From an uncultured delta proteobacterium (GTDB lineage Bacteria; Desulfobacterota; RBG-13-43-22): a stretch of DNA of 64,000 bases. Location of the stretch: positions 416,001 through 480,000 of the forward strand of contig CAWJJC010000020.1 of assembly GCA_963843145.1 (NCBI GenBank), read 5' to 3'. The notes below the pieces were generated by a model, which had not been told where the DNA came from, searched no databases, and saw nothing but the letters and a program-made list of their open reading frames with translations. Below, in pieces: positions 1-64,000 of this stretch (positions are counted from its first letter, which is position 1; every line of letters begins with the position of its first letter). A program made the position numbers and the translations under genes.

Positions 1-245
1 TGAATCACCATAATCGGTCCTTTTTCACAAAACCCGTGACAACCCGTCAGCTTGACTTCGACCTCCTCTTGTAAGTTTTGTTGCTTCAATTCCTGAATCA
101 GGGCCTGATAAACGTTTTCGGTTCCGTAGGCCCCGCAGCCCGAGCCGGCACACAAAGAAATCAGCTTCTTTTTTACCTCCCGGCCTTGGGCCTGAAGGGA
201 CTGTCGTAAGGCGATCAGCGCGGTTCTATCTTCTAACCTGGGCAT
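1..245 (-). CDS. NuoF/HydB-like NAD(P)H-oxidising flavoprotein, N-terminal [2Fe-2S] thioredoxin-like domain (partial, runs off window)
   Basis: Manual translation MPRLEDRTALIALRQSL...LCAGSGCGAYG...KLTGCHGFCEKGPIMVI; GGAGG RBS upstream; follows a nuoE-like gene. Confidence 0.8.
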   Translation of the reverse strand, partial: MPRLEDRTALIALRQSLQAQGREVKKKLISLCAGSGCGAYGTENVYQALIQELKQQNLQEEVEVKLTGCHGFCEKGPIMVI

Positions 246-269
246 GGTACGTTAATCCCTCCAACCCCA

Positions 270-773
270 TCAACCGGTAGGGGGCCTGTTTTTATATTTA
301 TCGATCACTTTCAGGACGCTGCTGCGATCCAGCCCGCCATGGGTTTGACGATTCACCGTAATCACCGGGCCTGAGGCGCAACAACCGATACAACGAACGG
401 ACTCCAGGGTAAAAAGCCGATCGGCGGAGGTCTGACCCTTCTGAATTTCTAATTTTTCTTCCAAGGCGTCAATAATCTTATCCGCTCCCCGTACGTGGCA
501 GGCCGTCCCGGTGCAGACGTTAACGATATATTTTCCCCGGGGCTCCAGGCTTAAGGCCTTATAAAAAGTGGCCACCCCGTAAATCAAACTTTCCTTTAAA
601 TGAAGTTCTTGGGCCAGGAGCGGAACCACTTCGGGAGGCACAAAATTATACAGATCGCTGATATCCTGCAAAATCATCAGCAGCGCCTCTTGGTTTCCAC
701 CATATTTTTCGATGATCTCGTCGACCTTCTGCCGATCAATTTGGATGTGGCTTTCCATGACGTTACTTACCAT
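270..773 (-). CDS. nuoE: NuoE/HydC-like [2Fe-2S] subunit
   Basis: YGVATFY, VCTGTACHVRG, CIGCCASGPV motifs; the start may be Met at 758. Confidence 0.9.
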   Translation of the reverse strand: MVSNVMESHIQIDRQKVDEIIEKYGGNQEALLMILQDISDLYNFVPPEVVPLLAQELHLKESLIYGVATFYKALSLEPRGKYIVNVCTGTACHVRGADKIIDALEEKLEIQKGQTSADRLFTLESVRCIGCCASGPVITVNRQTHGGLDRSSVLKVIDKYKNRPPTG

Positions 774-885
774 AATTTTTTTTATTCGAAAAAGGGTGGT
801 TATGATTTTTACAACGCCCCGTGCTTCCAGAACCCGTTTCGCTCAGACGAGTTCATTTCGGGGGTATTCCGGAATCCGCTACCCG

Positions 886-1302
886 TCAGCCGGCCTGTAC
901 TTGATACCGTACGGGGCAATGTTCAATACAGGCGCCACAGCCGGTGCAGAGATCCGCATCGACATAGCGAGCGCGTTTTCTGACCATCACTTTGAATTTC
1001 CCCGGTTGCCCGCTGACTCCTACCACATCGGCCAAGGTAATGATCTCGATATTCGGATTGGAAGCCACTTCGATGAGCTTGGGAGAGATCATGCAAGTCG
1101 AACAATCGTTGGTGGGGAAGGTCTTATCGAGCTGGGCCATGACGCCGCCGATGCTGACGTTTTTTTCCACCAAATAAACCTTGAAACCGGCATTAGCCAG
1201 ATCCAACGCGGATTGCATGCCGGAAATCCCGGCGCCCACCACCAGTACGGCTCCATTTATTTCTTTTTCCCTAAGGGACGATTCAACGGCAGATGATTCC
1301 AT
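886..1302 (-). CDS. hdrA: Short HdrA-like protein (N-terminal FAD-binding segment plus one ferredoxin motif)
   Basis: VLVVGAGISG, GGVMAQLDKTFPTNDCSTC, CTGCGACIEHCP; only 138 aa. Confidence 0.85.
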   Translation of the reverse strand: MESSAVESSLREKEINGAVLVVGAGISGMQSALDLANAGFKVYLVEKNVSIGGVMAQLDKTFPTNDCSTCMISPKLIEVASNPNIEIITLADVVGVSGQPGKFKVMVRKRARYVDADLCTGCGACIEHCPVRYQVQAG

Positions 1303-1303
1303 T

Positions 1304-2164
1304 TTAGATCAATCCCTTTCTTTCCAGGAGGGGTAGGGGGTTGACGAGGTGCCGGGAGAGCCAGGTTTTTACCTCGGGAATATTCCAGGCCACGCCGATC
1401 AGTTCGGTAAAATAGTAAACCGGCAGATCGTATTTCTTTTTAAACAGCTCGGCGATCTTGGCCTGAGGCATATCCAGGTTGGCCTGGCACATCTGGCAGG
1501 AGACGACGATGGCCTCGGCCCCCGCCTCCAGAGCCCGCTCATAGAGCCGCTGCACCAGGGTGTGAACAATATCCGGGCGGGATATGGTATGGCTGGCCCC
1601 GCAACAGTCGGTCTTATAAGACCAGTCCGGAACCGTGGCCCCCAGGGCTTTTAGCAAGGTATCCATATTCTGGGGGTTTTCGTGTTCGCTCGCCCCAGTG
1701 ATTTTGGGAGGACGGTTGGCCATGCACCCATAGTAAGCAACCAGTGAAAGCCCCTGGAGGGGCTGCTTGACCTGGGCTTGGATTTGAGCCAGCCAGACCG
1801 GTTGGCTTAAGAAATCCAAAAGATCCCAGACCTTGATCCGCCCGGAAAAAGTATAGGGAAGGCCTTCCCCTGCCCCTTGCTCCAGTTCATGGCCGGCTGT
1901 TTTTAAGCGGTTGAAACACATGGGGCAGGGTACCACTACATCCAACCCGGCCTGCTCGGCCAGGGCTAAATTCCGGGCCGGCAAGGCCAGGGATAAAAAT
2001 TTGTCCGTGCTGTGCGCCGCCGTGGCCCCGCAACAGCTCCAATCATTGATCTCGGCCAGCTCAATCCCCAACTGGTTACACACATATTCCAGCGATTCCC
2101 GGTAGTCCCGGGCCGTGGCCTCCAGCGAACAGCCTGGATAGTAGGAAACTTTCATAGCGTTCAT
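1304..2164 (-). CDS. hdrB: Heterodisulfide reductase subunit B (two CCG domains)
   Basis: YYPGCSL, WSCCG, CPMC, YYGC, DCCG, CQMCQANLD; ATG at 2164 overlaps the hdrC stop (ATGA). Confidence 0.92.
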   Translation of the reverse strand: MNAMKVSYYPGCSLEATARDYRESLEYVCNQLGIELAEINDWSCCGATAAHSTDKFLSLALPARNLALAEQAGLDVVVPCPMCFNRLKTAGHELEQGAGEGLPYTFSGRIKVWDLLDFLSQPVWLAQIQAQVKQPLQGLSLVAYYGCMANRPPKITGASEHENPQNMDTLLKALGATVPDWSYKTDCCGASHTISRPDIVHTLVQRLYERALEAGAEAIVVSCQMCQANLDMPQAKIAELFKKKYDLPVYYFTELIGVAWNIPEVKTWLSRHLVNPLPLLERKGLI

Positions 2165-2760
2165 CCTTGATCCTTTAGCCTTGCTCCTCGTTCCTGGAAA
2201 AGCTGTCGAACTTCGTCCTTCCCTTTGATCGAGTGGGGCAACAGGTTCAGCCTCCCCTTCCGGTACATGGTCCAACCCAGGCGCAGCTCCTCCAGGATGG
2301 ACAGGTCTTTCAATTTAGTGAAAGCCTCGCCACTCTTGAGCAGATAGTTTTGCATCAGCCCCGATTCAAAGATCCGACCCCGTTTGCGGATATCGTCTAA
2401 AAAGACCTGGTGAAAGGTCAGGACCTTCCCCTCCCGGGCCTTCGATTTCTCCCGCACCACCGTCTGCTTCAGGTAGTCCATAGCCCCGGCGATATCCACC
2501 TCGTTCGGGCACCGGGTGGTGCAGGTCTCGCAGGAGGCGCAGACCCAGATGGTCGAACTGTTCAAGACCGGCTCCCGGATCCCCAACTGAATATAGCGCA
2601 TCACCTGGTCGGGATAAAGATCCATGGCAAAGGTCACCGGACAGCCATTGGTGCATTTCCGGCACTGGTAACAGGCCGAAACCTTTACTCCGCTCCCGCT
2701 CTCGACTTCTTCCAGAAATCCCGATTTCAAGACCAAGTATTCTTCTTCCCGCTGCTCCAT
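2161..2760 (-). CDS. hdrC: Heterodisulfide reductase subunit C
   Basis: CYQCRKCTNGCP and WVCASCETCTTRCP [4Fe-4S] motifs. Confidence 0.92.
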   Translation of the reverse strand: MEQREEEYLVLKSGFLEEVESGSGVKVSACYQCRKCTNGCPVTFAMDLYPDQVMRYIQLGIREPVLNSSTIWVCASCETCTTRCPNEVDIAGAMDYLKQTVVREKSKAREGKVLTFHQVFLDDIRKRGRIFESGLMQNYLLKSGEAFTKLKDLSILEELRLGWTMYRKGRLNLLPHSIKGKDEVRQLFQERGARLKDQG

Positions 2761-2865
2761 AATATTCCCTTGAATAACTTGAATAAGATGTCCGTCGTTA
2801 ACTAAGCCCGCCTAACCCTTCCTATCCGCTGGGGATTCTAGGGAGCCGGAACCTTTCCTATTCCA

Positions 2866-3258
2866 TTAAACGACCAGGCGCTGGAGGCTGCTTAACAGTT
2901 CCTCCGCCTCGGGGGGTTTTTCAATATAGGCCTCGGGTTCGGGGATGGAGGCGCCATGGTAACGGTCCAGCTCCTTGTGCGAGTGAAAAAAAGTCTTCTT
3001 AGATACCGCGGAACACATGATCACCGGGATATGTTTGGTGGCCTCATTGGATTTAATTTCCCGGTATAATTTCAGGCCGCTTTCCTTGGGCATCATCACA
3101 TCCAAAATAATGCCTTCCGGCTTATTTTCTTTAATCATCTTCAGTCCTTCTTCCCCATCCTTGGCCACAATAGGTTTATAGCCGTTGGTTTCCAGCAGGG
3201 TAGAGATAAAAATGCGAATGTCCATTTCATCATCCACCACCAAAATTTTCTTTTTCAT
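2866..3258 (-). CDS. Single-domain response regulator
   Basis: ILVVDDE, ILDVMMP, EKP receiver motifs; no output domain. Confidence 0.92.
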   Translation of the reverse strand: MKKKILVVDDEMDIRIFISTLLETNGYKPIVAKDGEEGLKMIKENKPEGIILDVMMPKESGLKLYREIKSNEATKHIPVIMCSAVSKKTFFHSHKELDRYHGASIPEPEAYIEKPPEAEELLSSLQRLVV

Positions 3259-3275
3259 GTCTCCCTCCCTGGTTC

Positions 3276-3752
3276 CTAAAGTTTAAAAATTTTCCCGGGT
3301 AAGCGGATGGCCATTACGGTGCAATGGGCCCGACGGGCTACGTTTTCCGCCGTGCTGCCGAAGGTCGTTTTGTCCAGCTCCGAGCTGCCGGAAGCGCCCA
3401 GGACAATGAAATCCACGTCATGGGCCCGGGCAAAGCGAACGATCTCCACGAAAGGGACGCCGGCCACGACCTGATATTCATAATTCTGAAAACTCCCCAT
3501 TTTGGCCCCATACTTCTCTTTGAGTTTCTGTACCCCCTTTTCCATCACTTCCGGAGACATGAAAAACTCTTCTCCCCCTTCAGACTGCTCATCCACTACC
3601 TGCCGGGTGTACTTGTGAGGAGAGTGGAGCACGTGGAAAACGATGAGGTGCGCCTGATATTTCTCCGCCATGTCCCAGGCCGTAAGAAAGGCATAATCGG
3701 CATCCTCGGAAAAATCAGTGCAGTAAAGAATGTTCTTGTATTTCAGTTCCAT
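3276..3752 (-). CDS. Universal stress protein
   Basis: ILYCTDFS...IVLGASG...FGSTAENVARRA; AGGAGG RBS before ATG 3752. Confidence 0.92.
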   Translation of the reverse strand: MELKYKNILYCTDFSEDADYAFLTAWDMAEKYQAHLIVFHVLHSPHKYTRQVVDEQSEGGEEFFMSPEVMEKGVQKLKEKYGAKMGSFQNYEYQVVAGVPFVEIVRFARAHDVDFIVLGASGSSELDKTTFGSTAENVARRAHCTVMAIRLPGKIFKL

Positions 3753-3799
3753 AAGGGCCTCCTGGATAAAAAGGTTTGCCTCACTCGGCTTTCTCAAAC

Positions 3800-3815
3800 T
3801 GCATCTTCCATACCA
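3800..3815 (-). promoter_or_regulatory. Sigma54 (-24/-12) promoter of the usp-RR-hdrCBA-nuoEF operon
   Basis: Minus strand TGGTATGGAAGATGCA = GG-N10-GC, about 50 bp upstream of the usp start. Confidence 0.7.
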
Positions 3816-3867
3816 AATGGTTCACAAAAAAACCTCAGTCCCACCCTCCCGGTCTCCGTTTCCTTTT

Positions 3868-3880
3868 CAACCCACTGATT
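3868..3880 (-). promoter_or_regulatory. Putative IHF site
   Basis: AATCAGTGGGTTG, one mismatch to WATCAANNNNTTR; lies between the sigma54 promoter and the candidate UAS. Confidence 0.45.
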
Positions 3881-3990
3881 TTGCATAGTTAAATAGTTTA
3901 AAAGGCCGGCTCCCTTTCGAATCGACATTAAAAGTGTAGGCTTGCGGAGGGATTTGGCTGGGCCAGGGATTCTTGATTCTTCGAAACCGA

Positions 3991-4017
3991 ACGTTGCATG
4001 CTACAACATTTGTTGCA
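3991..4017. promoter_or_regulatory. Candidate upstream activator sequence (GTTGCA...TACAAC dyad)
   Basis: acgttgcatgctacaacatttgttgca; near-copy acgttgcatccgtgcaacatctgtttca at 7953-7980. Confidence 0.5.
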
Positions 4018-4045
4018 AGCCCATTCATTTCATGTCCTGCCTTTC

Positions 4046-5602
4046 TCAAGCTGCCGGCTGAGAGTGAGTCGTCGGTTCGTTCCGCTGTCTTTTGGGCAAG
4101 ATGACCTGAAAGACCGCGCCTTGCTGGGGAGCGGATTCCACCCGGATCTCTCCCTCATGTTCCTGGACGATTTTATGGGAAAGCAGCAATCCCAGCCCGG
4201 TTCCCCGCGAACCCTTGGTGCTGAAAAAAATGGTAAACAATTTTTTCCGAACTTCGGCCGACATTCCCAGCCCGTTGTCCCGGACTTCCAACAGGATCTT
4301 TTCTTCCGGCAGGGACCGACTGCGAATGATCGTTTCCGGTTCGGAAGGCAGACCCTCCCCCAAGGTGCAGGCATCGATGGCATTTCCCACCAGATTGGCC
4401 AGGACTTGATATATTTCCCTGGGGTCCAAGGACAAGGGCTCCATATTTTCATCGAGGTCGAGCTTTAATCGTACCCCTCGCTCGGCGGCCTGATCCCGAT
4501 ACAGTTCATACACTTCTCGAATCAGATCATTGGGTTGAACGATTTCCCATTCCGGATCCCGTTCCTTACAGAAGGACAGGAGATCCATCGTCAGTTGAGA
4601 TATTTTTTCTATATTTCGCTCCACCATGGCCCACCCGTCCTGGAGGTACTTCATTTCCTTAATTTCCAGTCCTTTATTCACCATGAACCGGCCGCCTTTA
4701 AGCCCTCCCAAAATATTCTTGATCGCGTGGGCCATGCCGGCTACGGTCTGGCCGGTGGCGGCCAGGCGCTCAGCCCGCAGCAACTCTTTCTGCAGGCGAT
4801 CCATTTCCCGCTGGTCTTGGAGACAGCAGATACCGCCGATAATTTGGCCGTTCTCCAGGAGCAAGTTGCCGGAAAGCTGAACCGGGATGTTTTCCTGGGT
4901 TTTGCAGATCAAAAGGCTCCTTTTGATCAGGCATCGGTTTTTTATCGGCCCGAACTCCTGTCCCTGAATCGCTTGGGAGACAAACTCGCTCCACTCGGGA
5001 ACCAACCGGATCAGGGGGTCAGGAATTCCCTGCAGTTCCTCTAGGGTATATCCGGAAAGGGTTTGAGCGCTCTGGTTGAATAAAATGATTTTCCCTTGCC
5101 GATCGGTGCCGACGAAGGCATCCAATGAGCTTTGCAGTAGATTTTCCTGAAGGGTGAAGTTTTTTTTCAGTTCCTCGGTGGCTTCGCGGACTTGGATTTT
5201 TAAATTCTCGTTATAGCGCTTGAGGGCCCGCCGCCAAGCCAATTTTTCTTCGGCCCTTCGGAGCGCCACAAAGAGGGCCTCGTCGTGAATCGGCTTGGTG
5301 ATAAAATCGGAGGCATCCAATTGCAACGATTGGATGGCCACTTCCATCTCGCCGTGGCCGGTAATGACAATCACTTCGGTGTCCGGGCTCAGGGCCTTGA
5401 CTCGACGTAGGACCTCCATTCCGTCCAGGCCCGGCATTTTAATGTCGGTCAGGATAATCTCTGGAGCTTCCTCCTGGAACAGCTCCATCCCCCGTTCCCC
5501 ATCTATAGCGATGGATACCGGATAGCCGGCATCCCGTAAGGAAATCCCCAATAGTTTCCGGATCCCTTCCTCGTCATCGATCAACAGTATCTTGGGTTTC
5601 AT
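4046..5602 (-). CDS. Hybrid sensor kinase REC-PAS-HisKA-HATPase
   Basis: N-terminal receiver, AHAIKN H-box, NLVGNAIDA, DNGLG, FFSTKG, GTGLGL. Confidence 0.93.
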   Translation of the reverse strand: MKPKILLIDDEEGIRKLLGISLRDAGYPVSIAIDGERGMELFQEEAPEIILTDIKMPGLDGMEVLRRVKALSPDTEVIVITGHGEMEVAIQSLQLDASDFITKPIHDEALFVALRRAEEKLAWRRALKRYNENLKIQVREATEELKKNFTLQENLLQSSLDAFVGTDRQGKIILFNQSAQTLSGYTLEELQGIPDPLIRLVPEWSEFVSQAIQGQEFGPIKNRCLIKRSLLICKTQENIPVQLSGNLLLENGQIIGGICCLQDQREMDRLQKELLRAERLAATGQTVAGMAHAIKNILGGLKGGRFMVNKGLEIKEMKYLQDGWAMVERNIEKISQLTMDLLSFCKERDPEWEIVQPNDLIREVYELYRDQAAERGVRLKLDLDENMEPLSLDPREIYQVLANLVGNAIDACTLGEGLPSEPETIIRSRSLPEEKILLEVRDNGLGMSAEVRKKLFTIFFSTKGSRGTGLGLLLSHKIVQEHEGEIRVESAPQQGAVFQVILPKRQRNEPTTHSQPAA

Positions 5603-7896
5603 AAATTAGCCTTTGGTTCTTTCTCCTCCCGGTATGGCGGGAAGAGGATGATAAAAGTCGTTCCTTTCCCAGGAGCGCTTTCCACCCGAATTTCGCCCTG
5701 GTAATCCCGGACAATTCCGTAACTGATCGAAAGACCCAATCCGGTCCCCTGCCCCACCCCTTTGGTTGAAAAAAACGGTTCGAAAATCTTGCTTTGAGTT
5801 TCGGAGGAGATCCCGCACCCGTTATCCGCAAAAACGATTTTCACCCGACCCTCCGTAAAACGGGTGGAAATTTTGATTTCTTTTTTAGTGACCACCTGTT
5901 CCTCCAGGGCATCCCGGGCGTTCATGGCCAGATTGATGAAAACCTGCTCCAGACGATTTTTATCGGCCAGCACCGGGGGCAATTCGGGATCCAGATCCAA
6001 GAAAACCTTGATTTGCCGTAGCTCCAACTGCTTGCCGATGACCGTCAGCGTCCCCTGGATGGCTTCGTTGACCTGGGTCGGCGCGGTGAGGATCTCCGTC
6101 TTCCGGCCGAATTCCCGGAGGTGATTGATGATTCGGGAGGCCCGATCCACCTGACTATCCATTTCTTCCGCAATGGTACTCAGGGTGTCCTCGGGGATCA
6201 CCTGCCGCTGGCGGACCTTGCGAAGAAGGAAGCTGCTGCCTGTTTTAATAACGGTCAGGGGCTGATTCAATTCGTGCGCTACCCCGGCAGACATTTCTCC
6301 GAGGGTGGCCATCTTGCTGGCCTGCATCAATTGCTGTTCCGTCTGGATTCGTTCGGTAATATCGTTGGTGGTGATAATATAAACCGGGGTATCCCGGTAC
6401 ATCCCTTCCGAACAGCGCAAATTGACATAAAAGGAAGCTCCGGATTGATCGAGCTGTTTTAATTTGCCCAAGAAATTTTTCCGTTCCCGGAAGAAAGCCC
6501 GTAAGGCTTCCCGGTAATCTTCGGACACCAGATCAAAAAATGTTTTTTGTACTAACTCGGGCTTGTCAAAACCATACAAATCCAAAGCCCGGGCATTGGC
6601 ATCCATGACCTCAAAATCGGCCCGTCGCACCACGAAAATGGGGCTGGGATCGTTATCGAAAATCAGCCGGTAGGCCTTTTCGGACTTTATCAGTTCCTCT
6701 TCCAGAACCTTCAGGTTGGTGATGTTGGTGGATAGTTCCATAACCGATACAATCTCCTTCTTCTCGTTGAAGATCGGAGCGGTGTAAATGAGCATATAAG
6801 CCTTTTTTCCGTCTTTGGTGGTGACTACCTCCTCATTGCTGTACACCGCGCCGGTTAAAAAGGTTTTTTCCACGCTGCAATTGGGACATTTATCATCCCG
6901 ATGCTTATACACCTCATAACAATGGGCCCCGTCGGAGCCTCCGAAATCCTTTCTAAACTCCCTGTTGGTTCGGACCAAATTAAAATTTCGATCTTGAACG
7001 CTGATATAACAGGGCACACTTTCGAAAAGGGTCTGAAATTCTTTTTGGCTTTTTTCTAAAGCGGTCGTCGTAGCCAGAATCTTCAGTCGCATTTCTTCAA
7101 AGGATTGAGACAGGTCTCCAATTTCGTCGGGCGAATGGATGGTCACCGGGTGATTCAAATCTCCGGCCGCGATTTCCCGGGTGCTGACCCGCAAGCGGTT
7201 GATGGGACGATTAACGAAAAAGTAAATGCAGAAGCCTACCAGCCCGGAGGCTCCCAGGAAAAAGAAAATGGCAAAGACTATAATATTGAAGACATTTTTC
7301 CCTTTTTCCCTTTCGACTTCCTTCAGTGAAAGGATGACGTCCAGGACCCCCAGTACGGTCCGATCCGGTGGGTGGGCATGACAGGACGCCGTGCTGCAGG
7401 ATTCCTCGTTGTAAATCGGATTGATATACCCCATAACCCGGTCACCATTTTTTGGGGAAAAAATCCGGCTACGGGCGCTCAGGGGGATTCGCTCCAGAGG
7501 TTTATTTTTCTGGTGGCAACTGAAGCAGGCCTCGGCCTGAAGATTCACCGTCTGACCGATTTCCCTGGTGAGGGTGGAGTACATAATCGTCCCCTTCTTG
7601 TTGAAAATACGTATGCGCTCCACCCCGGATTGTTCTCCGGCAGCCTCGATAATTTTCAGCACGGCTTCGGGCTGATACTTCAGCATGCTGTATTTGGTGC
7701 TTTTTTTCAGCGTGTCGCTGAACATTTCGGCCGTGCCCAGGATCTTCTGAATGCTTAGGGCCTCCTGGGTCTTGATGAGGTAATAGGCATAACCCAGGAT
7801 GGTCAGGAACACCACCAGGCCCACGGAAAAACCCAATTTCAAGCTGAGGCTGTTGAAGAGTCGCTTAATGAACGGTTCGATCCAGGACTTGACCAT
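5599..7896 (-). CDS. Membrane sensor histidine kinase with periplasmic c-type heme motifs, HAMP and two PAS domains
   Basis: Two TM segments flanking CFSCH and CSTASCH; HAMP (DEIGDLSQSF); AHELNQP H-box; AAGGAG RBS before ATG 7896. Confidence 0.9.
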   Translation of the reverse strand: MVKSWIEPFIKRLFNSLSLKLGFSVGLVVFLTILGYAYYLIKTQEALSIQKILGTAEMFSDTLKKSTKYSMLKYQPEAVLKIIEAAGEQSGVERIRIFNKKGTIMYSTLTREIGQTVNLQAEACFSCHQKNKPLERIPLSARSRIFSPKNGDRVMGYINPIYNEESCSTASCHAHPPDRTVLGVLDVILSLKEVEREKGKNVFNIIVFAIFFFLGASGLVGFCIYFFVNRPINRLRVSTREIAAGDLNHPVTIHSPDEIGDLSQSFEEMRLKILATTTALEKSQKEFQTLFESVPCYISVQDRNFNLVRTNREFRKDFGGSDGAHCYEVYKHRDDKCPNCSVEKTFLTGAVYSNEEVVTTKDGKKAYMLIYTAPIFNEKKEIVSVMELSTNITNLKVLEEELIKSEKAYRLIFDNDPSPIFVVRRADFEVMDANARALDLYGFDKPELVQKTFFDLVSEDYREALRAFFRERKNFLGKLKQLDQSGASFYVNLRCSEGMYRDTPVYIITTNDITERIQTEQQLMQASKMATLGEMSAGVAHELNQPLTVIKTGSSFLLRKVRQRQVIPEDTLSTIAEEMDSQVDRASRIINHLREFGRKTEILTAPTQVNEAIQGTLTVIGKQLELRQIKVFLDLDPELPPVLADKNRLEQVFINLAMNARDALEEQVVTKKEIKISTRFTEGRVKIVFADNGCGISSETQSKIFEPFFSTKGVGQGTGLGLSISYGIVRDYQGEIRVESAPGKGTTFIILFPPYREEKEPKANL

Positions 7897-7977
7897 AAAA
7901 CTCCTTCGGGACTTTGGAAACACGGACCGGGAAAGAACAATGGACGGGACAGACGTTGCATCCGTGCAACATCTGTT

Positions 7978-9717
7978 TCAGGGCTTCAGATTGTAACGTC
8001 TCATCTTTCGCCAGAGCGTGGTCCGATCCATGTGTAGCCTTTGGGCGGTAGCCTGGCGATTCCAGTGGTGGGCGCTTAAGGCTTCCCGGATCAAGGCGGC
8101 CTCATCGAACGGTGGGTCAAGGGAACGGGCCGGCAGGCTTTCCCGGTCGCGAGTCCTGCCCTGCACATAGAGCGGCAGGTGTTCCACCTGGATAATCTCC
8201 CCCTGGCAGATCAGGCAGGCGTGTTCGATGATATTTTCCAGTTCGCGGATATTGCCCGGATACGGATATTCCAGGAGAAGGCCCAGGGCCGGCGGATCAA
8301 AGCGTTGAATTCTCTTTCCCTTTTCCAGATTGCTTTGCTTCAGGAAATGATTAATCAGCAAAGGGACATCCTGAACCCGTTCCCGCAAGGGCGGAAGTTC
8401 CAGTCGAATGACATTCAAGCGATAAAACAAGTCCTCCCTGAATTTCCGCTCCCGGATCATCCCTTCCAGATCCTGATTTGTGGCCGCCAGGATCCGCACA
8501 TCCACCTTGACTGTTTTTTTAGCACCCAGGGGGTAAAATTCCTTATCCTCCAGGACCCGCAACAACTTAGCCTGAAGGGCCAGGGGCAGGTCCCCGATCT
8601 CATCCAAAAAAATGGTTCCCTGGTTCGCCAGTTGAAACAAACCAGGTTTGTCGTGCTGGGCGCCGGTAAAGGCCCCGCGGACATAGCCGAACATCTCGGA
8701 TTCCAGCAGATTCTCCGGGATGGCCGCGCAATTGACCTTGATAAAGGGCCCTTGGGCCCGCTGGCTTTGTTCGTGGATGACCTTGGCCACCAGGTCCTTT
8801 CCACAACCGGTGGGACCCTGGATCAGCACCGTCACATCCCGGTTGGCGACGATGGGCAGCAGTTCAAAGATACGGAGCATGCGGGGGTCCTGGCTGATGA
8901 TATCGCCACAGGTAAACCGCTGGTATACTTTCTTTTCCAAATGCTGAATCAGGGAGCGGTCCTCAAACATACCCACCGCCCCCAACGTTTTGCCCTCATC
9001 GTCCCGTAATAAGGTAAAGGCGATTTTTACCGGGACGGCCGTCCCGTCTTTGGACCCGACCTCCCCGTCGATCTCCGACAGGGGTTCCCCATCTTTCAGA
9101 ATCTTTTCCAGGCCGCAATCGGCCTGGCACAGATTGGAACAGAGGATATCCCGGCAGGGTTTACCGATCACTTCCTCGCGGCGAAAACCGGTCATCCGTT
9201 CCGCGCCGGTATTAAAAGAAAGGATATGGCCGCTACGGGTAAAAGTGATCACCCCCAGGGCCATGCTGTCCAGAATTTGACGAAACCGTTCGGTCTGATA
9301 GCGGATCTTTCCATGAAGGTCCCACAAGAGGGAAACATCCTGAAAACTTTCCACAGCCCCGACCAGATTTCCCTGACGGTCCCGAAGGGGGGTGACCGTC
9401 TTATTGATCAGGATGGCATCCCCTTCCCGGTCCATGATTTCCAAATCAAAATTTAAGAAAGAATTGCCTTTCTCAAAAGCCCGGTGAAAACGGCAATCTC
9501 CCTGGCAAAGATTGTTTCCGAAGACCTCGTGGCAGTGTTTGCCGACCACTTCCTCAAGCCGGTAACCGGTTATGCTTACGGCCGCTTCGTTAAAAGAAGT
9601 CACCCGGCGTTCCAGATCAACGGTAAAGACACCGATCCCCATGGAGTTCCAGATAATCCCCAGGGTTTGATGATCCGGCAGGGGGAATAAAGCCTTGTTT
9701 TTCTTTTTGGAAGTCAT
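7978..9717 (-). CDS. Sigma54-dependent activator, PAS-PAS-AAA+-Fis HTH
   Basis: GPTGCGKD, GAFTGA, FLDEIGD, FREDLFYRLNV, RTTLWRKM; both PAS domains carry C-X8-C-X3-C. Confidence 0.95.
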   Translation of the reverse strand: MTSKKKNKALFPLPDHQTLGIIWNSMGIGVFTVDLERRVTSFNEAAVSITGYRLEEVVGKHCHEVFGNNLCQGDCRFHRAFEKGNSFLNFDLEIMDREGDAILINKTVTPLRDRQGNLVGAVESFQDVSLLWDLHGKIRYQTERFRQILDSMALGVITFTRSGHILSFNTGAERMTGFRREEVIGKPCRDILCSNLCQADCGLEKILKDGEPLSEIDGEVGSKDGTAVPVKIAFTLLRDDEGKTLGAVGMFEDRSLIQHLEKKVYQRFTCGDIISQDPRMLRIFELLPIVANRDVTVLIQGPTGCGKDLVAKVIHEQSQRAQGPFIKVNCAAIPENLLESEMFGYVRGAFTGAQHDKPGLFQLANQGTIFLDEIGDLPLALQAKLLRVLEDKEFYPLGAKKTVKVDVRILAATNQDLEGMIRERKFREDLFYRLNVIRLELPPLRERVQDVPLLINHFLKQSNLEKGKRIQRFDPPALGLLLEYPYPGNIRELENIIEHACLICQGEIIQVEHLPLYVQGRTRDRESLPARSLDPPFDEAALIREALSAHHWNRQATAQRLHMDRTTLWRKMRRYNLKP

Positions 9718-9782
9718 GACAGTTATTCTTGGGTAGGTGCACCTTTTTTAGAAATATACGAAAGCGGTCGTACGGTCATCGC

Positions 9783-10244
9783 TTACCTCTTGGGGTTTCG
9801 AATGCACATCACCGTGCACTGGGCGCGGCGGGCCACATTCTCGGCGGTGCTGCCGAAGTGGAGCTTGTTTGCTTTGGAACTGCCGGCCGCTCCCAGAACG
9901 ATTAAATCCACCTCCTGCAATCGGGCGAAACGGACGATCTCGACAATGGGAACGCCCTTCAACACCTGAAACTCATAATGGGGGTACCCCCCTAATCGGT
10001 GGAGGTACCGATCGATCAGTCTCCGCTTTGCCGGCTCAATCGTCTCCCCGTCATCCGGGCTATCCTTTTGGGCTTCCGGATGGTCTTCTAAGGCGTCGGA
10101 TAAGTTATCCGTTGCCGACAAGACATGAACCAGGTACAGGTGGGCTCCGTAGCGTTCAGTCAGGTCCAGGGCCGTATAAAAGGCATAATCCGCATCCAGG
10201 GAAAAGTCCGAACAGAAAAGAATTTTTTGATATTCCGGTTTCAT
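9783..10244 (-). CDS. Universal stress protein (paralog of 3276..3752)
   Basis: ILFCSDFS...FGSTAENVARRAQC. Confidence 0.92.
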   Translation of the reverse strand: MKPEYQKILFCSDFSLDADYAFYTALDLTERYGAHLYLVHVLSATDNLSDALEDHPEAQKDSPDDGETIEPAKRRLIDRYLHRLGGYPHYEFQVLKGVPIVEIVRFARLQEVDLIVLGAAGSSKANKLHFGSTAENVARRAQCTVMCIRNPKR

Positions 10245-10440
10245 AGCAGTTCCTTAACCCCAAAAATATTTACCCAAACCTCAAGTTTTCCATTGGAAGA
10301 CCCGTTTTTTGCTTTATAGTATATAATTAAGCATATAAAAAATCAAATGCCCTCCCGTCGGCCGGGGCGGCTGTAAAGAGTTTGCCGATAGTGCCTTAAT
10401 GTCTTATTTTTAGTACAAAATAGCTGACTGAAACTCTCTT

Positions 10441-12144
10441 ATGTTATTTCGGCTGACCCTTTATTTTTCTCTTTCTCTCTTCGGAGCGGGACTGGTCTAT
10501 AAACTGGTTTCCTGGTTTCGCTGCCCTCTGGGCGATCAGTCCCGGGGGATCCCCCCAGCCCGGCGGTTTTCCTCCGCGCTCCGGGGGCTGATGGCCGTAC
10601 TCTTCAGCCGCCGGATTCTTCTCCTGGGGAAAATCCTTTTCCAGGACGTCCTCCTCCAGTTGCGTCTGAAGAAAGAAGGGTCCCTCCGCTGGTTCATGCA
10701 TCTTACCCTGTTTTACGGCTTTTTGTTCCTGCTTTTCTTCCATGCCCTGGACCGGTACTTTACCATCAGACTATTCCCCGAATATGTCTCCACCCTGAAC
10801 CCTTTTTTATTCCTGCGCAATTTTTTTGGCGCCCTCCTCCTCCTGGGACTGGCCATCGCCGCTTATCGCCGTATCCGGAACCAGGTCCTGCGTCTGACCA
10901 CCGGACGGCAGGATATCTTCGCCTTGATCCTCCTGGGGCTGATCATCCTTTCCGGTTTTCTGCTGGAGGCCTCCAAGATCGTTTCCCCCCAGCGCTTTCA
11001 GGAGATGGTTCAGGAATACGGTTTTATCCAGGACGACCGGGAACTCCAGGCCTTGCGGGCCTATTGGAGCAGGGATTTCGGGGTGGTCTTCCCGGGACCG
11101 GAAACCCACCCGGGCCCGGAGCTCCTAAAAAAAGGTAGGGCACTGCACGACCTGAATTGCGCCCAATGCCATTCCCGGCCTTCGGCGGCCTTTGTTTCTT
11201 ATGGAATCGCCAGAGCCGTCCGACCCCTGGCACTGACTCTGACCGCTGCCGGGATCAGCACCCTGCTCTGGTACCTTCACTTTTTAAGTTCTTTTCTGGG
11301 GCTGGCTGTCCTGCCCTTCACCAAATTCTTTCATCTCTTTACCAGTCCCCTGATCCTGCTGATCAACGGAGTTACGGATCGAAAGGTCCTCTCCCCGGCC
11401 GACCTGGCCACAATCCAGGCCATTGAACTGGATGCCTGTACCCATTGCGCTATTTGCAGCCAACACTGTTCGGTGCGGCCGATCAGTCTTCGCCTGGAAA
11501 ATCCCTACCTGATGTCTTCTGAAAAGTTGATCGCCTTCAAGACCTTGTCCCGCCAAAAAAACTTGCCCGAATCGGAACTGAAGGCCTTCCAGGAGGGCAA
11601 CTCCCTCTGTACCGGCTGTTACCGTGGCAACTTATACTGCCCCATAGGAATCAATACGCTGCAGCTCTGGTCCTGCATGCAGCAGGACCTGGCTCATCGG
11701 GGTTGTCCCGATCTTTTTAGTTCTACCCGCGACGCTTTCGTTTCCAAGTTTGATGCCGATCGAAGCAAAACGGTGGTGCCCCTGGCTCCGGAAGGTAAGG
11801 CTCTCAAAAAGGAAATGCTGCTCTCCAGTCAGGGAAACAGTTTCAACCCCTGTTATACCTGCCTGACCTGTTCCAATGCCTGCCCGGTGGTGATGAATTA
11901 CTCCAATCCTATTACCGTCCTGGGTCTGCTGCCCCACCAGATCATGTACAGCCTGAAATTCGGGTTGGCCTCCCAGGTTCTGGGAGCCAGGATGGTCTGG
12001 GACTGCCTGGGCTGTTATCAATGTCAGGAAAACTGCCCCCAGGGTATTCGAGTAACCGACATCCTTTTTGAACTCAAGAATCTGGCCTTCCAGCAGTTGA
12101 AGGCTAAGCCCTCGGAAACCGGTCTTGAAGGGGGTGCGTCATGA
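10441..12144 (+). CDS. Membrane NarI/HdrE-like cytochrome b domain with a CxxCH insert, fused to HdrC-like [4Fe-4S] dicluster domains
   Basis: RWFMH..FYGF...H, WYLH...LPFTKFFHLFTSP, CAQCH, CTHCAICSQHC, CYTCLTCSNACP, WDCLGCYQCQENCP. Confidence 0.8.
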   Translation: MLFRLTLYFSLSLFGAGLVYKLVSWFRCPLGDQSRGIPPARRFSSALRGLMAVLFSRRILLLGKILFQDVLLQLRLKKEGSLRWFMHLTLFYGFLFLLFFHALDRYFTIRLFPEYVSTLNPFLFLRNFFGALLLLGLAIAAYRRIRNQVLRLTTGRQDIFALILLGLIILSGFLLEASKIVSPQRFQEMVQEYGFIQDDRELQALRAYWSRDFGVVFPGPETHPGPELLKKGRALHDLNCAQCHSRPSAAFVSYGIARAVRPLALTLTAAGISTLLWYLHFLSSFLGLAVLPFTKFFHLFTSPLILLINGVTDRKVLSPADLATIQAIELDACTHCAICSQHCSVRPISLRLENPYLMSSEKLIAFKTLSRQKNLPESELKAFQEGNSLCTGCYRGNLYCPIGINTLQLWSCMQQDLAHRGCPDLFSSTRDAFVSKFDADRSKTVVPLAPEGKALKKEMLLSSQGNSFNPCYTCLTCSNACPVVMNYSNPITVLGLLPHQIMYSLKFGLASQVLGARMVWDCLGCYQCQENCPQGIRVTDILFELKNLAFQQLKAKPSETGLEGGAS

Positions 12145-12997
12145 AATACGTCCTCTTCCCCGGCTGCAAGATTCCTTATTATGTTCCCTATTTTGGAACC
12201 TCCAGCCGAGCTGTCCTGGAGCGGTTTGGCATCGAACTGCTGGATCTGGAATTTAACTGCTGCGGCTATCCTGTCCGATTTCTGGATTTCCGGTCCTTTA
12301 TTTATTCCTCGGCCCGCAATCTGGCCCTGGCCGGGGAAAAAGGGTTGCCCTTGCTCTGCCTGTGCCAGTGCTGTTACGGCACCTTGCGCTATGCCGATAT
12401 CCTCATGCGGCAAAATGAGGCCCTGTTCAAGGACATCACCCTGCTGCTGAAGGAAGAGGGCCTGCGCTATCCCCCCCGAATTGAAATAAAACATCTCCTC
12501 CACGTTTTAGCCGATGAAATCGGTCCGGAGGCCATTTGGGGGAACAATAAGCGGCCCTTCAAGTCGCTCAAGGTGGCCGCCCATTATGGCTGTCATATCC
12601 TGCGTCCCCGGGATGTGGTTCGGTTCGACCATTCCACCACCCCCACCAAGTTTGAGACCCTGGTGGAGGTAACCGGCGGGATCAGCGTGGATTGGCCCCT
12701 GAGACTGCAATGCTGCGGAGATCCCCTGCGGGATAAAAACGATCCCTTGTCTTTGGAGTTGATGCGAAAAAAAATGGAGTCGGCCCGGAAGGCCGGGGCG
12801 GATGTTCTCTGCGTCGCCTGCCCCCATTGCCAGATGCAATTTACCCGGAAACCCGAGAACCCAACGGGGAAGAAGACCCGGGCCTTTCCCTGCCCTCCCT
12901 CCTGTATCCACAGTTGCTGGGTTTGAGTCTGGGGTTGGATGAAAAGGTCCTGGGTCCTATCGGTTTGGATACGAGCGGTTTCTATACCTCACTCTAA
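12141..12997 (+). CDS. hdrB: HdrB-like CCG protein; frameshift near 12840-12890
   Basis: FPGC, CCGYP, HYGCH, CCG, CPHCQMQF; typical tail LPSLLYPQLLGLSLG continues in another frame to TAA 12997. Confidence 0.8.
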
Positions 12998-13010
12998 ACC
13001 CTATTGGTTT

Positions 13011-13173
13011 TAAATTCGAAATTCGAAGCACGAAATCCGAAACAAATTCAAATGATCAAATCTCAAAATTCAAAACGTTTTTGTTTTGAGCATTTGGATT
13101 TTGGAGCTTCGTGCTTGTTTCGGCCTGCGACGAGCTCAGCCGAGTCGATTTCGTGCTTCGAATTTCGAATTTA
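13011..13173. repeat. Long palindromic (MITE/REP-like) element
   Basis: Perfect 27-bp terminal inverted repeat taaattcgaaattcgaagcacgaaatc (13011-13037 / 13147-13173) with further internal complementarity; sits between convergent genes. Confidence 0.85.
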
Positions 13174-13179
13174 TGTGTG

Positions 13180-13998
13180 TTACCCTTTCGGCCAGAAAAG
13201 CAGGATGACCGGGGCCAACGCGATCCGGTACCAGGCAAAAGGCTTTAAGGTCCAGCGGCCCAGCAGACGGATAAAGGCGGCCACGGTAAAGTAGGCCACG
13301 ACGAAGGCCACCGCAAATCCAACCGCCAGAAACCATAAATCCGAGGCGTTGAAGAGGGCCCGGGTTTTCCAGAAATCATATCCGGAGGCCGCGATCATCA
13401 CCGGAACGGCGGCCAGGAAGGAATACTCGGCCGCGGTTTTCCGCTTCAGTCCCCCGAGCATCCCGCCGACAATCGTCGCTGCGGCCCGGGAGATTCCCGG
13501 CCACATGGACAGGCATTGAAACAAGCCGATGACCAGGGCCTGTCCCCAGGTAATATTATCCAGTGAGACGATCCCCTGGTCGCGTTTACGGCGTTCGACC
13601 AGAAGAATGCCCACCCCTCCTACGGCCAGGGCCACGGCCACGCTGCCGGCATTAAAAAGATAGGCCTTGATGGAACTGTAAGCGAATTTACCCACCAGCA
13701 AGGCCGGCAGCGTAGTCAAGCCCAACAACAGACAGCCGCGCAGACCTTTCAGCCCCTGGCTGGTCTTAGTGAATTTCCGCCAGCCTTCCAGCGGCATCAA
13801 GGCTTTAAACCGCTGCCGATAGAGCCAAACCACCGCCAGGATGGCCCCCAATTGGATCACCACGTCAAACGTTTTGGCGACCTGCCCATGGAAACGAAGC
13901 AGTTGCCCGGCCAGGATCAAATGTCCGGTGGAGGAGACGGGGATAAATTCGGTCAGACCTTCGACGATCCCCAGAATGACCGCGGTCCAGAGCGACAT
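13180..13998 (-). CDS. uppP: Undecaprenyl-diphosphate phosphatase
   Basis: GIVEGLTEFIPVSSTGHL, IQLGAILA, PGISR, AAEYSFL. Confidence 0.96.
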   Translation of the reverse strand: MSLWTAVILGIVEGLTEFIPVSSTGHLILAGQLLRFHGQVAKTFDVVIQLGAILAVVWLYRQRFKALMPLEGWRKFTKTSQGLKGLRGCLLLGLTTLPALLVGKFAYSSIKAYLFNAGSVAVALAVGGVGILLVERRKRDQGIVSLDNITWGQALVIGLFQCLSMWPGISRAAATIVGGMLGGLKRKTAAEYSFLAAVPVMIAASGYDFWKTRALFNASDLWFLAVGFAVAFVVAYFTVAAFIRLLGRWTLKPFAWYRIALAPVILLFWPKG

Positions 13999-14006
13999 GG
14001 AACGGC

Positions 14007-14996
14007 CTACCAGTACCGCCGGCGATAAAGCCGGTAGTAGTCAACGGTTTTTTGGAGTCCTTCGGCCAGCAGGGTGGTCGGTTTCCAACCCGTGTGGGCC
14101 GTCAGTCTGGAGAAATCCGTGACCACATCGCCCACCTCGATGGTCTTCCGTTCTTCCGGCCAGGGCGCGTGGACATAGCGGCCGGACCCGCAGGCTCGAA
14201 GGATCGCCTGGACCAGTTCCAGAAAGGTTATGGCTTCGGCGCTGCCGATGCTGTATACCTGGTTCAGGCAAACCTCCTTCTCTCCCAGAAGCAGCAGACA
14301 ACGGATAATGTCCTCCACATAAATCATCTCCCGCTTCTGGCTGCCATCACCAAAAACCTTGATCTCCTGGTCCTCCAGGGCCAGCCGGATTAAGAAATTT
14401 TGGACTCCGTACTTGGGATGCCGCATTTGATGGCGGGGTCCGTAGGTATTGCCCAGCCGCAAGGAGGTCACCTGAAGACCGCAAATCTTATTATAGAGCA
14501 GGTGGTACCATTCCACGGCCTGTTTGGTGGCGGCGTAAATATCCTTGGGATTTGGCGGGGTCTCTTCCGTGATGGGGATGGTCAGTGCCTGACCGTACTG
14601 GGCCCGGGTCCCGATATACACTACCCGAGTTTGCGGGTTAACGGCGCGAAGGGATTCCAGGAAATGGACCTGGGGAATCACATTGGTTTCCAGATCATAG
14701 ACCGGATTGGCCATGGATTCCAGGTGGCAGGAGTGCATGCCGATGTTATAAATCAGATCTTTGTCCCGCACATAATAATCCGTGGCCGCCCGATCTCCCA
14801 GATTGGCGATAACTACTTTCACCCGATCTTTGACCGGCTCGATATTGAAAAAATTGGCCCCCAAATCCGGGATCATCCCGTCTAGAAGGGTCACCTCGGC
14901 CCCCAGTTCGACCAATCTGATCGCCAGCGTGCTGCCCAGGAAACCCAACCCCCCGGTAATCAGTATTTTTTTACCGAAATAAAAATGTTCCGCCAT
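14007..14996 (-). CDS. NAD-dependent epimerase/dehydratase (extended SDR)
   Basis: ITGGLGFLG, YAATK, R.GNTYGP, GDGSQKR. Confidence 0.92.
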   Translation of the reverse strand: MAEHFYFGKKILITGGLGFLGSTLAIRLVELGAEVTLLDGMIPDLGANFFNIEPVKDRVKVVIANLGDRAATDYYVRDKDLIYNIGMHSCHLESMANPVYDLETNVIPQVHFLESLRAVNPQTRVVYIGTRAQYGQALTIPITEETPPNPKDIYAATKQAVEWYHLLYNKICGLQVTSLRLGNTYGPRHQMRHPKYGVQNFLIRLALEDQEIKVFGDGSQKREMIYVEDIIRCLLLLGEKEVCLNQVYSIGSAEAITFLELVQAILRACGSGRYVHAPWPEERKTIEVGDVVTDFSRLTAHTGWKPTTLLAEGLQKTVDYYRLYRRRYW

Positions 14997-15106
14997 AAAA
15001 TTCCTCGCTTTTATAGATAGATTAAATGCAAGAATCCATCTTATAATAAGGCGCCTTTGTAGCATATCCGGAGTCTAAAAACAACTTATTCCCGGACGAG
15101 GTTATC

Positions 15107-16738
15107 ATGATTAACATTCAGGAATCCACGATAGGCGCCTGGTTGAACCAGGTCGCCCGTGAACATCCCGAGCGAGAGGCTTTAGTCCATCCGCAGCGGG
15201 GCATCCGTTTCACCTACCGGACTTTCCTGGAACAGGCAGGACGACTGGCTCGCGGATTGATGGCCCTGGGAATTCAGAAAGGGGACCCGGTGGCCCTCTG
15301 GGGATCGAACTGTCCGGAATGGGTCCTGGCCCAGGTGGCCCTGGCCAAAACCGGGGCCGTCCTGACGGCCCTGGATCCCGGTTATGGCCTTGAAGAGCTG
15401 CGCTACGCCCTTTCCCAGTCCGGGGCAAAGGCGGTATTAACCCAGGAAGGCCCGAACGGTTCTTACCTGAAAATGCTCCGTTCCCTGGCCCCGGACTTTT
15501 GGGAAACTAATCCCCTTCGGGAGAAACCGCTTCCCTCGCTGCGCTCCATCATTACCTTTTCGGAAACCGAGACCTCGCTCCCCGGCTTAAAGGAGCTGTC
15601 CGCCTGGGGAGAGCGGGTCTCTCCCTCCCAACTGAGGGGACGGGAGGACTCCCTGAAGCCGGAAGACCCTCTGATGCTGCTTTTTACTTCCGGGACCACC
15701 GGGAAACCCAAAGGGGTGGTGGTCGATCACCGAGGGATTTTGAACAAGTCGCTGGCCTCCACGGAAAGGATGAAAATTTCGGCAGAGGATCGCCTTTGCC
15801 TTTTCTTTCCGCTCTTCCACATGTTCGGTAACACCTGCATCTGTCTGTCCGGGTTGATCCGGGGAGCGGCCCTGGTCATCCCTTCGGACCAGTTTTCACC
15901 CCCGGAGGTTATCGCCGCTCTGGGAGAGGAAAGTTGCACCGCCATTTACGGTTCCCCCTCCATGTTCCTGGCCCTTCTCGAAGCGCCCCCATTCAGAGGT
16001 TTTCAACCGGGAAGCCTGCGCACCGGCATCGTCGGCGGAGCGCCCTGCCCCCTGGCCCTGATGAAGCGCATCGTTACTGAAATGGGGGTCCGGGAACTGG
16101 CCATCGCCTACGGCATCACCGAAGCCTCCTCCTGGGTCACCCAGACCCTGCCCGACGATCCCCTGGAATTGCGGGTCTCCACCATCGGGAAGGCCCTGCC
16201 CAATTGTGAAGTCAAGATCGTGGACCCGCTGACCGGCGAAGACCTTCCGGATGGACAGCCGGGGGAAATCTGTACCCGGGGCTTATTGATGAAAGGCTAT
16301 TTTCACAATCCGGAGGCCACCGCCCGGGTGGTCGACCGGGATGGCTGGTATCATACCGGGGACCTGGGTACGCGTGACGCCCAAGGGTATTTCCGGATCA
16401 CCGGACGATTGAAGGACGTCATCGTCAAGGATGGAAAGGAACTATTGCCCACCGAGATCGAAGACGGCGTCTATAAACTGTCGGGGGTGGCCATGGTCCA
16501 GGCCTTCGGGGTCCCCGATCCGGCCCGGGGAGAAGGTGTGGCGGTCTGGGTTAAGGCCAAAGAGGGCGTTTCCTTGACTGAAGAAACGGTCCGGGCCCAC
16601 TGCCGGGAGCAGCTTCCCGAAACGCTCCAGCCGGATTATGTCCGCCTGGTGAATGATTTCCCCATGACCCGTTCCGGGAAGATGCAGAAGTTCAAGATGC
16701 GGGAGATGATGGTGGAGCTGCTGGGGAAAGAAACATGA
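15107..16738 (+). CDS. AMP-dependent acyl-CoA synthetase
   Basis: FTSGTTGKPKG, AYGITEAS, GWYHTGDLG, GRLKD, SGKMQK. Confidence 0.93.
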   Translation: MINIQESTIGAWLNQVAREHPEREALVHPQRGIRFTYRTFLEQAGRLARGLMALGIQKGDPVALWGSNCPEWVLAQVALAKTGAVLTALDPGYGLEELRYALSQSGAKAVLTQEGPNGSYLKMLRSLAPDFWETNPLREKPLPSLRSIITFSETETSLPGLKELSAWGERVSPSQLRGREDSLKPEDPLMLLFTSGTTGKPKGVVVDHRGILNKSLASTERMKISAEDRLCLFFPLFHMFGNTCICLSGLIRGAALVIPSDQFSPPEVIAALGEESCTAIYGSPSMFLALLEAPPFRGFQPGSLRTGIVGGAPCPLALMKRIVTEMGVRELAIAYGITEASSWVTQTLPDDPLELRVSTIGKALPNCEVKIVDPLTGEDLPDGQPGEICTRGLLMKGYFHNPEATARVVDRDGWYHTGDLGTRDAQGYFRITGRLKDVIVKDGKELLPTEIEDGVYKLSGVAMVQAFGVPDPARGEGVAVWVKAKEGVSLTEETVRAHCREQLPETLQPDYVRLVNDFPMTRSGKMQKFKMREMMVELLGKET

Positions 16739-16749
16739 AAGGGCGGGTT

Positions 16750-17970
16750 TCAGGCCAACCGGGACCCCAATGCCTCGGCTACGAATTTGGCGCCTGCCCC
16801 TCCACCCCCAACCAGACGCCGGATCCGCTCCAACGTTCCAGGCCGGCATCCGGCCAGTTCGGCCGCCTTCAAAGTGGACTCACAGGCCTTCCAGACGTCC
16901 AGACTGGTAATTTCGTATCCATAACCTTCTACCAGCCAACGCAGGGCCGCCAATCCGGCCTCCAGGGCAAACCGGGGTACTTTCGTCGCCAATTCTATTG
17001 AGGCGCGGGTAAGTGTCTTGGGATCACAGGGGGACTGGTTGGCCAGTTCAATGGCCGTTTCGTAAAGTCCTGCCGATTTGGCTGCCGCGAACCATTTCCC
17101 CTCATTCCCCGGAGTGCTTTTGATCAGATCCTGTAAAATGGCCTCTGGCCCTTTATGGGGATATTTACGGACCAAGGCCCGAAAAGTATTTAGATAAGTC
17201 GTCGATTGATTTGCCAATAGGGCATAACGTCTATAGGCCTCCTCAACCAGACCGCTGGAAAGCAGGATTTCTTCACAAGTTCGGGCAATGGCGACCGGGC
17301 TGTTGCTCAGAGCACGGGAATTCTCGGCGTAATGAAGGGCCTCCGCTTTCTTTTTCATCGACACCAACGCCTTTACCCCCCATTGCCGATAGATCCACAT
17401 CTTATGAGGCTCCTGTTCGAGCAAGGAGAGCAGATCCTCGTATCGGCCCGCCCGATGGAGGGCGCTCAAACAGGCCGTGGTAAACTTTGAAAAACTGTGC
17501 AGTTTCGGGTCCGGGCTCCAGGACAGACGGACGATTCCTATAAATTCATCGGCCCAGTGAGAGGCCCTTTCCACGCTAACGCAAAGATCCCCCCAATAAT
17601 CCGGTAGAAGCTCAATATAAGGAACCTCATCCGCTTCGATGGCTGCGTCCAGTCTTCCCAGCCAGCGATCTCGTAAACGGTCGTCGGCCGGGGCCTCGGC
17701 TATGATGGGGACTAAATCCTCGATCGCCTGGTTGACCGCCGTCCCGATAGCCCCCGAGGAACTATCCACCTGCTCCAGGGCCGGGGAAACCTTCTCCAGA
17801 AAAAGCACCGCCCCTTCGGCTCCCAAAAAGGGATCTTTAACGGCGGCGTTTCTGATCTCGCGTACCGCTTCTTTGACCCGTTGAACGGCCAAGGAGGAGG
17901 AATGCCAGCCATAGGCCTGCCGCCGAAAGCGAGTACTAAAAAGCCATTTATGTGCTGGACTGTTCGTCAT
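16750..17970 (-). CDS. Conserved hypothetical alpha-helical protein
   Basis: 406-aa ORF, coupled to the upstream SEC-C gene; no catalytic motif recognised. Confidence 0.8.
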   Translation of the reverse strand: MTNSPAHKWLFSTRFRRQAYGWHSSSLAVQRVKEAVREIRNAAVKDPFLGAEGAVLFLEKVSPALEQVDSSSGAIGTAVNQAIEDLVPIIAEAPADDRLRDRWLGRLDAAIEADEVPYIELLPDYWGDLCVSVERASHWADEFIGIVRLSWSPDPKLHSFSKFTTACLSALHRAGRYEDLLSLLEQEPHKMWIYRQWGVKALVSMKKKAEALHYAENSRALSNSPVAIARTCEEILLSSGLVEEAYRRYALLANQSTTYLNTFRALVRKYPHKGPEAILQDLIKSTPGNEGKWFAAAKSAGLYETAIELANQSPCDPKTLTRASIELATKVPRFALEAGLAALRWLVEGYGYEITSLDVWKACESTLKAAELAGCRPGTLERIRRLVGGGGAGAKFVAEALGSRLA

Positions 17971-17971
17971 T

Positions 17972-19057
17972 TTAGTCGTTTTCTTTGAGTAGACAGCACT
18001 TCTTGTATTTCTTCCCGCTTCCGCAGGGACAGGGATCGTTTCGACCGATCTTTGGTCTTTTAGATGTATCCTTATTGGAAGAATTCCCCCGATCCACCGT
18101 TTGAATAGGCTCTTCCCGGTCTACAGAGTAGACCGGTTCGGGCGGGTATTTCTTTTTCAGATCCTCTATTTTCTCAGGTTTCCCCAACCGGCCATAGAGC
18201 GGAACCAAGCGTTCGATGGCGCCATCCCGGGTATATCCGTCATCGGTCATCGCCAAGGCCTGGAGGTACAACTGTTCGGCCCGTTCGGTTTGTCCACAGA
18301 GTTCTAAGACGTCTCCGGCCTTGATGATAATCCAGGGATCGTCGGCAAAATTTTTCAGGTTTTCCTCGATTTGCCCTAGCGCTTCCTGACAGCGGCCGGC
18401 TTCAGCCAAAATCAACCCCAGATCCCCCGTCATATTATACGGGTCTACAAAGGAATATCTTCGGGCCGTCTCGACCGCCGGATCCACGAAGCCATCGTAG
18501 GCGAGGTCAAAAGGTAATTCAATCAACCAGTCAAGAAGGGCATAGTCATATTGGTTTAATACATCCTTCATCAAATCACGCAAGGTTAAACCTTTTTTCA
18601 GACTGAAGGCCTCGAGTAGACGATCCAGACGATCCAGTATCCTCAAGAGTTCCGGCATATCCGCTTCCATCCATTTTTTCTCGGATCGCTCTTTTAGCTT
18701 TTCCTGGTATTCTTTCCAGTCGTCGATAAACCAATCGAATTGGTCACGATCCGGAAGCAGCCTTTTCCAAAGCTCCCGGGCGGCCACTTGGAAAAAATCT
18801 CTCCACCGGCCCGCCAATCGGTCTACGCGCAACATCCAGAGAGCGGCCAACTCTCCGGGTTCTGATACATTTTCGGCATCCAACCGGAAAGCATCTTCAT
18901 CCAGGGGAAGCCCTTCACTCTTTAAATGCTCCAGGATGTCTTCCATGGACCACCCACTCAGCCCTTCAACAAGCCAAGCGGGAACCACCAAGGGGGTTCC
19001 CGCGCTCCTTATAATCTTTTTATTCGGTTTCCTTTTATTCGATTTTTTCTTTTTCAC
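17972..19057 (-). CDS. TPR-like protein with C-terminal SEC-C zinc motif
   Basis: [20 protein letters not shown]; TPR-like helices. Confidence 0.85.
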
Positions 19058-19141
19058 TCAATTTCTCTCATTTGATGGATTGGGGAGGACTTGTAAGGCG
19101 CCATCGCTGAGGGCGTCGCACTCGGGCTGTCCCCTCGGACT

Positions 19142-19179
19142 CCCTCTCCCCCACGCGGGAGAGGGTTGGGGTGAGGGGG
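19142..19179. repeat. REP-like palindrome CCCTCTCCC..GGGAGAGGGTTGGGGTGAGGGG
   Basis: Second copy at ~48789-48829. Confidence 0.75.
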
Positions 19180-19196
19180 ATAACCGTAGTTTCGTA

Positions 19197-19436
19197 TTAT
19201 CCTTTCCCTACCTCCCCCAAAACCTGCCGCAGGGCCTTGATACGCTTTTCATCCGAAGGGTGGGTCGAAAGGAAGGCCGGCGGCTGGGGACGGCTCCGGC
19301 CCAGGGCCATCATGTTGGTCCAGAAGGCGACCGCCTCCTCGGCCGGGTAGCCGGCCCGGGCCAGGTATTCCACGCCCAGACGGTCGGCCTCCAGTTCCTG
19401 TCGCCGCGAGTAGGGACGGATAATGCCCAATTCCAC
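19197..19436 (-). pseudogene. C-terminal fragment of an M48 metallopeptidase
   Basis: PYSRRQELEADRLG...FLSTHPSDEKRI; HEXXH part absent; begins directly after the cupin stop. Confidence 0.8.
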
Positions 19437-19787
19437 TTATTCATATTCCTTAGGTACGGCGCAGATCATGAGGAAGGGGTGATCGGCCGAGGTATTCCGA
19501 TATTGGTGTTTCTCTCCGGGCAAAACCAGGGCAAAATCCCCTTTTTTTACCGGGCTTTCCTTGCCGGCTTCGTTGACCAGGACGCCCTGGCCTTCGATGA
19601 TATAATTCAAGTGCTCGAAGGCATGGGCATGATAGGGGGTATGGCCTCCCGGTTCAATGGTAAATACCCGAAAAGAAAACGACGGCGTCCCGTCCGCCTT
19701 AGAGATAGGGAGTTGTTTATAGACATCTTTGGCCCCTTCCATGGCCATTTTCGACTTCGCAACTTGATCGAGCGATGTTGTTTTCAT
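19437..19787 (-). CDS. Cupin domain protein
   Basis: PGGHTPYHAHAFEH...G.KHQY. Confidence 0.9.
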   Translation of the reverse strand: MKTTSLDQVAKSKMAMEGAKDVYKQLPISKADGTPSFSFRVFTIEPGGHTPYHAHAFEHLNYIIEGQGVLVNEAGKESPVKKGDFALVLPGEKHQYRNTSADHPFLMICAVPKEYE

Positions 19788-19904
19788 GGTCGTTCCTCCG
19801 CATCTTATGGATTAATCAGTCTTTGGTTGAAAGTATAGAAAAAGGGAACCTGGGGGGTCAAGGAGAAAAATCTGTCCACACTGCTGTCGAAATTTGAAGG
19901 ACCG

Positions 19905-20081
19905 TTATGATAAAAGTTGTGGGGTCTTCCCAAAATAAGTCCTGGACGAACGTTCCCTGTTCAGATCAATGCCTTTTCTGGGCGGAACAATCTCCGTGAT
20001 CCGGTCGAGGATTTCTAAAGAGCGGCGCTGGGGCGGGCGCAGACTCAATCGACCGGAAATGGCGTTGACCTGGCGATTCAT
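19905..20081 (-). pseudogene. 5' remnant of a type III restriction (Res-like) helicase gene
   Basis: Manual translation MNRQVNAISGRLSLRPPQRRSLEILDRITEIVPPRKGIDL, then unrelated sequence; ATGA overlap with the rhuM stop; family recognised from memory. Confidence 0.6.
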
Positions 20082-21139
20082 TGGTTCTTCCTTGTTTTCT
20101 CTTTGGACGGTCTCCCCGGCTTCAACTTCTCTATCTTCCTGATCGACTCCAAAAATGCTATTTCCACCGGACTTGTTTCTGACAGTTGTTTTAAGCGAAA
20201 CTGTTCATATTGTTTTTCGGCCATTTCAATAGCGGCTTCATGGCTGATCTTGCCCGCATGGGTGAGGATTTCCCGTTCACTGAGCCTTAAAAAATCGTCT
20301 AGTTTGGCGATCCAATCCCGCATGTGCATTGGTTTCCGGTTACGGGCCTGGAGTTCCGCAAATTCCAGATAGGCCGTCACAATCCGATTCAGGGCCTCCA
20401 GTTCTTCACCCTGCAAATAGTTCTTGGCCACACCGACATCGGATTTGCGGGGACGGCTGCTCTCCCAAGCGGTCAGGCCCATATAGGGCAACGCGGCATC
20501 GGCCCTTTGAGCAATGACCTCGGCAGCAGTTTGACCATGGGCGGCCCAGTGCATTTTGTTCTGCACGGTGGCAAAAAATTGTTGGGTCATCTCCGTCGCT
20601 GGGATCATAATCAATGCTGGTGGCATAAATGTCAAGCACCTTTCGCCAGAATACCTTTTCAGAGGACCGGATATCGCGGATACGTTCGAGCAGTTCTTCA
20701 AAATAGATTCCGCCGCCCGCCTGCTTCAGCCTGTCGTCATCCAGAGTAAATCCTTTGACTATGTATTCCCGCAGGCGTTCGGTCGCCCAAATCCGGAATT
20801 GGGTACCTCGTTGGGATTTAATCCGGTATCCCATTGCAATAATGACATCCAGGTTATAAAAGGAGACTGCCCGCGAGACCTTGCGGGACCCTTCCTGTCG
20901 AACTATTAAGGAATCCTGGATAGTTGCCTCCGGCAGCAGCTCTCCTTCGGCAAAAATATTGCGGAGATGCATCATTGATGTTAGGGACCGAGGTTTGGAA
21001 CAACTCGGCCATTTGGAGTTGTGTGCAACCAAACCGTATCCCCCTCAAAACGAACCTCAAGACGACTTTTTCCATCCTCGGTTTGGTAGAGGATCAACTC
21101 GGAGTTTTTTGAAGGGTCTTTAGGAATGTTTCTCTCCAT
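20078..21139 (-). pseudogene. rhuM: RhuM family protein, about three +1 frameshifts (~21025, ~20975, ~20597)
   Basis: ELILYQTEDG, QMAELFQTS, YNLDVII..GYR.KS.RGTQFRIWAT, FFATVQNKMHWA split across frames; may be an assembly error. Confidence 0.85.
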
Positions 21140-21333
21140 TATTTCCCTCTTAAAGAAGTCGAACGCAGCGCGTTCGATTTTAGTCCACCCCGGCCAATCA
21201 ACCAGTAGGACACCACCTGGGCGGTTTTGACCGCCCGGGACACGTTAGCCCGGGCCGACTCCAAAATCTGTTGGATGCGTTCAAATAAAGATGCCTTTTT
21301 CTTCGTAGAGAGGATTGGTGGTCTCTCCTTCAC
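21139..21333 (-). pseudogene. DUF1016/YhcG N-terminal fragment
   Basis: IQQILESARANVSRAVKTAQVVSYWLIGR, then truncation. Confidence 0.75.
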
Positions 21334-21452
21334 GGTTCCACCTCCTCTCCGAAAAGGAGCAACTGCCCCGGTTTGGGCGGGCCTTTGGGCAGATTTTCCA
21401 CCCGCAGGCTGTAATCGTCATGTCCCCCTTCGCAGCAATTCAAGACGGCATT
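21330..21452 (-). pseudogene. 3' remnant of a DNA methyltransferase (type III Mod-like) gene
   Basis: Manual translation NAVLNCCEGGHDDYSLRVENLPKGPPKPGQLLLFGEEVEP*; GTGA overlap with the DUF1016 fragment; family recognised from memory. Confidence 0.55.
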
Positions 21453-21802
21453 ATACTGCTTATCAATTTATGCACCCCCGGAACGAACGTCTTCTATTCC
21501 TGATCAGAATTCCTGGCTTCCCTGTGATTGCAACCATGATTGCTACTAAATTACAACCAACCCCAAATAAAAGTTGCAATTCCGATAGGCCGAATAATCT
21601 TTTAAATTAGGTAGGTTAAAAGCTAGCCATGGCTTTCGCAAAAAGGATTATTCCTTCCCCTTTAATAGTTGCAATCCGTCCGGGGTGTTTCCTTCCATCG
21701 CTTGGAAAATACCCCCAGGATAAGAGACAAATCAGGGGCCGTCTATTTATTGCTTTATTTCAGGTAGTTGTCTTCAACAGCGTTTCATGGCCACCCCCAA
21801 GC

Positions 21803-22507
21803 TTATAGATTGAATTCCCCAAGTCCATTCCTATAAGTTTCAAGGATACTGTCCTTCGGCAAGATTCCCTCGATCAGCCATTGGACCCATTCATCCAGAA
21901 GCAGCATCGCCTCCCCACTGAGGCAATGGGGAGTCCACTGGAAAGCCTGGTCGAAAAGGGGGAAAGGCTGGAGGTGGTCAAGACGAAGGATGGATTCCTC
22001 CGTGCGTCCCCCACCAGGGAGCTTGTCATAAATATATTGGGGGTATTCGCATCTCCGGATTCTTTTAACAAATTTCTCATTGAAACCGGCTCTTTTTCCA
22101 TCGGATCCGGCTCCGTAATAGGGGGCTACCAACATAGCCGGGAGCGATTGCGACTTGGGAGATCCTTTGATGATTGCCTTGGGGATTTCAGGGCCACCGG
22201 TGCTGACCACCAAGAGGGGCCGTTTTTTGGCCTTGTAGATGCTTAATGACTCGCCTTCGAAAATAGGCAGGGCAGCAACCGGCAGGTAGGGAAGTTTGGG
22301 ATATTGAACGGCCTTTAGAGGCTCAAGTCTATAATGCATCCGTTCATGGTCGGTTGGATCCGATCGGCCGATGGGGATGAGGACCATAGGAACCTGGGAA
22401 ACATGGGGGACGAACCCCCAAACCATTCGCCCTCTTCTAATCCCCGGCGTTTTGTCCTCCACCCACCAACTACTGACAAAGGCCTGGATGCTATCCTCAG
22501 GATACAT
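21803..22507 (-). CDS. Hypothetical protein, PemK/MazF-like putative toxin
   Basis: RRGRMVW...KKRPLLVVS...MLVAPYYG...ESILRLDHLQP resembles the PemK/MazF pattern; downstream of a Panacea-like gene. Confidence 0.55.
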   Translation of the reverse strand: MYPEDSIQAFVSSWWVEDKTPGIRRGRMVWGFVPHVSQVPMVLIPIGRSDPTDHERMHYRLEPLKAVQYPKLPYLPVAALPIFEGESLSIYKAKKRPLLVVSTGGPEIPKAIIKGSPKSQSLPAMLVAPYYGAGSDGKRAGFNEKFVKRIRRCEYPQYIYDKLPGGGRTEESILRLDHLQPFPLFDQAFQWTPHCLSGEAMLLLDEWVQWLIEGILPKDSILETYRNGLGEFNL

Positions 22508-23297
22508 CGGGCACCGTACGGGCGGGGGATTTCCAAATAGTTTTCGAAAAAGTTATTTCTCCTTCCTGAGATTCAACCGGTTCCCCTGCCAGACTGTCCA
22601 GCCATCTCACCCCTTCAAAAAAGACTTCATCATATAGGGGAGCCCTTGACGGAATGGTTTGTTCCTTTTTCAACTTCTTTTCCGCTAGCTTGAGCTGGAT
22701 TTGCTCTTTAAGGGTCTTCATATCCGCCTTTCTTTTTTTTGTTGAAGTGGTTTGATAGAGTTCCACAACATCAGAGACACGGCCGACAACTTTGTGCTGG
22801 CCCCCCTCTTCGTAGGTTTCACCTTTAAAGGAAAGCGGCTCGCCGGGCGCAGCTCCCAGCATGGGCGGGGTGTGGTATACGTGATGGAGAAGACTGGTAG
22901 TGTCATCCCCGAACTTATGGATCAGTCCTTTCAAGGTAACGGCCAGTATGAAGGGAAGTTCCGGCTCAAGCTGGTTGAACAGGGACTCATCAACCAGGGA
23001 ATACCGGATTATATCCTCTTCCGTTTTCGACGACGGGATCTCTCTCACCCGGGCCTCGGCTTCGGTAATAACCGGCTCTATTCGGTTATAGACTTCCGAA
23101 GACCAGGGACCAAAATGGTGGAAACGCCAGGGGGCGCCGGTATAGGTTTCCCTTCCCTGTTTTTCAGCAAAAATCAAATCAGCCAGGTAAACGTATTTGA
23201 TCAGGTGAATAGGCCCTAACTCGCGGTGGCCGAAGTCTTCCTGCCCCGCGGCCGTCAAGATATATTTTAACAACAGGTCAACTCTTTTAATATCCAT
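22497..23297 (-). CDS. Panacea (DUF4065/SocA-like) domain antitoxin with C-terminal extension
   Basis: LIKYVYLAD...G..YTGAPWRFHHFGPWS..VY, and L.HHVYHTPPM. Confidence 0.7.
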   Translation of the reverse strand: MDIKRVDLLLKYILTAAGQEDFGHRELGPIHLIKYVYLADLIFAEKQGRETYTGAPWRFHHFGPWSSEVYNRIEPVITEAEARVREIPSSKTEEDIIRYSLVDESLFNQLEPELPFILAVTLKGLIHKFGDDTTSLLHHVYHTPPMLGAAPGEPLSFKGETYEEGGQHKVVGRVSDVVELYQTTSTKKRKADMKTLKEQIQLKLAEKKLKKEQTIPSRAPLYDEVFFEGVRWLDSLAGEPVESQEGEITFSKTIWKSPARTVPDVS

Positions 23298-23646
23298 TCT
23301 TCTATCGCTTTCCGGTATTTTGGACCAAATCTAATTCTGATTATTTGCCCAGGCTCCTCCTTTGTGCCCCTGATGTAACTCGCCGGCACCCGGTCGAATT
23401 CGTCGGAAAGGACCTTGGCTGGTTTGCTTCGACAGCAATCCATCCGCTCTAAACTTCCCTAAATACCGCCTTTGCCCCCCCAAAAAAGTCAATATAGGCC
23501 CCAACCAACACCCCTTTTTCAAACAATCTCAAAAGAATTCAATCAATTGTCATCTCCCGACCCTATTCTAAGAGCCCAAGTTCGCCTTCCAACCCCCTTT
23601 TCCGACTTATGATCATCCGCAACGATTGGCGAGGACACATCAGACT

Positions 23647-23715
23647 CGCCAACAAAAAGCTCGGCCAGAGGCAGGCGCCCTTTCCCGCCAATTGGTTGAA
23701 GCGTCGGGTAATGTC
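23647..23715 (-). mobile_element. Degenerate integron attC site
   Basis: Minus strand GACATTAC-CCGACGCTTCAACC...GGCCGAGCTTTTT-GTTGGCG; 69 bp imperfect palindrome starting 11 bp after the ORF stop. Confidence 0.55.
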
Positions 23716-23726
23716 GATTTTATAGA

Positions 23727-24662
23727 TCAAATTGATACAAGTTCACTGCAATCCTCTAGACTACCCAAGCCAAGAAATTGATATTCCAGCGTATGGGCTG
23801 GACTAGGTGGTAGCCAGATTAACCGGACCTCTTTCTGATAGGAGTATCGAAAATGCTTGCACGAGAACAAGTCGATGCCTTTGTTCGGCGGATCAAGGGG
23901 ATCGTGGTATTTCACAGTTTCGAAGACCCCAATCCATCCTGGGTTGAGTCCTTCAAATGCCATCATGAGCTTTTCCACAAACGGTTTTGGTTCCTTGATT
24001 ATCAAACAAGCGTCGGCATCAAAATCCAGAAACAAGCGTGGAGCGAGAATGGATGAAAGGCAGTAGACGTAGTAATTAGTTCGTGATTCGTATTTGATCT
24101 TGAGATTCTCGGGGGTTATCCGTCCTTTCGGCTTCCCCGTCTTGCCATCAAATACCTCCAGTTTGAAATGTTCAGGGTTCGGCGTGAAACATAACCTGAG
24201 TTCGTCATCCTGGATGGAGGAATTTAGGGATGGATCAACATATGAACTTGCAGGGGAGATTCGGAACTTACCTTCTCTGTGCATCTGTTCTAGAAATGAA
24301 AGCTGTCCGTATTTGAAGAGGTATTTGCCTGGCTCAATTCTTAATTTCCTCACCATTTCACGGGCCTTAGTTGCGGTATCTAATCCTGGATCGGGAATGC
24401 GGATCTGATTAATTAGCCCACGAGGAAACCCTGCCGGGTAAGGGCCGAAGCGTATCACATATTCTTCAAGCAAGTGTGTAAATACCGTCATCCAATATTC
24501 TCCCTCTTGCTTAATCGGATGAAGGCCAAACTTCTTCGCTTCAGTCAGAACCAACTGGTTAAGAAAAATATCCTTCGCACGGTTCTCTAATTCCTGACCA
24601 GAAAGGTGTTCCATATATCTTCGTTCTCGATACTGCAAACGGATCATCTCATGTCTTTTCAT
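23727..24662 (-). CDS. Cassette-borne hypothetical protein, possible ADP-ribosyltransferase/DUF2971-like fold
   Basis: LFKYG, YVYCLS, KHFRYSYQKEVR; start placed at ATG 24662 after AAGGA and the attC core. Confidence 0.65.
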   Translation of the reverse strand: MKRHEMIRLQYRERRYMEHLSGQELENRAKDIFLNQLVLTEAKKFGLHPIKQEGEYWMTVFTHLLEEYVIRFGPYPAGFPRGLINQIRIPDPGLDTATKAREMVRKLRIEPGKYLFKYGQLSFLEQMHREGKFRISPASSYVDPSLNSSIQDDELRLCFTPNPEHFKLEVFDGKTGKPKGRITPENLKIKYESRTNYYVYCLSSILAPRLFLDFDADACLIIKEPKPFVEKLMMAFEGLNPGWIGVFETVKYHDPLDPPNKGIDLFSCKHFRYSYQKEVRLIWLPPSPAHTLEYQFLGLGSLEDCSELVSI

Positions 24663-24672
24663 GGTTTCCTTG

Positions 24673-24738
24673 GACATAACGCCAGGCATCACTGGTAGGC
24701 CCGCTATTTGGCCGATCCAGCGCATGCCTTGACTATCA
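24673..24738 (-). mobile_element. Degenerate integron attC site
   Basis: Minus strand GGCATGCGCTGG...CCAGTGATGCC stem with one extrahelical base, ending TGGC-GTTATGTC. Confidence 0.6.
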
Positions 24739-24871
24739 TTTTTTTCTTTTGCTCGCTCTGATCAAGGACTGTTCTATCTGACAGCTTTTCAAATAAGCTG
24801 TCCCACACAGAACGGCGCCGGGATTTGGCCGACATCATTAGGTGCCATTTGGTGTTGGGAATTAGCATGGG

Positions 24872-26533
24872 TCAAGCCCCGGCTGTGAGTTCGGCGACCA
24901 CAGCATTCATGAGACTCGTTGCAGTCCCCCGGGCGACCGCAAGCTGCGCTTCCAATTGGTCAACTAAGGCCATCAACTGATCGACTTTGTTGACGATCCG
25001 GCGTTGTTCTTGTAGGGGCGGGAGCGGTAGGATGTAGTCTCGTTTGAGATGCGAAATGTAAATTGCCTGCTGAGCACTGAAACCTGAGGTGGTCCTTAAG
25101 TATTCATTACCGTGCTCTGAGTTCAGGTAGATATTCAGATAGGCCGGTAGCACGAAGTCATGGGGTTTGAAAAGAAGGACACTGCCCATAAGGCAGTAGC
25201 CGTCTCTGTCAGATATGATTGTTCGACCGATACCGCCACCACGGCTCACCACCAGAATGTCTCCAATCTCAGGCTTGCAACGGGACCAGCATTTTTTCGC
25301 CACTGATTCGGAGACATGTTTGAAGTCATCCCAAATTAGCTTCTTTGTTCCAACATGCTTTGCGGACAAAATCGGAACCCCGCTGGGTATGTATGTGGGG
25401 GTCAGATGTTCCCCGTCCGTGATAACGCGACACGCTTCTGCAAGAGGAATCCATCGCCACGAATCGGGAATGGCCCATGGAGCTTCGCTATTGTTGTCAC
25501 TCGAGTTTGGAGCTGGCGTTGATGAGCCGGTGCCGCTCACTCTCTTGTACCTGTCCGGGGGAATTGTTCCAATCTGCATCTCAACACCATCGTAAAGTTT
25601 TTCGAGAGCGAGCTTTCCTTGAATGGCAAGGGTGCGGATGGCCTTCCGGAGGTCGGCGGGCTCAATGGTAAAGGAGTCGTGGAAAAGGAAGTTGAGGTTG
25701 GCCGGGGTTGGCGCTTCGGCAAAGCGGGCCAGCGACGCGCGGGCGAGGGCGGCTTGTTGCGTGTCGCGTTCCTGCAACTGCGCCTCCAGCCGATCGCACA
25801 ACGCCATCAACTCATCCACCTTCGCCACGATCCGCTTTTGCTCGGCGAGGGGGGGGAGGGGAAGCGCAGCTCGCCGAGCGTCCTCCGTTCCAAGACGGGG
25901 TAGGTTCATCCCGTAACTCTTTGAGTTGGCATAAGCAAGGAACTCGGGACGTTTGAGTGCGTAGCGAAGGTACGAAGGGTTAACGAATCCAAAAGTTCGA
26001 ATGGGAACTATTTCGGTCGTACAATAACCAGGAGCATCGGCGACGAGGACCTTATTCAGATAGGGACGAAGTTTGCCATATAGGACGTCGTCTACGGCGA
26101 ATGCTGTCTTGGTGCTCTTTGACGGACTGTCACGAAATGCCTTTCGCTGAAGTAGCCGCGAGGTGTCCTTCTCGATGTCTTCAAGGTCTAGAAGCCATGC
26201 GTCGGAAGGAATGTCTGCAGACTCGATTTTGTCGGGTGAACCATACTGAGCCACGTTGCCTAGCCGCACCCACTGCCAGGTCGACGGGAGGTCCGGAAGC
26301 CCTTCAGTTTCCAGCGGCTCGACGGGTAAGCCACCCAACTCCCCATTATTTCGGAGGAGCTTGAAGTGTTTAGTAATTTGCTCGATTAAATTGGATGCAG
26401 GTTCATCCTCCTGTGATTGCTCCACTAACTTCCCATGAGTTGCAAGGTGTAGCCCAAATTCACGCAGCTTCGCTACTGCATTCGGTGCATCGGCAAACTG
26501 GTCGAACTTCTCTAAAAAGGTCTCCAGCTTCAA
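24872..26533 (-). CDS. hsdS: Type I R-M specificity subunit
   Basis: LPSTWQWVRLG, KLRPYLNK, PLPPLAEQKRIVAKVDELMALCD repeated as PLPPLQEQRRIV; two TRDs. Confidence 0.95.
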   Translation of the reverse strand: MKLETFLEKFDQFADAPNAVAKLREFGLHLATHGKLVEQSQEDEPASNLIEQITKHFKLLRNNGELGGLPVEPLETEGLPDLPSTWQWVRLGNVAQYGSPDKIESADIPSDAWLLDLEDIEKDTSRLLQRKAFRDSPSKSTKTAFAVDDVLYGKLRPYLNKVLVADAPGYCTTEIVPIRTFGFVNPSYLRYALKRPEFLAYANSKSYGMNLPRLGTEDARRAALPLPPLAEQKRIVAKVDELMALCDRLEAQLQERDTQQAALARASLARFAEAPTPANLNFLFHDSFTIEPADLRKAIRTLAIQGKLALEKLYDGVEMQIGTIPPDRYKRVSGTGSSTPAPNSSDNNSEAPWAIPDSWRWIPLAEACRVITDGEHLTPTYIPSGVPILSAKHVGTKKLIWDDFKHVSESVAKKCWSRCKPEIGDILVVSRGGGIGRTIISDRDGYCLMGSVLLFKPHDFVLPAYLNIYLNSEHGNEYLRTTSGFSAQQAIYISHLKRDYILPLPPLQEQRRIVNKVDQLMALVDQLEAQLAVARGTATSLMNAVVAELTAGA

Positions 26534-27630
26534 GGTTTCGTCTCCTGCTCTCGCAGCCAATCAAGCAGTTTTTGACGGAGCATTTCCTTGGATGGAAGGT
26601 ATAGCTGGTATTCCCTGGCGTGGATATTGGCGTTGGGCGGTAAGGTGAGTTCGACGATGGCATCCTTTTTCCTTTTGCAGAGTAGTATGCCAATAGTGAG
26701 ATTCTCATCGGGGGTCTTTACGAAGCGATCGAAATAGTTCACGTACATCTGCATCTGACCAAGATCCTGATGATTCAGCTTGTCGAGTTTGAGGTCGATG
26801 AGCACATAGCAGCGTAACAGCCGGTTATAGAAGACGAGATCGACGAAGAAGTGGTCTTCGTCAAAGGTGAAACGCTTCTGGCGGGCTTCGAAGAGAAATC
26901 CCTTGCCGAGTTCGAGCAGAAAATGTTCAAGCCGGTCGATGATGGCGGTTTCGAGGTCGGACTCAGAATAACCCGACTTTTCGTCAAGGCCGAGGAACTC
27001 CAGAACATAGGGTTGTTTCAACATTTCCTGAGGGGTGCTTACGACCTGTCCTTCCTGGCAAAGCTTGCGAACGGCTTCCTTGTCGCGGCTGAGGGCCAGC
27101 CGCTCGTAAAGGCCGGAGGCAAGCTGGCGTTTGAGTTCCGGAAGAGACCATCCGGCCTGGGCAGCCTCGATTTCATAAAAACTGCGTTCGTCGGGATTCT
27201 TGATGGTTAGCAACAGGACATAGTGCGACCAACTAAGGACGAAAGGAGGTTTCTGGAAAGGCTCCGGCGAATTTCCGAGAAGGCTTCTCGGAAATTCGCC
27301 GATTCGGTTTTTCCAGACAAGATAGAACCGCCGCATGTTGGAAAGATTGTCCTCTGAAAATCCACGTCCGAACTCCTCCGTCAACCGTATGGAAAGTTCC
27401 TTCAACAGTTCTTTTCCATATGCGGCCCGCTTCGCCCCTTTCTGCTCATGCTCGACAATGCATCGACCGATCTCGAAATTGGTCAACACTTGCAGGGTGT
27501 TGACCGTTGTCGCGGCAGCGTGGCGCGCTGACCGGATAAGCCCGCGGACCTCGGTGATAAGCGGTGCAAGGTCGTTGCTCGAGGGCTTAGCAGGGGCTTT
27601 GCTCATGCCGTGGACCGTTGGCTTCTTCAT
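26530..27630 (-). CDS. yhcG: YhcG/DUF1016 PD-(D/E)XK nuclease family protein
   Basis: LSWSHY, PYVLEFLGL, FLLELGKGF, DLVFYNRLLRC, GQMQMYVNY. Confidence 0.93.
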   Translation of the reverse strand: MKKPTVHGMSKAPAKPSSNDLAPLITEVRGLIRSARHAAATTVNTLQVLTNFEIGRCIVEHEQKGAKRAAYGKELLKELSIRLTEEFGRGFSEDNLSNMRRFYLVWKNRIGEFPRSLLGNSPEPFQKPPFVLSWSHYVLLLTIKNPDERSFYEIEAAQAGWSLPELKRQLASGLYERLALSRDKEAVRKLCQEGQVVSTPQEMLKQPYVLEFLGLDEKSGYSESDLETAIIDRLEHFLLELGKGFLFEARQKRFTFDEDHFFVDLVFYNRLLRCYVLIDLKLDKLNHQDLGQMQMYVNYFDRFVKTPDENLTIGILLCKRKKDAIVELTLPPNANIHAREYQLYLPSKEMLRQKLLDWLREQETKP

Positions 27631-29086
27631 CGTGACAAAGCCTCCTGCAATTGTGCCTTCAGTGCGGCGCGGGTCTCCGCGATCTGGGCGAGGAGCTTTT
27701 CGTATTCGGGCAGCAGGTGATCCACGTCGCCGGGGCCGTTGTCGGGGTTGTGCGGGTTCTTGAGGTCGAGGTTGTAGTTGCCGGCCTTGATCTGGTCGAT
27801 GGAGACGCGCCAGGCCTGCTCGTTTTCCACGCGGGCTGTAAGCCGTCTTTCCGCCCCACCAGCGCTTCTCGGCCTCGAACTCCTCGATGCGGATGGGCTT
27901 GCTCTTGTTGTAGCTCTTGGCGCCGGGCGGATAGGGGTGCTCGTAGTACCAGACGTCGGTGGTCGGCTGCGCCCTTGGTGAAGAAGAGCAGGTTGGTCCG
28001 GATGCCGGTGTAGGGGTTGAAGACGCCGTTGGGCAGGCGGACGATGGTGTGCAGGTTGCACTCGGTGAGCAGCGCTTCCTTGATGCGGGTCTTGACGCCT
28101 TCGCCGAAGAGCGTGCCGTCGGGCAGCACGAGCGCCGGCGCGGCCGCCGGGCTTGAGGAGCTTCATGAGCAGCACGAGGAACAGGTCGGCGGTCTCGCGG
28201 GTGCGGAACTCGGCGGGGAAGTTGGTCTCGATGCCGTCCTCCTCCATGCCGCCGAAGGGCGGGTTGGTGACGATGACGTCGACGCGCTCCTTCGGGCCCC
28301 AGTCGCGCAGCGGGCGGGCGAGGGTGTTGTCGTGGCGGACGTTGGAGGGCACGTCGATGCCGTGCAGCAGCATGTTGGTCATGCAGAGGAGGTGCGGCAG
28401 GTGCTTCTTCTCGATGCCGGCGAAGCAGTCCTGGATGCGTGCGCTCGTCGGCCTCGGTCTTGGCCTGCTTGCGCAGGTGCTCGATGGCGCAGGTGAGGAA
28501 GCCGCCGGTGCCGCAGGCGGGGTCGAGGATGGTCTCGCCGAGTGCGGGGATTGACCTGCTCGACGATGAACTGGGTGACGGCGCGCGGGGTGTAGAACTC
28601 GCCGGCGTTGCCGGCGCGACTGCAGGTCCTTGAGGATCTTCTCGTAGATGTCGCCGAACATGTGGCGGTCATCGGAGGCGTTGAAGTCGATGCCGTTGAT
28701 CTTGTTGATGACCTGGCGCATCAACGTGCCGTTCTTCATGTAGTTGTAGGCGTCCTCGAAGGTCATGCGGATGAGGCCGGCGATCTTGTCCGCCGCCGCC
28801 GGTGAGCGCCTTGAGCTTGGGCAGCAGCGTGTTGTTGACGAAGTCGAGCAGCGCGTCGCCGGTGATGCCTTCGTCGTCGGTGGCCCAGGTGCGACCAGCG
28901 GAGGTGCTTGGGCAGCGGCGACTTGTAGTCGTCGCGGAGGAGTTCCAGCTCCTTCTCGCGGTCGTCGAAGATCTTGAGGAAGAACATCCAGCCGAGCTGC
29001 TCGATGCGCTGCGCGTCGCCGTCGATGCCGGCGTCCTTGCGCATGATGTCCTGGATGGATTTGACGATGTTGGAGACGTTGGACAT
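27627..29086 (-). pseudogene. hsdM: Type I R-M methyltransferase, multiple frameshifts
   Basis: MSNVSNIVKSIQDIMRKDAG, AGEFYTPR, NPPFGG, LPDGTLFGEG in shifting frames. Confidence 0.9.
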
Positions 29087-29090
29087 GGGT

Positions 29091-31482
29091 CTAGGCAGCT
29101 TCGCTGATAAAGGTGCGGCTTCGAGTTCGCGGATGGCGGCGAGGTAGCCCGGCTTGCCGCCGAAGAGCTTGACGATCTCGATCGGCGTGCCGAAGTGCGG
29201 TGAGCGGGTCGACCTTGAGGATCTCGAGCGACTCGACGCTGCTCGATGCCCTCGTCGGCGTATTTGTCGAGCAGCGCGTCGAGCACGGCGCGGGCCTTGT
29301 CGCCGTACTTGGCGAAGACGTTGCGCTTCTTGACCTTGCTCGGCCCGCTCCCGGCGGGTGAGCGGCGGCTGGTCGAAGGCGACGTGGCAGATCGAGGTCG
29401 AAGGCGTCGAAGTCGCGGCCGACCTGCTCGGCGAGTTCGTCGAGGAAGACGCCCTGGCTCGCGAGCTCCTCGACGATGGCCTGCTTGCGGTCGGCGTCGT
29501 TCCAGGCGGTCAGGAAGTCGTCGAGCGAGGCGTACGCCTTGCGCACGGTCTTGCGGGTGTAGTCCTTGAGCGACTCGGTGATGAGCTTGCCGTCGGCGTC
29601 GAGGTACTGGACGCGCTCGGCGGCGACGCGTGACCTCCACGTCGTCGACGTAGTACTTCGTGCGGTCGCTCGCCGGCGTCGGCGGCTCGACGTGGTCCGG
29701 GCGGATCGACGTCGATCGCCGGTCGCGCTCGCATCGGCTTCGTCAGCCTGCGTCGCGGCTCATCCGGCGGCACGGGCGGCTCGTCCGGGCCGGGCTCGTA
29801 GATCTGCACCGGATCGCCATCGAAGTCCGGGTCGGCGAACAGCGCGGTGGCCCGCTTGAAATCCATGATGGTGAAGAAGAGCTTGTCGTAGTCCTCGTTG
29901 ATGCGGGTGCCGCGGCCGATGATCTGCTTGAACTCGGTCATCGAGTTGATGCGCTGGTCGAGCACGATGAGCTGGCAGGTCTGGGCATCGACGCCGGTGG
30001 TCATCAGCTTCGAGGTGGTGGCGATGACCGGGTAGCGTCGACTCCGGGTCGATGAAGTTGTCGAGCTGGGCCTTGCCCTCGTCGTTGTCGCCGGTGATCC
30101 GCATGACGTACTTGCTGTTGGCGGCGGCAAGGTCGGGGTTGGCGTTGACCAGGGCCTGGCGCATGCGCTCGGCGTGGTCGATGTTCTCGCAGAAGACGAT
30201 GGTCTTGGCGAAGCGGTCGGTGGCCTTGAGGAACTCGGTGATCTTGGCGGCGACGAGCTCGGTGCGCTTTTCGAGGACCAGGTTGCGGTCGAAGTCGCGT
30301 CTGGTTGTAGTCGCGGTCTTCGATCACCTGGCCGTGCTTGTCGGTCTTGCCCTTCTCGGGCCGCCAGCCGTCGAGGTCCTTGTCGAGGCCGATGCGCACG
30401 ACTTTGTAGGGGGCGAGGAAGCCGTCCTCGATGCCCTGCTTGAGCGAGTAGGTGTAGATCGGGTCGCCGAAGTAGTCGATGTTGGAGACGTCCTTGGTCT
30501 CCTTGGGCGTGGCGGTGAGGCCGATCTGCGTGGCGGAGGAGAAGTAGTCGAGGACCTCGCGCCAGGCGGCGTCGTCGGCGGCGCTGCCGCGGTGGCATTC
30601 GTCGACGACGATCAGGTCGAAGAAGTCGGGCGAGAACTGCTTGTAGATGTTCTGCTCTTCCTCGGTGCCGGTGACGGCCTGGTAGAGGCGAGAGGTAGAT
30701 CTCGAAGGCCTTGTCGACCGTGCGATTGGTGATCTTGGTCATCGCCTGGCCGAACGGCTTGAAGTCGTTGGTCTTGGTCTGGTCGACGAGGATGTTGCGG
30801 TCGACGAGGAACAGGATGCGCTTCTTGGCGCCCGGACTTCCACAGCCGCCAGATGATCTGGAAGGCGGTGTAGGTCTTGCCGGTGCCGGTGGCCATGACG
30901 AGCAGGATGCGGTTCTCGCCGCGGGCGATGGCCTCGACGGTGCGGTTGATGGCGATGAGCTGGTAGTAGCGCGGCGTCTTGCCGGAGCCGTCGTCGTAGT
31001 AGTCCTGCGTGGCGACGGCTTCCTGCGTCGGCGGTGTAGCCCTTGGCGTGCGCGGTAGCGCGCCCAGAGTTCCTCGGGCGAGGGGAACTGGTCGAGCGGG
31101 ATCTCGCGTTCGACGGTGCCGCGCGTTGCCGGTGCGGTCGTGTTCGAGGAAGCCGTCGCCGTTGGAGCTGAAGGCGAACGGCACGTCGAGGATCTCGGCG
31201 TAGTCGAGCGCCTGCTGCATGCCGGCGCCGACGGAGTGGTTGTTGTCCTTGGCCTCGACGACGGCGATCGGGATGTTCGGCTTGTAGAAGAGGAGGTAGT
31301 CGGCCTTCTTGGCTTCGCCGCGCTTGACGGTCTTGCCGCGAACGATGACGCGGCCCTTGGTGAAGTAGACCTCCTCGCGAATCTGGGTCATCACGTCCCA
31401 CTTCTCGCCGTTCGCGCCGACGATGCGCCGGGGTGATGAACTTGGTGCGGATGTCCGCTTCGGTGAGAGCTTTCTTGTCCAT
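29091..31482 (-). pseudogene. hsdR: Type I R-M restriction subunit (EcoAI-like), multiple frameshifts
   Basis: [41 protein letters not shown] in shifting frames. Confidence 0.9.
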
Positions 31483-31702
31483 GGTTCCTTTAAGGCGGCA
31501 CGGTACCAGGTCCAGTGCGTCTTTTATGGCCGATGGGAATCCGGGACTTAATTGAATTCATTAGAGAAAAAAACCCTGCGTTTTGATTACGAGGCAGGGC
31601 CTTTTAGGTTCAAATATCCTCCCCAAGTTAAGGTTATGCGGAAAAATAATTGGGAAATTAAACGGATAGCTCGGAAATACCACAACTTTTGATGGCTGTC
31701 AA

Positions 31703-31834
31703 TCATTGGAGCGGGGATAAGCATTCGCTTCTTTTAGCATCCAGAATCATCCCATCAATGCGGAAGTCGGCGATGAACAACTCACTGCCGGTCAGGCTGG
31801 TACGGTTGGGCTGGGTGGGGGTCTCTGATTTCAT
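31703..31834 (-). pseudogene. Short ORF, possible 5' remnant of a PLD/helicase-type defence gene
   Basis: MKSETPTQPNRTSLTGSELFIAD...; weak recollection of a GSELFIVDN N-terminus. Confidence 0.25.
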
Positions 31835-31854
31835 CGAATAGTTTTTCAAAAAAT

Positions 31855-32232
31855 CTATCCGGACTTATTACCCTTATTATTACCCTCTTTTAAAGGCATT
31901 CCTTCTTTTCCACTACAAAGCGCTCGGGCCAGCAGGTACGGGTCGCGGAAAACAAGATCCGGCGTGAGCTTATCCTCCTCCCGGAGCTGTTTAATCTCCA
32001 TCTCCGCCAATTTGACCGGTTTGCGGGACAGGGCCGTACGTTCGAACAGCATGGACTGGATTTTCTTGTCCAAAGTGCGCGTATTCCATCCCTCGATCCG
32101 GCACATTTCGGCGTAGAATTCACGTTTCAGAGGATCGTCAAGATAAATGAGCGATTTAAAGTGGGTCCAGGTTAATTGTCTCCGCAGTGCGGAGACAATC
32201 TCCAGATGAGGAAACGCTTCTGCAAACCGCAT
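31855..32232 (-). pseudogene. DUF1016/YhcG internal fragment
   Basis: MRFAEAFP...LTWTHF...REFYAEMC...FRDPYLL, then truncation. Confidence 0.8.
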
Positions 32233-32529
32233 CTTCTTTAAAAAAATGGGGTTTTGTCGGACTGCTTCGTTGTCCAGCCTTTCCGAATAAGGTTGCCAGT
32301 CATGAAGAGTTTACCTGTCGACGAACAAGTTAAAGCATAACAACAAGTTAAAGTCAATGAAAGATTCGTTATCAGAAATCCAAAAATAGCGGTTGCGATA
32401 TTTCCGTTTTTCCCGGATCCGTTGACCGCTCGCTTCGGATAATGAATGCTCTTCTTACGGCTATGGCCAAACGGGGATATTTGGTGCCAGTGGATATGTT
32501 AAATCATTCATTCGCGGTAAAGGTATTGG

Positions 32530-32712
32530 ATGAACAGATTAACTTTCGCCTGGCATGAAAGTCAAAATCTTCGAGCTTTCATAGATGCAACTAAGGAGAA
32601 ATACTTCCCTATCGATCCCGACGGTGAGCTGGCCAAATGGTTAATATGGGCCAGCCGGCAAGCAGATCATCTGGATCCCTTAAATAGTCAATCCAGGTTT
32701 CAAATCCCATAG
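32530..32712 (+). pseudogene. Probable C-terminal fragment of a hypothetical protein
   Basis: WLIWASRQADHLDPL reads like a conserved C-terminus; 60 aa. Confidence 0.4.
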
Positions 32713-32851
32713 ACCTCCTCAAAGGGCATACCACCGGATGGGGACGGTTAATGGGGGTCTTCCTTCGACTTGATTTTTTTGAGGTTTTTCGTTATCCTTT
32801 CTAATAGACATCCTGAAGAATAGAAATTTTACCGTAAAGGGAGATTCGTTC

Positions 32852-33436
32852 ATGAAAAGAAACTTGATCTGGATAGTTCTGATAATTGGAGTGCTGAGTC
32901 TCTACGGCTGCGGGTACAACACCATTCAGCAGAACGAGGAGGCGGTCAAGGCCGCCTGGGGGGACGTGGAATCCTCCTACCAGCGCCGGAATGATCTGGT
33001 CCCCAACCTGGTGGAAACCGTCAAGGGCTACGCCAAGCAGGAAAAGGATACCTTGATCGCCGTCACCGAGGCCCGGGCCAAGGTGGGCAGTATTAAGGTG
33101 GATAAGGGCCTCATCGAGGACCCTAACGCCATGGCGCAGTTTCAGGGCGCCCAGGCATCCATGAGCAGCGCTTTGTCTCGCTTAATGGTGGTGGTGGAAA
33201 AATACCCGGACTTAAAATCAAACCAGAATTTTCTGGACCTCCAGCACCAACTGGAGGGCACGGAAAACCGCATCAACGTGGCCCGGGGGAAATACAACAA
33301 GACCGTGGAGATTTTTAACACCTCCATCCGGACCTTTCCCAACAGCCTGACCAATAGCATTTTGCTGAAGCTGAAATTAAAAGAACCATTCAAAGCCGAG
33401 GCCGGGGCGGAGAAAGCCCCCCAGGTAAAGTTTTAA
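32852..33436 (+). CDS. lemA: LemA family protein
   Basis: GCGYN, YQRR.DLVPNLVETVKGYA, YPDLKSNQNF..LQ.QLEGTENRI. Confidence 0.96.
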   Translation: MKRNLIWIVLIIGVLSLYGCGYNTIQQNEEAVKAAWGDVESSYQRRNDLVPNLVETVKGYAKQEKDTLIAVTEARAKVGSIKVDKGLIEDPNAMAQFQGAQASMSSALSRLMVVVEKYPDLKSNQNFLDLQHQLEGTENRINVARGKYNKTVEIFNTSIRTFPNSLTNSILLKLKLKEPFKAEAGAEKAPQVKF

Positions 33437-33472
33437 TAAGAATTCTTGGTTCGAACATAGGCTGAGAACTAC

Positions 33473-33500
33473 CTGGATCCCGGCTTTCGCCGGGATGACG
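33473..33500. repeat. REP-like palindrome
   Basis: ctggatcccggctttcgccgggatgacg; related copy at 52510-52540. Confidence 0.7.
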
Positions 33501-33549
33501 ACAAAAGACGGACCCCGTTCTTCCATCAGGGTCAATACACCTCATTATA

Positions 33550-34425
33550 ATGAAAAAAATCTGGTTTCTCATCTTGATTATCCTCCTGTTGCCCTACTAT
33601 TCTTGGGCTCTGGAGGTGCCGGCGCTTCAGGGGTATGTGAACGACTATGCCGGTCTGATCTCCCCGGAGGCCAAGGCCAAGCTGGAAAATGATCTCCGGG
33701 CCTTTGAACAGAGTGATTCGACCCAGGTGGTTATTCTGACCATCCCTTCCCTCGAAGGGGAAGACCTGGAAGGCTTCTCCATCCGGGTCGCCACCACCTG
33801 GAAGATCGGCCAGCAGACTAAAGACAACGGGGTGCTGCTGCTGGTAGCCAAGCAGGAGCGAAAAATCCGTATCGAGGTGGGCAAGGGGTTGGAAGGGGTC
33901 CTGACAGACCTGCTCTCCGGACGGATCATCGATCTGGTCATCAAGCCAAATTTCAAGCGAGGGGATTATAGCGGCGGTTTTGTCGCCGGAGTGGCCGCTA
34001 TCATCGACGCTACCCGCGGCGAATTCAAGGGCGACGCCCAGGGGCCGTCGGCCCAACATAAAAAAGGGGCGCCTTCTTTTTTTACCTTGCTCCTTTTTTT
34101 AGGGATCCTCTTACTTTTTCTGGGCAGCCTGTCCCGTATTTTAGGTGGAATAACCGGCGCCGCCGGACTGCCCTTGATCACCAACCTGGGACTATTCCCG
34201 CTCGGGTTAACGGCCCTGATTATTCTAGGTCTGGTCGGGTTTGGTTTGGGGTTTCTACTGCCCGCCCTTTTTTCAGCCGGCCGAGGATCTTCCGGAGGCG
34301 GGCCCTGGTTCGGAGGCGGCTTCTTTGGATCCGGTGGCGGCTGGGGCGGGGGCGGTGATTCCGGCGGTGGGTTCAGCGGCGGCGGGGGCGACTTCGGCGG
34401 CGGCGGGGCCTCGGGGGGCTGGTAG
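33550..34425 (+). CDS. TPM domain protein (YgcG-like) with Gly-rich tail
   Basis: VNDYAGLIS, DNGVLLLVA, RIEVG.GLEG, GGGGDFGGGGASGGW. Confidence 0.93.
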   Translation: MKKIWFLILIILLLPYYSWALEVPALQGYVNDYAGLISPEAKAKLENDLRAFEQSDSTQVVILTIPSLEGEDLEGFSIRVATTWKIGQQTKDNGVLLLVAKQERKIRIEVGKGLEGVLTDLLSGRIIDLVIKPNFKRGDYSGGFVAGVAAIIDATRGEFKGDAQGPSAQHKKGAPSFFTLLLFLGILLLFLGSLSRILGGITGAAGLPLITNLGLFPLGLTALIILGLVGFGLGFLLPALFSAGRGSSGGGPWFGGGFFGSGGGWGGGGDSGGGFSGGGGDFGGGGASGGW

Positions 34426-34483
34426 GGAAAACCGATCCTTGAGGCTGGATACGGAATGCGGGTTAACCAAGGGGAAATACTGA

Positions 34484-35119
34484 TTGAAGGCCGATAATTT
34501 TTTCAACCAACAGGAAAAGGAAGAGATCAGCCGGGCGATCAAGTCCATGGAAACACGGACCAGCGGTGAAATAGCGGTGATCCTGGTTGACCAGAGCGAT
34601 CCCTACCCCGAAGGAGAATTCCTGGGGGGGATTTTAATCGGAGGGCTGCTGGCCTTTGTGGCGGCGCTGTGGTTCTTTCACGGCCAGATCTGGTTTCTCG
34701 TCCCGCTCCACTTCCTTTTCTTTCTCCCCTTGTACCTCCTGTTCCAAAAAATCCCTTTCTTAAAAACACCCTTCCTCGGGGCCAGGAGAAAAGAGGCGGC
34801 GGTCAGAAGGAGGGCGTTACAGGCTTTCTACGAAAAGGGGCTGTATAGAACTCAGCAGCATACGGGCGTACTTTTTTTTCTTTCGCTCCTGGAAAGAAAA
34901 GTCTGGGTCCTGGCCGATAAGGGGATTTACGAAAAGATAAAACAGGAAACGCTGAATCAATTTGCGGGCCAGGTGTCGGCGGGAGTCAGGGACCGGCTGG
35001 CCGGGCGAGCCCTGGTCCAGGCCATCCAAGGAATAGGGAATCTCTTGGCCGAGCATTTTCCAATAACACCGGGGGATATCGACGAACTGCCCGATGAAGT
35101 AATGACCCTGGAAAACTAA
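34484..35119 (+). CDS. TPM domain membrane protein
   Basis: ETRTSGEI, TGVLFFLSLLERKVWVLADKGI, DELPD. Confidence 0.9.
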   Translation: MKADNFFNQQEKEEISRAIKSMETRTSGEIAVILVDQSDPYPEGEFLGGILIGGLLAFVAALWFFHGQIWFLVPLHFLFFLPLYLLFQKIPFLKTPFLGARRKEAAVRRRALQAFYEKGLYRTQQHTGVLFFLSLLERKVWVLADKGIYEKIKQETLNQFAGQVSAGVRDRLAGRALVQAIQGIGNLLAEHFPITPGDIDELPDEVMTLEN

Positions 35120-35241
35120 GCAAAAATTGGCAAACCGGCCTGGCGCGGCGGATCACGGCTCCACTGGATTTTATTGTCGGCTAAGGTCGCTCTGACGGTG
35201 GTTACGCGGTCGTTTTCCGGAGCTTCTTTTCTCTGCCGACG

Positions 35242-36738
35242 TCAGAGTGCGAGGTCGATTCCGGTGATGCAGGTTCCGGGGCGGACCGTTACCGTGCAAA
35301 CGGCGTTTGGCTTGTCCGCTGCACGGATTAGGTATTCATCCGCCGGCAGTTCCAGCCTTGAAAAGCGGTACCGTCCTGAAGAGTCGGTGCGGGTCTCGGC
35401 GATGAGCCGCTCGCCCTTGAATGCCCTGACGACCGCGCCCGGCACAGCATCGGATCCCTGGCGCACGGTCCCGCAGAGGGCCAAAACCTTGTTCCGGAGC
35501 GTCTCCAGGTAGCGAAGCCCGTGCCCGCTGTAGGCGTATCCCTGGGTGTACAGGTTCCCCGATGGACTATTATCGGTCCTGGTTGGACCGGAAGGATCCA
35601 GCGGTTCTATGGCCGTATCCTCGTTCCATTCGTTCCAACTGGTGATCAGAATCATATTCAGCCGGGGATCCACGAACCGAAATGCCGTCAGGTCGAACAG
35701 TTTGGCAAACAGGCTGGCTTCGCCTGCGCCCTCGCTCCATTCCCGTGGAATCGCGTAGTGATTCTCATTCAGCCGGACCCCGCGGTCGTTGTAGCCTGGA
35801 ATAATCTGCGGGACAAAGTAGACCGTGCCGTTCGAGGCCGAGAGGTACTCGGTGTACTTGGCGGCGACGTCTGAGACGTAGGTGCTGCGGGCGGCATAAC
35901 CCTTCTGGGATACGCTGCCGTTCTCATACATGTTGTACGAGGTGATGGCATCGAACAGGCGGAACCGGGTCGGCTGCGGGGTCTCTACCAGCGGGAAGGG
36001 AATCTGGCCGGGTCGGACTACCGGGGACACCTTCCAGAATACCTCGTCCCCGATCAGGAACAGGTCGTACCCCCGCGTCCGCATGGCGGAGCGCAAACGG
36101 ACGATGGCCTGCGCAAATGCGCCGCTGAAAGTTCTGGTCAGGTAAAGGAAGACGACGGGTCGCCCCCGGATACGCAGATAGGACGGATGGCTGAAACAGC
36201 GCGTCGCGATTCTTTCGAAGTCGGCGATCATCCGGGTCGTTTTGGCCTCGTCGAAGCGGATGGTTCCCAGCCTGGAGTCGAAACCCAGCGCCTGTGTTTC
36301 GTAGAAGACACAGAACTTGATGTCGGCGATATTCGGGGTCTGGTACAGGCTGTCGAGGAACGACTCGGTGCGTTCCGATTCACTCGACCACCAACCGATG
36401 GACAGGAAATCGATCCCGTATTCGGAGCACCAGGCGATATGGCGTCCGATCACCTTGGTGTCGGTTGACCGATACTCGCCCCCGGGAAAAGTCTGCTTGG
36501 GACGAAGGTGTTCGCGCAAATAGCCCTGCCGGAAATTACCCGGATACCAGATGTAATAATGGGCGCCCACAAGATACCGATCAGGCTGGATGACCGGAAG
36601 CGTTGCCGGCGGCGCGCTGATCCGTCGTTGTACGGTGTAATAAGCCAGTCCAACCAGGACGAAGGCCACCGCGATACCGGCGGCGGTCCAGATCCGGCGG
36701 CGACTGCCCCAAGCGGATAGTCTTTCTGCCGGGTTCAT
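35242..36738 (-). CDS. GH99-like glycoside hydrolase with N-terminal anchor and C-terminal beta-sandwich
   Basis: VGAHYYIWY, YGIDF..IGWW, PGYND, ITSWNEWNEDTAIEP. Confidence 0.8.
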   Translation of the reverse strand: MNPAERLSAWGSRRRIWTAAGIAVAFVLVGLAYYTVQRRISAPPATLPVIQPDRYLVGAHYYIWYPGNFRQGYLREHLRPKQTFPGGEYRSTDTKVIGRHIAWCSEYGIDFLSIGWWSSESERTESFLDSLYQTPNIADIKFCVFYETQALGFDSRLGTIRFDEAKTTRMIADFERIATRCFSHPSYLRIRGRPVVFLYLTRTFSGAFAQAIVRLRSAMRTRGYDLFLIGDEVFWKVSPVVRPGQIPFPLVETPQPTRFRLFDAITSYNMYENGSVSQKGYAARSTYVSDVAAKYTEYLSASNGTVYFVPQIIPGYNDRGVRLNENHYAIPREWSEGAGEASLFAKLFDLTAFRFVDPRLNMILITSWNEWNEDTAIEPLDPSGPTRTDNSPSGNLYTQGYAYSGHGLRYLETLRNKVLALCGTVRQGSDAVPGAVVRAFKGERLIAETRTDSSGRYRFSRLELPADEYLIRAADKPNAVCTVTVRPGTCITGIDLAL

Positions 36739-37128
36739 GTCGACGCCTTCACGCAGAGCCGTGGCGGGCTGGCCGGGTCGAATCTGGCCAGGCTCTGGGC
36801 CCGAAGGGAGCGCCGGTCTTCCACGCCCCAGTAGGATAGACAGGACAGTAATTCTCCGCTCCCAGGACAACCGGCCAGAAAAAATCTTCGCGGCTATTGA
36901 ATGGCTGGCGGCCATGACCTCTTCTATCCCCGGCCAGAGCAATCAAATGATTCGTTAGCATGGTTTCTATAGTAATATCTCGTTGCGGATGACGGTGTTG
37001 GAATGGTCCAGGGTGTTGGTGCGAAACTCATCGGACTGGCCGACTCCCGCCGACCCCAAGACCTCAAACTTCCGGCCTCCTTTTATTAACAGTGTCATAA
37101 TTGTACTTACACGGGGTGTTTTCTTTTT

Positions 37129-37339
37129 ATCTCTCGCCCGCTTCGCTCGAGTTCGCCGAGGGCGCAGAGAAAGACCAAGTTGCTTTTTGAAAAATCGCTG
37201 AGACGCCGATTTTTCAAAAGAACTCACGCCTCCGGCGGGGTCTTATTCGCGGAGCGGGAGATTTTTTTTGATTGCCGGCCCCTCAGCGGCAATCAAAAAT
37301 TATTTATTCTCTGCGGTCTCGGTGTGCTCTGTGAGAGAT
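37129..37339. repeat. Nested palindromic element with two internal 13-bp hairpins
   Basis: Stems 37185-37197/37207-37219 and 37265-37277/37287-37299; outer cgccgagggcgcagaga / tctctgcggtctcggtg arms. Confidence 0.75.
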
Positions 37340-37403
37340 CGTCTTTTGTCTTTGGTTGTGACTGGCGGCTTCAAGGAATCCTGTCAATATTATTTTGAGA
37401 CCG

Positions 37404-39452
37404 TTAATAAGTCCCGGGATTCCTTAGAACCTGAAAGCCCACATACTCTCGATCTTCAAAGAACTTCCTCAGATTCGGGGTTTGGGCAAAGGCCGTCAGA
37501 TACGTCTCCAGGGTGGGCAGGTCATATCTGGTTTTTTCCATAACGATCCAGTCCACCCGAATGACCGACAGGAAAGCCGCCAACTCCTTCCGGGTGATTG
37601 GTCGTTGCTTCCAAAAGGCCTCCACCCCGGGAAGCTTTCGGAAATAATCGAAGACGCTGTCATCGAGTTTCGAGGAGAAGCCTCCCACATTCCACTGCTG
37701 GTGAATTGTCTGATAAAAAAAGGTCCGGGTTTCCCGCTTCCCTTCCCAATGATCCCCGCTTTGGGTAAATAGCGGAAGGTCCAGCAAGACCCCCTCTCGT
37801 CCCTGCGCCCTTTCGGCCAGGGCCTGATAGACGGGGGGAATCCGATAATCCGTTATGGGGCCCTGCACCGGAAAAGGGAAGAGGGCCGTTTCGAAGGCGG
37901 TGACCAGCACCAGCCCCAAGTAGCACAAAACCTTGGCGCCGGGTGATATTTTCTTAAAAAAATCTTTTATGATCAGGCAGCCGATCACTAGGCTGAAAAG
38001 GGTCAAGGGGATCAGAAACCGGGACAGGGTCCGGGTGCTTCCCAATAAGGGCAGGTTCGGGAGCAGGTATCCCGGAAGGACGAAATCGGTAAAGGTAATG
38101 CCGTGAAACTTTATATAAGGTCCGAGACAAAAAAAGAGAAATACCAGCCAGGCCAGGATCCATAGCCGCAAGGCCTCCCTTTTAAAAAAAAGGCTGATCC
38201 CGATAACTACCAGGATCATCCACAAATATCCAAAGAACCCGGGGGTCCCCCGCAGGGGCCCTCCCAGCTTCCAGTCCGCGGCGATTTTTTGGGATACACC
38301 CGACAGCCAGGGATGAAACGGGGCAAAGAAACTGGCCAGGTCCACGCTGAAGGTTTGAAAGTCGATCGGGAGGCTTTTCACGGCCGAGCGGGTACCCGGG
38401 TCGAGCAAGTAGGATTCCGTATAAGGGAAGGTCGTCAGGAGGGCCGTAGCCAGCACCAGCAGGCAAAGGATTAAAATGGTGGCCGCCTCTTTTCCTTTCG
38501 GAGGCCGCCATTCCAGCGAGCGGGGCCGCAGCCGTTTTGCCCAACCCAAACGGGCTGGAGATGCCTCCCATCCCGCTTTCCACCGCGCAACAAAAATATC
38601 CCCTATTATTAACAGAAAATAAATCCCCGCCAAGAACCCCAGAGCGATGGGGGTGCTAAACCAATCACCGATTTTCAACGTTTCCCAGGTTTCCTTGGAA
38701 AGCAAGGTCAGGGAAAAGAGCAGGCCGAAAATCAACCAGGCCAGCACGGTTCCGAGCCGGAACCCTCCGGGTTCCCCAGAAACTTCGATCGGCTTCACGG
38801 ACCAGGGAAAGAGCCGGTACAGAACCAGCACCGTGAGCCAGACCAGACCGAAAACAAAAAAATAGGGATAATTATAAACCGAAAGCCCCAGGAGGATTCC
38901 GGCGGCAATCCCCCAGTAATAGCGGCGGACTTCGAAGAGATGAAAGGAGGCCAAAACGAAAAATACAAACAGATAGGGTTCGATCAGACTTTGGGTCCCC
39001 TGGTAACTGGTCAGGATCGGTGAGTGTCCGAAGGCCAGGGCGCCGATAAAGGCCAGCCCGCTCAATCCGGTAAGCCTGAAAACCAAGGCATAGGCCGCCA
39101 GGGAATTTAGAAAAATGGACAGCCAGGTTATGGCGTTATGAAAGACCAGCAGGGGCACCCACGGCCTGACCAGGGTATAGAAAAGCCCGTCCAGGAAGGT
39201 ATAGGTGTGGTGGACCATGTTTATCCCCAGGGGATAAAGCATATGGTCGCTGTAAAAGGGGTTGCTTTTGAGGTCCAGCAGGGCATGGGCCGTCCACCAG
39301 ACATTCCAGGGGTACTGGGCCGTATCCATGGCATCTCCCACCAGGTGGGTGGTGAAATGGGGGAACAGATGGATAAAATTGACCGGAGACAGAACAAAAA
39401 GGAGAAAAATAAATAAGAGCTGAGCGGTTTTATTTAAACCCGGGAATGCCAT
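37404..39452 (-). CDS. Polytopic membrane protein, GT-C/YfhO-like glycosyltransferase
   Basis: GD..Q..WNVWW, NPF..D...YP.G, many TM helices, YQTIH...GG.S. Confidence 0.7.
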   Translation of the reverse strand: MAFPGLNKTAQLLFIFLLFVLSPVNFIHLFPHFTTHLVGDAMDTAQYPWNVWWTAHALLDLKSNPFYSDHMLYPLGINMVHHTYTFLDGLFYTLVRPWVPLLVFHNAITWLSIFLNSLAAYALVFRLTGLSGLAFIGALAFGHSPILTSYQGTQSLIEPYLFVFFVLASFHLFEVRRYYWGIAAGILLGLSVYNYPYFFVFGLVWLTVLVLYRLFPWSVKPIEVSGEPGGFRLGTVLAWLIFGLLFSLTLLSKETWETLKIGDWFSTPIALGFLAGIYFLLIIGDIFVARWKAGWEASPARLGWAKRLRPRSLEWRPPKGKEAATILILCLLVLATALLTTFPYTESYLLDPGTRSAVKSLPIDFQTFSVDLASFFAPFHPWLSGVSQKIAADWKLGGPLRGTPGFFGYLWMILVVIGISLFFKREALRLWILAWLVFLFFCLGPYIKFHGITFTDFVLPGYLLPNLPLLGSTRTLSRFLIPLTLFSLVIGCLIIKDFFKKISPGAKVLCYLGLVLVTAFETALFPFPVQGPITDYRIPPVYQALAERAQGREGVLLDLPLFTQSGDHWEGKRETRTFFYQTIHQQWNVGGFSSKLDDSVFDYFRKLPGVEAFWKQRPITRKELAAFLSVIRVDWIVMEKTRYDLPTLETYLTAFAQTPNLRKFFEDREYVGFQVLRNPGTY

Positions 39453-39480
39453 GGAGGCCCAATGTATCAAATAAGATTTA

Positions 39481-39735
39481 TTATAACAAAGACTTTTTAC
39501 CGTCGCCTTTTCTCAGGTCATTTTCGGGAAAGTGAATCAGCATTTCCTGGACGAGGGCCGCCGCGAAATCCAGATCCCGGAGCGACACCGTTTCCACCAG
39601 TGAATGGGTATAGCGGCAGGGGAGGCAAATCGGCAGCACGCCCAGCCCCTGGCGAACCAGTTGCACGGCCGCCGCATCGGTTGACCCGCCGGTCACCCCA
39701 TAAATTTTGGTAGTAACGCTATTGGTATACCTCAA
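39481..39735 (-). pseudogene. C-terminal fragment of an M42 aminopeptidase
   Basis: GGSTDAAAVQ...PCRYTHS.VE...DL. Confidence 0.75.
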
Positions 39736-39771
39736 TTCTCTTAAATTTCAAACGGGCCATTTTACCTGTTT

Positions 39772-40107
39772 TTGACCCGTGAACCAATCTTTCGCCCATT
39801 CACGCCTGTCTTTGGGCGGGTCCTGGATCTTGGTGCGCGGTTCAAAGAAAGGGATTTGTTTTATGGCATCGATACCTTCGACTCATTGTGCCGGGATCTC
39901 GGCATAGCCCGCAATATTTTGGCTGTCCGATTGAAAAAATTGGGAGAAAGGGGATTAATCGATAAGCGGACTGGAGAGAAGGGGTCGCGGAGGCAGTCCT
40001 ATCGCCTCACGTCAAAAGCGATTGATATTCAGCCCCAAATAGGCCCCGGGGCGGCCAGGCTGGAGGCCCTGCCTCTCCCCTTACGGGCCGAGGAGGCCAT
40101 AAAATAA
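39772..40107 (+). pseudogene. HxlR-like winged-helix regulator fragment
   Basis: RDLFYGIDTFDSL...LGIARNILAVRLKKL...Y.LT.K. Confidence 0.65.
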
Positions 40108-40148
40108 ATCGGCCCCGGTTTCAGGGCTCCTGACCCCGAAAATTTCAT

Positions 40149-40493
40149 TTACCGGCCGCAACATTTTTTATGTTTTTTCCCGCTGCCACACGGGCAAAGC
40201 TCGTTGCGTCCGACCTTCTTTTCAACCGTCACGGGCTCCAACGGATTCAGCAATCTTTCTAAATCGGTCGTATCCTCCGCCAGGTCCGGTTCCAATTCAA
40301 CGGCATACTTCCAGCCCTTGGCTTCACATAGGGCGGCCACCTCATTCTGCCTTTCTTTGGTCCGGACGCGCACTCGCGCGGGATTCTTTTCAGTACCCAG
40401 TTTGGCCGGCCGGTTAGCCTCAAAGGCTTTTTTCCGCGGCTCTCCCTCAAATGATTTTCCTGTTAATTTGCCCTCGTAGTTTATTTTGGCCAT
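40149..40493 (-). CDS. SEC-C motif protein (PBPRA1643-like)
   Basis: [31 protein letters not shown]. Confidence 0.85.
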
Positions 40494-40543
40494 CGTTTCC
40501 TCATTTTAAAATTTCTAGGCGGATTGATCCGCCTGATCCCCTT

Positions 40544-41038
40544 TCACCTCGATGGAGTTTGGGGACAGACGATTTTTATTAAATTTTCTGAAACGGACTC
40601 CGGATACAAATCCTGCGGGGGGCGACGATGCGGATTTGGGGGGATGACACAGGGCACTTCGGAGTGATGCACCAGCCGGCCGTCCTGGTCATAATCGGCG
40701 GATCTCAACAAGGTATCGCTACGATTTCGGCATTCAATCTGATGACGGGTGATGGTATACGCGCCTAGTTGAAGCCCTGCCTTCCCGTCCTGGCTGCTTC
40801 GGAGGCTCTTCTTTCTGCCCTCTCCTTCCTCGAAGTCATATTTGATGGTTTTGGTGCTCAATCTGACGATTTCCGGAGAGGGGTAGGCAACGCTCCCTCG
40901 ATCGTAATACTCCTCAATTCTTCCGTCCATACTGATGGCAAACAAAACCCAATCCTCTCCGAAAGCCTTTGGTAAGGGCATCCCCACGAATAGAACGGCC
41001 ATGATTAAACCTATTTTATTCATTGAGGCTCTGCTCAT
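40544..41038 (-). CDS. Secreted hypothetical protein (surface-adhesin E-like)
   Basis: Signal peptide, EDWV...YYD..SV, I.C..R, YD.DG, PES..E.L...VC. Confidence 0.6.
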   Translation of the reverse strand: MSRASMNKIGLIMAVLFVGMPLPKAFGEDWVLFAISMDGRIEEYYDRGSVAYPSPEIVRLSTKTIKYDFEEGEGRKKSLRSSQDGKAGLQLGAYTITRHQIECRNRSDTLLRSADYDQDGRLVHHSEVPCVIPPNPHRRPPQDLYPESVSENLIKIVCPQTPSR

Positions 41039-41153
41039 GTCTTGATCTGGTCATAAAAAACCTGGTGGAACCCGGAGACTTTCTCGAGTAGTATTATATC
41101 GTATTTTTCAATTAACAGGGAAAAGTTATTATTAATAAAGGAGCTGTCCTGCC

Positions 41154-41468
41154 TTGGATATAATCGTCATCCTGATCATTGTCTTTATCGCCTTTGAGTT
41201 CCTGGAGCATGTGGTTTTTCCGCTAATCTGGGTACTGCTTCAACGAAGGAAGAAGCCCGTCACCGGCCCCTCCGCCCTGGAGGGACGAATCGCGGAGGTA
41301 CTCGAATGGCGGCAAAAAGAAGGTTATGTCTTCGTCAATGGAGAGCAGTGGAAAGCGAACAGCGAGAAGCCCTTGACCCGGGGAGATCAGGTGGTTATTG
41401 AAAAGGTCGAGGGGTTGACTTTGACAGTCAAAGCCGGAGACACTACCGGGTACAGGACCTTGAAATAA
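41154..41468 (+). CDS. NfeD-like protein
   Basis: PVTG...L.G, G.VFVNGEQWKA, V.IEKVEGLTL.V. Confidence 0.85.
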   Translation: MDIIVILIIVFIAFEFLEHVVFPLIWVLLQRRKKPVTGPSALEGRIAEVLEWRQKEGYVFVNGEQWKANSEKPLTRGDQVVIEKVEGLTLTVKAGDTTGYRTLK

Positions 41469-41492
41469 TTTATTTTCTAGGCTATGGAACAG

Positions 41493-41520
41493 CCGGGGCG
41501 GGCCGTTAAGCCCGCCCCGG
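41493..41520. terminator. GC-rich hairpin between convergent nfeD and hcrA-like genes
   Basis: ccggggcgggc-cgttaa-gcccgccccgg, perfect 11-bp stem. Confidence 0.65.
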
Positions 41521-41533
41521 GTATCGGGGAGGA

Positions 41534-43880
41534 TTACTTCTTTTCTTGCAGCGCCCGCCAGATCCGTTCGGAGGTGATGGGCAGTTCGTTGATGCGTACG
41601 CCGGTGGCGTCGTAGATGGCATTGAGGATGGCCGGGATGACGGGCATGATGCCTCCTTCGCCGACTTCCTTGGCCCCGTAAGGACCGTTGGGCTCGCCGC
41701 TTTCGATGATCAGGGACTGGATCGCCGGCACGTCCAGGGCCGTGGGGATCTTGTATTCTCCCAGGGAGGCGTTCAGGATCTGGCCCTTATCGTTGAACTT
41801 CACTTCTTCGAACAGGGACTCGCCCAGCCCCATGGAGACCGAGCCCTCCATCTGGCCTTCCACCTGCGTCCGGTTGATGGCCAGGCCGCAGTCGTGGGCG
41901 TCGGTGACCTTGTCCATGGTCACCTCGCCGGTTTCCAGGTCCACAGTCACCTCGGCTATCATGGCCGAACAGCCGTAGGCCGGGGAGGTCCCCACCGCCG
42001 CGCCCTTGAAGGACCCGCCCAGCTTGGGGGGCTTGTATTTCCCGGTACCCACGATGGTCCCCTTTTTCAGGTAGGCCAGGCGGGCCGCTTCCTTGAAGGT
42101 CAACTGGGTCTCCTGCGGCGGATCGCCCCAACCGCGGTGTTCCTTGATGTACCCGATCCGCAGGGCCTCGAAAGTCCGGCGTTTGCCCTTTGAAGGCGAT
42201 CAGACCGTTTCGGACCATAATCTCCTCCACAGGCACGTTCAAGGTCTCGGCGAGCACTTCCAGCACCTGGCGCTTGGCGTCCTCGGCCGCCTGCTTGGTG
42301 GCGTGGCCGGTCATCAGGGTCTGGCGGCTGGAGTAGGCCCCCAGGTCCACCGAATAGTCCGTGTCGCCCGAGACGATCCGCACATCCTCGAGCCGCACCC
42401 CCAGGGCCTCGGCGGCGATCATGGCAAAGGCCGTATCCGACCCCTGTCCGATTTCGGCGCTGCCGGTCTGTACCAGGGCCGTTCCCCCGTCTTCCGCAAG
42501 TTTGATCACCACCGTGGCATGATAGGTGTCGGAACGGTAGATGGGGTAACCGGCCCCGGAGACAAAGAACCCGCAGGCCATGCCGATGCCCTTGCCCTTG
42601 GGCAGCTTCCCCTTTTTTAATTTCCAGTCGGAGTTATCGCGGATGGCCTCGATGCACTCTTTCATGCCCAGACTGCTCATATCCAATTCGTTGCAGGTGA
42701 TGTCCCCGGTTTCCATGATGTTTTTCAGACGCATTTCCAAGGGATCCAGGCCCAGCTCCTTGGCGATCAGGTCCAACTGCTGCTCGAAACCGGCTCGAGC
42801 GGCCACCCCGCCGTGGCCCCGCTGGGCCCCACAGGCCGGCTTGTTGGTATAGAGCCGGAATCCGTCATATTTCATATTAGGCAGCTTGTAGGGGCCGCCC
42901 AGCAATGATCCGGCGTAATAGACGGTGGCGATGCCGAAACTGGAGTAGGCCCCTCCCTCCAGAAAACACTCGTTGTGCAGGGCCATCAGGGTCCCGTCCT
43001 TTTTCACGCCGGTCTTGAAAGTGTGAAAGAACTGATGCCGGCCGCGGCTGTGAAGAAAGACCTGCTCCCGGGTAAAGCCCATCTTGACCGGCTTGAGGGT
43101 CTTCATGGACAGCAGGCAGCTCAGCAGTTCCAGGGCGGAAGCCGCCGCCTTGGGCCCGAACCCGCCCCCCACGTAGGGCTTCACCACCCGGACCTTGCCG
43201 ATGGGCAGTTTCAGCACCATGGCCACGGTCCGCTGCACATAGTGGGGGACCTGGGTGGAGGTGTGGAGGGTCAAGTAGCCCTGCCCGTCGAAGACGGCCG
43301 TGCAGGCGTTGGGTTCCAGAAAGGCCGCGTCCTGCCTTTTGTTGACGAATTTGTGCAGGTGGATAAAGTCGCATTGAGCGAAGGCCGCTTCCACGTCCCC
43401 GAACTCCTGATGCACTTCGGCGCAGATGTTGCGGGGAAAATGCTCGTGTACCAGGGGCGCGCCTTCGGCCATGGCGGCCACGGGGTCGAAGACCGCCGGG
43501 AGCTCCTCGTATTCCACCTTGATTAAACCCAGCGCTTCCAGGGCGGTTTCCTGGTCAATGGCCGCCACGGCCGCCACTTCATCTCCTACGTAGCGGACCT
43601 TGTTCACCGCCAAAATAGTCTCGTCGTAGCGGGCCGGGGAAACTCCGTAGGGAATGATCTCCAGGTCTTTAGCCGTCACCACGGCCTTGACCCCCGGAAG
43701 GGCCTTGGCTCGGGAGGTGTCGATGTTCAGGATGCGGGCATGGGCCAGAGGGCTTTGCAGGATAGCCCCGTAGAGCTGGTTGGGGAATGTCAGGTCATCG
43801 GCGTAAATCGCCTGGCCGGTGGATTTGGCCGGGGCATCCAATCGCGGCGCCCGGCTGTTGATCACGCTGTATTGGCTCAT
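41534..43880 (-). CDS. hcrA: Xanthine oxidase family molybdenum subunit, 4-hydroxybenzoyl-CoA reductase alpha-like; +1 frameshift at ~42172
   Basis: VGGGFG, AQRGHG (HcrA-type RGHG), EIGQGS, GAYSSR, GPYGAKEVGEG; removing one T (aaa at 42171-42173) joins the two ORFs. Confidence 0.75.
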
Positions 43881-43930
43881 AGGTAATTCCTTCCTTATGA
43901 ATGGATCTGGGCTGGAATGCGGGACGGTCT

Positions 43931-44398
43931 TCAGCCGTCCGCTTTAACGGAGGCGATGGCCTCCACGATCTTCTGGTATCCGGTGCAGCGGCAGAGATTG
44001 CCGCTGATGGCTTCCCGGATCTCTCTTTCCGTGGGCGCGGGATTTTTATCCAGCAGGGCCTTGCTGGTCAGGATCATACCCGGACTGCAGAATCCGCATT
44101 GGATGGCACCGAGATCCACAAAGGCCTGCTGCAGGGGATGCAGTTTTTCCCCATCGGCCAACCCTTCAATGGTCGTGATTTCCTGCCCGTCGGCTTCGAC
44201 CGCCAGGACCAGACAGGAATTGACCGGCTTTCCGTTCAACAAAACCGTACAGGAGCCGCAATCCCCCACGGCGCACCCTTGCTTGGTCCCGGTAAGACGT
44301 AAATTTTCCCGCAGCACCTGGGTCAGGGTCTTATTCACCGGGATGACCAGATCGTATTCCTGGCCGTTCACTTGCAAATTAATGGTCATCTTCTTCAT
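43931..44398 (-). CDS. hcrC: 2x[2Fe-2S] subunit of the molybdoenzyme
   Basis: GTKQGCAVGDCGSC, QCGFCSPG, GNLCRCTGY. Confidence 0.8.
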   Translation of the reverse strand: MKKMTINLQVNGQEYDLVIPVNKTLTQVLRENLRLTGTKQGCAVGDCGSCTVLLNGKPVNSCLVLAVEADGQEITTIEGLADGEKLHPLQQAFVDLGAIQCGFCSPGMILTSKALLDKNPAPTEREIREAISGNLCRCTGYQKIVEAIASVKADG

Positions 44399-44408
44399 CT
44401 GCGCTCTC

Positions 44409-45302
44409 CTAAGCCGTTTTCATGAGCTGTTGATAGGCGGACATCAGGGTCCGGACGGTTAAAATCTCGATCAGGGCCCGGCGGTACTCGGCCGATCCGC
44501 GATGGTCGTCAATGGGCTTACCATCCCGGGCGGCCGCCCGGGCCGCTTCCAGGAACAAGGAATCCCCTGATCCCACGGGCTTTTCGCCTTTCAGGATCTT
44601 TTCCGCCGATTTGGCCCGGAGCGGGGTGGGCCCCACGGCCCCCAAGGCAATTCGCGCCTGCCGGATGGATCCCTCCGGACCCAATTCCAGAAAAGCGGCC
44701 ACATTGACCAGGGAGATCTCCAGGGCCTTGCGGGAACCCAGCTTCAGGTAGGCGCTGCCGCAGGGACCTTCGCAGGAGGGGATATAGATTTGGGATAGAA
44801 TTTCTTTGGGTTTGATGGAGGTTTTCCCGGGACCTTTGAAAAACTTCTCCACTTCCAATTCCCGCTCCCCGTCCTTGTTCTTTAAAATCAATTGCGCGCC
44901 TAAAACCATTAGAGGCGGGGCGAGATCCGAGGCCGGCCGGGCGGTAACGATATTTCCGCCCAGGGTGGCCCGATTGCGAATCAGGGGAGATCCCAACCGT
45001 CCGGCCCCCTGGGCCAGAACGGTCAAATGTTCCTGAACCAGTTCCGATTCCGCCAGTACGCTCGCGGTAACCAACGGACCGATGGAGATCCCTTTCCCTT
45101 TCTTAGGAATAATCTCGTTGAGGCCTTTGATCTTATTCAGGCTTACCACCTGCTGGGGGGCCAGGACTTTTTTCTTCAGGTTGACCAGGAGATCGGTCCC
45201 GCCGGCCAGGAGCTTGGCCTTGGCCCCGAATTCCTCCAACAGGGCGCAGGCCTCCCGCAGGCTTTTGGGGGCCTGGTAGTCAAATTTGGGCAGTAACATC
45301 AT
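44409..45302 (-). CDS. hcrB: FAD subunit of the molybdoenzyme (HcrB/CoxM-like, no [4Fe-4S] insert)
   Basis: LAGGTDL, IRNRATLGGNI, PASD, PIDDHRGSAEYR. Confidence 0.75.
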   Translation of the reverse strand: MMLLPKFDYQAPKSLREACALLEEFGAKAKLLAGGTDLLVNLKKKVLAPQQVVSLNKIKGLNEIIPKKGKGISIGPLVTASVLAESELVQEHLTVLAQGAGRLGSPLIRNRATLGGNIVTARPASDLAPPLMVLGAQLILKNKDGERELEVEKFFKGPGKTSIKPKEILSQIYIPSCEGPCGSAYLKLGSRKALEISLVNVAAFLELGPEGSIRQARIALGAVGPTPLRAKSAEKILKGEKPVGSGDSLFLEAARAAARDGKPIDDHRGSAEYRRALIEILTVRTLMSAYQQLMKTA

Positions 45303-45425
45303 ATCCTCCTATTTAGTATGGTTGCGGGCTACGAGATCTTTTACGGAATTTATCCTGAGCCCAAGACCGAGACCCTTCGCGGAGTCTTTCCCGCCTGCGG
45401 GACTCAGGCTGACCGGTCAGCGCGA

Positions 45426-45779
45426 TCAATCGGGCCAATGGCTTAATTCCAACTCAATAGGTAATTCGGCGGCCCAAGCTTTCAAGAGCAGGGCATTGGC
45501 TTTGGCCTGGGCGATCCGCAAGGCCTGGATTTCTCCGGGGTCGATTCGTTCCGCCAGAGGAAAAACCAAGCAACTGAAATAATGCCAGTCTTTATACCCC
45601 CCAAAGGGCGTACCGTCAAGAGGACGATTGCCGGCTTTGATCCCCCGGGCAATCTGCAGGTCTACCGGCACGACCACATGATACCGCTGCCCGTCCGGAG
45701 AAATCCCAATATACCCTTCGTTGCCGCATCGGTCGTCCAAGGTGGCCCGGAGAATGTCGTTGAAGTCGATGGTCATCAT
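45426..45779 (-). CDS. Hypothetical protein
   Basis: 117-aa ORF in operon position after thiS. Confidence 0.7.
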   Translation of the reverse strand: MMTIDFNDILRATLDDRCGNEGYIGISPDGQRYHVVVPVDLQIARGIKAGNRPLDGTPFGGYKDWHYFSCLVFPLAERIDPGEIQALRIAQAKANALLLKAWAAELPIELELSHWPD

Positions 45780-45788
45780 TATAATTAT

Positions 45789-45989
45789 TTATCCACCAAA
45801 GGCCGGATGGATCAACTCCAGCACATCCCCTTCTTTCAACGGGGTCGCTTCGTAATCTTTCTGATGGATAAACCGGTGGTTCAACTCCACAATCATGTGG
45901 ACCTCAAATTCCTGATTGCTGCTGATGACCGAGGAGACCGTGCTGTTCTCCGGCAGTTCCTCCTGAAATCCGTTTAAAATAATCCGCAT
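45789..45989 (-). CDS. thiS: ThiS/MoaD family sulfur carrier
   Basis: MRIILNG...VELN...L.EGD.LELI...GG C-terminus. Confidence 0.85.
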   Translation of the reverse strand: MRIILNGFQEELPENSTVSSVISSNQEFEVHMIVELNHRFIHQKDYEATPLKEGDVLELIHPAFGG

Positions 45990-46039
45990 GGCCCAACCCG
46001 AAATATCCGGTAAAGACTTTTTGCCTTTAGTTAACCTAC

Positions 46040-46675
46040 TTAAATAGTTGACGTTTCGTCTTTTCGTTCCGCCGAACCCGTTCTAGCCAATGACTCCCGA
46101 ACCAAACGCCTGGCCGTGGGGGTCCGAAACCAGGTCTTGGATCCCTCCAGGAGAAACCGGCGGCCCTCCTGCAAATAATTCTCGCCGAACATCTTTCGGT
46201 AACGCTGCAGGCTTTCTTCACCGAAGCGGTCCAGGCGATCCGCCTCCATGACCAGGATGGCCTCCGGATCCGGCAGGGCCTGAATAGCATCCGGTAGATC
46301 ATGAACGGCGATTATCTTTAGAACCAATTCTTTTTTGCCTTTCGGAAAATCAAGGGGATCCAAAATTTCACGGGCCAGGACAGCGCCTTGAACCATATGT
46401 TCCTTTAGACTGCGGGTCTCCTTTTTTTTCTCCGGCGGGGCCTGCACGAAATCATCAAAGGAAACCCGGCTCCAGCCGATGTCGTGGAGCACCAGGGCGG
46501 TCAGGACGACCTCCGGATCCCCTTTTTCCTCATTCAACAAGGCCTTACCATATGCGATGGCCCTGAGGGTATGATCCCAGTCATCGGGCCGCCCCTGGAG
46601 CAAATAGGGCCGTGCCTTCTCCTTAAGCTGAATTTCCCAGGGTGTTAAGGAACCCGCTGACTTTTCACCCGACAA
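46040..46675 (-). CDS. HD domain phosphohydrolase
   Basis: HTLR...LHDIGW...H...H...EADRLD. Confidence 0.88.
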   Translation of the reverse strand: MSGEKSAGSLTPWEIQLKEKARPYLLQGRPDDWDHTLRAIAYGKALLNEEKGDPEVVLTALVLHDIGWSRVSFDDFVQAPPEKKKETRSLKEHMVQGAVLAREILDPLDFPKGKKELVLKIIAVHDLPDAIQALPDPEAILVMEADRLDRFGEESLQRYRKMFGENYLQEGRRFLLEGSKTWFRTPTARRLVRESLARTGSAERKDETSTI

Positions 46676-47939
46676 GCTTTTCTCTTTTCCTATCCCTGGA
46701 TTTCAAAAAGGGACTCTCGGTAATTTCCCGAAAAGTCCGCACCACTTCTTCGGCAAATCGGGGATCATTGATGTGAGCCGGGATTTCCTTCACTCTGATC
46801 CCCGGGGGGGCGCTTCGTTTAATCGCCTCGATAAACACCCGGTCGACGGCCAGATCGAAAAAGGATTTTCCCGGACTGTCAAAGACCGAATATCCTCCGG
46901 AGGGCAGCAGGAGCGCTGTGGGGCCGGCGGCCAACTTTAATTTTTCCGCCACCACCCCGGCCAATCGTTTCATCTCCTGGGCGTTGGTCCGAACCACACA
47001 AATAGCCGCATTATGCACATGGATCGGACGGTTTTTATAGCGAGGCGGGAGGGTTTCCGGCGGTCCGGTGACGATAAAATCGATGTTGCCCGGGATGAGG
47101 ATCGTCGGCAGCCCTTTGGTTAAAGCCGCTTCCAGACGGTGGGCCCCGGCGTCATAGGACCCTTTGAAAAGATGGTCCACCAATTCATGAAGCGAGACCT
47201 CGATGACGGCTTGCGGTTCCCCCTCCACCACCAACTCCTCCAGAGCCTGGCCCCCGGAGCCGACGGTGTGAAACACCGCCAATTCCCAGCCCGACTTTTC
47301 CAGGTCCGTTCTGAAATGACGGATACAGGCTTCGGTAGTCCCCAGGGTGCTTACGGCGATCAGCGGCGTCTCAAAATGTTTCTTGCTCCGAGGGGTGAAC
47401 CGGACCATCCCAGCCATAGCCCCGGCCGCCTGAGACAACACCTGCCGAGTCATGCGGTTGAGCCCCACTAAATCCACCACCGAATGGTACATGAGGATAT
47501 CTTTACTCCCCACGAACGGCCGGGTATCCCGGGAAGCCATGGTGGAAACCATGAGTTTGGGAAACCCGAAAGGCAAGGCCCGCATGGCGCTGGTGCCGAG
47601 AGTGGTCCCCATGGATCCCCCCAGGCCGATGATACCGTCGATTTCTTCCTGATCGTAGAGGTCCCGGACCACCTTGATGGCCCCCTGCACCATGGTCCCC
47701 ATGGCCTTGCCTTCATGCCCCAGGCGGCGCAGGGCGGCCAGGGAACTCCCGGCCTTGCGGGCCAGGGCGCTGGCCGGAATATCCGCCGGGCTGGTCGCGC
47801 CACTCAAGATTCCCCCGTCAATCACCAGAACATTCACCTCGGCCTCCCTCAGTCGCTCTCTCAGGAAAGCGACCTCGGATCCTTTAGTATCCAGGGTGGC
47901 CAGAATGGCTACGGTGGGCTTGGCCTTTGTTTTTTTCAT
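46665..47939 (-). CDS. Tm-1-like ATP-binding protein (UPF0261)
   Basis: TLDTKG.E, GLGGSMGT, MRALPFGFPKLMVSTMAS, FHTVGSGG, HINDP.FA. Confidence 0.9.
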   Translation of the reverse strand: MKKTKAKPTVAILATLDTKGSEVAFLRERLREAEVNVLVIDGGILSGATSPADIPASALARKAGSSLAALRRLGHEGKAMGTMVQGAIKVVRDLYDQEEIDGIIGLGGSMGTTLGTSAMRALPFGFPKLMVSTMASRDTRPFVGSKDILMYHSVVDLVGLNRMTRQVLSQAAGAMAGMVRFTPRSKKHFETPLIAVSTLGTTEACIRHFRTDLEKSGWELAVFHTVGSGGQALEELVVEGEPQAVIEVSLHELVDHLFKGSYDAGAHRLEAALTKGLPTILIPGNIDFIVTGPPETLPPRYKNRPIHVHNAAICVVRTNAQEMKRLAGVVAEKLKLAAGPTALLLPSGGYSVFDSPGKSFFDLAVDRVFIEAIKRSAPPGIRVKEIPAHINDPRFAEEVVRTFREITESPFLKSRDRKREKLVG

Positions 47940-47989
47940 GGTGTCCTTCCTCATAACCTCGCAAAAAGTCAAAAAACGACTTTCTGCTC

Positions 47990-48017
47990 GGCGGGGGAGG
48001 GCTTCCCCTCCCCCGCC
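47990..48017. terminator. Perfect 12-bp hairpin between ubiX and the Tm-1-like gene
   Basis: ggcgggggaggg-cttc-ccctcccccgcc. Confidence 0.45.
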
Positions 48018-48063
48018 ATTTGAAATGAATTCAAATGGTCCCACCCCTACCCCAGCCCGGCGC

Positions 48064-48681
48064 TTAATCGCGCTCGGGCTGCTGACGGACCTCTGGCGAG
48101 TCCATCACACCCGCCCAGCGTTTAAAATCCGGAACTTCGATATCGAAGAGGTCCAAAATTTTTCCGATGCTGTGCCGGATGATATCTTCCAGGTCTCTGG
48201 GTCGATGGTAAAAAGCCGGTACGGGCGGAAAGAGGATCGCCCCCATATCGGTCAACCGCAGCATTAATTCCAAGTGTCCCCGGTGCAGCGGGGTCTCCCG
48301 CACCGCCACCACCAGCTTGCGCCGTTCTTTCAAGGTCACATCCGCCGCTCGAATCAGGATGTTGACGTTGAAGGAGTTGGCCAGGGCCGAAAGGGTTTTA
48401 ATGGAACAGGGCAGGATCACCATGCCCCTCGTCCCTTTAAAAGACCCGCTGGAAACCGGAGCGGCGATATCGTCGAGATCATAGCAGACCGTGGCCATTT
48501 TTTTTACCTGCTCCACGGCATAATCCGTCTCCAGTTCAATCGTGCGTTCGGCCGCCCGACTGAGGATCAAGTGGGTGGCGATGTTTATTTTCTGCAGGAT
48601 CTCCAGCAGCCGGATGCCGTAAATGGCCCCCGAGGCCCCGGAGATGCCGATGATTAGTCCCTGGTTGGGCATAGATACCAC
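48064..48681 (-). CDS. ubiX: Flavin prenyltransferase
   Basis: GISGASGAIYG, SSGSF, PCSIKTL, RAADVTLKERR, RETP, PAFY. Confidence 0.96.
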   Translation of the reverse strand: MVSMPNQGLIIGISGASGAIYGIRLLEILQKINIATHLILSRAAERTIELETDYAVEQVKKMATVCYDLDDIAAPVSSGSFKGTRGMVILPCSIKTLSALANSFNVNILIRAADVTLKERRKLVVAVRETPLHRGHLELMLRLTDMGAILFPPVPAFYHRPRDLEDIIRHSIGKILDLFDIEVPDFKRWAGVMDSPEVRQQPERD

Positions 48682-48776
48682 ATTTCCTTTAAATCGACCC
48701 CCTCCACCCTGCTTTTAGGGGAGAGGGAACAATCAAATCTATCTCAGGTTGTAATAGTACGTTCCCTAGGTGTATT

Positions 48777-49205
48777 TCATTTTTTACTCCCTCTTACCCA
48801 TCGTGGGGGAGAGGGTTGGGGTGAGGGGGTTCCAGCCTTTTCAATGATCTTCCGGGTCAACCGCTCTGTCATATTTACGATGGTCTGGATCTCTTCCGGG
48901 TTCAAATTATCCCAATGGATACCGGCGGTGACCACCACATTTTTCTTAAGGGCCGAGGCCAATACCTCCGATACCCTCCTGGCGGTTACATCCTCCTTAT
49001 GCCCCAACAAGGTCAGCACCGAAGAAGTCGCGCTGGTCTTCTTCTTATCCCGCAAACTGGGACGGGGCAGCGCCAGGGCTACGGCCCCGATATGGGGGTG
49101 GGTCCCGCCCCAGACGGCGACCAATAAATCCCGCCCCAGGGATTTTACCAAGGCCTCCAATTTAAAACGCCCCTCTTTGATGGAAACGGAAATAGGCTTC
49201 ATCAT
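48777..49205 (-). CDS. lpdD: Prenylated-flavin chaperone LpdD-like protein
   Basis: G.DLLV..WGG..PHIGAVA...GHKED.....V...L...VVV.AGIH; adjacent to ubiX; tail overlaps a REP copy. Confidence 0.7.
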   Translation of the reverse strand: MMKPISVSIKEGRFKLEALVKSLGRDLLVAVWGGTHPHIGAVALALPRPSLRDKKKTSATSSVLTLLGHKEDVTARRVSEVLASALKKNVVVTAGIHWDNLNPEEIQTIVNMTERLTRKIIEKAGTPSPQPSPPRWVRGSKK

Positions 49206-49254
49206 GGATATCGGCGTTCCCCCTGCCGGCCCCCCGGTCCAGAAAGGTTGGACC

Positions 49255-50493
49255 TCAGGGCTTGAGGACTCTGATCATAGCCTCCACCGCGGCTCGGGCG
49301 AAGGCGGGATCATTTAAATAGGCCTCAACGGTCTGAATGGTGATTTCGGGTTTACAATGCTGCCGGAGGGTTTCGGTAAAGAACCGATCCTCTTCCGGAT
49401 CATAGGCGGCGCTGCCGGGGGCATCCGCCGTAGACCAGCCCCGGGTAGGGATCAGCAGGATCACCGGTCCCTGGGCCTGATTCAGTTTCCCGGCCATTAC
49501 TTCGGCCACTTGTTTTAATTCATCCGTACTCAAACGAAGCCAGGTGCGGTCCTTATCCAGATCGTATTTGCGCCGCTGGGCGTAATCCGGTTTATAGTTT
49601 TTCCGGCTGGGGCTCATGAAATTCACCCCGCTGGGGGCGATCACTTGCGGGATACCCAACTTTCCGGCCGCCTCCAGCCGCTTCGATCCGGCGGCCCGCA
49701 TGCCGCCCAGGAGCTGTTCGCCCACCCCGCCGGGGGCCAGATCCACCACGCCGTCGAAATAGCCTTCGGCGATCATCTCTTCCATCGCCCGATCGCAGAT
49801 GCCGGCGGCGTGAAAACCGATGACCTGGAAACCGGCCTGGGTAAGACCGGCCTGGATGAGGTGAGCGCAGGGATCGCAAGGTCCGAACATGGACAGGGCG
49901 ATCTGCTTTTGGGCCGATCCTCTGGCCGCCTCCGCGGAGAACCGAGGTTCCTGGGCCATGGCCCTGACCGCCCGGGCGGCCCGATTAAGCACATTTTTCA
50001 AGTGGGGACTCAACCCGGAGAGCTCAATAACTGTGTGAAAGAGCATGATGTCGCCGGTCCCGATGTAGCGGGTGGAGAGCCCCGGCAGGGCGGCGCTGGA
50101 GGAAACCATGACTTTGGGAATTCCAAAGGGCAGCGCGCGCATGATGTTCGTGGCGATCATGGAAAGTGTGGCCCCGCCCAGACCAAGGACGCCGGCCAAC
50201 CGGCCTTCCTCCAGCAGTTTCCGGGCGATCTTGACCGCCCCCTGGGTCATATCCCTGGTAATACCGGTCCGATCGCGGGAGGCGCGGACGGCTTCAATCG
50301 TAGTTCCTCCTTGCAAAGCGACTTCGTCCGGCAGGATATCCCCCTTCTCCCTGGCCGCCGCCCCCATGGACAAATCCATGGTCAGGGCCCGGCCGCCCAG
50401 CGCCCGGATCTGATCCTGCAAATAAAGGGTTTCCTGCGCCTTGGTATCCAAGGTTGAAATAATCAGAATGGCTGAGTCTATGGAATTTATCAT
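49255..50493 (-). CDS. Second Tm-1-like ATP-binding protein (UPF0261)
   Basis: STLDTK.QE, GLGG, MRALPFGIPKVMVSS, FHAAG, LNDPAFA. Confidence 0.9.
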   Translation of the reverse strand: MINSIDSAILIISTLDTKAQETLYLQDQIRALGGRALTMDLSMGAAAREKGDILPDEVALQGGTTIEAVRASRDRTGITRDMTQGAVKIARKLLEEGRLAGVLGLGGATLSMIATNIMRALPFGIPKVMVSSSAALPGLSTRYIGTGDIMLFHTVIELSGLSPHLKNVLNRAARAVRAMAQEPRFSAEAARGSAQKQIALSMFGPCDPCAHLIQAGLTQAGFQVIGFHAAGICDRAMEEMIAEGYFDGVVDLAPGGVGEQLLGGMRAAGSKRLEAAGKLGIPQVIAPSGVNFMSPSRKNYKPDYAQRRKYDLDKDRTWLRLSTDELKQVAEVMAGKLNQAQGPVILLIPTRGWSTADAPGSAAYDPEEDRFFTETLRQHCKPEITIQTVEAYLNDPAFARAAVEAMIRVLKP

Positions 50494-50518
50494 AAGCTAT
50501 CGCGTTTCCTGTTGACAA

Positions 50519-50645
50519 GGACCAAAGGATCGAGGAACGAGGATAAAGGTTTCTAGATCCTTTTTCCTCGTTCCTTTATCCTTAATTTGTTGTCTGATTT
50601 TTTTGCCTTTCCGCTTTGCGCTTTGCCCTCCGCGCTCTGCGTTTT
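50519..50645. repeat. 7-nt periodic, partly palindromic intergenic repeats
   Basis: aaggatcgaggaacgaggataaagg / cctttttcctcgttcctttatcctt and (cgctttg)n-like tract. Confidence 0.55.
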
Positions 50646-50646
50646 C

Positions 50647-52300
50647 TTATTTTCCCGCCTTGACCCACTCTTCCAGTTGCGTCTTCAAAACCTTCTTATC
50701 GACCTTGCCTGAATCCCCTACCGTCGGCAGGGCCGGGACCAATTCCAAACGTTCGGGCAGCTTATAGGCGGAAATCTTCTTCTCTTTCAAAAAGGCCTTC
50801 ATCTCTTCAAAGGTGAGGGTCTGCCCGGCCTTGGGAACCACGTAGGCGCAGGCCCGCTCCCCCATCTCCCGATCCGGGTAACCGACGACGGCCACACTGG
50901 CTACCGCCGGATGACCGTTCAGCAGACCTTCGATTTCCGCCGGGTAAATATTCTGGCCGCCGCGGATGATCATGTCCTTGGCCCGTCCCAGGATCCAAAG
51001 GCAGCCCTGGTCGAACTTAACGATGTCGCCGGTGGTGGTCCAGCCGTCTTGATCGAAAACCGTGGCCGTCAATTCCGGATCCCGGTAATAGCCGGCCGGG
51101 GCATGGGGGCCCCGGAACCAGAGGATCCCGGGTTCGCCGTCCGGAACCGGGTTGCCCTGTTCGTCCTTAAGGACCACCTTGTTGCCCGGAAGCATCCGGC
51201 CCACTGTCCGGCGACGCAGGTCCTTGGAGTCATCGACCGAACAACCGGACACGGAGCCCACGTCCTGGGTACCCAGGTCACTGGTAATGGCCGCCCCGAA
51301 GGCCTTTTCGGCCTCTTCCGCCACCTGGGGCGACAGGTAACCGCCGGCGGACCGGATGAACCGCAGGGAGCTCAAATCATATTTCGTGGTATCCGCCTCG
51401 AGCATCCGCACCAGGTGGGTCGGCACCACCCCGATGGCCGTGGCTTTTTCCTTTTCGATCAGGGCCAGGGCCGCCTCCGGGTTGAATTCTTCCAGCATCA
51501 CGGTTTTGGCCCCGGCCAGGGGGGCCGCAAAATAGGTCAGGGTCCCGGCGGCCCCGCCGGCATGGGGGGCGATGGCCATGGTGATATCGTCTTTGGTCAG
51601 CTTCCAGATAGCCACCCGGCCCTTGGAGGTACAGACCCGGGGGGCGATGGGCCACTCAACCAGCTTGGGCAGACCGGTGGTCCCGGTCGTACTGGTCAGC
51701 AGACCGATGTCCCACTTGGGGTTGAAGCGCCGAGCATTCAGCAGTGCCTTCGTCAATCGGTTTAGCCAGGGATTCCTCCGCCAGTTTGATCAGGGAATAG
51801 GTATTTTTCGGGGCCTCCGGGGGAACCGTCTCCTCAAAAAGAAAAATGTGCTTTAAAAACGGAAAACGGACCTGCAGTCCCTTATACATTTCCAGGTAAT
51901 TAAAATTGCGGTAGATATAACAGATGATCACCGCCTCGGCCTGGGTCTTTTCGACGAAGTGCTCCAACTCGCGCTCCCGCAGATAGGGGTAGACGGTCAG
52001 GGAAATGAGCCCGGCCCGTTCGCTGGCGACGCGGGCCAGAAAGCCATAGACGCTGTTAGGGGATTGAATAATGATCCGGGCATCCTTGGGGATGCCCATT
52101 TGGACAAAGTTCTGGGCGATCCCGTCAATCAGCCGTTTGGCCTGCTTCCAGGTGAGCCGGTATTTGGAATCCACCAGGGCTTCGCGGTCCCCGAATTCCC
52201 GCACATTGCGTTCGTAAAAATCATAAAAGGTTTCGTCGGTCCAGTACCCGTCGCGGGTGTATTCATCGACCATTTCCTGCGTGTAGCGTATGGGTTTCAC
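50647..52300 (-). CDS. Aryl/acyl-CoA ligase (candidate 4-hydroxybenzoate-CoA ligase); +1 frameshift at ~51748
   Basis: TTGTTGLPK, GWTTTGD, GRAKDMIIRGG.NI, MGERACA, SGKVDK; the two ORFs join if one base is removed. Confidence 0.8.
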
Positions 52301-52420
52301 TATCAACCTCCGTTATGAATTAAAACGAATATCGATCACCGAATTCGTTTTTGTTTTCGTATTAAACCCCCATGCCCGGGGGGTACCCGCAAAGCATGAA
52401 GATGGATGATTAAACTAAAA

Positions 52421-52650
52421 GTCGTCATTCCGGCGGAAGCCCTTCGGCTTGCTCAGGGCCATGAGCTTTGTCGAATGGCCGGAATCCGGCAGTAAAGTTC
52501 TTGGGTCAACTGGATGCCGGATCAGGTCCGGCATGACGGCAAAAGCAGCTTCCTGGAAACGGTTATAGCTGGGTGCGGGAGGGGTTAACAGCTCGGCTGA
52601 ACCTTTCGGTGAACTCAAGGCCCTGAGCTCGTCGAAGGGCTCGCCGAAGT
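52421..52650. repeat. Cluster of nested REP-like palindromes
   Basis: gtcattccggc..gccggaatcc..ggatgccggatcaggtccggcatgac with a cccttcggcttgctcagggccatgagctttgtcgaatgg insert; ctcggctga..gctcgccgaagtc with a second insert. Confidence 0.7.
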
Positions 52651-52759
52651 CCCCTCCCCTGCACTCGAACTAATAATCAACGTCTAATTAATAATTAGTA
52701 ATTGAGAATTGATTGTTGATCATTAATCACGGTCCTCCCCAGCCCCAAGGCTTTCCACT

Positions 52760-52792
52760 CCGACCCCCTTTCCTGGCAGGAAAGGGGGTCGG
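52760..52792. terminator. Perfect 16-bp inverted repeat downstream of ppcB
   Basis: ccgaccccctttcctg-g-caggaaagggggtcgg. Confidence 0.55.
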
Positions 52793-52833
52793 CCATGGCA
52801 AAACGAGGAAGAACTTGGCTGACGTTCAGGCCT

Positions 52834-54240
52834 CTAGAGGCCGAATTCCTTCCAGCGGCTTTCAACTTGCTTGACCATATCCGGGTCCAGCGCAATCGGG
52901 ATGGGTTTCTCCTTCCAGTCGTAGGGAATGGTGGCGTCCAAAAGCAACCGGCCGGTGATGTCCCGGGAATCGATGGGCAGCGATGGATCCAACGGCGTGG
53001 ATCGCCCGCGCTTGATAACCTGGCTGCGGTTGGGCTGGAAGCGAAAGCTCAGGGCGTACATGACCCGGGGAATGTCCCAGGCGTCGATGTCGTCGTCCAC
53101 CACGATGACGGTCTTGAGACCGTAGGCCCCCATTTCGGTGGAGATGGCCGCGGTCAGCACCTGATCGGCGTGGCCCGGGTACATCTGCTTCAGGGAAATA
53201 ATGGCCAGGAAGCGGCCCGATCCCTCGGGCGGACAATATACCGATTTAACCCCCGGAATCTTCATGGCAGTCAATTGTTGCCAGAGGGTCGACCCGTAAG
53301 ACAAGGCCATGGTCATGTGCGTATCGGTCACCGCCCGGCCAACCGTGGTCCCCCAGAGTATGGGGTTGTTCCGGAAAGTAACGCATTGGACGTCAATAAA
53401 ATTCCGGGGGTCCGTGCCCACCCCTGAATAGTAGCCGGTGTATTCCCCAAAGGGGCCTTCCGGCAAAAATTTTTCCGCATCCACCAATCCCTCGATGACG
53501 ATCTCGGCGTGGGCCGGGATGGGCAAGTCCACCGTCTCCCCCTTGACCACTTCAATGGGGGCCCCGGCGATGGCCCCGGCCACATCGTACTCGGAAACGA
53601 AGGCCGAGAGCCGGGCCGCGCCCAAGACAAACAGCAGCGGATCCCCGCCGATAACCGAGGCCACCGGCATGGGCTTTTTCAGGGCCTGGTATTTCTTGAG
53701 CATAATATCGGCATGTTTGCCCTTGATGAATTGGGTGCCGACCTTGTCCTTCTCCAGCAATTGGGAGCGGTAGGTCCCCAGGTTGATCCAGCCGGAGTCC
53801 GGATCCTTGGTGATGATGTAATGGGCCGTGCCGATAAAGCGCCCGCCGTCCTTGGGATACCATTTGGGCACCGGGAACTTGAAGAGATCGATATCGCTCC
53901 CCTTCATGATGTTTTCCTTGCAGGGGGCCTGGTCTCGTTCCACCCAGACCGGCGGGATCAGTTTATCGCCCACCTTGACCCATTGCTCCATGAGCCCCAC
54001 CAGGCTGGTTTCTCTGGGCATGCGCATGAGGATCGCTAACCGCTGAGTGGTGGTGCAGACGCTGGTCATGACCGGGCTGCTATAGCCCTTCACGTTTTCA
54101 AAGAGCAAGGCCGGACCAAGTTTTTCCTCATTCAGTTTGGCGATGTGAGATAACTCCAGGTTCCAATCCACTTCCGCCTTCACCCGATGCACTAATCCGT
54201 CGGGTTCCCCTATGGCAATAAAATCTCTCAGATCTTTCAT
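52834..54240 (-). CDS. ppcB: UbiD family (de)carboxylase, phenylphosphate carboxylase beta-like
   Basis: EVDWNLELSHIAKLNEEK.GPALLFE, NLGTYR, EGPFGEYTGYY, RSTPLDPS; follows ppsAB. Confidence 0.85.
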   Translation of the reverse strand: MKDLRDFIAIGEPDGLVHRVKAEVDWNLELSHIAKLNEEKLGPALLFENVKGYSSPVMTSVCTTTQRLAILMRMPRETSLVGLMEQWVKVGDKLIPPVWVERDQAPCKENIMKGSDIDLFKFPVPKWYPKDGGRFIGTAHYIITKDPDSGWINLGTYRSQLLEKDKVGTQFIKGKHADIMLKKYQALKKPMPVASVIGGDPLLFVLGAARLSAFVSEYDVAGAIAGAPIEVVKGETVDLPIPAHAEIVIEGLVDAEKFLPEGPFGEYTGYYSGVGTDPRNFIDVQCVTFRNNPILWGTTVGRAVTDTHMTMALSYGSTLWQQLTAMKIPGVKSVYCPPEGSGRFLAIISLKQMYPGHADQVLTAAISTEMGAYGLKTVIVVDDDIDAWDIPRVMYALSFRFQPNRSQVIKRGRSTPLDPSLPIDSRDITGRLLLDATIPYDWKEKPIPIALDPDMVKQVESRWKEFGL

Positions 54241-54299
54241 AATTATTCTCCAGGCCTCCTTATTATTAGTGATTTATGATAATAGTACCCACGAAAGAT

Positions 54300-54482
54300 C
54301 CCACTCCGCGGGGTTGTCGGTTTGAGCGAAGCCTGTCCTTTGGTGAGAGGCCAAAGGACGATAACGCCCCCCGGTTTTCCACCCTTCGAAAACCGCCGGC
54401 CGACTGGTCCGTCCCGGTCGTCCTCTCCCGGCCGAAACGGATCAGCCTCCGCTCAAAGATCCTTTCCCCCGCGGGGAATGGG
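54300..54482 (-). other. Multibranch structured intergenic element
   Basis: Outer pairs ccgcgggg/ccccgcgg and tttgagcg/cgctcaaa enclose hairpins 54335-54359, 54372-54395 and 54401-54420. Confidence 0.55.
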
Positions 54483-55568
54483 CTAAAATTTCCTGCCCTG
54501 CATCAATCCGGCCACAATCTGTTCCATGGCCGTGGCCTTGGGCTTTACCACCGGCTCCACCTTTTTCTGGCTCCAGACCGTTTCTGGCCGGGCCTGAAGG
54601 ATGCGGACATTGCCGCCGGCCGGCAGGTCCTTATCCACGGCCCACTCAATATCCATCTGTTTGCCGTAATGGGCCTCGATCAACTTGCCGTACCGGGCCA
54701 GTTCCCTGATGTCTTTGTCGATGACCGATTGAACCTCCTTGCGTTCCTCTTCAACTTCCATCTCCACCAGTTGGTTGCGTTCGGGATTGGTAGTGAAATA
54801 CATTTCCTTGCGGGAAATGGTCCTCTTGAGGATCTCCAGGTTGATTTTATCCACCACGAACTGGTCGGGAGTTACCGACCCGCTGACCACTGACTCCCCC
54901 ACCCCCCAGTTGGCATCGATGACGATGACCGAAACGTCCCCGGAAGCCGGATTCAAGGTGAACATGACTCCGGCCGTAAAGGAGTTGACCATCTTCTGGA
55001 TGCCCACGCTGATCAGGACCTTCTCATGGTCAAAGCCCATCTTGATCCGATAGGTGATGGCCCGGGGGGTAAACAGGGAAGACCAACATAACCGGACCTT
55101 GTCGATGATTTCTTCCTGGGTGCGGACAAACAGGTAGGTCTCCTGCTGCCCGGCAAAGCTGGCCCCGGGCAGGTCCTCGGCCGTGGCGCTGGATCGAACG
55201 GCCACCGGCATCAGGGGCAGTTGCAGCTCCCGCCATAAATGGTTATAGCTATCCCCGATAGCCGTGGCGATCTCCTCCGGAATCGGGGTGCTTTCGATCA
55301 AGGCCCGGACAAATTGACTGGCGGACTCCACCCCGTCCATATCCTGCGGATCCAGACCCCGGAGCCGATCAAAAATCGGTTTCTTCAATCCCTGTTGGTT
55401 CAAATAGACGTCATAGGCTTCGGTGGTTATGGCATAACCGGGAGGGACCGGAATGCCAGCCCGGAGTAACTCCCCCAGACTGGCATTCTTCCCGCCCACC
55501 AAAGGCAAAAAGCTCAGGTCGCATTCTTCGAACCGTAAAATATAAGGGCTTTTTACTTCCTGACCCAT
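54483..55568 (-). CDS. ppsB: Phenylphosphate synthase beta subunit (PEP synthase ATP-grasp domain)
   Basis: VGGKNASLGE, VAVRSSATAEDLPGASFAGQQETYL, DIEWA, LQARPETVWS; no PEP/pyruvate TIM barrel. Confidence 0.88.
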   Translation of the reverse strand: MGQEVKSPYILRFEECDLSFLPLVGGKNASLGELLRAGIPVPPGYAITTEAYDVYLNQQGLKKPIFDRLRGLDPQDMDGVESASQFVRALIESTPIPEEIATAIGDSYNHLWRELQLPLMPVAVRSSATAEDLPGASFAGQQETYLFVRTQEEIIDKVRLCWSSLFTPRAITYRIKMGFDHEKVLISVGIQKMVNSFTAGVMFTLNPASGDVSVIVIDANWGVGESVVSGSVTPDQFVVDKINLEILKRTISRKEMYFTTNPERNQLVEMEVEEERKEVQSVIDKDIRELARYGKLIEAHYGKQMDIEWAVDKDLPAGGNVRILQARPETVWSQKKVEPVVKPKATAMEQIVAGLMQGRKF

Positions 55569-55571
55569 TCC

Positions 55572-57416
55572 TTACCTCCTGATGCTAATAACTCCCGTGC
55601 TGCCGTCCACCTTGATATAATCCCCGGTCTTGATCGCCTGGGTGCCGAGACCGGTGCCGACGATAGCCGGCACACCGTATTCCCGGCAAACAATGGCCGC
55701 GTGACACATGACCCCGCCCACGTCGGTGACGCAGGCCTTGATCTTCTGAAAGGCCGGGGCCCAACTGGGCGAGGTGGTGGGGGCCACGAGGATCTCGCCT
55801 TCCTGCAGTTGGTTGATTTCGGTCACGCTGCGGCAGACCCGGGCCGGCCCTTCCACCTGTCCGGGAGAGCCGGGGAAGCCCTTGAGTTCGGTCAGGGTGC
55901 TCAGATCGCCCACCTCTTTGGCCTTGGCCCAGTTGGTCATGCTCTCCGAGGTGACCCCCCAGAGAACGATGGTAAAGGGCTCGGTGATGGACTCCGGGGC
56001 GATCCCCAGGGCCGGCGGCGCGGTCCACTGCCGGAACTTATCCATGACCCCTTTGCGCCAGGTGATCTCCTTAGGCCAATAGAGCGGTCCGCGGGCCTTG
56101 GTGCCCGTGGCCCAACCGGTGACCAGATCCCAGAGGGCGTCCTTGATCTCGCTGCGCGAGAGGTACCAGATATCTTCCACGTCCTTGATAAAGCCGTGGT
56201 TGACCATAATGCCGGAAATCTTGCGCATCTGTTTCCAGAAGATGCTGTGGAACCAGTGCTCCACATAAAAGAGGTGGTTTTCCACGTAAGGAAAAACCGT
56301 TTTGGAAGTGCCCAGAAGCTGGTCGAAGGTAGCCCGGTCCTCATCGGTTTTCAGGAGCTTGCGGTATTCGGTGGTGATCTTGTCCCGTTCTTCCCGAACA
56401 TCGGCCAAGGGCCGTTCAATGGTGCCGCCCTTTTTCAGGGTGCCAATATAGATGCGGATCGAATCCAGCGGGATGTTGAGGTCATCCAGCCAGCAGGAGT
56501 CGTGGTGGTACCAACCGGTCCCGGTGGAGATGTAGAACCAGGGGTCTTTGGCCTTATCGAAGGCTGCCGTCCACTTCTTCCCCGCTTCTGTGGCCTGCAG
56601 TTTGGGCCAGAGCTGGTCGATCGTTCCGCCGTCCAGGATGGCATCGCCCAAACCCAGCTCCATGGCCAGCTTGGCCAATTTTTTCAGTTCCTCGTCGGGC
56701 TGGTACATGATGACGTCCACCCCGGAGACCATCTGGGTGACGCGCTGGATAGGAATATCCGGAAAGGCCTTCTGGCAGAAATCCAAAAAGACTACGTAGG
56801 CGGCATAACCGAGGTTTAAGAACTCAAAGTGATATTGCCAGGCCAGGATACCCAGGTCGATCAAATCGTCGTATTTTTTCAAGAGTTTATATCCGCTGCT
56901 GATTCCCAGACCTTCCAGTACCACCGACTCCTCCTCCATTTCCGGCAAATCGGAAATTTCGATAGCCGCTACCCTTTCAATCACCTCCCGCATCTTCTTT
57001 TCCCAATTATCATGGAGGCGATCCCAATTCTGGTAATAATAGCCGGCCCGCTTCATGAAGAGTTCGACCCGGGCGGGGATCGTACTCGGATCGGCCACCG
57101 GGACGGGGGTAATGTAGATATTGCCGTTTACGATGCGGTGATCGACTCCCAGGGCCGGCGGGACGATGAAAACCCGGGTATTATTCTGCGACAGGGCTAA
57201 GAACCAGGCCTCATCCCAGATGATGTCAAAGGGATACATCGGCTCGGGATAATGAAGGGCATCGTTAAACCAGAACATGCTTTTCTCATAGGCCTTTCGC
57301 TCCGGATCGTCGGTGGTAAACAGATAATGATAGGGATACATGCGTTCCCAGCCTTCCGTGCCGGGGATGGTGGGGATTTCATGGGGGTCAGGAAACTTCA
57401 TATTGGTTCCGGCCAT
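55572..57416 (-). CDS. ppsA: Phenylphosphate synthase alpha subunit (phospho-His domain)
   Basis: FPDPH....PGTEGWERMYPYHY N-terminus; TDVGGVMCHAAIVCREYG swivel-domain His; AAGGAG RBS. Confidence 0.88.
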   Translation of the reverse strand: MAGTNMKFPDPHEIPTIPGTEGWERMYPYHYLFTTDDPERKAYEKSMFWFNDALHYPEPMYPFDIIWDEAWFLALSQNNTRVFIVPPALGVDHRIVNGNIYITPVPVADPSTIPARVELFMKRAGYYYQNWDRLHDNWEKKMREVIERVAAIEISDLPEMEEESVVLEGLGISSGYKLLKKYDDLIDLGILAWQYHFEFLNLGYAAYVVFLDFCQKAFPDIPIQRVTQMVSGVDVIMYQPDEELKKLAKLAMELGLGDAILDGGTIDQLWPKLQATEAGKKWTAAFDKAKDPWFYISTGTGWYHHDSCWLDDLNIPLDSIRIYIGTLKKGGTIERPLADVREERDKITTEYRKLLKTDEDRATFDQLLGTSKTVFPYVENHLFYVEHWFHSIFWKQMRKISGIMVNHGFIKDVEDIWYLSRSEIKDALWDLVTGWATGTKARGPLYWPKEITWRKGVMDKFRQWTAPPALGIAPESITEPFTIVLWGVTSESMTNWAKAKEVGDLSTLTELKGFPGSPGQVEGPARVCRSVTEINQLQEGEILVAPTTSPSWAPAFQKIKACVTDVGGVMCHAAIVCREYGVPAIVGTGLGTQAIKTGDYIKVDGSTGVISIRR

Positions 57417-57595
57417 CTTTGCTTCTCCTTTTTGGTGGTGGGTAAAAATTAAAAGCAAAATACCTCTCCCTAAACTAAAGAACTATGAAGAAAAAAAATC
57501 ACCTCCTTTTCGTGTTTTTCGGAGTCCCTCAGGGATTGCAATTTCAGCGTCGGGATGCTTGCGGATAGGCGCCAGGCCTCTGGGAGCTAGCTTAA

Positions 57596-57624
57596 AGGGT
57601 AAAAAAAAACCCGGGTCTTGTCAA
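57596..57624 (-). promoter_or_regulatory. Sigma70 promoter for ppsA
   Basis: Minus strand TTGACA-17 nt-TACCCT. Confidence 0.6.
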
Positions 57625-57643
57625 GACAATTGATTTTATGATA

Positions 57644-57662
57644 CTATAAGAATTATTTATAG
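57644..57662. promoter_or_regulatory. LysR recognition box
   Basis: CTATAA-gaattat-TTATAG dyad containing T-N11-A, centred about -64 from the predicted ppsA transcription start. Confidence 0.65.
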
Positions 57663-57677
57663 CTAGGGCTCGCCCAT

Positions 57678-58583
57678 ATGAACCTTAACCAATTAAAATT
57701 ATTTTATATTTCAGGAAAAAGCCAGAGCTTCTCCGCCGCCGCCGAAGAACTCTATCTGACCCAGCCGGCAGTGACCATGCAGGTCCGGCAACTGGAAAAC
57801 TATTTTGGGGTACCCTTGTTTCATCGCCACGGAAAACGGATCGAGTTAACCGAGGCCGGCCGCCTCCTTTTCGGCTATGCCCGGAGAATCTTCGACCTGA
57901 CGGCAACCGCCGAAAGGGCCGTCTGGGAGTTGCGGGACCTGGAAAAGGGGACCCTAAAAATCGGCACCACCAAAACCTACGCCAAGCACCTCATGCCGGC
58001 CCTGATCTCCTCCTTTCGCGAACTGCACCCGGGCGTCCATGTCATCCTGGATGAGGGTAGCTCGGCGGAAATTGCCCGCAGCCTGCTGGTCCACAAGAAT
58101 GAGTTGGCCCTGATCGCCAAGGAATCCTATCCCCCGCCCTTAAAGGTGATTTCCTTTGCCCAGGAGGAACTGGTCCTGATCCTGGGACGCTATCACCCTT
58201 TAAGCAAGAGTCGCAAGCTGACCTTCCGGGATCTGGCCCGGGAGCCGCTGATCATCCGGGAAAGGGGCTCCGGCACCCGGGATATTATCCTGGATCATTT
58301 CCGGAAAGCCGGAATCAAACCCTCCATATTAACCGAAGCGGGAAATGTGGACTTCATCAAGGAACTGGTGGAAACCGGCAAGGGGATCTCCTTCGTGGTC
58401 CGCTCGGCGGTGGAAGAAGAACTGAAACGGGGCGCCCTTAAAACCCGGGCCCTGGCCGAGGGGCCTTTTTATTTAAATGTGGATATTGTTTACTTGAAAA
58501 ACCGCAGCCTCTCCCCCACGGCTCAGGCTTTTCTGGACCTGCTTTTGAAAAAAATCGGGGTCAGCGATGAAGCCCTGGCTTGA
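57678..58583 (+). CDS. LysR family transcriptional regulator
   Basis: MNLNQLKLF...SFSAAAEELYLTQPAVT.Q.RQLE, LTEAG, RERGSGTR. Confidence 0.96.
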   Translation: MNLNQLKLFYISGKSQSFSAAAEELYLTQPAVTMQVRQLENYFGVPLFHRHGKRIELTEAGRLLFGYARRIFDLTATAERAVWELRDLEKGTLKIGTTKTYAKHLMPALISSFRELHPGVHVILDEGSSAEIARSLLVHKNELALIAKESYPPPLKVISFAQEELVLILGRYHPLSKSRKLTFRDLAREPLIIRERGSGTRDIILDHFRKAGIKPSILTEAGNVDFIKELVETGKGISFVVRSAVEEELKRGALKTRALAEGPFYLNVDIVYLKNRSLSPTAQAFLDLLLKKIGVSDEALA

Positions 58584-58620
58584 ATCGGGTGGGGACCTGC
58601 CGGCCTATACCGGTTATTCC

Positions 58621-58664
58621 ATTGACACCGATCTAATTTTAAAGTTAGAATCGGTATCGTCAAT
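58621..58664 (+). promoter_or_regulatory. Sigma70 promoter embedded in a long imperfect palindrome
   Basis: TTGACA(58622)-18 nt-TAGAAT; attgacaccgatctaattt / aaagttagaatcggtatcgtcaat. Confidence 0.5.
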
Positions 58665-58697
58665 TCGGAGAGCTCCAAATCCAGTAAGAGGTGATTC

Positions 58698-59156
58698 ATG
58701 ACCCACATAAAAAAAATAGCCTATAGTACGGATTTTTCCGAGAATGCCGATCAGGCCTTTGAATTGGCCTTCGATCTGGCGAAAAAGTACGGGGCCCGGC
58801 TGTTTTTGGTCCATGTGGTCCCGCCCCTGGTCTTTCCTTCTCCTACCATGGAGGAATTCATTTCCGAACAGGCCAATTACCAGTTCATCGAACAGGTGAC
58901 CCAACGGTCCACCGAACAACTGGAAAGCCGTTATGTTGGGCGGATGGACGATTACCGCAATGTCGAGGTCCGGGTCCTCTCCGGCCACCCGGCCAGTGAA
59001 ATCCTGAACTTCATCGACCAGGAACAAGTGGACCTGGTGGTCATGGGCACCCATGGCTTTACCGGGCTGGCCCATTTCTTCCTGGGCAGTACCGCCGAAA
59101 AAGTGGTCCGTCGGGCCGGCTGTTCGGTTCTGACGGTTCATTCGCCCAGAGCCTGA
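58698..59156 (+). CDS. Universal stress protein
   Basis: TDFSENA, DLVVMGTHG.TG, LGSTAEKVVRRA. Confidence 0.93.
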   Translation: MTHIKKIAYSTDFSENADQAFELAFDLAKKYGARLFLVHVVPPLVFPSPTMEEFISEQANYQFIEQVTQRSTEQLESRYVGRMDDYRNVEVRVLSGHPASEILNFIDQEQVDLVVMGTHGFTGLAHFFLGSTAEKVVRRAGCSVLTVHSPRA

Positions 59157-59309
59157 TCGGCCTCCCGAGCCTGATAGGCCGGAAAAGTCCAACGCGCTTT
59201 TAATCGTCCACCGAACGGCGACCGAACCGAGTGGCGAATACCGTCCCCCTTTTCCGCTGGGTTCAACGCTGGTCAACGATCGGATGGCTGCCATGGAGAA
59301 AAGGCGAAA

Positions 59310-59867
59310 ATGGCCATTGAAAAAGAGGTAACCTGCCCCCACTGCTTGAAACCCTTCCAGGCTGTCCCGCGGATTTCATTGCTCGGCTTTCAAAAGTTCG
59401 CCTGTCCCCACTGTCGGAAACCCATCCTCTATCCGCTTTATTCCCGAACCTATTACTGGGTCATCTTTACTCTGCTCGGCCTGGTGGTGCTCTTGTCCCT
59501 GGCCGGGCTGTCGGAAACCGATTGGGGGGAGCAACTGTTGGCGGGAACCCTCTGGCTTTTCCTTTATTTATACAACCGCCGGTTTCTGCTGTTGATCCCC
59601 CTGGCCATCTGGGGAATTATCCGCCTGTTCGGGATACCCTATCCCCGGATGAAAGCGGTAGCCCGCCCCATTCTTTATTATCTGGGGCTCATCGCCCTGG
59701 TGGGTCTCGCGCTGGTTGTCCTGGGCGCCGTGGCCATCCTGATTGTCAGCGGCATCATCATTCCTCCGCTGATCGGGGCGCTGTTCTTGAGCGCCGTTTT
59801 TTCTTATGGCCTTTGGAAAGACGCCTCCCTCAAGAAAAAATTGAAGGGGATAGGGAAACCATTTTAA
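59310..59867 (+). CDS. Hypothetical membrane protein with N-terminal zinc ribbon
   Basis: CPHC...CPHC followed by hydrophobic helices. Confidence 0.7.
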   Translation: MAIEKEVTCPHCLKPFQAVPRISLLGFQKFACPHCRKPILYPLYSRTYYWVIFTLLGLVVLLSLAGLSETDWGEQLLAGTLWLFLYLYNRRFLLLIPLAIWGIIRLFGIPYPRMKAVARPILYYLGLIALVGLALVVLGAVAILIVSGIIIPPLIGALFLSAVFSYGLWKDASLKKKLKGIGKPF

Positions 59868-59889
59868 CTTCAATTTAAACGAGGCTTTT

Positions 59890-61839
59890 ATGGAAGAGCC
59901 AAAAAGAACGGGAAAAGTACAAAACTTTTTAAAGGCCGTTCCTCCCTTTCACCTGCTTCCCAACATGGCCTTGCAAGAACTGGCCCTGACCCTAACCATC
60001 GAACATTTTTCTGAGGGTGAAATCATTCTCCATCCCGATGGTCCGCCCACCCAATTCCTCTACCTGATCCGTACCGGAGGCGTAAAATTTTTGATCCCCG
60101 ACAAGCAAAACGAAGGTGGAGAAAAAATTATCGATATCCGGGGCGAAAAGGAATTTTTCGGAATTTTTTCCCTCCTGTCCAACCGCCCCAGCCCTTTTAA
60201 AATCGTGGCTGAAACGGATTCGATCTGTTACCTGTTAAAAAAAGGGGTCTTTGCCCGGATTCTGGACCAGCACGTCGACGTGTTGCTTTATTTCACCATG
60301 GGGCCCAGCAAAGGGTTTAAAACGGGGGCCACCGCTAAAGTCGGCGCCGGTGCGGATCCGCCCGGAATGGAGGCGGACCACCTGCTTTTTTCCACCAAAG
60401 TTCGGGATATCATGCATCGCCAGGTGTTAACCTGTCTGCCCGCCGAGACCATCGTGGAGGCCGCCCGGCGGATGACCCAGCGGGGTGTGGGCTCTCTGAT
60501 CGTGGTCGACCCCGAGCAGCAGCCTATCGGCATTGTCACTGATGGAGACCTGCGTAAAAAAGTGATCGCTTCCGGGCAGTTGGACAACCGGCCGGTGGAA
60601 GCCATCATGAGCGTTCCCCTAAAGTCAATTCCCCCGGAATCTTTTTACTTTGAAGCCGTCATCTCCATGATCCGCCACCGGATCAAATACCTGCCGGTCA
60701 TGGAAGAAGACGAACTGGTCGGCATTCTCTCCGAGCGAGACCTTATGATCTCCCAGGGGAACAACCCGGTGGCCGTCATCCGGCAGATTCATCAGGCCCC
60801 CGACCTGGACCAGTTGGTGGTCATCCATAAAGATATTACCCGGACCATGAAGGTCATGCTCGAGCGGGGAGGCCAAGCCAAGGAAATTTGTGAACTGATC
60901 ACCCAGCTCAACGATCACCTGACCTATAAAATTATCCGTCTGGGCGAGGAAGCCCTAGTCCAACAAGGGCTGGGAAATCCGCCGGTTGAATATATCTGGA
61001 TGGCCCTGGGCAGCGAAGGGCGTCAGGAACAGACCCTCTCCACCGATCAGGATAACGCCCTGGTCTTTGCCGACGTCGAGCAATCTCGGGAATCCGAAGT
61101 CCAAGCCTACTTTCTGGCCCTGGCCGAACAAGTGGTCTCCGGACTGGAGCGCTGCGGGTTTCCCCGCTGCACCGGGGACATGATGGCCTCCAACCCGAAG
61201 TGGTGCCAGCCACTCCGGGTTTGGAAAGACTATTACCGGAAATGGATTACGACTCGGGATCTTTCCGCCCAGGACATCCTGATATCCTCCATTTTCTTCG
61301 ATTTTCGGACCATCTTGGGGCCGGAGAATTTTCTGAAGGAACTGAGCCAGGTCATCAAAGAGGCGGTGGGCCAGAGCCGGACCTTCCTGCCCAATATGGC
61401 CTTGCGCTCTCTGGAAACCCGGCCCCCGTTGGGTTTTTTCAACCGGCTGATCGTGGAAAAATCCGGTGAATATAAGAACATGCTCAATTTGAAACTGCAC
61501 GGTTTTATCCCTCTGGTCGATGCCGTCCGCATTTTAGCCTTGGAGCAAGGCCTGACCAAAACCAACACCCTGGAACGCATCCAGGGTTTGACGGATAAAG
61601 GGGTTTTTCCCGGGGATGATGGAAGAGACCTCTACGAATCCTTCAACCTGCTGATGCTCCTGCGGTTTCGGCATCACCTCGATCAGATGAACCGCGGGCA
61701 AAAACTGGATAACTATATCAAACCCTCGGCCTTGACTCAGATCCAGCGTTCCATGCTTAAATCGGCTTTCAAGGCCATCGACCGTCTTCAGAACCAGATA
61801 GAAATCCGCTTCGGTCTTACTGCCTTGCGGCAGCGCTAA
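59890..61839 (+). CDS. cNMP-binding/CBS/DUF294 nucleotidyltransferase-like protein
   Basis: cNMP domain, two CBS, LGSEGRQEQTLSTDQDNAL, C.GD.MASNP.W, IFFDFR. Confidence 0.93.
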   Translation: MEEPKRTGKVQNFLKAVPPFHLLPNMALQELALTLTIEHFSEGEIILHPDGPPTQFLYLIRTGGVKFLIPDKQNEGGEKIIDIRGEKEFFGIFSLLSNRPSPFKIVAETDSICYLLKKGVFARILDQHVDVLLYFTMGPSKGFKTGATAKVGAGADPPGMEADHLLFSTKVRDIMHRQVLTCLPAETIVEAARRMTQRGVGSLIVVDPEQQPIGIVTDGDLRKKVIASGQLDNRPVEAIMSVPLKSIPPESFYFEAVISMIRHRIKYLPVMEEDELVGILSERDLMISQGNNPVAVIRQIHQAPDLDQLVVIHKDITRTMKVMLERGGQAKEICELITQLNDHLTYKIIRLGEEALVQQGLGNPPVEYIWMALGSEGRQEQTLSTDQDNALVFADVEQSRESEVQAYFLALAEQVVSGLERCGFPRCTGDMMASNPKWCQPLRVWKDYYRKWITTRDLSAQDILISSIFFDFRTILGPENFLKELSQVIKEAVGQSRTFLPNMALRSLETRPPLGFFNRLIVEKSGEYKNMLNLKLHGFIPLVDAVRILALEQGLTKTNTLERIQGLTDKGVFPGDDGRDLYESFNLLMLLRFRHHLDQMNRGQKLDNYIKPSALTQIQRSMLKSAFKAIDRLQNQIEIRFGLTALRQR

Positions 61840-61875
61840 AGGCCTCCTGGTGAAGCGAGCGGTGCGGGAACCGGC

Positions 61876-63747
61876 ATGAGCAGATCCAATTGGCCCGACG
61901 ATTATCTGAGAAAACGGGTTTCGGCCCAGGAGGCGATCCGGAAGATTCAATCCGGGCAAAGGATCTTTATCGGCTCCTCCTGCGGAGAACCCCAATGTCT
62001 GGCCCGGGAACTGGTGAACCAGGCCCATTCTTTTGCCGATCTGGAAGTTGTCCGCCTGCTGAGTCTGGAAAGTTCCCCCCTGACCCAAATTGCCGCCAAA
62101 AGCGGAGGTAATTGCATTACCATTCGTTCTTTTTACCTGGGGTCGATCAAACCCCGGAGCCTGGAACGGAACAAGCGTTTTATGACCCCGATCAACCTTT
62201 CCGCCGTGCCCCGCTTGCTGAAAAGCCGCCAAATTCCCGTGCATGTGGCCCTGATTCAGGTGTCTCCCCCCGATGATTTCGGCTGGATGAGCCTGGGCGT
62301 TTCGGTGGATATCACCCTGGCCGGCGCCCAATCGGCCGACCTGGTGATTGCCCAGGTGAACAGCCGCATGCCGCGGGTTCTGGGACGCAGTTTCCTGCAT
62401 GTCGATGATGTGCACCTGATCGTGGAATGCGAAGAAGACCTGCTGACCATCACCGATCCGCCCGAATCGCCGGCGACCCGAAGGATTGCCGAGCATGTGG
62501 CCAAGTTGATCGACGATGGCTCAACCATTCAAATCAGTCTCGGGGCGGCCCCCCGAGCCACCCTGCTGGGATTAGGCGATCGCAAGGACCTGGGCATCCA
62601 CACCCGTTACCTGACCGACGCCATCATGGATCTGGTGGCCCGCGGGGTCATCACCAACCGAAAGAAGGGGTTCCACGAGGGCAAACTGGTGGCCAGCGCC
62701 GCCATCGGATCCATGGACCTTTATGCCATTATCAACGACAACCCGGGTATTGAGTTTTTCCCCTCCGATTATGTGAATAACCCGGCGATCATAGCCCGGA
62801 ATAACAAAATGGTGGCCTTGAATGTGGCCATGGCCATGGATCTCACCGGACAAGTGGCCGCCGATGCCCTACCCTATAATAATTTTTCCGGGGTATCCGG
62901 GATGATGGATTTTATTCGGGGGGCCGCGGACGCCCCGGAAGGGAAATCCATCCTCATGCTTCCCTCCACCACCCTGGATGGGAAAAGCAGCCGCATCGTC
63001 CCCTCCCTGGAAAACATCGCCGTGGTGGTCCCCCGGGGGGATGTGCATTTCGTCGTTACCGAGTACGGCATCGTCAACCTCTTCGGCAAGAGCCTTCAGG
63101 AACGGGCCATGGCCCTGATCAGCATCGCCCATCCCGATTTCCGGGAAGATCTCTTTTACCAGGCCAAAAAAATCGGCCTGCTGGGTCCGGAACGGACCCT
63201 CAGCGAATCCATTTTCGGCATTTACCCCTTGAAGGTAGAAGAAACCCGGACCATCGACGGCAGGAAGGTCTTTTTCCGGCCATCCAAGCCCACGGATGAG
63301 CGGCTCATCCAGGAGCATTTCTACGACATGGACAAGGATGATGTGATTTCCCGCTTCATGCATGAAAAATTACTCTTCTCCCGTCAGGACCTGGCGGATA
63401 TGTACCAGGTTGATTACATCAAGAACATGACCGTCGTGGCCGTGGTCGGAGAGGTGGGATTTGAGCGTATCGTGGCCGTAGGGGCTTATTTTTTCGAACC
63501 GGCCCGAAACACCGCGGAGGTAGCCTTCTCGGTGCTCAAGGACTGGCAGGGGAAGGGCTTGAGCTCCATTATCATCAAAAAGCTGGCCGACGCGGCCCGG
63601 GAAAAAGGGATTTCCGGACTGACGGCCTACACCGCACCCCAAAACCAGCGGATGATCCAGTTGTTCAAGTCCTTGCCCTATAAGGTCCATACTTCTCTTG
63701 AAGAAGATATGCTGTTTTTGAACTGCCGTTTTGACGAGCCGCTTTAA
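61876..63747 (+). CDS. Acetyl-CoA hydrolase/transferase fused to a GNAT domain
   Basis: QVSPPDDFG..SLGVSVD, DLTGQV, G..DFIRGA, VVTEYG; C-terminal AEVAFSV..DWQGKG. Confidence 0.92.
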   Translation: MSRSNWPDDYLRKRVSAQEAIRKIQSGQRIFIGSSCGEPQCLARELVNQAHSFADLEVVRLLSLESSPLTQIAAKSGGNCITIRSFYLGSIKPRSLERNKRFMTPINLSAVPRLLKSRQIPVHVALIQVSPPDDFGWMSLGVSVDITLAGAQSADLVIAQVNSRMPRVLGRSFLHVDDVHLIVECEEDLLTITDPPESPATRRIAEHVAKLIDDGSTIQISLGAAPRATLLGLGDRKDLGIHTRYLTDAIMDLVARGVITNRKKGFHEGKLVASAAIGSMDLYAIINDNPGIEFFPSDYVNNPAIIARNNKMVALNVAMAMDLTGQVAADALPYNNFSGVSGMMDFIRGAADAPEGKSILMLPSTTLDGKSSRIVPSLENIAVVVPRGDVHFVVTEYGIVNLFGKSLQERAMALISIAHPDFREDLFYQAKKIGLLGPERTLSESIFGIYPLKVEETRTIDGRKVFFRPSKPTDERLIQEHFYDMDKDDVISRFMHEKLLFSRQDLADMYQVDYIKNMTVVAVVGEVGFERIVAVGAYFFEPARNTAEVAFSVLKDWQGKGLSSIIIKKLADAAREKGISGLTAYTAPQNQRMIQLFKSLPYKVHTSLEEDMLFLNCRFDEPL

Positions 63748-63774
63748 GACCAAAAAGGGATTCGGGATTTTAAC

Positions 63775-63960
63775 ATGAAAAACAAGGAAGTCTGGCCGTT
63801 CGTTTTTTTGCTGGGACTGCTGTTCTTTAATTGGCCGCTGATGGACCTCTTTGGATCGATACTGCCTTATTATCTCTATTCGGCCTGGTTTCTTTTCATT
63901 CTGGGAATCGGTTTCCTGGCCACCGTGAAAGGTCGGGTGGAAAAAAACGATCATGTTTAA
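63775..63960 (+). CDS. Small membrane protein
   Basis: LFFNWPL...YYLYSAW; two TM segments; overlaps the next start. Confidence 0.65.
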   Translation: MKNKEVWPFVFLLGLLFFNWPLMDLFGSILPYYLYSAWFLFILGIGFLATVKGRVEKNDHV

Positions 63961-64000
63961 AAACTGGCAGCTTTCCCTGATCAGCCTGGGGTATCTGAGC
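63953..64000 (+). CDS. Start of a probable sodium:solute symporter or SLC5-sensor protein (partial)
   Basis: MFKNWQLSLISLGYLS; only 16 codons visible. Confidence 0.4.
   Translation, partial: MFKNWQLSLISLGYLS

Follow-up and report, generated by a model that had tools for sequence, protein, structure and literature searches.

How could phenol be carboxylated by the gene cluster at positions 41534..58583 of the 64-kb window (the whole stretch of DNA analyzed here)? The cluster encodes PpsA and PpsB of a phenylphosphate synthase and one carboxylase subunit, PpcB, and ppsC, ppcA, ppcC, and the phosphatase-like ppcD are absent from the window.

Gene Organization of the Cluster

Fourteen genes were confirmed, in position and order, as one run on the minus strand, together with a LysR regulator gene (57678..58583, plus strand; Pfam HTH_1 and LysR_substrate) that diverges from the run and was matched in 60 of 80 related loci. 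The original prediction had listed two UPF0261 proteins, an HD-domain protein, an LpdD-like protein, and the divergent LysR gene, all of which are found at their expected places.

The run begins with PpsA (55572..57416), the alpha, His-phosphotransfer subunit of phenylphosphate synthase, which scores 1010 bits against NF006152 (cut-off 723) and carries the phospho-His motif GGVMCH572AA. PpsA is followed by the ATP-binding subunit PpsB (54483..55568; PF01326); both subunits are shared with the Thauera-type system. PpcB (52834..54240) is a prFMN-dependent UbiD carboxylase (TIGR02724, 484 bits; cut-off 469) that occurs as a single copy in the genome. Its residues R158, E261, and E266, which we take to be the Arg-Glu-Glu catalytic set of prFMN UbiD decarboxylases, are intact and are invariant in 89 orthologues. 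The partner flavin prenyltransferase UbiX (48064..48681), from the sole ubiX gene of the genome, is encoded in the same run, as is an LpdD-like prFMNH2 chaperone (48777..49205; PF21758), a member of a PAC-like fold family that resembles L. plantarum LpdD (structure matches, E 2e-10) and is predicted to bind prFMN.

Between ppcB and lpdD are the genes for an aryl-CoA ligase of the DHB-AMP-ligase-like kind (50647..52300) and for Tm1a (49255..50493), a UPF0261 protein of a ppcB-linked clade that has kept its ATP motif and rebuilt its aromatic pocket, and that is a candidate replacement for PpcD. Downstream of ubiX are the genes for Tm1b (46665..47939), a MarK-like UPF0261 protein and probable phenol-type kinase (297 bits against 9MPY); an HD-domain phosphohydrolase (46040..46675; PF01966); a ThiS/MoaD-like sulfur carrier with a GG C-terminus (45789..45989; PF02597); and, upstream of the Mo-enzyme genes, a conserved hypothetical protein of 117 aa (45426..45779). 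The latter has 206 homologues and a model with a pLDDT of 89; no match was found in Pfam, in the Atlas, or by fold (best Z 3.2), which does not imply a new fold.

The remaining three genes encode an enzyme of the xanthine-oxidase family, composed of an FAD subunit (44409..45302; sequence models), a 2x[2Fe-2S] subunit (43931..44398; Pfam and profile matches), and an HcrA-like Mo subunit (41534..43880). The Mo-subunit gene has one extra base near 42174 when compared with a related contig, and TIGR03194 is the top model for both halves (695 and 218 bits). The enzyme resembles HcrCAB in this top match but differs in that the FAD subunit is without the 38-residue Cys-rich [4Fe-4S] insert of HcrB. 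With the Mo-subunit gene split here, an intact orthologue from locus L136 was scored and reaches 943 bits against a TIGR03194 cut-off of 994.55. The ligase gene, intact in relatives, likewise has one extra base near 51748 when compared with loci L001 and L004. Both frameshifts are probably assembly errors, because 4 of the 13 near-full-length Mo-subunit genes of this assembly are split in the same manner.

Promoter and terminator scans of the region were at chance level (11 versus 8.2 and 28 versus 24.5). The region is covered by contigs from three RNA runs, mostly at 90-95% identity; these come from related organisms and are no demonstration of transcription. Among public sequencing runs, none contains the source sample (best share 0.23).

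Missing Subunits and Known Relatives

The absence of ppsC, ppcA, ppcC, and ppcD from the window extends to the whole genome, which is 97.9% complete and contains no orthologue of any of the four. Genome-wide profile searches, in which the positive controls worked, returned nothing over the cut-off for ppcA and no ppcC. Of the refutation that the original prediction had named (ppcACD and ppsC present and co-regulated elsewhere, and Tm-1/HD genes not conserved beside pps/ppc), neither the ppcACD part nor the Tm-1 part was observed. The remaining two UbiD genes do not qualify as PpcA, since both score below 170 bits versus at least 861 bits for true PpcA; one of them is located in a menaquinone-like run. 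The only ppcD-like match of the genome is KdsC, and this was rejected by its context as the housekeeping kdsC of a kdsA-lptCAB run. No PpsC is encoded in the run, and the best CBS protein of the genome scores 173 bits versus a median of 345 bits for cluster-borne PpsC-like proteins. The suggestion that PpcA proteins are without catalytic glutamates was dropped, since EAPFGE and the Arg are intact in the PpcA alignment. Compared with PpsABC and PpcABCD of Thauera aromatica (PMC6114531), PpsA, PpsB, PpcB, and UbiX are shared and the overall chemistry would be alike, whereas PpsC, PpcA, PpcC, and PpcD are absent here and the Thauera-type loci of our sample are without the Tm1a clade.

The arrangement had been thought undescribed, but in the genes present, in the order of the core, and in the lengths of the proteins it matches the published, phenol-induced phe cluster of Desulfatiglans anilini DSM 4660 (H567DRAFT_02049-02059; PMC6114531; Table S1 of PMC7500099). 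Judged by annotation, order, and sizes, both clusters have a single ppcB-ligase-UPF0261-ubiX-FAD/FeS/Mo run plus ppsAB, with proteins of nearly equal size (468, 552, 403, 193, 293, 154, 783, 615, and 358 aa for 02059-02051 of D. anilini), and neither has ppcC, nor ppcA, ppcD, or ppsC within the cluster. The clusters differ in that ppsAB is upstream here, that lpdD, the second UPF0261 gene, and the HD, thiS, and 117-aa genes are inside the run here, that this run contains neither the receiver-domain gene nor a gene for the paaK-like ligase, and that this genome has only one PpcB. Tm1a shares 58% identity with a 403-aa protein from an uncultured Desulfatiglans. The cluster is thus a copy of a known type of anaerobic phenol-carboxylation cluster and not a new system.

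Geobacter metallireducens likewise has ppcB only (PMC6114531). In strain GS-15 (Gmet_2100-2105; PMC1924859), ppsA, ppsB, and a single ppcB are followed by a hypothetical gene of 418 codons, a putative UPF0261 gene by size and position only, and by a ubiX-like gene; unlike the run described here, that of GS-15 has a CBS (ppsC-like) gene and no ligase or Mo enzyme.

In D. anilini, the UPF0261 protein 02057 was 13.7-fold up on phenol versus benzoate (mean of 3), whereas a nearby second UPF0261 protein, 02061, was not raised on phenol (0.9-fold) (PMC6114531; PMC7500099). The ppcD candidate of that organism was absent from the 2018 proteome (PMC6114531). Carboxylase activity could not be demonstrated in its extracts, and refolded PpcB proteins assayed without the UPF0261 protein were active on phenylphosphoamidate, which decomposes by itself, whereas phenylphosphate was not carboxylated (PMC6114531; PMC7500099). 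That the refolded protein was given FMN in place of prFMN is enough to explain the failure with phenylphosphate.

Probable Substrate and Proposed Pathway

From homology and the D. anilini proteome, the substrate and each reaction of the pathway can be proposed with considerable confidence. PpsAB would phosphorylate phenol with conversion of ATP to AMP and Pi, and PpcB, to which UbiX and LpdD would supply prFMN, would convert phenolate and CO2 to 4-hydroxybenzoate. The ligase would then form the CoA ester of 4-hydroxybenzoate, and the Mo enzyme would take off the hydroxyl group. Matches over cut-off were also obtained in the genome for dsrA and for Oah, the ring hydrolase of benzoyl-CoA degradation; the dienoyl-CoA hydratase model had no match in this genome at E 1e-30. 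In the proposed scheme, Tm1a would take the phosphoryl group off phenylphosphate and feed phenolate to PpcB, which is the job of PpcD in Thauera. This one assignment is tentative, and the PpsAB/PpcB phenol route with Tm1a in the PpcD role is, as a whole, likely to be the best explanation of the cluster.

The original prediction had left the substrate as phenol or another phenolic or aniline-type compound. Phenol is much likelier than aniline: PpsA, at 614 aa, is accepted by the PRK08296.1-4 equivalog, while the aniline enzyme PasA has 554 aa and is 27% identical to PpsA. A substituted phenol (of the cresol, catechol, or guaiacol type) or aniline as the native substrate is unlikely, although two kinase types in one operon suggest breadth, the Mo enzyme departs from the canonical HcrCAB, and the PpsA orthologues of similar clusters split into groups of ~44% and ~70% identity; clusters in which ppcABCD is complete also encode PpsA proteins that are 69-70% identical.

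UPF0261 Proteins and Their Possible Role in Phosphate Removal

Of 61 ppcB loci from the phylum sample with at least 5 kb of downstream sequence, 39 have only UPF0261, 18 have only ppcD, ppcA, and ppcC, 2 have both, and 2 have neither. Among the closest relatives, UPF0261 is present in 54 of 54 and ppcD/A/C in 0 of 54. The proteins encoded by the first UPF0261 gene downstream of ppcB group together in a single clade (109 of 170 tree rows, support 0.999), and the two loci with both sets hold a different, MarK-like copy from outside of this clade. In the UPF0261-type genomes ppcA was found nowhere (0/40) and a ppcC-like gene once (1/40). A match to the Tm1a clade was obtained for 43 of 45 non-ppcD genomes and 1 of 26 ppcD-type genomes, a table that is partly circular because the profile was built from these loci and the 470-bit cut was set after the scores had been seen. 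One ppcD/A/C-type genome, G240, has a member of the clade 17 kb from ppcB. In the PpcB tree a single branch separates the ppcD/A/C type, on one side, from the rest (1 change). The exclusion therefore arose once and not many times, and the locus counts are not independent. On this tree the UPF0261 type surrounds the Thauera type and could therefore be the older architecture, although the root is weak.

A single-UbiD aryl-phosphate carboxylation system with UPF0261 conserved beside ppcB and without ppsC or ppcACD is supported by these data. HD, LpdD, and the second UPF0261 are not conserved: HD, present in only 5/35 and 17/43 long loci, was rejected as a core part, Tm1b is present in 6/35 long phylum loci, and HD, LpdD, Tm1b, and ThiS are optional extras.

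The UPF0261 family, previously called uncharacterized, contains the aromatic kinase MarK from Novosphingobium aromaticivorans (PDB 9MPY), which transfers an aryl-phosphoryl group and forms ADP (PMC12624787). Tm1b has the same fold and keeps D14, T15, K16, G195, T196, H219, F283, and H304, with Phe at H348, the ketone contact; MarK itself comes from an aerobe, where its gene precedes that of a side-chain carboxylase that depends on biotin (PMC12624787). D14-T15-K16, G195, H219, and H304 are kept in 21 of 21 rows of the Tm1b clade. Tm1b thus retains the phenol-binding residues of MarK and would, by a modest preference, be a further kinase of the ADP-forming kind, optional to the cluster and acting on phenol or on a simple alkylphenol.

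Tm1a does not have the full MarK residue set, having P196, S285, L304, and G247. In its clade, residues that MarK, Tm-1, and Tm1b all retain have been lost: E247 is replaced by G, A, or S in 109 of 109 rows, H304 is mostly Leu, and H219, kept here, is Ser in 70 of 109 rows. The family-conserved H384 is lost too. The loss of E247, H304, and H219 means that the clade may be noncatalytic. Tm1a would then be a pseudo-kinase, an ATP-sensing or structural stand-in for PpcA/PpcC in the same pathway, and phosphate removal would fall to the HD protein, to some housekeeping phosphatase, or to PpsA. This alternative is rather unlikely. In its favor, the D-T-K ATP motif is retained without the family-conserved E247, H304, and H384, ATP in plant Tm-1 serves only to bridge a binding contact, and an HD hydrolase is present in this run. 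Against it, HD is infrequent in long loci, and new charged residues (D234, R235, E259, and R266) have become conserved within the clade, consistent with a rewired site.

It is doubtful that Tm1a runs the MarK reaction in reverse, with transfer of the phosphoryl group of phenylphosphate to ADP and recovery of one ATP per phenol. Aryl phosphates have a high transfer potential and the clade keeps the ATP motif. The ADP-forming reaction of MarK is simple reversible kinase chemistry (PMC12624787), and the D. anilini authors called the four-ATP cost unexplained (PMC6114531; PMC7500099). However, with ATP recovered, carboxylation would no longer be driven by hydrolysis, an uncoupled enzyme would form a futile cycle with PpsAB, and the MarK pocket is not kept in Tm1a. 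Equally doubtful is the wider reading that phenylphosphate carboxylases with a single PpcB, in strict anaerobes, find their missing subunit in this clade, which would run as an aromatic kinase in reverse and pass phenolate on to PpcB.

A role of Tm1a in providing cofactors, such as a prenyl phosphate to UbiX, or with the CoA ligase, and not on aryl phosphate, is very unlikely. The gene order is often ligase-UPF0261-lpdD-ubiX, and cofactor helpers, Nudix and CTP-dependent riboflavin kinase proteins among them, are found in other clusters. However, ubiX is also found in ppcD/A/C-type clusters, which are without the Tm1a clade; the clade directly follows ppcB even without a ligase in 9 of 39 loci; and it adjoins divergent ppsAB pairs in loci L171 and L172, where the sequence covered contains neither ubiX nor a UbiD gene. 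Prediction of a PpcB-Tm1a complex (89-row alignments, one copy of each) returned a score of 0.00 and was used neither for nor against any reading.

No paper that links UPF0261 to phenylphosphate was found in the open-access literature, most subscription journals being outside this coverage. For the phosphate-removing part that single-PpcB carboxylases have been missing, the kinase-like Tm1a gene is the leading candidate. The comparison sets Tm1a apart from its look-alike MarK-type paralogue and picks one protein to add to the phenylphosphate assay of a beta-subunit-only carboxylase, such as those of Geobacter and Desulfatiglans. If Tm1a were a reversed kinase, sulfate reducers and syntrophs would regain one ATP per phenol. 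The cluster is noncanonical only relative to Thauera; in this phylum sample the UPF0261 type outnumbers the Thauera type.

Gene content of the run and the source genome

The window was found to carry 14 genes in one orientation, from 57416 down to 41534, with a LysR gene divergent from 57678 and intergenic gaps of -11 to 533 bases. This run agrees with the original prediction, and every gene label was matched by family scans: PpsA, PpsB, the UbiD-type subunit PpcB (over the TIGR02724 cut-off), an adenylate-forming ligase, LpdD-like, UbiX, HD and ThiS proteins, a three-subunit Mo enzyme, and two UPF0261 proteins sharing 32% identity, Tm1a (49255-50493, minus strand) and Tm1b (46665-47939, minus strand). 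The ligase and Mo-subunit genes are each broken by one extra base; since the base is missing from relatives and 4 of 13 near-full-length Mo-subunit genes in the source assembly are split, both are probably assembly errors.

The predicted lack of ppcA, ppcC and ppcD extends to the whole source genome (97.9% complete, 6.9% contamination). Profile searches found no ppcA over the cut-off and no ppcC, and the sole match for ppcD, kdsC, was rejected. The ppcA and ppcC searches succeeded in 4/4 control genomes, and a second search with profiles from cluster-borne genes gave the same absences. dsrA and Oah are present; the dienoyl-CoA hydratase model had no match in this genome at E 1e-30.

Several further features were observed. 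Intergenic inverted repeats lie at 52350-52800, 50510-50600 and 54320-54460, and the stretch near 52440-52510 is probably a dispersed repeat, because many unrelated contigs match it. Beyond the LysR gene, the stretch 58698-63747 encodes Usp, a cNMP-CBS-DUF294 protein and a fusion of acetyl-CoA hydrolase with GNAT. The ubiX gene (48064-48681) is the only copy in the assembly and would also have to supply the UbiD of a menaquinone-like run at 691500 of contig C20. A conserved 117-aa protein (45426-45779; 206 homologues) is encoded 5' of the FAD-subunit gene in 8 loci; its structure model is confident, and fold comparison gave no match. On contig C6 (2300-35000) are two more divergent PpsA-like genes (~560 aa, 27-28% to PpsA) among PpsB-like genes, an aryl-CoA ligase, ETF, transporters and a Mo enzyme, with UbiD absent; these are possible other aryl-phosphorylating routes.

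Conservation of UPF0261 beside ppcB

Among the best 80 of 404 PpcB relatives (set 1, 79-99% identity; 26 short loci left out), UPF0261 was found downstream in 54/54 loci with at least 5 kb of downstream sequence, and ppcD, ppcA or ppcC in 0/54. Across the whole genomes of this set, ppcA occurred in 0/40 and a ppcC-like gene in 1/40. Set 2 came from 401 evenly sampled genomes of the phylum, which yielded 75 ppcB loci over the cut-off, the window's own excluded. After 14 with too little sequence were left out, 39 of 61 had UPF0261 only, 18 had ppcD, ppcA and ppcC only, 2 had both and 2 neither; the sets partly overlap, so their counts were not summed. TIGR02723 was passed by 9/9 ppcA calls tested; for ppcC and ppcD, the calls hit the corresponding models with scores under the cut-off.

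In ppcD-free loci with 8 kb downstream (sets 2 and 1, respectively), UPF0261 was present in 34/35 and 43/43, lpdD in 15/35 and 17/43, and a Tm1b-like copy in 6/35 and 10/43. The accessory set proposed originally thus stands for UPF0261, a near-constant neighbor of ppcB in such loci, but not for HD, found in only 5/35 and 17/43. Together, ppsAB-ppcB-UPF0261-ubiX make up the core, which in most cases includes the ligase as well; all other genes are optional. In a PpcB tree of 75 rows, the ppcD/ppcA/ppcC type forms one side of a single branch (SH-aLRT 100, one change), and the mutual exclusion is therefore one event retained through many rearrangements rather than dozens of replicates. Common in the phylum's Thauera-type clusters (L088-L104, L112, L113, L120, L121, L155) are two ppcD-like genes in tandem, a third UbiD whose first catalytic E is replaced by D, and, adjoining ubiX, a CTP-dependent riboflavin kinase of archaeal type.

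The window's cluster is real and conserved, and it is of a published kind. The phenol-induced cluster of D. anilini has ppsA, ppsB, a single ppcB, ligases and a Mo enzyme, and lacks ppcC (PMC6114531); that paper credits G. metallireducens, too, with ppcB alone. Its order (PMC7500099, Table S1) is 02059 ppcB, 02058 DHB-AMP-ligase-like, 02057 UPF0261, 02056 ubiX, 02055-02053 FAD/FeS/Mo and 02052-02051 ppsAB, with product sizes, as tabulated, near those of the window's proteins. On phenol, 02057 was 13.7-fold higher and 02061 was not induced; a separate UPF0261 (03869) belongs to the aniline cluster. Because order and sizes match and "Tm-1" is absent from the main text of PMC7500099, we consider the cluster known and its UPF0261 gene undiscussed in the available parts of these papers. 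A stand-alone 176-aa receiver-domain gene occurs in 42/80 related loci (L007, L011, L013 and others), mostly between ppcB and the ligase; D. anilini 02050 (175 aa) is reported as abundant on phenol. The window's run has no such gene.

The UPF0261 proteins and the Mo enzyme

"Uncharacterised" no longer describes UPF0261, since MarK (PDB 9MPY) was assigned in 2025 as a kinase that phosphorylates phenolic compounds, converting ATP to ADP (PMC12624787). A 170-protein tree (sequences shorter than 370 aa left out; some duplicates between sets) groups the first copies after ppcB in one clade of 109 (support 0.999), 106 of which hold that position. Alignment to 9MPY was used to place the site residues. 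In Tm1b and its 21-row clade, D14, T15, K16, G195, T196, H219, F283 and H304 are retained, and H348, the contact of MarK to the acetovanillone ketone, is replaced by F; this pattern would fit a kinase whose phenol substrate has no para carbonyl. The Tm1a clade has retained D-T-K (or D-E-R) and G195 but differs at T196, I285 and H304 and at E247 and H384, which are conserved across the family, and has gained D234, R235 and R266. The confident Tm1a model (pLDDT 94.8) has a fold like those of Tm-1, the plant relative, and MarK. Tm1a is a specialized subfamily and no plain MarK; a non-catalytic role for it is rather unlikely.

Tm1a-clade genes away from ppcB (L171, L172, L164) lie by divergent ppsAB pairs or by a LysR gene and oxidoreductases. 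A third UPF0261 gene in the source genome (contig C15, 21000-22300) is split; after it come an HD gene and a Mo-enzyme triad.

The best-fitting model for the window's Mo enzyme is TIGR03194. Its FAD subunit (297 aa; 293 aa for 02055 as listed for D. anilini) is without the [4Fe-4S] insert of HcrB, a feature that, as read from the sequence, places the enzyme outside HcrCAB; it probably works like HcrCAB with electrons entering differently. A second Hcr-like triad (contig C28, 546500-552200), with a Cys-rich insert in the FAD subunit and a split Mo subunit, adjoins a DHB-AMP-ligase-like gene and a TRAP transporter.

Phosphate removal from phenylphosphate

Ring carboxylation requires the phenolate, and the phosphate must therefore leave first; in Thauera it is taken off by PpcD, the delta subunit (PMC6114531). 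D. anilini PpcB proteins alone, assayed without prFMN, reportedly carboxylated a labile phosphoamidate and not phenylphosphate. Clusters without the delta subunit have the Tm1a clade in its place. This clade stands directly after ppcB even where the ligase is missing, and it also occurs next to divergent ppsAB pairs where the fetched stretch contains no UbiD. These placements link it to aryl phosphates; that Tm1a serves the cofactor or the ligase is quite improbable. We tentatively suggest that Tm1a, from an aryl-phosphoryl-transferring family, may replace PpcD in removing the phosphate. The narrower form of this proposal, already counted within it, in which ATP would be recovered, is distinctly doubtful. 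The value of the cluster is that it offers a candidate for the carboxylase's missing part that lends itself to sharp tests.
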